Origin: Clostridiales bacterium
Lineage (GTDB): Bacteria > Bacillota > Clostridia > Oscillospirales > Ruminococcaceae
DNA length: 34,844 nucleotides
Reading direction: 5' to 3'
NCBI GenBank assembly: GCA_029007575.1
Contig: JAQXIB010000148.1
Location: 1 to 34,844, forward strand
The notes under the pieces: generated by a model
Databases searched by the model: none
The model's input: only the letters and a program-made list of their open reading frames with translations
Told to the model about the DNA's origin: nothing
In this document: in pieces, positions 1-34,844 of the stretch
Numbering within the stretch: the first letter of the stretch is position 1
How the letters are laid out: each line of letters begins with the position of its first letter
Program-made: the position numbers and the translations under genes

Positions 1-16
1 TTTCGGAAGATCACAC

Positions 17-54
17 TGTACTTGAAATGTTGAATACGGAAATGTCACACTTGC
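17..54. repeat. Left copy of an imperfect ~37-bp inverted repeat (partner at 1857-1895)
   Basis: tgtacttgaaatgttgaatacggaaatgtcacacttgc aligns with the reverse complement of 1857-1895, tgtatcttgacatgtgaatacggattttgtcacacttgc. The blocks cttga.atgt, gaatacgga and gtcacacttgc are identical. Similarity stops abruptly at 54/55. Confidence 0.7.
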
Positions 55-109
55 CTACAAATAGGTATGAGCCCCAACTGCTATTGCAATTGAGGCTCAT
101 ATTCATATT

Positions 110-170
110 TGGCTCCCCGTGTTGGGCTCGAACCAACGACCCTGCGGTTAACAGCCGCATGCTCTACCAA
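110..170 (-). tRNA. tRNA-Asn (anticodon GTT), 3' ~61 nt only; the 5' acceptor strand and most of the D-arm are missing
   Basis: The reverse complement reads TTGGTAGAGCA-TGCGG-CTGTTAA-CCGCA-GGGTC-GTTGG-TTCGAGC-CCAAC-ACGGGGA-G-CCA. The anticodon stem and T stem pair perfectly and CCA is encoded. The required 5' strand TCCCCGT and the GCTCAG D-arm are absent; the upstream sequence is ...tccgtagtttacatgtacat. Confidence 0.7.
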
Positions 171-257
171 ATGTACATGTAAACTACGGATTTTTCGCTC
201 AATAGGCTTAGAAGCTTGCATATGTATATGCATTCCTTTGCAATAGCCTATCGTCAC

Positions 258-1823
258 TCATACCATGAAAAATTGCTCATAGTCCATATTAAACCTGATG
301 TTCAATTCATATCCTCTTTTGAACTCTATTCTGGATATTAATTGACAAATAATCATCTTTTGTTGTTCCATTGACGCAGATTCAAATTCGTTTGCCCAAC
401 TTTGAAACTGCTCATAGTAATAATCAAGCCGTTTCATTGCTCCTTCCTGATCCAGTATTTCAAATTCCAGATCCGTCAGTTTTTGTTCGTTGATTCGAAT
501 CTGTTCTTTCGATGACTCTATTGCCATAGAGAGCGTATCAATCGTAAACTTACTCTCACCGGCAAGAGCATTCGCTATTTCGTCTGTCAGTCCTTTCAGC
601 TTGCTTTTCAGTTTTTCCGTATCAGCCTCAAGCTTTTTTCGGACTGCTCTACGCTCACTGATTTCTATTGCATACTTTCTCTCCAAAGCAACATTTTTCG
701 GTGTTGTTTTTATTCTGGCAAGATATTCACAAACAAGGTCTTTGACAGCCTTATCTACTTTTGTAGCTACATAGGCTACTTGACCGTCGCAGGATGCATT
801 GTTTCTCATCTTCCCTGTGCAAACATATCGTTGCTTGCGAACTTTGTGAACTGTACCATCTTTACGAATATTTTGATCCACATAACTGGTGGCATTCATT
901 TTAGCACCGCAACTTGCACAGTAAATATTTCCTGACAACAAGGTTTGACCTTTCGTATTTTGCGCGATATGCTGTTTCTTTTGATCGTCATGGGAACGCT
1001 GTTCTAATATATATTGCGTCTGTTGAAACAATCCTTCGTCAATAATTTGAAGTTCGTCTATTTTCTGTGAGCATGCGTTTCCGTTATGCAAATATCCGCA
1101 GTACATCTTATTCTTTAATATCCGATTAATAGTATTACATTGAAAGGCACTGCCATTCATCGTTTTTACACCAAGTTCATTCAAATGCTTTGCCATTCGA
1201 TAAGACCCATATCCGTTTTTTACCGTCATTTCAAAAATCATGCGAACATATTTTGCTGTTTCCTCATTAATTACAATCTTCAGTAATTCTTTTCCCTTTT
1301 TATTGACTTGACCGCTTTTAACCAAGTCATATCCAAGCGGCACTGCCCCGCCGGTATAATTGCCTTCTTCGGTGAGCTGTCTCAGTCTGGTTTTTACCCG
1401 CGTTGAAGTTTTTCGGCTTTCTCCGCCCGCCTGCCAAAACCGCATATAGTTCACAAGATAATCTGCTTCATTATCAAACCTCTGCTGACCTTCCTGTGTA
1501 CTCCACACTTCTATTCCCTGTCCTACAAACCATTCTACTACAAATGGTGTTTCATTCTGTCGTCTGCCAAGTCTATCGAACATAAAGACCAGCAATATAT
1601 CAAACTCGTGTTTTTCAGCTGCCGCTTTAATATCCTGTATTGCATCCCGATCATCAGCTGACACCTTATAGCCTGATATTCCCTTTTCATAAAATTCTTT
1701 GCTGATAATCCAAGCGTCTTGCCTTCCAGCAAACTCATGACATGCTGTTTTCTGCATCGGAATATCATCCTTATCTACCTGACCTTTTGTGGACACTCGA
1801 TACAATGCATATACTCTTTTCAT
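258..1823 (-). CDS. Large serine recombinase (resolvase/invertase N-domain, recombinase domain, zinc ribbon, coiled coil)
   Basis: N-terminal MKRVYALYRVSTKGQ carries the catalytic-Ser motif. Also present are DRLGRR, a Cys-rich zinc ribbon (CASCGAKM...YVCTGK...C) and a long C-terminal coiled coil. The start was moved to the ATG at 1823, which follows the SD GAGGATGA; the ORF track starts at GTG 1838. Confidence 0.9.
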   Translation of the reverse strand: MKRVYALYRVSTKGQVDKDDIPMQKTACHEFAGRQDAWIISKEFYEKGISGYKVSADDRDAIQDIKAAAEKHEFDILLVFMFDRLGRRQNETPFVVEWFVGQGIEVWSTQEGQQRFDNEADYLVNYMRFWQAGGESRKTSTRVKTRLRQLTEEGNYTGGAVPLGYDLVKSGQVNKKGKELLKIVINEETAKYVRMIFEMTVKNGYGSYRMAKHLNELGVKTMNGSAFQCNTINRILKNKMYCGYLHNGNACSQKIDELQIIDEGLFQQTQYILEQRSHDDQKKQHIAQNTKGQTLLSGNIYCASCGAKMNATSYVDQNIRKDGTVHKVRKQRYVCTGKMRNNASCDGQVAYVATKVDKAVKDLVCEYLARIKTTPKNVALERKYAIEISERRAVRKKLEADTEKLKSKLKGLTDEIANALAGESKFTIDTLSMAIESSKEQIRINEQKLTDLEFEILDQEGAMKRLDYYYEQFQSWANEFESASMEQQKMIICQLISRIEFKRGYELNIRFNMDYEQFFMV

Positions 1824-1856
1824 GGTAATCATCCTCACATATCATCATTTCGATAT

Positions 1857-1895
1857 GCAAGTGTGACAAAATCCGTATTCACATGTCAAGATACA
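1857..1895. repeat. Right copy of the imperfect inverted repeat (partner at 17-54); lies in the recombinase upstream region
   Basis: See feature 17-54. This copy contains a perfect TTGACA on the minus strand (1884-1889), ~60 nt upstream of the recombinase start. Confidence 0.7.
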
Positions 1896-2079
1896 TGAAC
1901 ATTTCCTTGCCACAAAGCATATCACAAGAGCTTTCTAATGTCTAGCGATTATTGAAATTTTTATTATAGTCAATTTTCTTTTGATGTGGAAAAAGAGAGC
2001 AAGTTGTGGTACAATCATTTCTGATTTTAAATATGTGCAACAAGTTGTTTTACAAATTCCTTTGGGTTATAATGTTGTA

Positions 2080-2108
2080 TTGAACACGTTTAGGGAATAT
2101 GTTACAAT
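2080..2108 (+). promoter_or_regulatory. Candidate sigma-A promoter for the KilA-N gene
   Basis: -35 TTGAAC (2080-2085), a 17-nt spacer, then an extended -10 TGtTACAAT (2100-2108). Two more -10-like elements lie upstream: TGgTACAAT at 2007-2015, and TTGTTT-17-TATAAT at 2045-2073. Confidence 0.4.
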
Positions 2109-2118
2109 GTATATACAG

Positions 2119-2152
2119 ATTTTAATTATGGCGAATTCGCCATAATTAAAAT
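2119..2152. promoter_or_regulatory. Perfect 34-bp palindrome centred on GAATTC; candidate operator or 5'-UTR hairpin
   Basis: attttaattatggcgaattcgccataattaaaat equals its own reverse complement. It sits between the candidate -10 element and the SD GGAGGA (2163) of the KilA-N gene. Confidence 0.6.
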
Positions 2153-2174
2153 CATCCAAGATGGAGGATATTTT

Positions 2175-2975
2175 ATGTCAAAGATTACTGTAAAAGATAC
2201 AGATATTAATATTACAAAAATTAATGATGAAGATTATATTTGCATAACTGATATGCTAAAAGCGAAAGACGGAGAGTTTTTTATTGCTGACTGGTTGCGC
2301 AATAGAAACACCCTTGAATATATCGGAACTTGGGAAAGTGTATATAATCCCGATTTCAATCTTGATGAGTTTTCTAAAATCACTAATCGTTCCGGCCTTA
2401 ATAATTTCAAAATTAGTGTCAAAGAGTTTGTTGAAAGAACAAAAGCTATTTCAATCACCGCAAAAGCCGGAAGATACGGCGGCACTTATGCTCATAAAGA
2501 TATCGCTTTTGAGTTTGCTATGTGGATCAGTCCGCAATTCAAGATTTACATAGTAAAAGAATTTCAAAGATTAAAGACCGAAGAACAAAAACAGTTGGGA
2601 TGGTCAGCGAAACGCGAGCTGGCAAAGATAAACTATCGCATACATACCGATGCAATTAAAAACAACCTCATACCTGATAAACTTACCACAAGGCAGGTTT
2701 CGGTTGTATATGCAGATGAAGCAGATGTTTTGAATGTTGCCTTGTTTGGTAAGACTGCTAAACAGTGGCGAGAGGAGCATCCCGATTTAAAGGGCAATAT
2801 CAGAGACTATGCCAGTATGAATGAATTGATATGTCTTTCAAATTTGGAAAATATTAATGCAGTGTTAATCAATGAACAGATTTCCCAGACAGAAAGACTC
2901 GTAAAATTAAATCAAATCGCAATCTATCAAATATCTGTTCTGCAGGAATCTGATAATAGAAAATATCTTAAATAA
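2175..2975 (+). CDS. KilA-N domain DNA-binding protein
   Basis: The N-terminal ~125 aa show the KilA-N pattern (ITDMLKAKDG...FIADWLRNRNTLEYIG...YAHKDIAFEFAMWISPQFKIYIVKEF). The C-terminal half is helical. SD GGAGGA lies 7 nt upstream of the ATG. Confidence 0.8.
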   Translation: MSKITVKDTDINITKINDEDYICITDMLKAKDGEFFIADWLRNRNTLEYIGTWESVYNPDFNLDEFSKITNRSGLNNFKISVKEFVERTKAISITAKAGRYGGTYAHKDIAFEFAMWISPQFKIYIVKEFQRLKTEEQKQLGWSAKRELAKINYRIHTDAIKNNLIPDKLTTRQVSVVYADEADVLNVALFGKTAKQWREEHPDLKGNIRDYASMNELICLSNLENINAVLINEQISQTERLVKLNQIAIYQISVLQESDNRKYLK

Positions 2976-3055
2976 ATAACACATAAGGGGCACTCACTAA
3001 GAAAAGTGAATACGCCGTAACGGATGGTGCGGCTGACCGCAGATGGTGCAACCTC

Positions 3056-3103
3056 ATTTTTCTCAAAAACATCAACTAATGCATAAATCACATTTCTTTT
3101 ACC
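3056..3103 (-). pseudogene. Scar: duplicated 3' end of the TnpW-like small gene
   Basis: About 40 of 46 nt are identical to 3661-3705 (tttctcaaaaac.tc...taatgcataaatcacattt.ttttacc). It translates on the minus strand to ...NVIYALVDVFEK, compare NVIYALTDVFEKR in the intact copy. No 5' half is present. Confidence 0.5.
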
Positions 3104-3163
3104 GTTGATAAAAAAATAGTTTTATGGTAAAATAAGTGTAGATAACACGAGGGAGGAATATTT

Positions 3164-3553
3164 GTGACTAACAAAGTGTACACAATTGATGAGATTAAAA
3201 ATATTGTTGCACCCATTGCAAAAGCATATGGCGTTCAAAGAGTATTCCTCTTTGGCTCATACGCAAGAGGCGAAGCACATAATATATTTAATAAGTCTTA
3301 TGATAACTTCAAAGTCAATTCTGTTTACAAAAATGCCGTTTGTCTGTGCCTTATGCAGATTGGTGAACTGACAAACAATCTTTCAGAAGAATTCAAGAAC
3401 AACAACACCGATATTCCTTGGCGCGAAGTCAGAGGCATGAGAAATATCGTTGCTCACGAATACGGTCATATTGACTATGAAATCGTTTGGGAAACAATAG
3501 AAGACGGCATTCCTGTTTTAAAAGAATTCTGCAAAAATAAATTAGGCTTATAA
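3164..3553 (+). CDS. Chimeric ORF: N-terminal 38 aa of an MNT/MntA-type nucleotidyltransferase antitoxin fused to the C-terminal ~90 aa of a HepT (DUF86) toxin
   Basis: aa 1-38 end in LFGSYARGEA, the GS motif of minimal nucleotidyltransferases, but the downstream DxD is missing. The remainder, ...AVCLCLMQIGELTNNLSEEFK...IPWREVRGMRNIVAHEYGHIDYEIVWETI, carries the HepT RX4HXY motif (RNIVAHEY). GTG start with SD GGGAGGA. The junction is near nt 3278. Confidence 0.65.
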   Translation: MTNKVYTIDEIKNIVAPIAKAYGVQRVFLFGSYARGEAHNIFNKSYDNFKVNSVYKNAVCLCLMQIGELTNNLSEEFKNNNTDIPWREVRGMRNIVAHEYGHIDYEIVWETIEDGIPVLKEFCKNKLGL

Positions 3554-3632
3554 TCTATACTCTATGAAAATATATCTATTGACTAATCCATTGCCTTCCA
3601 TCGAAGATATTCAAAAAGTATCAAAAAATAAA

Positions 3633-3803
3633 TTAAATCAGCCCTTTATTCAGCATGACTCTTTTCTCAAAAACGTCGGTTAATGCATAAATCACATTTT
3701 TTACCACAGTCGGATTGGCTTGTTCTGAAAAAGTAAGGTGGACTTTACATCCACTGACTTCTCTGTCTATTTGCATTTTATCATTAACATCTATTTCTTT
3801 CAT
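3633..3803 (-). CDS. Small (56 aa) TnpW-like transposon-associated protein
   Basis: The small ORF ...CKVHLTFSEQANPTVVKNVIYALTDVFEKR resembles, from memory, the short TnpW-type proteins encoded next to recombinases in clostridial transposons. The start is placed at the second ATG, after the SD GAGGAA. Confidence 0.4.
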   Translation of the reverse strand: MKEIDVNDKMQIDREVSGCKVHLTFSEQANPTVVKNVIYALTDVFEKRVMLNKGLI

Positions 3804-4211
3804 TTTCTTTTCCTCATTCATAACAGGCGACGGTTTGTTTTATGCAGACCGCCGCCTTCATTTTAATCAATCGTTTTGTATTTGACCATATTTATTCTCA
3901 ATTTCCGTGGTCACGGCATTTATCAGACTGCCGGCAGCGTACCGACATCACGGGTATTTCAACCCTCCCGAGGTTCTCTCCGAACTGCCCTCATTGCCTG
4001 CAATCTGTGACTGGGCAGGAGTATCATTATCCCTATTGACTATCATCGCCGTACTGGGAGCTACCCAATACCAATAACCGACTGTTTCTCGCTCAACTAT
4101 CAAGTAGTGTCATGGCGCAGTCGTTAAAATGGCTTGCTGGTTTTTCCAACGGCAACTGGAAAGTATCCTATAAATGGTATATTCTTTTTTCAAGCTACAA
4201 ATCCTGTTCCG

Positions 4212-4260
4212 TAAAAAGAGGAAACAGGCGAAGAGAAATTATCCCTTCACCTGTTTCCTC
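4212..4260 (-). terminator. Intrinsic terminator of the sigma-factor gene
   Basis: Minus strand reads TAG-cttctaact-GAGGAAACAGGUGAAG-ggataatttct-CUUCGCCUGUUUCCUC-UUUUU. The stem is 16 bp with one G-U pair, and a U-run follows. Confidence 0.8.
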
Positions 4261-4269
4261 AGTTAGAAG

Positions 4270-4764
4270 CTATTTTTTACACCTGTTTTTGAAAATTATT
4301 GAAAATTTTTTTATTTTGTATTCTGCCCGCTTTATAGCGACAAAAACAGAATGTACAGAACATCTTTCCAGCTCCGCGATTCGCTCATATGTCAGGTCAT
4401 AGAAGTAATATAGAACAAGCCTGCGACGCTGTGTTTCAGGCAGTGCAGCGATTGCATGATACAACCGCTCATTACAAATTCGGAGCCATGCTATATCTTC
4501 CATCAATTCTGCTTTACTTATCGCCCGTTCGTTAAGTGAAGATTCTGTTAGTTCCGAATGTTCGATATATCGGTCAAAAAAGTTGAGATATGATTTATCC
4601 TCCAATTCAAATCGATTGAACAGCGTATACAAAGACTTGTCTATCTTCAGATTATGAAACACACCTTGTCCATCTTTAAAAGATACATACTGTCCATTTT
4701 CACTTATAGATATGGTATACGGATTATCCTTATCTTTCCGTCTTTTCGGATGACTAACATCCAT
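4270..4764 (-). CDS. Sigma-70 region-4 (ECF-like) regulator typical of clostridial conjugative or mobilisable transposons
   Basis: The C-terminus LPETQRRRLVLYYFYDLTYERIAELERCSVHSVFVAIKRAEYKIKK is a region-4 HTH. The N-terminal Y-rich segment resembles ICE-borne sigma-like proteins. Confidence 0.75.
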   Translation of the reverse strand: MDVSHPKRRKDKDNPYTISISENGQYVSFKDGQGVFHNLKIDKSLYTLFNRFELEDKSYLNFFDRYIEHSELTESSLNERAISKAELMEDIAWLRICNERLYHAIAALPETQRRRLVLYYFYDLTYERIAELERCSVHSVFVAIKRAEYKIKKFSIIFKNRCKK

Positions 4765-4776
4765 AACCTTTTTCCT

Positions 4777-4815
4777 CCAATCAATCGTTTTTGAGATTTC
4801 AAAACGATTGATTGG
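4777..4815 (-). promoter_or_regulatory. Perfect 15-bp-stem hairpin or palindromic operator overlapping the SD of the sigma gene
   Basis: ccaatcaatcgtttt (4777-4791), a 9-nt loop, then aaaacgattgattgg (4801-4815). On the mRNA the 3' arm ends in GG, the first two bases of the SD GGAGG located 9 nt before the ATG at 4764. Confidence 0.55.
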
Positions 4816-4869
4816 GGCGGACTACGGCATTTAAAAGTTATTTTAATTTTAGGGCATAATAATACAAAA

Positions 4870-4915
4870 CAGGCATCCAGCTCGAGAAAACTCTCTAACT
4901 GAATGCCTGCTTTTA
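4870..4915. terminator. Candidate bidirectional terminator between the orphan ORF and the sigma gene
   Basis: caggcatccag (4870-4880) pairs with ctgaatgcctg (4899-4909) with one mismatch. It is flanked by aaaac on the left and cttttatt on the right, so a T-run follows on both strands. Confidence 0.45.
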
Positions 4916-4987
4916 TTACTGCAATTATGGTATGTAAAACAGCTTTTTATCTTTACCTATATTAAAAGGTTATGGGGGACTTTATTA

Positions 4988-5638
4988 TTACAGTATAAAA
5001 TCACATCCAGTAAATATACTGTAATAATCAGGCTTTTTACTGTTAAAATTCCAACTGTCCCCATTCGCTGTCACATTCTCGTATGTTTTTAAATATATTT
5101 GTGCATTTCCGCCTCCAATCGCCGAGTGCCAAATTTCAGGTCGCACAGGTGAATTTGATGTAGTGGCAGCATATGAAAAGCTCCATGTATTATTTCCTTC
5201 ATATATCATTTCGCCTGTACCGTTAATAGTAGAGAAGTCCATAGAATAGCAATTTTTATTACAATTATTGTCGGTAGAGCCCGCCAGATAATTAATAATA
5301 CCAGACCATGATAAGCCGTTAGTAGAATATTGTAAGGCAGGCACCATTCTTCCATCACTATCGGCAAAAGTAATTCTAACAAATAGGGGGGGTTCACTGG
5401 CAGCCTGCTTTAAATATCCGATTTGATTGCCTAATTGAATCATGCTCGCAACTCGTTCCCTTGCTGCGAAATTAAAATTATCATATCGATTTGACCGAAC
5501 GCGATAATACCCTTTATACACATCATTTTCATTAACTGTAACATACATCCAATAGCATTTCCCATTCTCATCCCAAGGAATATAAACAACCTCTTGATGA
5601 TGGCGGGATGTTGTTGTTGGATTAGTAGAGGTTGCCAA
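4988..5638 (-). CDS. Hypothetical protein, start uncertain, possibly a 5'-truncated remnant
   Basis: This is a 216-codon ORF with only a TTG at its 5' end and no SD. It opens with a T/S/P-rich linker-like segment (ATSTNPTTTS). I recognise no family. GC is low relative to the glycan locus. Confidence 0.4.
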   Translation of the reverse strand: MATSTNPTTTSRHHQEVVYIPWDENGKCYWMYVTVNENDVYKGYYRVRSNRYDNFNFAARERVASMIQLGNQIGYLKQAASEPPLFVRITFADSDGRMVPALQYSTNGLSWSGIINYLAGSTDNNCNKNCYSMDFSTINGTGEMIYEGNNTWSFSYAATTSNSPVRPEIWHSAIGGGNAQIYLKTYENVTANGDSWNFNSKKPDYYSIFTGCDFIL

Positions 5639-5672
5639 TTATATCTGCTAATGAGAACTTAGATTTTAATGA

Positions 5673-6278
5673 TTATTCACCTTTGTAATGTGGGTAGGTT
5701 CTTTTATCGGATTCGTTTATTTCCCTTACAACCTTACAAGGAACACCAACAGCAACTACATTGGCGGGAATATCTTTTGTTACGACACTTCCAGCGCCGA
5801 TAACCGAATTATCACCAATTGTAACGCCTGCTAAAACGGTTGCTCCTGTTCCAATCCAAACATTGTTTCCAATTTTTATGGGTTTTGCAATTTCGATACC
5901 GTCTTTACGCATTTTGGGGTCAATTGCATGTTCTGCTGTTGTAAAGGTAACATTAGGTGCTATGAAAACATAATCGCCAAATGTAACAGAAGCACCGTCT
6001 TGGACAATAAGGTTGTGGTCTGCATAAAAATAGTCGCCAACTTCAATATTATATCCGTAATCACACCAAAATGGTGGAACAAACATTACTTCCTTACCCA
6101 TTTTACCAAGCAAACTTTTAAGAATTTTTTGTTGCTTTTTATTATCATTAGGGCTTAATTTGTTATAACGATAGCATTTATCTTTGCCAATTCTTATAAC
6201 CTTTTCATAATCAGGGTTATAACTTCCTTTAAAAAAGCAATTAAGCGGAACAAGCGGTCTATTTAACAAAATAATCAC
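5673..6278 (-). CDS. Maltose/galactoside O-acetyltransferase family (Maa/LacA-like, hexapeptide-repeat left-handed beta-helix)
   Basis: Motifs PPFWCDYGYNIEVGDYFYADHNLIVQD...TAEHAIDP...KPIKIGNNVWIGTGATVLAGVTIGDNSVIGAGSVVTKDIPANVVAVGVPCKVVREI are present. The start is either GTG 6278 or TTG 6269, the latter following the SD GAGGTG. Confidence 0.85.
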   Translation of the reverse strand: MIILLNRPLVPLNCFFKGSYNPDYEKVIRIGKDKCYRYNKLSPNDNKKQQKILKSLLGKMGKEVMFVPPFWCDYGYNIEVGDYFYADHNLIVQDGASVTFGDYVFIAPNVTFTTAEHAIDPKMRKDGIEIAKPIKIGNNVWIGTGATVLAGVTIGDNSVIGAGSVVTKDIPANVVAVGVPCKVVREINESDKRTYPHYKGE

Positions 6279-6342
6279 CTCGATTTTTTATTATGTCAAA
6301 ACGATTTATAACACAGTAAAAGAAACGCATCACGGATATTGT

Positions 6343-6600
6343 GTGCTTCCGCTGAACAGGCATAATGCGAAACATCCCAACAAACTTCCAAGCGATTATC
6401 CGATTTGCGAAATAGGACTCGCCATCCACAAGGACGGCAAATGTACCAATGGCGACAAGAAAAATAAAGGCTGTATCAAATATGTCACAATTCCTGATGG
6501 CTACCGACTTTCTATTGACAGCAAGTGTGTTTTTAAGAAAATTTATGCTCTGAGAACCGAAGCAGAACGCTACCATTCAAGACTAAATATCATTTCAATA
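6343..6600 (+). pseudogene. C-terminal fragment of a DDE transposase (IS5/IS1182-like)
   Basis: ...KDGKCTNGDKKNKGCIKYVTIP...FKKIYALRTEAERYHSRLN matches the Cys-cluster plus Y..R...ER..s.l pattern at the C-terminus of many DDE transposases. There is no catalytic N-terminal part. The fragment is cut off by the acetyltransferase gene on one side and the GH123-like gene on the other. Confidence 0.4.
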
Positions 6601-8245
6601 CGATATTTTCTGCAATTTTTCGATTCAGTTTCTCTCTTGTCTGCAAAATCCACTCCGCCTCCCGTGGATACTGTCGAAAGGTAAGCGGACTGCCGCACTC
6701 TTGTTCAAGCCATGCCACAGTTGCTTCTCTGCCAATCTGAGTTTCCAACAGTTGTAATGCTCGCATATCCTGTAATGATTCGTAAAATACCTTTTGCCTG
6801 ATTGATGAAACCGGCTGTCCGTTTTCTCCGGGATATACAATAAAAGCATCACCAGAAGGGAACATCTCTCCGGCATCAGTAACCGCATAAGGATCAATGA
6901 ACTCCCGTGAAAGAAATGTAAACCAAAAGTTATATCCCCATTGCAGAAATCCTTCTATCTGATAACGATAAAGTTGCCATCCTAGAATGCGATTTCTGAC
7001 AGACGGCATGGCCATCATACGATTGCTGACATCTACCGTTTGTCCGCAACAATAATATGTCCATAAATGCGGAATATTTGCTTCCAGAAAAGCATCGATA
7101 TGATCGGTGGAAGGGATTGGATGCGGTACCAGTCCTTCCTTATAAAATGCAATATCCGACAAAGCATCCATGGTACGGCAATCTCTCAGTATGTCTCTAA
7201 CACTGTCCCTGGCGCAGCGATAGCTTTCCAGTGCTGCTACAGACGGCTCATCGGATATATGAAACCAGCATTGATCCAAACGTCCTTCTTTTTTCAGATG
7301 CTCTTTTAAGGCGAGCAAAAAGCAATTGATAAATGATACATATTCTTGTGAGCGGGCATCAGTATACCAGCCAAACCGTTTTTTCTCTTGCCCATTCTCC
7401 TTTATGACAATTTTCGGCGCATGCTGAGCCCCCCACTGTGTAAACAGATGTGAAATTTCATAATATCGAATGCCGCAATCCCATGCCAAGTCCATAAATC
7501 GTTTTAATTGTACAAAGTCAAAGTGATACTTCCCCTCTTCCCAAGTAATACCCACCAGTTGAACTGTGGGTCGTTCTCCGCCTACTTCGGTATCCAACGG
7601 AGGTGTAAAAACCGGTGTTAAAAGCATATTAGCACCGTAACGAACTGCATTTTTTATATAATTTCTTATAATTTCCCAGTGTTCATCGCTAAACACCGGC
7701 ACCTGATACCTAAGTGCTAAACAGTCACAATGAAACCAGTTTGTATAAATGAGTTTCTGCTCTGGCAATGTGACGCCTATCACCTCAACTGTAATTTCCG
7801 CTTCTGCCCACACCTCATCCGGATTTTGCGCTGAAAAAAGCGTCAGTCGTATCCCATAGTTGCCCGCGCATAAGTTCGAAGGAATTGCTACTTCCACCCA
7901 AGCGCTACGCCACTGTCCTCCAACCAAACTCATCGTTCCGCCGGTAGGTCTCAATACATCGGGATACATTCCCGGGCTGCGCCTGAGAAAATCATTGTCG
8001 CTTTCCGCATAAGCTGGCAGCATAGACGGCACACAGCCGACTTCATAGAGAGAAATATTATCCTTAAAAATAGAGTCTACTCTTATACACGATTCCACTC
8101 GGTTTCCTTCGCAGGAACAAATAGCCCACTGAAATTGCAGGAGTTCTCCCTGTAATACGGATATTGTTTTCAAATTTTTGCATGCAGGTGTCTCATCAGG
8201 AAACACTTTTTCCAAAGAGCTTAATATTCTATGGTCAATTTTCAT
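6590..8245 (-). CDS. DUF4091 / GH123-like glycoside hydrolase (candidate beta-N-acetylgalactosaminidase), cytoplasmic
   Basis: The N-terminus LEKVFPDE, then WFHCDCL...FTPPLD and WFHISDEPS with adjacent Asp-Glu (D332/E333, nt 7247-7252), fit substrate-assisted GH123 enzymes. There is no signal peptide. Confidence 0.6.
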   Translation of the reverse strand: MKIDHRILSSLEKVFPDETPACKNLKTISVLQGELLQFQWAICSCEGNRVESCIRVDSIFKDNISLYEVGCVPSMLPAYAESDNDFLRRSPGMYPDVLRPTGGTMSLVGGQWRSAWVEVAIPSNLCAGNYGIRLTLFSAQNPDEVWAEAEITVEVIGVTLPEQKLIYTNWFHCDCLALRYQVPVFSDEHWEIIRNYIKNAVRYGANMLLTPVFTPPLDTEVGGERPTVQLVGITWEEGKYHFDFVQLKRFMDLAWDCGIRYYEISHLFTQWGAQHAPKIVIKENGQEKKRFGWYTDARSQEYVSFINCFLLALKEHLKKEGRLDQCWFHISDEPSVAALESYRCARDSVRDILRDCRTMDALSDIAFYKEGLVPHPIPSTDHIDAFLEANIPHLWTYYCCGQTVDVSNRMMAMPSVRNRILGWQLYRYQIEGFLQWGYNFWFTFLSREFIDPYAVTDAGEMFPSGDAFIVYPGENGQPVSSIRQKVFYESLQDMRALQLLETQIGREATVAWLEQECGSPLTFRQYPREAEWILQTREKLNRKIAENIVLK

Positions 8246-8349
8246 ATAGCTGTTACCCTTTCTGGTTTAATCTTAAAGAAAAACATTTTTCCTTGTTTTG
8301 AATACTACACAAGTTTTGTTTGTCTTTTGATTTTTTACCACAATAATTA

Positions 8350-9834
8350 TTACAAATTATCTGTTGAAACCAAATGACCGTTTTCCAATACAGCCAATAT
8401 ATGACAGCCGTTTTTATATATGATTTTATTACCAAGTCTGGCACAGGTACCGGCAGTGTTTTGTAACCGCAGACCAATTTGATATGTATTTGTTTCGGCG
8501 GGTATATACAACTGCCCTTCTGCTAAATGCACAACCGGCGTTACTGCCCCGACATCGGTTCGTTTTCGGGAGTACCATCTTTCTGTACTGCCAAGCGAAC
8601 ACTGAGAAATCACATATCCGTCCATACTGAGCAAGAGCAACTCCGCTGTCAAGTAAAACGGTGCAGAAAAGCCGTAATTGACGAGTGAAAGCTGAACCGA
8701 CAAATGTCTCGGTTCTCCTTTGAGAACCTCTATTGCACAGGATCTCAGTTCTAACTTGTATCCTAAATAATCTCGGATATATTCCCACACACTACGACTC
8801 ACAGAGTTTCCGTTTTCATCCAAAAACCAGCCCGGCGAAACCAAGCAACGCCGTTGTTTCAGCCATTCAGGGGTTATCTGATCTTTTTGCCAGCGGCGCA
8901 TAGCATAGACGCGTTCCTTTTTCGTTGCCGAGGGTTCCGACCAATAAAGCACCTTCTGCCGCATCTCTTCGGAAATCTGATTTTCTCGATAACTATGATG
9001 CAGACTAAAAGATGTAAAATGATGATCACTCAGTTGACACAGTACCAAACGCCCGTTAATTTCCCACGGGCATGTGGCTCCCCAGAACAACTCACCGTCT
9101 ACCGGAACTAAAAAGGTTTCTTCCATCAACTGCTCCCACTGTGCTGTCCCCGGGTCACAGCCGCCGGTATCCGGCTTTGTTTCTCCAAACACACTGTCTA
9201 TGTGAAACCCCAAGCGGCGGTATAATGAATCCTCTTTTTCAATCAGATTTTTATAAACCGGAAGGCGCATTTGCAGGTAAATCGAAGAGGGAGTAATTCG
9301 TGCCACTTCCCGAATTAAATCTGCACAATCATAGATTTCAGTATAATTATGCCATTCGCCCCATGCCCCAATTAAGCCAATCTGAACCACATGAATAGCA
9401 TCCACATAGCGTGTAAGAAGCGGAGCAAGTTGTTTTAAATGAAGAAAAATCGTTTGTTGGGAAGCTTGTCCCCAACTTTTCTCTACATGACTTTGATAAA
9501 CAAACCGCACCAAAAGCTTGATTTTAAACTTCCGGGCATAGTCAAAATTGGCACAGATGCGGTTTATACCTGCCGCATCTATCTCTTCTCCTTTGCTGTA
9601 TCCGGTAAGGTAAAAATAAATCTGTGCCAATTGCGGATGCTCTGACATATAGAACCTCCGCCAGTATTTTAATCCCTCTGTCGGATCCTCATGACACGGA
9701 AAATCCGGTATTGGTCGATTAGCTACATTAACAAAGGTTTCCATGCGAAAACCCCTGTCAGGGTTTTCCCATAACAACGCATCCTGAGTGCTGTCTATGG
9801 ATGGATATGTAAAAATTTTATATTCGGTATTCAT
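8350..9834 (-). CDS. DUF4874/DUF4832-type putative glycoside hydrolase, paralogue 3 (cytoplasmic)
   Basis: It shares with 12896-14236 and 14438-16069 the motifs NPDRGFRME, IYFYLTGY, LVRFVY, GAWGEW, GFHIDS, DGELFW, HHFTSFSLHHSY, YIRDYLGY and LVNYGFSAP. There is no signal peptide. SD AAGGAG precedes the start. Confidence 0.6.
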   Translation of the reverse strand: MNTEYKIFTYPSIDSTQDALLWENPDRGFRMETFVNVANRPIPDFPCHEDPTEGLKYWRRFYMSEHPQLAQIYFYLTGYSKGEEIDAAGINRICANFDYARKFKIKLLVRFVYQSHVEKSWGQASQQTIFLHLKQLAPLLTRYVDAIHVVQIGLIGAWGEWHNYTEIYDCADLIREVARITPSSIYLQMRLPVYKNLIEKEDSLYRRLGFHIDSVFGETKPDTGGCDPGTAQWEQLMEETFLVPVDGELFWGATCPWEINGRLVLCQLSDHHFTSFSLHHSYRENQISEEMRQKVLYWSEPSATKKERVYAMRRWQKDQITPEWLKQRRCLVSPGWFLDENGNSVSRSVWEYIRDYLGYKLELRSCAIEVLKGEPRHLSVQLSLVNYGFSAPFYLTAELLLLSMDGYVISQCSLGSTERWYSRKRTDVGAVTPVVHLAEGQLYIPAETNTYQIGLRLQNTAGTCARLGNKIIYKNGCHILAVLENGHLVSTDNL

Positions 9835-9849
9835 CTTGCAAGCTCCTTA

Positions 9850-11760
9850 TCACCGGGAAACTGCGGCAATACTATACAGCTTCACCTGATTGAAAAATGA
9901 TGATGCCGGCACAAATTTTGCCGAAACGATTTGTTGCTCCGGATAAGGATTGGGGTATACGCAACGGTACACCATCTCATTTGATTGCCAAACCGGTACT
10001 GCGTTTCCCGAAATTTCCAAGAGAGAGGTGCAATACTCCAACTGATCAAACTCCCCATTTGGCTTTTGAGAAAAATGATTAGTGGACGCAGCAATATTTT
10101 CACCAAAAATCACAGGCACCTGCACCGTATTCCCACCGGACATTGTGATTTGATAATACCCGATACTATCCTTTGATCGATCCACCATATGACCGTCAAA
10201 ATAAAATTGGAATGGCCGAACGAAATCCGTGGTATGCAAAATATCAAAATAGGAATCATTTAACACATTGCGTTGTTGCCGTTCAAAACAATATGTCAAA
10301 ATTTCCACTGCGCGCTGAGCATAGTCTTCTTCCCGATAGTCCCCCCAAAAGACAACAGCACAAAACGCAAGATTAAAGAAGATTCCGTTGCGGCAGATAT
10401 AATCGGGATGTAAAGCGCTCCAATTTGATACGCAGCCTCCGTTTATCCCGGCACGCAGCCGGCGCTCAAATTCCGGTACCGCAGGACCGTTAAGATTACC
10501 AAACACCGTTGCAAAGCCCCTACTAAGCAGATCCTCATCAAGCCGACGATCCACTGTCCAAATCCAGTGCATCACCTGAATATCTCGGGGGATCAAATCA
10601 ATGGCCTGCCATGTAGCAGGGACAGACTCATAATGCCAGTCAAATGTATCCTTGACCGCAGCTGCACCACCAAAAGCGTAGCCGCTGGCACAATGAGCAT
10701 TAAGCAATTTATCCGACCACATCATCGTGGATATCCCTTTTTTGTGTAAAAAACCGTGTATTGTTTTAATATCCTCAGCAAAAATTTGAGCCGAATCAAG
10801 TGTTTTGCATTTTTCACAGATCGCTATCGAATTAAGCTCGTCATGAGCAATATGCACTACCTTTGGATCAAATACATCTATAACTTCCTCCAGTACATCA
10901 AACAAGAGAGCATAACTGTCCGGATTGGAAGGACAGTAGGTATCAGGGAATGGATCCTCCTTACGCTCAGCCAACTCCGGGTGTCTTGTCAAAAGATAGT
11001 CACTATGAGAAAGGCTAGGGACCTCCGGAATAACCTCCATTCCCCGTTCGCGGCAATATTTTACCAATTCACGCACCGTATCCTGAGATAAATAGCCTCC
11101 GCCGCCGTTTTGAGTATGGATTGAATTTTTTGCCCATGAATACTGCTCTTGAATTTGGATCGTTTTCCCGGATGATTCGTTCATAAAACGAGCATATTCT
11201 ACCCATCCCTCATTAATTTCCGGGTGGTGCTTGTATTCCATGGCACCGCCTACTTCCAGAATTACTGTATTGCAGCGCAGAGAAAGCGCCGTATCAACTA
11301 CTTCGTGGAAATAGACCAGTTCCTCAGGAGCCGGTAAAAAAATCTTCAGCCCTCTGAAATCACACTTTGGGGTGCAATAAATTAACCCGTGCCGCCAAAT
11401 GCCATCCTGACACCAATCCACCAGCGCCCATGCAGCATATATCAGCCCGCATAACGTATTTGAATAGGCAACAATTTCGTTTTCCTCTATAAGAATACAA
11501 AATGCGTCCTGTCGAGGAGCGCGTATCTGTGTACCCAATTTCTTTTTACAAATCGCCAGTTCTTTTTCTTCAAACCGCTGACAGAAGCATATTCTTTTTA
11601 AAACTGTAGCCGCCGATTGGTTCAAATTATTCTCTTGTTTTGCAAATAATTCGGTGTGCAAAAGCTTGAGCACCGAATTCGGACCAAACAATGCAGTTTC
11701 TCTGGAAAAGCAGGAAAAAGTTGTTTCAAAAGCAGTATATGGATAAAAATCTTGCATCAT
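9850..11760 (-). CDS. GH20-like (beta-N-acetylhexosaminidase superfamily) protein, cytoplasmic, divergent
   Basis: FRGLKIFL..., RGMEVIPEVPSLSHSDYL and VVHIAHDE (D307/E308, nt 10837-10842) parallel the GH20 motifs RG.mLD, ViPEid.PgH and HiGGDE. The usual H-x-H..DD strand is replaced by ILEVGGAMEY. There is no signal peptide. Confidence 0.5.
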   Translation of the reverse strand: MMQDFYPYTAFETTFSCFSRETALFGPNSVLKLLHTELFAKQENNLNQSAATVLKRICFCQRFEEKELAICKKKLGTQIRAPRQDAFCILIEENEIVAYSNTLCGLIYAAWALVDWCQDGIWRHGLIYCTPKCDFRGLKIFLPAPEELVYFHEVVDTALSLRCNTVILEVGGAMEYKHHPEINEGWVEYARFMNESSGKTIQIQEQYSWAKNSIHTQNGGGGYLSQDTVRELVKYCRERGMEVIPEVPSLSHSDYLLTRHPELAERKEDPFPDTYCPSNPDSYALLFDVLEEVIDVFDPKVVHIAHDELNSIAICEKCKTLDSAQIFAEDIKTIHGFLHKKGISTMMWSDKLLNAHCASGYAFGGAAAVKDTFDWHYESVPATWQAIDLIPRDIQVMHWIWTVDRRLDEDLLSRGFATVFGNLNGPAVPEFERRLRAGINGGCVSNWSALHPDYICRNGIFFNLAFCAVVFWGDYREEDYAQRAVEILTYCFERQQRNVLNDSYFDILHTTDFVRPFQFYFDGHMVDRSKDSIGYYQITMSGGNTVQVPVIFGENIAASTNHFSQKPNGEFDQLEYCTSLLEISGNAVPVWQSNEMVYRCVYPNPYPEQQIVSAKFVPASSFFNQVKLYSIAAVSR

Positions 11761-12815
11761 GGAGCAGGTTCCTTTCTGGGTTTGGTGTTCAGTTTGCGCA
11801 TCTGTAATGGACTAATGCCATATATATTGTTAAACGCCCGGTAAAAACTAGCAACAGATAAAAAACCGCATTGAAAAGCGATATCAGTCACATGGGTATC
11901 TGTGGTACAAATTAACTTCAGCGATTTTTCCACTCGCATGCGATTCAAATACTGAGAAAAAGAAATACCTATATGTTTTTTAAACAAAGCAGACAAATAA
12001 GTCGGGGTAATAAAACATTCTCTAGCTACCTCTATTAAAGTCAAATTTTTCTGAAAATGATCCTCCATATAATCAATTGCCAACTTCACCGACGGATGAA
12101 TCGCATTAGAAACAGAAATGCACGAAGTCTCTGCCTTATCCTTGGAAAGCTCCATCCGATAGATATACGCAAACATTTCCAAAAGACAACACTTGATAAT
12201 TGTCTGGCTGCCGGGTTGACGCTTCGCATACTCCTGCAGGATACGGTCAAATGCCTTTAAAATAGGTAGATTTTGCGGCAAAGCGGCTGAAATCACGCAA
12301 TATCGGACAGAAAAATTCATAAAATCTAAAATATCCGTTTCCGCGCCAAAAAAATCTTTGGTGAAAACTTTTTCAGGGGTAAAGGAAATCTCCTCTGCAA
12401 ATCCCTTGCCGGGACCATCGATCCATGCATGAGGAATATAGTTATTAAATAAAATCAAATCTCCCTGCTTCAAGGTCAACGCCTTCTGATCCGCAAGATA
12501 GAGAACCTTACCCGATGTGATTTTGGTGATTTCACAATATTTATGCATATGAAAAGTAAGCTGCTGCGGCAGAGTAAATTCTTCCGGCAATTCCATGTGT
12601 TCAGGCATCACCTTATCATAAGCTGTACTGGCATCCGGATTTCGCAACCGTATAACAAACGGTCCCTGCGTCTGATGCTGAAATTCCGGCACCTTATCCG
12701 AAGGATACATGGACAAATCCATAGAGGAGTTTCCAACTTCAAATTCCGGACTGATACGAATGGGAAACACGGCAGAGGTCGGCAAATGATCCAAATAATA
12801 AAAATTGATATTCAT
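11757..12815 (-). CDS. AraC/XylS-family transcriptional regulator (N-terminal cupin-like sensor, C-terminal double HTH)
   Basis: The C-terminus LTLIEVARECFITPTYLSALFKKHIGISFSQYLNRMRVEKSLKLICTTDTHVTDIAFQCGFLSVASFYRAFNNIYGISP is an AraC-type HTH. The start is placed at ATG 12815, after the SD GGAGG. The stop overlaps the next gene's start as ATGA. Confidence 0.85.
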   Translation of the reverse strand: MNINFYYLDHLPTSAVFPIRISPEFEVGNSSMDLSMYPSDKVPEFQHQTQGPFVIRLRNPDASTAYDKVMPEHMELPEEFTLPQQLTFHMHKYCEITKITSGKVLYLADQKALTLKQGDLILFNNYIPHAWIDGPGKGFAEEISFTPEKVFTKDFFGAETDILDFMNFSVRYCVISAALPQNLPILKAFDRILQEYAKRQPGSQTIIKCCLLEMFAYIYRMELSKDKAETSCISVSNAIHPSVKLAIDYMEDHFQKNLTLIEVARECFITPTYLSALFKKHIGISFSQYLNRMRVEKSLKLICTTDTHVTDIAFQCGFLSVASFYRAFNNIYGISPLQMRKLNTKPRKEPAP

Positions 12816-12895
12816 ATGTGATTTACCTCCACAAAATGCACTCAAAGAAATTCCACTAACTGCGTCCGCCGCTCAACATGTAACCCTCTATACAA

Positions 12896-14236
12896 TCATA
12901 CGCCAAAATCGCCCAAGAAATTAATATTATGCGCAAAGGAAAGGTCATTGGCAAAATGAGCTCCGAAACCTGCAGCATCAATCAAGCGAATTCCCACATG
13001 AAACTTTTGACCGGAAACAATCGGGAAAAACGCCCTGCATTCCACCGGCTTTTCCGGTTGTAACTGTGCACACGCGCAAGCTCGGCGAACAGCGCAAACC
13101 CTATCAGCAACATCTATCAGTACAAATTCGCAGCTTTTCATGGCAACCGGTGCCGCAAATCCATAGTTAACGAGAGTAGCCGACACCTCTAAAAACTCAC
13201 CTATTTGTTCAACGCATGCGCTCTCTACTAAAATATGATAACCCAAAAAATCACGGATATAATCAAAGATTGACCGCTTTAAGATGACGCCCCCTCGGGT
13301 TGAAAACCAGTTTGGATTACAAGGCAAGTGATTTCGTTGAAAAAAAGACATATCAACTATAATTTTTTTCCATTCTTCCAGGCTATAACTACCGCCGTCC
13401 TCATGATAGTTATGCTCCAAACTAAAACTGGTAAAATGGTGCATTGCTAATCGTTTGACGACCTTTACCCCGTCGATGCCACGAATATCCGATGCCCAGG
13501 GCATCTCGCCATCTACCACCAGATACGGAGTTTCTCCTGTCATCTGCGCACAGTATGGAGAATCAATCAGAGCGCAACTATTCCACTGATGGGGATCGCT
13601 GACGATATAATCATCATGATACCCCACATTCATTCGACGGGGATCATGCTGCGGCAACACATTTTTTATCCAGACATAACGCACCATCACCGGCAAATCA
13701 GCAGGTATGTGATTGAGCAAATGATTCAGCACTGTTAACCTATCCTGCTTTGCACCTCCCGACCATTCGCCCCACGGGCCCAGGAATCCTGCCTGCAAGC
13801 AATACAGCACATCCCTGTTTTGCTGCAAAAAGAATTCCAACTGGGTAATATGGCGTAAAATCTGTTCTGTAGGAGCATCCAATTCATCCCAATGGCGATC
13901 ATCATAAATATATGCGAAACGCAATAATATCCGCAAATGTCTTTTCCTGCAATGATTCAGATATCGGTTCATTTGATAAAAGGATTTCGAATCCAAATCT
14001 CTGTTCTGATATCCATTGAGATAAAAATACACCTGCACTATTTGCGGTTTTTCTGTTACATAACTAACATCCAGCAATCCATCCAGCATTTGTATTGCAT
14101 CTTTCTGACTGCCGGGATAGGCGTAACCGGTAGCGACCTCCAAATATGATTCCAAGCGAAATCCCCGATTAGGGTTAGTGGAAAGCTTCTCCAATTCTGT
14201 TCCCAACAAGGGACGCGGCGTTATGTCTTTTTTCAT
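12896..14236 (-). CDS. DUF4874/DUF4832-type putative glycoside hydrolase, paralogue 2 (cytoplasmic)
   Basis: Motifs NPNRGFRLE, VYFYLNGY, LLRFAY, GPWGEWSGG, GYHDDY, DGEMPW, HHFTSFSLEHNY, YIRDFLGY and LVNYGFAAP are present. The start is placed at ATG 14236 (SD GGGAG); the ORF track starts at 14281. Confidence 0.6.
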   Translation of the reverse strand: MKKDITPRPLLGTELEKLSTNPNRGFRLESYLEVATGYAYPGSQKDAIQMLDGLLDVSYVTEKPQIVQVYFYLNGYQNRDLDSKSFYQMNRYLNHCRKRHLRILLRFAYIYDDRHWDELDAPTEQILRHITQLEFFLQQNRDVLYCLQAGFLGPWGEWSGGAKQDRLTVLNHLLNHIPADLPVMVRYVWIKNVLPQHDPRRMNVGYHDDYIVSDPHQWNSCALIDSPYCAQMTGETPYLVVDGEMPWASDIRGIDGVKVVKRLAMHHFTSFSLEHNYHEDGGSYSLEEWKKIIVDMSFFQRNHLPCNPNWFSTRGGVILKRSIFDYIRDFLGYHILVESACVEQIGEFLEVSATLVNYGFAAPVAMKSCEFVLIDVADRVCAVRRACACAQLQPEKPVECRAFFPIVSGQKFHVGIRLIDAAGFGAHFANDLSFAHNINFLGDFGV

Positions 14237-14437
14237 ATCATTCTCCCGTAATCTCGTAACGTAGTCAAAAGAAGTTAACATGACACAAATAATACAGATT
14301 CGGTTTTCAGAAACCTATAACTATTTTAATGTTCTTTCGGACACATTTTTTCGGTATCTGCATTGCCTTCACTTCGTTAAAAAAACCAATATCTATTAAA
14401 AATACTATCCTTTACTCTTATTACACTGCAAAATGAC

Positions 14438-16069
14438 TCAGCTAACCAGCGGACAAATCAGGTTAACCCCCTTGGCATACTGAGCGTCATTTGCCAAACG
14501 CGTCGGAGTTCCGGCACGATCAGTGATCACCACTCCGATATAGTATACATTTTCGGTGTCCGGACGGGTCAACTTTGCATTGACTGTAATTGTAGACTGC
14601 GGCTTCAAATTCAAAACATCCCACGATGCTCCGTTGGAAACAATGTTGCCTTTTCTATCAGCAATTACCAGTTTTCCTTTAGAAAGAGAATACGGTGTGG
14701 CAAAACCATAATTTTTAAGAGTGAATGCAGCAGTGATTGCCTTTCCTTTCATTTCTGCCTTTACCTGCTCCGCGGCAATGCGATAACCGGTATAATCTCG
14801 AATATAATTAAAAGCATTTTGGGCATACGCACCGCCCTTGACATCAGAAAACCAAGATTCCTGATAAGGCAGGTTGTTTTTGGACAGGCTATTTGCTGTC
14901 AGTTGTTCACTTTTCCATTTGACCATTGCGTACTGACCGCCGCCTTCTCTATAATTGTGATAAACACTAAAGGCTAAAAAGTGAAACTTTGCCATATACA
15001 TAGCCATATTCATCCCGGAACCAATACTCGTGGTGCGATCTGATCCCCAAGGCATTTCTCCCTGCACAATCACATTAGCGCTGTTCTTTAAAAATGTATT
15101 GTAATACATCGAAGTTTCCAAGCCACCCGTATTCCACTTATGAGGATAACCAACCATATAATCATCATGATAGCCCAACCGGCTATACCGCGCCTTATCT
15201 TCGGCAAACATCTCTTTGATTGCCGCATACCGCACCAAAACAAACAAATCACCAGGCGTTGCATCAATAAGCTTTTGTAGCACCGGCCTATACTTTGTAT
15301 AAGTTTCCATACCTCCTGACCATTCTCCCCAATGCATAACCATTCCTGCATCTATCGCAAACAAAATATTGCGATATTTCTTTAAAATAGGAGCAAATTG
15401 ATCTATGTGCTGCAGCATCTGATCAATTGTAGCGTCCTGTGTAGCATTGGCACCTTCATCCTGCACATAGGCAAACCGCGGCAGGACCTGAATTTTTTTA
15501 CTTTGGCAATAAGCAAACATGTTTTCGATAGCGCCCAGCATAGTGTTATCCAAATCTTTGTCCCGGTAATCGGTAAGATAAATATATAGCTGAACGATTC
15601 GAGGGGATTCCACCGTGTAATCCTGCATTAGTGACTCCAACCGTTCCGGGAAGGCCTTCGCTTCATTTACAGAGCTAACAGCCATCTCATACCGAAAGCC
15701 ACGTCCCGGATTAAAAAGTAATTTTTCGCTCATATCTCCGGTCATACCGTCAGGAATAAAATTATAACTTTTGTTCAGCGGAACCACCACAGTATTCTCT
15801 GAAACATCGCCGGAAGAAGTAGTTGCATTTTCTATCTTGCTCGATATCTTACTTGTTTCAGTAATTTTATCCACATCACTATTTTGTATAGAAGCACTAC
15901 CGTTTGGCTCAGATGTCACACTTTCCTGGGAGGATGCCTCAAAAGGGCTACTAACATTTGACGAATTTCCATTTGAAGTAAATCCTATCGTATCCTTTTT
16001 GCAGGAGGTCATAGATAATATGTTTCCAACCAGAACCAGAATCACGAGGCGTATCCATCTTTTTTTCAT
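14438..16069 (-). CDS. DUF4874/DUF4832-type putative glycoside hydrolase, paralogue 1, exported lipoprotein with an S/T-rich tether
   Basis: MKKRWIRLVILVLVGNILSMTSC has a signal peptide and a lipobox Cys, followed by a ~90-aa S/T/N-rich linker. The motifs NPGRGFRYE, LYIYLTDY, HWGEWSGG, GYHDDY, QGEMPW, FHFLAFSVYHNY, YIRDYTGY and LKNYGFATP follow. Confidence 0.6.
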   Translation of the reverse strand: MKKRWIRLVILVLVGNILSMTSCKKDTIGFTSNGNSSNVSSPFEASSQESVTSEPNGSASIQNSDVDKITETSKISSKIENATTSSGDVSENTVVVPLNKSYNFIPDGMTGDMSEKLLFNPGRGFRYEMAVSSVNEAKAFPERLESLMQDYTVESPRIVQLYIYLTDYRDKDLDNTMLGAIENMFAYCQSKKIQVLPRFAYVQDEGANATQDATIDQMLQHIDQFAPILKKYRNILFAIDAGMVMHWGEWSGGMETYTKYRPVLQKLIDATPGDLFVLVRYAAIKEMFAEDKARYSRLGYHDDYMVGYPHKWNTGGLETSMYYNTFLKNSANVIVQGEMPWGSDRTTSIGSGMNMAMYMAKFHFLAFSVYHNYREGGGQYAMVKWKSEQLTANSLSKNNLPYQESWFSDVKGGAYAQNAFNYIRDYTGYRIAAEQVKAEMKGKAITAAFTLKNYGFATPYSLSKGKLVIADRKGNIVSNGASWDVLNLKPQSTITVNAKLTRPDTENVYYIGVVITDRAGTPTRLANDAQYAKGVNLICPLVS

Positions 16070-16133
16070 ATTGCCGGCACCCTGCGATGCCGCACCACCC
16101 TTTCTCATTATATAAATCAAATCATATTTTTAG

Positions 16134-21405
<5,272 letters not shown>

Positions 21406-21422
21406 CCCAACCACCTCATTCG

Positions 21423-22124
21423 TTACGATTTGTTGAGCAGCTCACTATAAACTGTCTGTATGAAGCCGGTCGCTTGCTGCAAAATACTGAAAAATAATAA
21501 CACAATAAACAGAATTATAATCACACCCGCTACACTGAGTAAGGCACTAGCCAGTGCTTTACTCAGCGTGTACTGATGAACCACCAGCATACCAAACAAA
21601 ACAAGAAGTATGGTTAAACCAAAAGAAAGCACATTGAGTATCTGCCAGAATATTTGTTCCTCCAGCACAATAAAATTGGAAAGAACAACCATAATTAACT
21701 GTCCCAATATTCTGGGAAGTAGAGAGTAACAGGTTGCTATCCAAATTTCTCGAAAAGTTCCTTCGCCGTCCATCAGTGTACAAACAGCCCAGTTGGACAC
21801 GCACCACAGAACAATCAGCACAACAGAATACAACAATTCCATTAAAATATTAAACTGGGAAGGTTCATTAGTATTAAAGATATACCCTGTGCAAAAATAT
21901 GTCAGAATATTAGATACAAAAAGCATCGCCAGCAGGGCGTTGGCAATCCCAATAGAAGCCTTTCCCTCGTATTTTAAGTCCCAAAAGGAATCAAACGGAT
22001 GCAGGATCAGCCGAAAAGGATATATAATCTTCATCCGATCAAATTTCTCTCTGACTAATTTTTTCCGTCCTACCACCTGCATCTGATTTTTGAGGCAGAC
22101 AAAAAGTTTAACAACATCACTCAT
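21423..22124 (-). CDS. Yip1-domain multi-pass membrane protein
   Basis: ILHPFDSFWDLKYEGKASIGIANALLAMLFV is followed by ~5 hydrophobic helices. The ATG at 22124 overlaps the upstream gene's stop by 8 nt. Confidence 0.55.
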   Translation of the reverse strand: MSDVVKLFVCLKNQMQVVGRKKLVREKFDRMKIIYPFRLILHPFDSFWDLKYEGKASIGIANALLAMLFVSNILTYFCTGYIFNTNEPSQFNILMELLYSVVLIVLWCVSNWAVCTLMDGEGTFREIWIATCYSLLPRILGQLIMVVLSNFIVLEEQIFWQILNVLSFGLTILLVLFGMLVVHQYTLSKALASALLSVAGVIIILFIVLLFFSILQQATGFIQTVYSELLNKS

Positions 22125-23670
22125 ATGTAGCACCTTCCCTTAGCGATAAGCTTGTCTTCCGTTTTTTCCGCGGAATCCCAATCCACCGATAAACAACTCG
22201 TTTTAAAAGCATCAGAAGAACGGCGAGCATAACAACGCCAATTAAAATTCCGCCAAAGTGGTTGCGAACAAACTGAAGCCGATAAGAACGATATGCATTC
22301 GAGTAACTGCCTCTGTCCTGCCCCAGCTTCAAATATTCCATTGCGCGTGAATATTCTCCTTGCTGCAAAAGTGCATTTCCAAGACAAGTATAAGCTATGG
22401 AGCTGTTCACATTATGTTTGAGTACCTCATGACAGACACCGATGGCGTTTTCATAATCACCGTCGGCATAACTGTCCAATGCCTTTTTAACAAGCAAAGC
22501 ATATTCTGTGGGCGTGAAAACAGTGACTCGGTTTTTCACGCTGTCTAAAACCAAATATTTACCGCCAAAAGAAACAATGTCTTCCACCTGCTGAAAGGAA
22601 TCCCGCTCATCCCCTTTTTTGCCGAAAACAAACAAAAGATTTCCTTCTCCGTCATATTGGAAAATATGCCCGCGTTCTTGATCCAAAATGCTGATAATTC
22701 CATCTGCAGCTACATCCACCGCCACAAATCGGTTAGTCTTCGCCTTGGAAAGACGCCCTACATCCAAGTCACCGAACTGATTTTTGTCATACAGCGCACC
22801 CTGCGAGTTGATCCGCAGCACATTATTTCCCTTAGCATTGAGTCGTTTGAGCTGATCCTTTGAGGTCGAAGACTGAAGCACAACAGTATAAATAAAATTT
22901 TTCTCATCAATACAGGCATTACTATATTCTACCGGCAAAATTCGAGCGGTAGATTCAATTTGATCATCCGTAAAAAATTTACGCCATATCTGCTTTAGTA
23001 CCACTTCAGCGGTTACTTCAACCTTATTTCCCCCGTAAAAACCCTGAAACTCCCCGTCACTGTTATATTTTATAAATCCGTTATAAACGCCCTCAGCCAG
23101 CAAATATATATTTTTACTTTGATCTACTACCAAACGACGAGGTTTAAATTCAAGACCTTTCTCCAACAAATCGGTGTCGGGTCTGGAATAAATACTGATA
23201 CAGCTTCCGTCTTGCTGCAATTTCAGCACTCGATGATTCAATGTGTCACAGATATACAACATACCGTCTCTATCCACAAACACACCCTCGGGACCGTTAA
23301 GACTTTCCACACCATCCGGACATCCCGGAATTGTTTCAATGATTTTAACCAATTCCCAATTTTTGTCAAAAACAACAATCCGATTGTTGCCGGTATCCGC
23401 CAAATATATTAAGCCGGCGTTTTCATCTGCAAAAAGATCGGTGGGCACCTGAAAGCCAGATATTCCCAAATCAGAACCTATAATCAAATCGCTGACAGTA
23501 TAAGCAAGCGGAGAAGGCACCATGTTACCACTGCTATCGTAAGTATAAGAGTTGTAGTTGCTATCCAGCGCCGCTACCTGCACAAAGCTCTGCATACTCG
23601 CTGTTAGTACGCATAAGCAGAAAATTGCGGCCGTACGCCATATTCTCTTTTGTTTGCATCTCGGCAGCAT
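22117..23670 (-). CDS. Exported NHL-repeat beta-propeller protein with a C-terminal TPR segment and a single C-terminal TM anchor
   Basis: A signal peptide is present (RIWRTAAIFCLCVLTASMQSFVQVAA). NHL-type blades include LIYLADTGNNRIVVFD, MLYICDTLNHRVLKLQ and KYLVLDSVKNRVTVF. A TPR segment follows (GDYENAIGVCHEVLK...GNALLQQGEYSRAMEYLK), then a TM helix (FGGILIGVVMLAVLLMLL) and a basic tail. Confidence 0.7.
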   Translation of the reverse strand: MLPRCKQKRIWRTAAIFCLCVLTASMQSFVQVAALDSNYNSYTYDSSGNMVPSPLAYTVSDLIIGSDLGISGFQVPTDLFADENAGLIYLADTGNNRIVVFDKNWELVKIIETIPGCPDGVESLNGPEGVFVDRDGMLYICDTLNHRVLKLQQDGSCISIYSRPDTDLLEKGLEFKPRRLVVDQSKNIYLLAEGVYNGFIKYNSDGEFQGFYGGNKVEVTAEVVLKQIWRKFFTDDQIESTARILPVEYSNACIDEKNFIYTVVLQSSTSKDQLKRLNAKGNNVLRINSQGALYDKNQFGDLDVGRLSKAKTNRFVAVDVAADGIISILDQERGHIFQYDGEGNLLFVFGKKGDERDSFQQVEDIVSFGGKYLVLDSVKNRVTVFTPTEYALLVKKALDSYADGDYENAIGVCHEVLKHNVNSSIAYTCLGNALLQQGEYSRAMEYLKLGQDRGSYSNAYRSYRLQFVRNHFGGILIGVVMLAVLLMLLKRVVYRWIGIPRKKRKTSLSLREGATYE

Positions 23671-23683
23671 AACCAAGCCTCCT

Positions 23684-24544
23684 TTATGATTTCAAACCAG
23701 AATATGCCATTGTCTCCAACACGGAATTTTGGCATAGAATAAAAATTAAAATTGGCGGAAGCATCATAAAGCAGGCAACCGCACTGCCGATACCGGCTTG
23801 CTGAAATCCAGCGGTACTGATCTGCTGTAAGGCAGTGGGCAGCATCTTCATGGACTCATCATAAATGAATGAAACACCCGTGCTGTTCCACATACTTTGA
23901 AAAGTAAAAATCACCAGCGTAATCCATGCCGGCTTTGTCATAGGCATGACAATACGGAAAAAAATCAGAATTTCCCCAAGACCGTCAATACGAGCCGCTT
24001 CCAAAACATCATTCGGAAGCGAACTAATAAACTGCTTCATCAGAAATATACCGAACGAACCCGCCATAGCTGGTAGCAAAACGGACCAATATGTATTAAT
24101 CATACCAAGCTTAGCAATAATTACATATTGCGGGATCGATGTGACTTCCTGTCGAAAAAGAATACCGAAAATGACGATATTGCTAATAACAGCCCTGCCA
24201 GGAAATTTATGCTTAGCGAGCGGGTAAGCCGCAAAGCAGGCAACAAAAATATATCCGACCGTGCCCACCACAGTGGTAAACAAACTGTTAAAAACATATC
24301 GTTCAAACGGGGCGAGCATTTCGCTTGTCGCCTGCATCAAATCTTTAAAATTGTCCATAGTCGGATGATAAACAAAAAAGCGGGGCGGGTATAAAAACAA
24401 TTCATTCAACGGTTTAAACGCATTGATAATGGAATAAACCAACGGCAGCGCTGTAAAGATTCCCGCCACCAACAATAATAAACCCACAGCAATATTGCCG
24501 CCAACCGAACGTGTATTACGCCGGCCAATATTTGCGTTTTTCAT
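23684..24544 (-). CDS. Carbohydrate ABC transporter permease (MalG/UgpE-like), importer 2
   Basis: Six TM segments and the EAA loop EAARIDGLGEILIFFRIVMPMTKP. Confidence 0.85.
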   Translation of the reverse strand: MKNANIGRRNTRSVGGNIAVGLLLLVAGIFTALPLVYSIINAFKPLNELFLYPPRFFVYHPTMDNFKDLMQATSEMLAPFERYVFNSLFTTVVGTVGYIFVACFAAYPLAKHKFPGRAVISNIVIFGILFRQEVTSIPQYVIIAKLGMINTYWSVLLPAMAGSFGIFLMKQFISSLPNDVLEAARIDGLGEILIFFRIVMPMTKPAWITLVIFTFQSMWNSTGVSFIYDESMKMLPTALQQISTAGFQQAGIGSAVACFMMLPPILIFILCQNSVLETMAYSGLKS

Positions 24545-24626
24545 ATTATCACCCTATTCGGAAATACTTTTGGGTACCCTCACCCGTCAAGTTAGCATTA
24601 ATCGGCCTGTGTTTATCTGTAACAGG

Positions 24627-25544
24627 CTAATCCTCATCTGAAAATTTGCGGATGCCTTTACTGATAATCGCCCATGTCACCAGCATCAGCACAAACAGCA
24701 CCACCGAAATACAGCTTGCATACCCCATTTCATAACGATAATAGCCGTGGTCAAGAATATGCAGCACAATAGTATGGGTAGAATAGTCGGTACTGGGAAA
24801 ACCGGTGAGCATCATACACTGATATCCTACAGCAAAGGAGCCGGCAATCGCCAAAACCGCGCCAATCATCAATTGCGGCGCCATCTGCGGCAGTACAATA
24901 TAATACAGTTCCTGCCAACGATTTCGGACTCCGTCTAATGCACCGGCCTCAAATAAGGAATTGTTGAGTTGCTTAAAGCCCGCTACAAACGCCAGAAAAC
25001 CCGTGCCCATGCTCATCCATAAAATAACAAGAATAACAACATAAATATTATACCTTGCGTCTGTCAACCACTGAATAGGCTCTATAATGATATTTAGCCG
25101 TATCAGCCAGCTGTTAATCATACCATAGGAATCTCCGCTGAAAAGATACATCCATATAAAATAAACATTTCCCACCAAGGAAGGCGCATAAAACAACATG
25201 GTTAAAAAGGTACTGACATACTTCCCAGTATCATTAATAAACCAAGCAAGAACAAAGCTCATCAAATAGCCCACCGGACCGGTAATAATAGCGAAAACCA
25301 ATGTATTCTTTAACGCAATTAAAAATACATTGTCGTTTAGCAAAAGCCGAAGATAGTTGTTAAGCCCCACAAAATTCGGAACACGCAGCATATCAAAATC
25401 GGTAAAGCTCAACACCACCGAAGAAAGAATCGGCAATACTGTAAAAACAAAGAAAATAATCAACCAGAAGGAAAGCATAAAATAACTGACTCCGTACTGC
25501 CGGAAAAAACATCCGATTGAGCCCTTCTTATTTTGATTGCGCAT
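24627..25544 (-). CDS. Carbohydrate ABC transporter permease (MalF/UgpA-like), importer 2
   Basis: Multi-pass membrane protein with the EAA loop EAGALDGVRNRWQELYYIVLPQMAP. The start is at ATG 25544, after the SD AAGGAG. Confidence 0.85.
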   Translation of the reverse strand: MRNQNKKGSIGCFFRQYGVSYFMLSFWLIIFFVFTVLPILSSVVLSFTDFDMLRVPNFVGLNNYLRLLLNDNVFLIALKNTLVFAIITGPVGYLMSFVLAWFINDTGKYVSTFLTMLFYAPSLVGNVYFIWMYLFSGDSYGMINSWLIRLNIIIEPIQWLTDARYNIYVVILVILWMSMGTGFLAFVAGFKQLNNSLFEAGALDGVRNRWQELYYIVLPQMAPQLMIGAVLAIAGSFAVGYQCMMLTGFPSTDYSTHTIVLHILDHGYYRYEMGYASCISVVLFVLMLVTWAIISKGIRKFSDED

Positions 25545-25548
25545 TTGA

Positions 25549-28401
25549 TCACTCCTTTTCAACCAAACGGAAATCGCTGCGTTTGCGCGTTAATTCGTCG
25601 TTTATCTCGCGGGTGTAGTTATATAAAGTCTCGCGAGAATTTCCATTGTTATAGACGACCTTTCGAAACGCATTGTTAATATTACGGGACAAGTAATAGG
25701 TAGCCAAGGTCTGCGGTAAATCAGTAAAATCAGCATAACTGTCAGAAATAGCGTCTTGAAATGCTTCCGGCCAGACCACTTGACTTTGAACTTGCTGGTT
25801 GGCGCTGTAATACCGACCGGATAATCCGAGCATACTTTCAACTGTGTCACCATATTCCTTTTGTGTATCAGCACAAGACCACCAATCAAGGAAAGCCGCC
25901 GCCTCTTTTTGCAATACAGATTTTCTCATAATCACAGAACCGGTAGAAGATGTTATCTGTTCTCTGTGAATAACTCCGTCACGCATAGTACCCGGAATCG
26001 GAACGATACTCCATAATCCGTCAATTTCCGGTGCAGCTGCCGACAGCTTATTATACAAAGACATAGACATGATGCCCATGCTCATCTCTCCGGTACGAAA
26101 CCGGTTAAAGAAGTCAAAGGAAACCGGAATTCCGTACAATGTATATAGTTCAGTCCATTGACGAAAAACCGAAACTGCGTTGGAATTATCAAACAGCACC
26201 TTGGAATTATTTTGATTGTAAATCGGCAGTCCCGCCTGCTGCAAAAGCATATAAAAGGTATTTTCATCGCTGGAAATACCTGCCTCCAGATTATTTTGCT
26301 GCAACTGCGCTGTCACTTCATAAACTTCGTCCCATGTCTGAGGAGGTTCAAGATCCAGCTGTTCAAAAATATCAGTACGATAAAACAGCATACTGAAAAT
26401 CTGAGTATCCGGCATGGCATAAACGCCACCCTCACAAGTGTATGGGATAAGAGAATTTGCTCTAACACGTTGTTTCCATTCCGAAAAATACGAAAGTTCT
26501 AACAAATTGACAATTGCTTCTCGGTAAGCCAGATTGACCGGCGTTCCCTTAGGCAAAAACATGGCCACATCCGGTTGTTGATTTCCCACCACAGCCTGCT
26601 GCAACACATCTGCACTGCTGATAAGACTCAATTTAACCGGCACACCGGTTTTCTGAGTAAACTTATTGTCAATCATTCTCTTAAGGATTCGCATTTGATC
26701 TCGGCCGATATCCGCACCCGAATCCACAGCGGAAGTACAAGCCCAGACTTTTAGAGTCTGACCGCTGCCGTCATTTTGACTGCCAATCTGGGAATAATCA
26801 GTGCTAAAGGAGTAAAGAAAAGTTTGAAACCGGAACCAAAGAAATTCAAAAAATCCTGTGCTGGTTTCAGGCAATGCCTGACTTCCGGAAGTAAGCACAA
26901 TTCCGTCCAGCTGCAACGGGCTTTCACGGAAACGAAGCAATAAATCCGCCAGAGTACTGATGTTAGATTTATACCGATCCAACCTAGCCGGAATCGTATT
27001 TGGCTTCTCAGATAAACTCTTCAATTGACTAACAATTTCGTAAACAGCTGACGCCTCACTGCCCTTGGTACCGGTCTGACTTTCAATTTCTTCGGCCGCA
27101 CGCTGCAAAATTTCCGCAATACTGCTCAAAGTACTTGTCAAATTTGGAATTTGTCGATGAAGGAAATAATCATTATAGAGGTCGGGTGAGGTCCCAGTAA
27201 TCATAATAATCTGACGATAAAGGGTATTCATATCAGATAAAGCGCTCTCGATATTGGATAACGCCACATTTATCGGAGAACTGCCGATTTCCAGACGCAG
27301 TTGATGATTACCTTTCGTAAGATATACCGGCGTTTCTTTGTTGCCCAATGTCACATAATTCCACCCTTTGGAATAAGGAAAAATCAGCTGTTTCATCTGC
27401 GAAAATAAGATTTCTCCATCAATTGTCAACCGACGGGATACATCCAACCCACGCAGAGTGGATTGCTTATACTTAAAGGAAATTTGATACATACCATCTT
27501 TGGGAACAGAGATAGACCAGCAAATCCACTGCCCACGCTCCGACCAGTTATCTCCGCCAATTACATTAAGTAATATTTTTTGAGGATCGCTTGGGCTAAT
27601 AGCCGGATTGCTATTGTCATTTTCCGGAACCAAGGCAGAATCAGATTTATAAAGCGTCTGCTCCGCCTCGTGAAATACCAGTTGATTTTCCGTAGGAATA
27701 TTCGTTTTCAAAGATGAGAGATAGGAGGCATAGTCCGGCACTGCTTCCTCTCCGATCAAGAGCGAGCGTATTTCCACCGAAGACTGCACCCCTATCAATG
27801 TTACCTGATTGGTTCCAGCCGGAAAGTAAAAATAAAAGCTATCCGCCACATAATTATCTACCGCGTCGAAATACTGGGTATTAAACACCTTTGCCGCCTG
27901 CTGTAAAGGTACCATATCATTACCGGCGTTATCCTTAATAATCGTCTCTGCATCCTCATAAACCCGGTTCAATGATACAGCGCTGCTTTCTGCAAAAGGA
28001 ACTTCGCCATTAATTTGTACGCCGACTTTAAGCGTCGCAGCAAAATCATCCGCTGCCCGATAGTATAACCCCACTCGATAAAGACCTGATTTCTCTACAG
28101 TCAGCTGCCAGGTGGCGCTCCCCCCTTTTGTTAACAAAAGGGATTCCTCAGTTTTTACGGGCAAAGAATTTGTAAGTACAGCATCAGCTGCTGGTAAAAT
28201 CTTTTTCGTTTCTACAATAGAATATTGAGCATAGTGATTCCAATAGTCGGCAAAAGCCATATTGATATCATTGTCAGCAGCTGTCTTATTTTCGCCGCCC
28301 AAACAGGAGCCGGATACAGTTTTTGCCGACACAGGAGGCCATGAGGACAACAAAATAAATGTAACTAACAACGCCATTACGGAAGACAGATATTTTTTCA
28401 T
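25549..28401 (-). CDS. Giant (~950 aa) extracellular solute-binding protein: signal peptide, two CBM6/35-like beta-sandwich modules, a helical spacer and a C-terminal family-1 SBP fold
   Basis: MKKYLSSVMALLVTFILLSSWPPVSA is the signal peptide. Two modules share the pattern SGLYRVGLYYRA...LKVGVQINGE and DGMYQISFKYKQ...RLTIDGE (ORF aa ~60-386, nt ~27280-28260). The C-terminal ~400 aa look SBP-like (TLKVWAC...QPDVAMF...). The start is at ATG 28401, after the SD GAGGTGA. Confidence 0.7.
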   Translation of the reverse strand: MKKYLSSVMALLVTFILLSSWPPVSAKTVSGSCLGGENKTAADNDINMAFADYWNHYAQYSIVETKKILPAADAVLTNSLPVKTEESLLLTKGGSATWQLTVEKSGLYRVGLYYRAADDFAATLKVGVQINGEVPFAESSAVSLNRVYEDAETIIKDNAGNDMVPLQQAAKVFNTQYFDAVDNYVADSFYFYFPAGTNQVTLIGVQSSVEIRSLLIGEEAVPDYASYLSSLKTNIPTENQLVFHEAEQTLYKSDSALVPENDNSNPAISPSDPQKILLNVIGGDNWSERGQWICWSISVPKDGMYQISFKYKQSTLRGLDVSRRLTIDGEILFSQMKQLIFPYSKGWNYVTLGNKETPVYLTKGNHQLRLEIGSSPINVALSNIESALSDMNTLYRQIIMITGTSPDLYNDYFLHRQIPNLTSTLSSIAEILQRAAEEIESQTGTKGSEASAVYEIVSQLKSLSEKPNTIPARLDRYKSNISTLADLLLRFRESPLQLDGIVLTSGSQALPETSTGFFEFLWFRFQTFLYSFSTDYSQIGSQNDGSGQTLKVWACTSAVDSGADIGRDQMRILKRMIDNKFTQKTGVPVKLSLISSADVLQQAVVGNQQPDVAMFLPKGTPVNLAYREAIVNLLELSYFSEWKQRVRANSLIPYTCEGGVYAMPDTQIFSMLFYRTDIFEQLDLEPPQTWDEVYEVTAQLQQNNLEAGISSDENTFYMLLQQAGLPIYNQNNSKVLFDNSNAVSVFRQWTELYTLYGIPVSFDFFNRFRTGEMSMGIMSMSLYNKLSAAAPEIDGLWSIVPIPGTMRDGVIHREQITSSTGSVIMRKSVLQKEAAAFLDWWSCADTQKEYGDTVESMLGLSGRYYSANQQVQSQVVWPEAFQDAISDSYADFTDLPQTLATYYLSRNINNAFRKVVYNNGNSRETLYNYTREINDELTRKRSDFRLVEKE

Positions 28402-28441
28402 CAAAACATTCACCTCTGCAAACAGGGTCATACGCATCGTG

Positions 28442-29401
28442 CTAACCTACTAATCCGGTCTTTTCAATGCTTTCAGTAAAATATTTTTGTGTGAAGATGT
28501 ATAAAACCAATACCGGCAATATCATCATCAAGCAGGCCGCCTGTTCCACTACTACCATGTAGTATGGGTCAAATGCGGCATTTCCTGTGGCGACCTGAAA
28601 AGCGGGCCGAATGCCTGCGATTCTTACCGCCAATGTCGGAAAATTGCCAATATAAATGGATGTGATATAATAATCGTTCCAATACCACACCAAGGTAAAC
28701 AAAAAACACACCAAAATCACATTGACTGCATTGGGAACCATGATTTTGAAATATGTACCCAAAAATCCAGAACCATCCACCATAGCAGCATCTTCCAGCT
28801 CTTTAGGCATAGAATGATATGCCTGGCGGAATATCAAAATAATAAGACCGCTGCGAATCCCCTGTCCGAATAATGCTAAAATTGCAGTCAAAAATGGGGT
28901 TCCAAGCAATGTGAGTTTGCTGGGTTCTCCGGTAATCAGCTGAATAATTCCGAAAAAATCAACGCTTTGAAAGTTAAAATAGGTCGGCAACGCAATAATC
29001 TGCTGAGGTACGATGATAGTCAGCAAAAGCACCCCTATTACAACAGAAAAGCCATTATTTTGAAACCGCCCCAGTCCATACCCCACCATGGAGCAAACGA
29101 AAATCTGCGCAAGCGTGCTGGTACCGGATATAAAAATCGTTCGACCCAACAACTTCCAATAGTCTAAAACCTCTGCAGTAAACACAATATTATGCAACGT
29201 TAATTGATTGGGAATCCAAACGACCTGTGGACTATAAACATCCTCCACCGTGCGGAATGCCATGCTGACCATGTAGAGAATCGGATATAAAATAACAAAG
29301 GCCAGACAAATCATCAAAAGTGCCCGAAACAGCTTCCAGCAAATTCTGCCCAAGTAATATGAAACTGAACTTCCCGGTAACGAAGATGATGTGTTTTTCA
29401 T
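28442..29401 (-). CDS. Carbohydrate ABC transporter permease (MalG-like), importer 1
   Basis: Multi-pass membrane protein with the EAA loop EDAAMVDGSGFLGTYFKIMVPNAVN. Confidence 0.85.
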   Translation of the reverse strand: MKNTSSSLPGSSVSYYLGRICWKLFRALLMICLAFVILYPILYMVSMAFRTVEDVYSPQVVWIPNQLTLHNIVFTAEVLDYWKLLGRTIFISGTSTLAQIFVCSMVGYGLGRFQNNGFSVVIGVLLLTIIVPQQIIALPTYFNFQSVDFFGIIQLITGEPSKLTLLGTPFLTAILALFGQGIRSGLIILIFRQAYHSMPKELEDAAMVDGSGFLGTYFKIMVPNAVNVILVCFLFTLVWYWNDYYITSIYIGNFPTLAVRIAGIRPAFQVATGNAAFDPYYMVVVEQAACLMMILPVLVLYIFTQKYFTESIEKTGLVG

Positions 29402-29416
29402 ATGCTACCCCTGCCT

Positions 29417-30319
29417 TTAAGATACATACTTTTTGTTTATCCGAGAAACTATCCATAGCAACAATCCGATAAATGCGCTGATTACCACAAAATAAATCCA
29501 TGCCAGCGCGCTGCCATAAGAAAATTTCACATTGGTGAAAATAGTATCAATAATATATTTCATCAGCTGGTTGTCATAGCTCGAAAGCATCTCCACCATG
29601 GAATAAATAAGGTTTATCATGATATGTGGAATAATTAACGGAAAAGTAACCTTCCAAAAACATTCCCATGCAGTCGCTCCCTCCACAGCACATACCTCAT
29701 AATAAGAGGGAGGAATAGCCATGATTCCAGCCATAAATATCAAAATTTGTACGCCGCTTTTCCAGACCAAATCCATAATATTTCCAATCAATGCGCCCAA
29801 GAAATCAACAATAGTTTGAGGAAGACCCATATTAAAAAGAAAATCCATGATCTGACCGGTGTCAAATATGTTCATGCTACCGGCTGCTTCCACCAGTGAA
29901 GTTGTACTTAAATTATTTTTCATAATGGAAACAACGACACCGCTGGTGATAATCACCGGCAAAAAGAAAACTGCCCGCATAAAGACCCTTCCGTGAAAAG
30001 GCTTGCTGAGAATATTAGCGATAAATAAGGAAAACACCAAAATGGCAGGAATGGAGTAAAGCATAGGCGCAAGCACATTTTGATAATACCAAAGATAGTT
30101 GGTGTCTTTTGTAAAGGCGTAAATATAATTTTCAAAAACACCGGAAGGCAACGGCCTAATTAACAAACCACCTGATCCTGTATTGATAGAAACCTGTACA
30201 AATGAGTAATAGATTGTTGTAACCAGCGGCCACAGAAAAAAGAACGCCGCACCGATTATCCACGGCAATACAAACAGCCAACCTGCCAGAATTCTCTTTT
30301 TTTCGTAACTTAGTTTCAT
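29417..30319 (-). CDS. Carbohydrate ABC transporter permease (MalF-like), importer 1
   Basis: Multi-pass membrane protein with the EAA-like loop YEVCAVEGATAWECFWKVTFPLIIP. The start is at ATG 30319, after the SD AAGGGAG. Confidence 0.85.
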   Translation of the reverse strand: MKLSYEKKRILAGWLFVLPWIIGAAFFFLWPLVTTIYYSFVQVSINTGSGGLLIRPLPSGVFENYIYAFTKDTNYLWYYQNVLAPMLYSIPAILVFSLFIANILSKPFHGRVFMRAVFFLPVIITSGVVVSIMKNNLSTTSLVEAAGSMNIFDTGQIMDFLFNMGLPQTIVDFLGALIGNIMDLVWKSGVQILIFMAGIMAIPPSYYEVCAVEGATAWECFWKVTFPLIIPHIMINLIYSMVEMLSSYDNQLMKYIIDTIFTNVKFSYGSALAWIYFVVISAFIGLLLWIVSRINKKYVS

Positions 30320-30395
30320 ACTATATACTCCCTTTTGAAAAAGTGCTGTAACGGTCACACCGGTGATGCACCGTTACAGCATATAAAACAACGTA

Positions 30396-31919
30396 CTACT
30401 TGGTGCCTCTGAGTGTGGAATTTATCTCGTATTTCAACTCATTTAAATGAGCTGAAACAGCTGTGGAAGGCGGAATTTGTTTAACAAAAATATCCTGCCA
30501 CATATTATTACGCACACTCACCCAATTTCCAAACCCGTCCACTTGGGTATTAATCCGAACAGATTTATTACGATAGGCATCAATAATTTTTTGATGTTCT
30601 TCTGAAATATACTTACGAGTATTCTTCATTGTTTCCGCGTCGTTACGATGCTCATAATCATAATTCGACTTAAAGAAATAATAAGCCGCAGCGCCCAACG
30701 GATTTTTCGCGCCGGAAGGAATTCCTCCGGCGGCAATGATGGAAGGAGCATACACAGTCTTAGTGTCCGGCCCCTGCGGCGGCGGACAAACGCCGATTTC
30801 AAAGTTTCCGGTATTATAAAGATCATAATATCCGATGGCATTCCATGGCCGTTCAAAAATCATTGCCGAACGAGACTGCTTAAAAAATTCGCCCCATTGA
30901 TCAGAATACAGATACGCTTTTCGTTTGGTCAAATCCGCCAACAACTGCATTCCCTTGTAAGCGGAAGCCTGATTAAGCGTAATTTCTACGGTTTTGTTAT
31001 CTTTAATCTCTACTTGCCGATTACCATTGGCAGACACAGCCCAATCCCACCACCATGTGGCGAAGCCGTAAACATCAGTAGTGCCATCACCATTTTCATC
31101 CGTCGTCATATCAAGTGCAACCTGTTTAAAGGTTTCAAAATTCCATTTTCCCTCGTTATAGTATTCTATGGGTTCCTTCTGACCGGCGTTTTCGAACATG
31201 GTTTTATTATAATAAATCATACCGAAATCACTATTGGGAAGCAAAGAAGAATACATGCCGTACCTCTTGCCGCTCCATTTGAACAGACTCATCACCTGTT
31301 TATCCCAGGTTTTATCCGCAATATAAATATAGTTATCTACCGGCTGTAATACATTATTAGCGGCAAATCCGGCAAATTGATTGTCAAAATATTGAAAATA
31401 GTCCACTGTGTTTTTAGCAGCTACACTTTGTAGGAGTTTGGTTTTAAATTCGTTCCACGCCATTACTTCCCACTGTACCTTGCAGCCATATTTTTTATAA
31501 AAAGCATCTGCCAGTTTCAGATTCTCTTTGCTTGGATCTGCAGCGTTATAAACCTTTACAGTAGTCCCTTTGATTTTAGAATAAAAATTATTCGGCGTAG
31601 GTTTTTCCGTAATCTGTTCACTTTCGGCACCCACAACATCCTGCTTACCATCCGTACCCGTGCTTGAAGCAGGCTTCTTATCCGGCGTAGAGGTTTTTCC
31701 CGCTACATTGTCGAAAGAGTTTGCCGAAACCGTGCTGCTTTCAGCGTCAACACTGGAATTGTCTTCCAACAGATTGCTATAACCGGTATCCTCACTCTGC
31801 GAGGCTTGGGAAAGAGAAGATGCGTCGACTTTATCGCTGCTTTTTCCGCATCCTACGATAAATGTACTGAACACCATCACCACCGTAAATAACGCAATGG
31901 CTCGAATTCGATACCTCAT
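30396..31919 (-). CDS. Family-1 extracellular solute-binding lipoprotein, importer 1
   Basis: MRYRIRAIALFTVVMVFSTFIVGC carries a lipobox and is followed by an S/T/D-rich tether and an SBP-like body. The start overlaps the upstream stop as ATGA. Confidence 0.85.
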   Translation of the reverse strand: MRYRIRAIALFTVVMVFSTFIVGCGKSSDKVDASSLSQASQSEDTGYSNLLEDNSSVDAESSTVSANSFDNVAGKTSTPDKKPASSTGTDGKQDVVGAESEQITEKPTPNNFYSKIKGTTVKVYNAADPSKENLKLADAFYKKYGCKVQWEVMAWNEFKTKLLQSVAAKNTVDYFQYFDNQFAGFAANNVLQPVDNYIYIADKTWDKQVMSLFKWSGKRYGMYSSLLPNSDFGMIYYNKTMFENAGQKEPIEYYNEGKWNFETFKQVALDMTTDENGDGTTDVYGFATWWWDWAVSANGNRQVEIKDNKTVEITLNQASAYKGMQLLADLTKRKAYLYSDQWGEFFKQSRSAMIFERPWNAIGYYDLYNTGNFEIGVCPPPQGPDTKTVYAPSIIAAGGIPSGAKNPLGAAAYYFFKSNYDYEHRNDAETMKNTRKYISEEHQKIIDAYRNKSVRINTQVDGFGNWVSVRNNMWQDIFVKQIPPSTAVSAHLNELKYEINSTLRGTK

Positions 31920-34375
31920 TCGTTATAGCCCCTCCTTTTTCTTCCGATTAAACAGGCAAATGACGCCATAGAAAGTAAAGCTAAAACAGGTAATACGGTG
32001 CGATCGCCTGTTTGGGGCAAATCGTTATCCTTATTCTCCGTCTGTGTATTGTCATCAGCTTCATCATTAGGTGTATCGGGATTTTGGGGCTGATCCTGAT
32101 CTTCCTTTGGATATCCTATCTCATTATCCCCGTTTTCCGTCACAATCAGTCCAGGCAGTATATCGCCCTCGTTTAGAGCATATATGGCATCTAAATAAAG
32201 CGGTTCCGCTGTAATTTGAGAGAGCGTCAGATCCCACACGCTCAGCAAGGTAGAGAGATCCAGTTGTTCAATGCTGATACTATCTTGCAATTGGAAGTTC
32301 TGCGTATCCAGTTTAATCCAACCGGAGAAGCCATATGGTAGATACACCATATCCTTTTTAGTCAGTGCATCAACCCATTTCGAGCCGCCATCCTTAAACA
32401 GTTCCGCTTGATTACTGAAAAATCCTCCGTTATTTCTCCAATATCCGTTTTTCCCGTCGGAGAGCTTAGAACGAAGTCCCAGACTAATCCCAAAATATTT
32501 GGTGCCGTCAAGCCCTACATATGTATCTGATTTTGAAGATGGCATCCCAGGCACGCTAATATGCAAGGCAATATACCGTTTGCCCTTTACAGCATTAAGC
32601 GCAGAATCATTAAAGTTACCTACTACATTAGCCTCTAATATTAAAGGATAGTCCTCATTGTTGGCAAACACTTTGCAACTATGTTTGCCGTTTGCAACCT
32701 GTTCATCAGAAATCACGGTTGATACGCTACCAACCAATGGCGTGTTTTCTACTGCCCACAAAATCTGTGAATTTTTGTTGGTTTCATAATTCAAATCTGT
32801 TCCCACTTTGCCGGCAGTTTCAAAATCCTGAATCATTCCGGCGGCATTGGTTTCTGCTTTGTTGTAACCAATGGTATCGTTTCCGCCCTCGGTGAAAGTT
32901 AACCCGGGAACCTTATCAATGGAATCTGCAGCATATACAGAATCAATATACACTTTACCAAGCGCATTGCTCACATTGCTAAGCGCAATATCAAAGTTAT
33001 CTCGCAACGCAGTTTTATCCATAGAAATCTTTGTGTCAGAGTACATGAGAATAAAATCATCCATATTAAAGCGCACCCAACCGGTAAATCCGTAAGGAAT
33101 CTCGGCATGATAACCGTTTGTGATCCCCCTGACCCATTTCGAGCCGCCGTCCTTGAGCAGTTCTATCTTGTCACCATTGGTGCCGCCATCAATAGCAAAA
33201 TACTGTGTTTTATCTTCTGCATCTGCAGTTTTCATTGTCAGAGACAACGAATAATTTCGGGCATAGAACTCTTCAAAAAAACCATCGGGATCTTCCGGAA
33301 TAGCTACATGAAACAAGATGTACTGTTTCTCACCTACTCCAGCAGGGTCATTTACCTTTAGAACCGCAGAAGGCGAATAGGTTCCATCATCCTCTGCATC
33401 CTTTACCGATACAGCACAGGAATTGCCCGAAACAGCCTTTTGATCAGAAACGGTCACAATCACATTACCGGATGCTCCGTCTACGCCCCAGAAAGACTGT
33501 GCATTCTCGTTTCCTGCCAGATTATCGCCAACGCTACCGTTGGAATCGAAGTCGGCAATCAGCAAGCCGTCATGATCTACCGGCACCCCCGGAACTTTTC
33601 CAGTTAAGCCTATCAGCGTATCACCCTCGTTAACCGCAGACATATCACCTAATAAAATAGGATAGCCTTTATAGACTTGCGTTAAATCTAAAGCAAAGCA
33701 ATCAATTAAGTCACCCATATTGATGCGATCCGTGTCTTTTCCCCAAACCTTGCGTAAATCTGCGGTCTCTATTTTAACCCAGCCGTCAAAACCATACGGC
33801 AATAAAACATATTGCCCGTTGGTGGTAGCTTTTTCAGCCGTTCCATTTGCCGTAACCAAAGAAGCTCGTTTTTCAAATCGATTCGCGACAAATTCCGAAT
33901 CATCCTGATTGGTAGAGGAAAAAATATAAAACCATCCACCATCTGATGTACGAATAATCGGTGCAAAGCCAAAGCAGGCGTTACCTTCTTGGTCTACAAT
34001 ATCTGTCCTGCGTTCTGATGCAGGTACCTCTGGAACCGTCACATGAAACATAATTGCACTTTTGGAAGCCGTTTCCTTATTGAGATTCGTCATGGAATCC
34101 GAGGCATAGGCGGCATACCGCACAGTAAAGGATGTCTTAACCTTAAATGTATCTCCGCTGGCTTGCAAAGCGCAAGCGCCATTGTCCAAGCTAACATCCA
34201 CACCGTTTTCCACGCCCCAGAACATTGAATCCTTGTAGCTGGTATTCTCTGCCGCCGCATCAAAACTTTGCATAGAAACTGCCTGTCCTTCTGCCGCCAA
34301 AACAACACCGGACAGCGAGTGAACCATGCTTAACACCAATGCCGCTGCAAGACCGACCGATAGAAATTTTTTCAT
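31916..34375 (-). CDS. Sortase-anchored (LPXTG) surface protein with three tandem ~250-aa modules of unknown family; candidate glycan-capture protein
   Basis: The signal peptide is MKKFLSVGLAAALVLSMVHSLSGVVLAAEG. Three repeats each carry FWGV(E/D) or LWAVE, HV(T/A)(V/I)P or HISVP, and PYGF(D/T/S)GW(V/I)(K/R). A D/N/Q/P/T-rich linker follows, then LPQTG (nt 32006-32020), a TM helix and an RKRR tail. Confidence 0.75.
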   Translation of the reverse strand: MKKFLSVGLAAALVLSMVHSLSGVVLAAEGQAVSMQSFDAAAENTSYKDSMFWGVENGVDVSLDNGACALQASGDTFKVKTSFTVRYAAYASDSMTNLNKETASKSAIMFHVTVPEVPASERRTDIVDQEGNACFGFAPIIRTSDGGWFYIFSSTNQDDSEFVANRFEKRASLVTANGTAEKATTNGQYVLLPYGFDGWVKIETADLRKVWGKDTDRINMGDLIDCFALDLTQVYKGYPILLGDMSAVNEGDTLIGLTGKVPGVPVDHDGLLIADFDSNGSVGDNLAGNENAQSFWGVDGASGNVIVTVSDQKAVSGNSCAVSVKDAEDDGTYSPSAVLKVNDPAGVGEKQYILFHVAIPEDPDGFFEEFYARNYSLSLTMKTADAEDKTQYFAIDGGTNGDKIELLKDGGSKWVRGITNGYHAEIPYGFTGWVRFNMDDFILMYSDTKISMDKTALRDNFDIALSNVSNALGKVYIDSVYAADSIDKVPGLTFTEGGNDTIGYNKAETNAAGMIQDFETAGKVGTDLNYETNKNSQILWAVENTPLVGSVSTVISDEQVANGKHSCKVFANNEDYPLILEANVVGNFNDSALNAVKGKRYIALHISVPGMPSSKSDTYVGLDGTKYFGISLGLRSKLSDGKNGYWRNNGGFFSNQAELFKDGGSKWVDALTKKDMVYLPYGFSGWIKLDTQNFQLQDSISIEQLDLSTLLSVWDLTLSQITAEPLYLDAIYALNEGDILPGLIVTENGDNEIGYPKEDQDQPQNPDTPNDEADDNTQTENKDNDLPQTGDRTVLPVLALLSMASFACLIGRKRRGYNE

Positions 34376-34415
34376 TATTAATACCCCTTTCTATATATCC
34401 ATGGCTACTGATTTA

Positions 34416-34445
34416 AGTATACCATTTATCCGAATTGACAGTCTA
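34416..34445 (-). promoter_or_regulatory. Candidate sigma-A promoter of the glycan locus
   Basis: On the minus strand, TAGACT (34445-34440) is followed by an 18-nt spacer and TGgTATACT, an extended -10 whose hexamer is at 34421-34416. This lies ~40 nt upstream of the SD AAAGGGG and the ATG at 34375. A direct repeat TTATGT(A/G), with 10-bp period, lies at 34501-34517. Confidence 0.3.
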
Positions 34446-34660
34446 CACAATATTTTTGTTTTTCTTCTCATATTTTATAATAATGTGTTTAAATCGTTCT
34501 TTATGTATCCTTATGTGGCTCAGTAAGCAATGACAGCGTCTTGTGATTCAAATATAATATGGACAAAACACCTATACTGAAATGGGTCAATTAACATAAG
34601 AGTTAAGTAACCGCACCAATACCTTTTTACCTAAGCAAGTACCATCGGCTGTTTTCTTCG

Positions 34661-34844
34661 CTATAAAATTATTCTTCCGAAAAATTGCGGTAAATGAAAA
34701 TCGGGGAACTCGTTATTAATCGGATTCCACATCCCGAAGTGTGGGTGCTTCGTTTTATCTCCGCATTTGTAAAAGTTACCGCGCAGCTCTGTAATGATTT
34801 TCTTTTTGTTGTAGACCTCCCAAAAAAAATCAAACGGAACGGCA
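34661..34844 (-). CDS. Partial CDS (C-terminal 60 codons; runs off the window), possibly a CBM9-like sugar-binding protein
   Basis: The minus-strand frame reads ...AVPFDFFWEVYNKKKIITELRGNFYKCGDKTKHPHFGMWNPINNEFPDFHLPQFFGRIIL, with a TAG stop at 34661-34663. It is open to the window edge and is not in the ORF track. The CGD...H...W.P...PDFH.P..FG ending resembles, from memory, carbohydrate-binding family-9-like proteins. Confidence 0.4.
   Translation of the reverse strand, partial: AVPFDFFWEVYNKKKIITELRGNFYKCGDKTKHPHFGMWNPINNEFPDFHLPQFFGRIIL

Follow-up and report, generated by a model that had tools for sequence, protein, structure and literature searches.

A probable glycan utilisation locus in a Clostridiales genome joins a generic uptake cassette to a substrate-specific gene set

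How does a bacterium live on a glycan with a locus whose recognisable glycosidases (GH2, GH20 and a PF13320/GH123-type enzyme) are, as the first-pass annotation had claimed, all cytoplasmic, and in which Pfam, NCBIfam and PDB sequence searches give no demonstrated activity for the family of any exported protein? We asked this of a 34,844-nt stretch of Clostridiales DNA (the window), in which the ORF listing bears out a tightly packed locus of 17 consecutive minus-strand genes at 6590-34375. We consider it probable that these genes form a Gram-positive poly- or oligosaccharide utilisation locus, in which a generic cassette of nine uptake genes is combined with a set of enzymes specific to the substrate.

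Gene layout and localisation of the products

Domains were called with Pfam, and further family and structure searches used NCBIfam and PDB sequences.

G1, 31916..34375, minus: sortase-anchored surface protein with three repeats (signal peptide, LPQTG, hydrophobic stretch, RKRR tail)
G2, 30396..31919, minus: lipoprotein solute-binding protein of a second CUT1-type importer (SBP_bac_1 E 8.5e-16; lipobox IVGC)
G3, 29417..30358, minus: ABC permease, second importer (BPD_transp_1 at 24.4 bits, just below the 26.4-bit cut-off)
G4, 28442..29401, minus: ABC permease, second importer (BPD_transp_1; conserved partner of G3 in cassettes)
G5, 25549..28437, minus: giant (~950-aa) secreted binding protein (signal peptide; C-terminal SBP_bac_1, residues 582-854, E 4e-16)
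G6, 24627..25562, minus: ABC permease, first importer (BPD_transp_1)
G7, 23684..24544, minus: ABC permease, first importer (BPD_transp_1 E 4e-10)
G8, 22117..23676, minus: extracellular NHL beta-propeller and TPR protein (signal peptide; NHL E 3.6e-13 and TPR matches)
G9, 21423..22133, minus: Yip1-family membrane protein (Yip1 E 1.8e-13; five TM-like segments)
G10, 19153..21414, minus: membrane-anchored DUF5696 protein (PF18952 E 3.8e-139; N-terminal hydrophobic anchor)
G11, 16134..19199, minus: predicted cytoplasmic LacZ-type GH2 beta-galactosidase (Glyco_hydro_2_N, Glyco_hydro_2_C E 1e-96, Bgal_small_N E 1e-63)
G12, 14438..16120, minus: surface lipoprotein with DUF4874 and DUF4832 (Pfam E 1.8e-34 and 1.3e-22; lipobox MTSC)
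G13, 12896..14281, minus: cytoplasmic DUF4874/DUF4832 paralogue (Pfam; no signal peptide; 33% identical to G12)
G14, 11757..12845, minus: AraC-family regulator with cupin-type sensor domain (HTH_AraC, HTH_18, AraC_binding)
G15, 9850..11760, minus: cytoplasmic divergent GH20, beta-N-acetylhexosaminidase-type (Glyco_hydro_20 58.6 bits, cut-off 22.3)
G16, 8350..9834, minus: third DUF4874/DUF4832 paralogue, cytoplasmic and most divergent (Pfam; 27-28% identical to G12/G13)
G17, 6590..8245, minus: predicted cytoplasmic PF13320 'Group 4' (GH123-related) exo-beta-N-acetylgalactosaminidase (GH123_cat E 3.8e-114)

With the longest ORFs, the spacing between neighbours ranges from -47 to +156 nt, and at 10 of the 16 junctions the genes overlap or lie no more than 15 nt apart. 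Both ATGA overlaps proposed earlier are present in the ORF coordinates and start codons (4 nt each), joining the G1 stop to the G2 start at 31916-31919 and the AraC (G14) stop to the GH20 (G15) start at 11757-11760; a third overlap, of 8 nt between G8 and Yip1 (22117-22124), exists provided that Yip1 begins with the ATG at 22124, upstream of which stands AAGGGAAGG. GH2 most likely starts at 19136 rather than at the longest-ORF position 19199 and therefore does not overlap the DUF5696 gene. Likely revised starts are also 30319 (G3), 28401 (G5), 25544 (G6), 22124 (Yip1), 16069 (G12) and 12815 (AraC).

One might see the 17 genes as several independent neighbours (an LPXTG adhesin, two unrelated transporters and a lac-like enzyme block), a view that would leave any one-pathway reading unjustified and that could appeal to the widest gaps (156 nt at G12/G13, 104 nt at G16/G17, 82 nt at G6/G7), to a regulator placed mid-locus and to the absence of a G1 counterpart from every related locus. 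To our minds this is very improbable, given that the genes share one strand and mostly close junctions, that a scan of the coding-strand intergenic gaps gave no convincing intrinsic terminator and that independent genomes again show the cassette linked to DUF4874/4832 and GH123_cat. Counts from the promoter and terminator scan were similar to those from shuffled sequence, and a single transcript cannot be shown from such counts. We infer a single operon, in which the three widest gaps could hold internal promoters.

Localisation was assigned with a crude script that scores hydropathy and lipoboxes, not with SignalP. G11, G13, G14, G15, G16 and G17 lack a hydrophobic N-terminus, consistent with the claim that GH2, GH20, the GH123-like protein and two DUF4874/4832 paralogues are without export signals. 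G1, G2, G5, G8, G10 and G12 score as exported or anchored, which reproduces the exported set named before: the LPXTG protein, two binding proteins, the NHL/TPR protein, the DUF5696 protein and one DUF4874/4832 lipoprotein.

The nine-gene uptake cassette

Of the 17 genes, nine belong to a cassette that is present in about 6-8 copies in the organism's own 2.2-Mb genome: the giant binding protein with two permeases, NHL/TPR, Yip1 and DUF5696, together with the second binding protein and its two permeases. Four contigs (C36, C65, C120 and C123) carry paralogous cassettes, whole or in part, and seven others contain fragments; G5 has six paralogous matches elsewhere in the genome (26-34% identity), G8 seven paralogues, and G6 is 44-54% identical to its cassette paralogues. 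DUF5696 itself is matched 6 times in this genome and 3, 12, 21 and 25 times in congeners, and is present in 32 of 401 sampled Bacillota genomes. A survey of gene-set co-occurrence, as had been suggested, recovered 31 syntenic loci with permease G7 as probe (L023-L053; Paenibacillus, Lachnospiraceae and Bacillota MAGs among them), all of which keep the order large binding protein, permease, permease, NHL/TPR, (Yip1), DUF5696, permease; a second permease follows in 30, L023 ending after the first. G3, with about 6-7 TM-like segments by the hydropathy script, has as its orthologue in other cassettes the permease placed after DUF5696. In the compared cassettes Yip1 always sits between NHL/TPR and DUF5696, and in some loci the NHL/TPR protein, for which the same script predicts a C-terminal membrane anchor here (TM segment, residues 475-493), is fused to it.

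The enzymes beside other cassette copies differ (GH38, beta-helix proteins, GH78, GH35, GH51, GH32). Because the cassette is repeated in its own genome and across Bacillota next to such unrelated enzymes, it is a generic platform, not a substrate-specific one, and the notion of a surface set particular to this locus did not survive. We found no published description of the cassette in the literature searched. The second importer (G2-G4) lies on the opposite side of the cassette from its canonical place, hence a rearrangement, which might also be read in favour of independent units. The closest DUF5696 relatives adjoin DUF4874/4832 genes: L109 (43% identity) pairs a lipoprotein-type with a cytoplasmic-type DUF4874/4832 gene (G12- and G13-type) beside DUF5696, and L004 (36% identity) has GH123_cat and DUF4874/4832 there.

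Candidate surface glycosidases and binding proteins

Do the surface proteins cut, or do they only bind? DUF5696 is a family of 4225 representative clusters, and no function is described for it (PF18952), for PF16173 or for PF16116 in the literature searched. Its profile matches GH129-type PDB entries (E 1e-9 to 6e-8), an hhalign comparison with Pfam GH129 members gave 97.5%, and the AF2 model of G10 (pLDDT 93.5) retrieves GH129 in Foldseek (E 2e-33, TM 0.66-0.72), then GH101 and GH36. By profile and model, DUF5696 is thus recognisable as a distant GH129/GH101-like protein with a three-domain fold, and G10 is a candidate surface glycosidase or glycan-binding pseudo-glycosidase.

G10 may be non-catalytic, because the GH129 motif positions paired by hhalign are not conserved as acids in DUF5696 (503 is Asp in 9 of 75, 544 Asp/Glu in 38 of 75), and the best-conserved acids (E141, D171, D197; P0001 numbering) sit in the N-terminal beta-sandwich. 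This would suit a scavenger that cuts nothing outside the cell but imports oligosaccharides released by the community and degrades them wholly in the cytoplasm, with DUF5696 as a glycosidase-shaped binder or scaffold and G12 as a binder or an enzyme for very short glycans only. In its favour, the surface set is dominated by two importers and two or three binding proteins, and the company of chemically unrelated enzyme sets fits DUF5696 better as a generic component than as a substrate-specific hydrolase. Yet G10 itself carries Asp at both paired positions, D511 is conserved in 87%, and the low identity among DUF5696 paralogues (~27%) is what diverging specificity would produce. Moreover, the catalytic machinery of ZgGH129 (DagB) includes an Asp that the partner subunit contributes from its N-terminal domain (PMC5698469), so that conserved N-domain acids are no argument against catalysis.

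G12 bears on the same question. Its Ser/Thr-rich linker precedes a TIM barrel and beta-sandwich (AF2 pLDDT 94.8), and DUF4874/4832 proteins have invariant Glu residues in WGEW after strand 4 and GEMPW after strand 7. From sequence and model, DUF4874/4832 is predicted to be a TIM barrel with a clan GH-A-type Glu pair, its putative acid/base lying in G-E rather than the usual N-E. Matches of G12 to PDB structures are weak and generic (TIM-barrel glycosidases, mostly of clan GH-A families), and the family has no close structural neighbour in the PDB (TM <=0.40 full-length, about 0.5 barrel-only). Lipoprotein orthologues of G12 (P0016-P0018) are 40-69% identical, cytoplasmic orthologues of G13 48-52%, and G16 retains NPxRGF, WGEW and the second Glu. 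That G12 keeps both invariant Glu, as its cytoplasmic paralogues do, speaks against pure scavenging, which we regard as unlikely, and G12 would be our candidate for an extracellular first-cut glycosidase. The statement that surface families lack an assigned activity hence needs qualifying: none is demonstrated, but DUF5696 is GH129/GH101-like and DUF4874/4832 of clan GH-A type. Whether exported proteins fall into characterised families can only be answered half-way, because both are related to such GH families without being members.

Binding at the wall may involve G1 and G5. G1, alone in the locus in carrying an LPXTG anchor and with Gram_pos_anchor as its sole Pfam family, consists of three ~240-aa repeats (m2-m3 30% identity, E 5e-36; m1-m3 E 9e-16; m1-m2 E 4e-9); single modules gave nothing beyond noise at E<=5 in Pfam, the protein has no match among PDB sequences, and neither the rest of the genome nor the related loci retrieved contain a homologue. 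It is a candidate glycan-binding protein. The ~550-aa N-terminal extension of G5 has sub-threshold Pfam matches only (Golvesin_C, BclA_C).

Cytoplasmic enzymes, substrate and proposed pathway

G11 has the complete LacZ-type GH2 domain set and no signal peptide. G15, likewise without one, matches PDB GH20 chains (9fyl E 1e-18, 8bal E 4.5e-17) and has the Asp-Glu pair in HIAHDE. G17, with its DE motif in HISDEPS, matches 8k2l (E 7.7e-158) and 8k2n (E 9e-117), both a 'monosaccharide-releasing beta-N-acetylgalactosaminidase', and judged by sequence is a close relative of these solved Group-4 exo-enzymes. Group 4 enzymes, for none of which a signal peptide is predicted, act on linear oligosaccharides with non-reducing terminal beta-GalNAc (PMC11087588). 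The earlier reading of the cytoplasmic set as directed at beta-Gal, beta-HexNAc and beta-GalNAc is reasonable, and is strengthened by the match of G17 to solved beta-N-acetylgalactosaminidases (8k2l). A substrate with beta-GalNAc and beta-Gal is likely; host mucin or glycolipid would be one option only.

The same machinery might be aimed at a microbial or dietary GalNAc/Gal polymer (bacterial exopolysaccharide, capsule, teichoic-acid glycans, plant or algal galactans), a possibility we hold more tentatively than the general locus model. Gram-positive loci for the GalNAc/GalN polymer Pel include DUF4832 genes as accessories (bioRxiv 10.1101/768473), a DUF4874-DUF4832-dockerin protein was found in a rumen cellulosome proteome (PMC7480376), and exopolysaccharide repeat units have been suggested as natural substrates of several PF13320 enzymes (PMC11087588). 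Metagenomes of various kinds supplied the related contigs, soil Paenibacillus also has the cassette, and Pfam finds in the window no sialidase, fucosidase, GH101, GH95 or GH29, which are typical of mucin loci. On the other hand, the combination of GH2, GH20 and GH123-type enzymes is typical for host glycans, and Group-4 enzymes act on ganglio- and globo-type sugars that terminate in GalNAc-beta-1,4/1,3-Gal (PMC11087588).

In the pathway that we infer for the utilisation locus, activities and substrate included, the specific set would comprise G1, G12, GH2, GH20, the Group-4 PF13320 enzyme G17, the cytoplasmic DUF4874/4832 paralogues G13 and G16, and AraC. The glycan would be held at the wall by G1 and the N-terminal extension of G5 and first cut outside the cell by G12, possibly also by G10. 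Oligosaccharides would enter through the two CUT1-type importers, energised by a MalK/MsmK-type ATPase encoded elsewhere (a candidate with OB_MalK lies on contig C51). Inside, G17 would remove terminal beta-GalNAc, GH2 beta-Gal and GH20 beta-HexNAc, G13 and G16 would handle remaining linkages, and AraC would sense a product and activate the operon. The cell-surface steps would then depend on unstudied proteins, most of which belong to a conserved, many-copy uptake cassette.

Layout of the locus and its 3' flank

The source of the window is a metagenome-assembled genome of 2.18 Mb in 308 contigs (84% complete, 5.8% contamination), in which the window is one whole 34.8-kb contig. Its positions 6590-34375 hold 17 consecutive ORFs (here G1 to G17, counted from the 34375 end), all on the minus strand, and both the ORF listing and the junction distances bear out the co-directional 17-gene locus described in the first-pass annotation. 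At the junctions, neighbouring longest ORFs lie between -47 and +156 nt apart and, when the most plausible starts are used (GH2 19136, G5 28401, G12 16069, AraC 12815, Yip1 22124), 10 of the 16 are overlaps or gaps of no more than 15 nt; the ATGA overlaps at 31916-31919 and 11757-11760 and the 8-nt overlap at 22117-22124 are where that annotation had placed them. Its gene labels agree closely with the Pfam assignments of all 17 proteins.

Pfam assignments of the locus genes (6590-34375, minus strand)
G1: LPXTG anchor only
G2, G5 (binding proteins): SBP_bac_1
G3, G4, G6, G7 (permeases): BPD_transp_1
G8: NHL + TPR
G9: Yip1
G10: DUF5696, E 4e-139
G11: complete LacZ-type GH2
G12, G13, G16: DUF4874 + DUF4832
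G14: AraC
G15: GH20
G17: GH123_cat, E 4e-114

Using a simple hydropathy and lipobox script, we predict G1, G2, G5, G8, G10 and G12 to be exported or anchored and G11 and G13-G17 to be cytoplasmic, which is the sorting previously read from the sequence. Glycoside hydrolases, a carbohydrate transporter and a regulator are encoded together (Pfam), and in its organisation the locus is a Gram-positive PUL (gpPUL), hence of a known kind. No ATPase gene is found within it; a MalK-type ATPase candidate with an OB_MalK domain is encoded on another contig (C51) of the same genome. Promoter and terminator scans gave counts near those of shuffled sequence and were uninformative, so it is from gene spacing alone that we infer a single operon. 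The widest intergenic gap (156 nt, 14282-14437) falls between G12, which is exported, and the block of cytoplasmic enzymes and regulator, G13-G17, and is predicted to be the most likely site of an internal promoter.

The 3' flank of the locus (258-6576) is lower in GC (35-39% versus 42-43%) and resembles the remains of a mobile element right beside the locus. It encodes:

258-1838, minus strand, large serine recombinase
2175-2975, plus strand, KilA-N protein
3164-3553, plus strand, HepT-like toxin ORF
4270-4764, minus strand, sigma-70 region-4 protein
5673-6278, minus strand, Maa/LacA-type hexapeptide acetyltransferase

The acetyltransferase, being on the locus strand, could be an 18th, lacA-like gene.

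Cytoplasmic enzymes and the likely substrate

Three of the cytoplasmic proteins are ordinary members of known families. G17 scores 381.8 bits against GH123_cat (cut-off 23.1) and aligns over its full length with the monosaccharide-releasing beta-N-acetylgalactosaminidases 8k2l (E 7.7e-158) and 8k2n (E 9e-117), its match to the BvGH123-type structure 5l7v being weaker (E 2e-12), so that it is closer to Group 4 of the PF13320 enzymes than to classical GH123. The Asp-Glu motif described for PF13320 enzymes (PMC11087588), which serves substrate-assisted catalysis, lies in HISDEPS of G17. Group 4 as defined by Sumida et al. comprises strict exo-beta-GalNAc-ases that act on linear oligosaccharides with terminal beta-GalNAc, some preferring GalNAc-beta-1,4-Gal, and for which a signal peptide is not predicted (PMC11087588). 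With its GH123-related members NgaLy and NgaP2 (8k2l-8k2n; PMC11087588), G17 shares the full-length match, the DE motif and the lack of a signal peptide, and by sequence we detect no difference from them; its activity is a predicted one. G15 reaches 58.6 bits against PF00728 (cut-off 22.3), finds GH20 chains as its best PDB matches (E 1e-18) and carries Asp-Glu in HIAHDE, yet covers positions 56-227 only of the 348 in the GH20 profile and has no Pfam match for the N-terminal domain Glyco_hydro_20b; it is a divergent GH20 member. In G11 the sugar-binding domain, TIM barrel and Bgal_small_N are all present, which makes it a complete member of the LacZ-type GH2 beta-galactosidase family.

Together, these three enzymes imply imported oligosaccharides that contain beta-GalNAc, beta-Gal and beta-HexNAc, and the earlier reading of the cytoplasmic set in these terms is backed by the family matches. 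They narrow the substrate search to glycans of this composition. Whether the polymer is of host origin is another matter: the identical machinery might serve a microbial or dietary polymer instead of a host glycan, a possibility that deserves to be taken seriously even if we would not wager on it, and one that bears on the substrate alone and does not conflict with the gpPUL mechanism we favour below.

Exported proteins of unassigned families

Between its signal peptide and LPQTG anchor, G1 holds three repeats of ~240 aa that match each other pairwise with E values of 5e-36, 9e-16 and 4e-9. Translation and hydropathy show the features of a sortase substrate (signal peptide, LPQTGD, a hydrophobic stretch and the tail GRKRRGYNE), and Gram_pos_anchor scores 19.8 bits, slightly below the 20-bit cut-off. 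Our searches returned no Pfam family beyond the anchor and no PDB relative, and neither the remainder of the genome nor ~110 fetched loci hold a homologue. G1 is the most locus-specific surface component. Presumably it is a glycan-binding protein. Its modules do not resemble the N-terminus of the giant binding protein G5 (blastp E >= 0.02), and no CBM model matched either protein.

The DUF4874/DUF4832 proteins G12, G13 and G16 share 27-33% identity. By sequence G13 found nothing in the PDB, a profile of 31 DUF4874/4832 sequences returned noise only, and neither these searches nor Foldseek placed the three proteins in a named GH family; GH165 was considered as their identity and no link was found. 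The AF2 model of the catalytic part of G12 (pLDDT 94.8) has a (beta/alpha)8 barrel with a beta-sandwich behind it and, in Foldseek, gives weak and generic matches to TIM-barrel glycosidases, mostly of clan GH-A (best E 1.6e-7; TM at most 0.40 full-length and about 0.5 barrel-only), which include GH39, GH35, GH5, GH2 and GH140, also GH14 beta-amylase. Glutamates after strands 4 and 7 are the defining arrangement of the clan GH-A retaining glycosidases. Among the invariant residues of DUF4874/4832 (which include NPxRGF, RFxY, WGEW, HxD and GE(M/L)xW), E145 and E234 occur in all 31 sequences, and in the model strand 7 (231-233) ends just ahead of E234 while E145 follows short strand-4 elements near 132-142. 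In the model, DUF4874/4832 shares with clan GH-A (the 4/7 superfamily; GH5, GH35, GH39, GH42) the barrel and both glutamates and, with GH35, GH39 and GH42, the C-terminal beta-sandwich. It differs from these families in having no sequence-level match to them and in carrying G-E rather than N-E at the putative acid/base. No activity is assigned to DUF4874/4832 (PF16173, PF16116) in any paper we found; the domains receive brief mention only, as accessory genes in Pel loci of Gram-positive bacteria, in the proteome of a rumen cellulosome and in work on horizontal transfer in amphioxus.

Among the nearest DUF5696 relatives a link to DUF4874/4832 genes recurs. A locus whose DUF5696 protein is 43% identical to G10 (L109) has, directly after DUF5696, one DUF4874/4832 gene of the lipoprotein type (546 aa) and one of the cytoplasmic type (446 aa). 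The two types form distinct lineages, the lipoprotein one (proteins P0016-P0018) being 40-69% identical to G12 and the cytoplasmic one 48-52% to G13. This recurring pair, one member outside and one inside the cell, is our best candidate for a substrate-specific depolymerising activity. In another locus (L004; DUF5696 36% identical to G10) the genes after DUF5696 are URO-D, GH123_cat, DUF4874/4832 and GH32; the uroporphyrinogen decarboxylase-like URO-D gene between DUF5696 and GH123_cat (L004 5523-6578) is unexpected in a glycan locus. Twice, DUF4874/4832 genes adjoin those of huge DUF4978 proteins (1171-1475 aa, one with CBM_X2; L001 1841-6268, L108 2131-5646), in L001 together with a GH27/36-type melibiase and a canonical GH20, and this neighbourhood is a second recurrent partner set.

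The AF2 model of G10 (pLDDT 93.5, pTM 0.93) has GH129-type enzymes at the top of its Foldseek ranking (8rzk, 5opq, 5wzn; E 2e-33, TM 0.66-0.72), followed by GH101 endo-alpha-GalNAc-ases and GH36 enzymes, and has the three-domain GH129 fold. A profile of 75 DUF5696 sequences, from a family of 4225 clusters at E <= 1e-3 among 1.84 billion representatives searched, matches ZgGH129/DagB (5opq, 8rzk) with E 1e-9 and NagBb (5wzn) with E 6e-8, the matched segments (N-terminal domain, barrel start, C-terminal domain) being co-linear. Compared with the GH129 enzymes (the alpha-N-acetylgalactosaminidase NagBb, 5wzn, and the 3,6-anhydro-D-galactosidase ZgGH129/DagB, 5opq and 8rzk), G10 shares an N-terminal beta-sandwich, TIM barrel and C-terminal beta-sandwich, with co-linear profile-level similarity over all three. 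It differs in that identity is only 11-13%, motif positions are not conserved across DUF5696, and DUF5696 is membrane-anchored and always encoded inside a transporter cassette. Pfam Glyco_hydro_129 (PF11308) matches neither G10, for which PF18952 is the only hit at E<=0.01, nor any protein of its own genome; a PDB search with the single G10 sequence gave chance-level matches only, and a fragment of a Pfam-GH129 protein found no match there. Hence the earlier view that the exported proteins fall outside characterised families stands for G10 as regards Pfam GH129 membership but not as regards fold and profile similarity, which are GH129-like.

As to catalysis, hhalign aligns G10 with three Pfam-GH129 proteins of Bacillota genomes at 97.5% probability, pairing D503 with the motif CDATG and D544-G-A-N547 with SEGGN; Asp503 and Asp544 are thereby matched to the GH129 motif D and E through Pfam-GH129 proteins, not through NagBb directly. 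The catalytic Asp of GH129 is D435 in NagBb and D486 in DagB. Across the 75 sequences, column 503 is Asp in nine and column 544 is Asp or Glu in 38, the best-conserved acids being E141, D171 (VPDGSGA), D197 and D511 (YSDF). A shifted catalytic apparatus is nonetheless plausible for DUF5696, because the machinery of DagB includes an Asp from the N-terminal domain of its partner subunit and only one NagBb catalytic residue is common to both enzymes (PMC5698469). G10 may be an enzyme or a glycosidase-shaped binder. Were all surface proteins non-catalytic, the locus would be a pure scavenger system; the variable columns 503 and 544 would suit such a scheme, the invariant glutamates predicted in the barrel of G12 would not, and on balance we find it unlikely.

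A recurring transport cassette and its proposed role

G5-G10 and the second importer G2-G4 form a nine-gene cassette. Searching the genome with tblastn of all 17 proteins and mapping the ORFs of matching contigs, we find paralogous blocks in the order giant binding protein, permA, permB, NHL/TPR, Yip1, DUF5696, permC, permD. C36, C65, C120 and C123 (the loci L017-L021) carry such a block in whole or in part, and C131, C147, C238, C248, C211, C98 and C182 carry fragments, from which we estimate ~6-8 cassettes in this incomplete 2.2-Mb genome. Identity among the paralogues is ~27-34% for the surface proteins, 43-54% for the first permease pair and 31-43% for the second. A Pfam scan of this genome and 30 relatives finds DUF5696 in 17 of the 31, with 3, 12, 21 and 25 copies in four congeneric genomes (the 21-25 in genomes of 2.7-3.1 Mb). 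Among 401 sampled Bacillota genomes 32 are carriers (~8%; 19 of 278 genera), some with up to 22 first-look candidates. Probing with the permease G7 brings up 31 loci that have the core in an identical order (giant binding protein, two permeases, NHL/TPR, DUF5696, permease) and stem from Paenibacillus, Gordoniibacillus, Lachnospiraceae (Roseburia, Acetatifactor, Lachnotalea) and Bacillota MAGs; a second downstream permease is present in 30 (L023 stops after the first) and a Yip1 match in five.

All cassette members are present in the window, with the second binding protein and its permC and permD (G2-G4) placed 5' of the giant binding protein rather than in their usual place after DUF5696. G2-G4 moves as a complete importer, binding protein included. 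The idea that DUF5696 might substitute as binding protein for the second permease pair was rejected because this pair travels with its own, G2. NHL/TPR and Yip1 are fused in a single protein of ~700-800 aa at L006 7848-9947, C65 4600-6993, C147 356-2413 and L108 18877-20378, an observation in favour of the propeller being physically associated with the membrane domain of Yip1. In the literature searched, no functional study of DUF5696, PF18952 or Yip1 with NHL was found.

The enzymes adjoining the cassette vary from copy to copy.

Partners of the cassette in other loci
L007: GH42, GH35, GH51, GH2, GH78
L008: GH78 and a GDSL esterase
L006: dockerin protein
L004: GH32
C123 (this genome): GH38, three beta-helix/pectate-lyase-like proteins, FAD oxidoreductase, HAD hydrolase
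C36 (this genome): beta-helix protein, 774-aa AraC-type regulator with a GGDEF-like domain, 1601-aa ORF

In the co-occurrence survey called for at the outset, most of the surface set turns out to be a generic multi-copy cassette that occurs in Bacillota beside varied enzymes. The altered position of G2-G4 would fit independent units that are merely adjacent; the close spacing of co-directional genes would not, and we hold that explanation to be highly improbable.

Our preferred model, which we consider probable, sees a Gram-positive PUL with surface capture, outside cutting, ABC import and cytoplasmic breakdown. Wall-anchored and binding-protein-borne modules would capture the glycan, G12 and possibly also G10 would cut it outside, two CUT1-type importers energised in trans would take up the oligosaccharides, and G17, G11, G15, G13 and G16 would finish their breakdown inside the cell under AraC control. 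As in gpPULs with CUT1 importers from Roseburia and Eubacterium rectale (PMC5320581), transporter, regulator and glycoside hydrolases are co-located, binding proteins are lipoproteins or secreted, the ATPase is absent from the locus and final degradation is cytoplasmic. In contrast to these, our locus has two importers plus NHL/TPR, Yip1 and DUF5696 in fixed order, its cassette occurs in many paralogous copies per genome and all its exported candidate enzymes come from unassigned families. The literature searched describes neither the nine-gene cassette with its expansion, nor the DUF4874/4832 proteins as a GH-A-like family with outside/inside pairing, nor the G1 module. In the SusC/SusD PULs of Bacteroidota a transport and binding core is likewise multiplied per genome, each copy with its own enzymes and regulator; the proteins, however, are unrelated, a single membrane and ABC importers here stand against TonB-dependent transporters there, and the analogy is organisational only.

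Going further, we tentatively propose, with more doubt than confidence, that DUF4874/4832 is an unrecognised clan GH-A-like hydrolase family whose lipoprotein (G12) and cytoplasmic (G13/G16) lineages may depolymerise a beta-GalNAc/beta-Gal glycan, with an NHL/TPR-Yip1-DUF5696 complex coupling processing to the two ABC importers. If true, Gram-positive bacteria would possess in this complex an equivalent, in terms of organisation, of the SusC/D core, and genomes of this genus would carry up to 25 copies of it, counted by their DUF5696 genes.

Capture and first cut of complex glycans by Gram-positive bacteria, in gut and soil, are far less understood than the Sus paradigm of Bacteroidota. Here, one operon-like block places three kinds of candidate surface protein beside enzymes of known chemistry: DUF5696 with its GH129 shape, the GH-A-like lipoprotein with DUF4874/4832, and a new wall-anchored protein built of three modules. 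If a full cassette accompanies each DUF5696 copy, such systems would take up much of the coding capacity in this genus. The characterisation of a single copy would give thousands of genes an annotation and could add one or two glycoside hydrolase families to those known.
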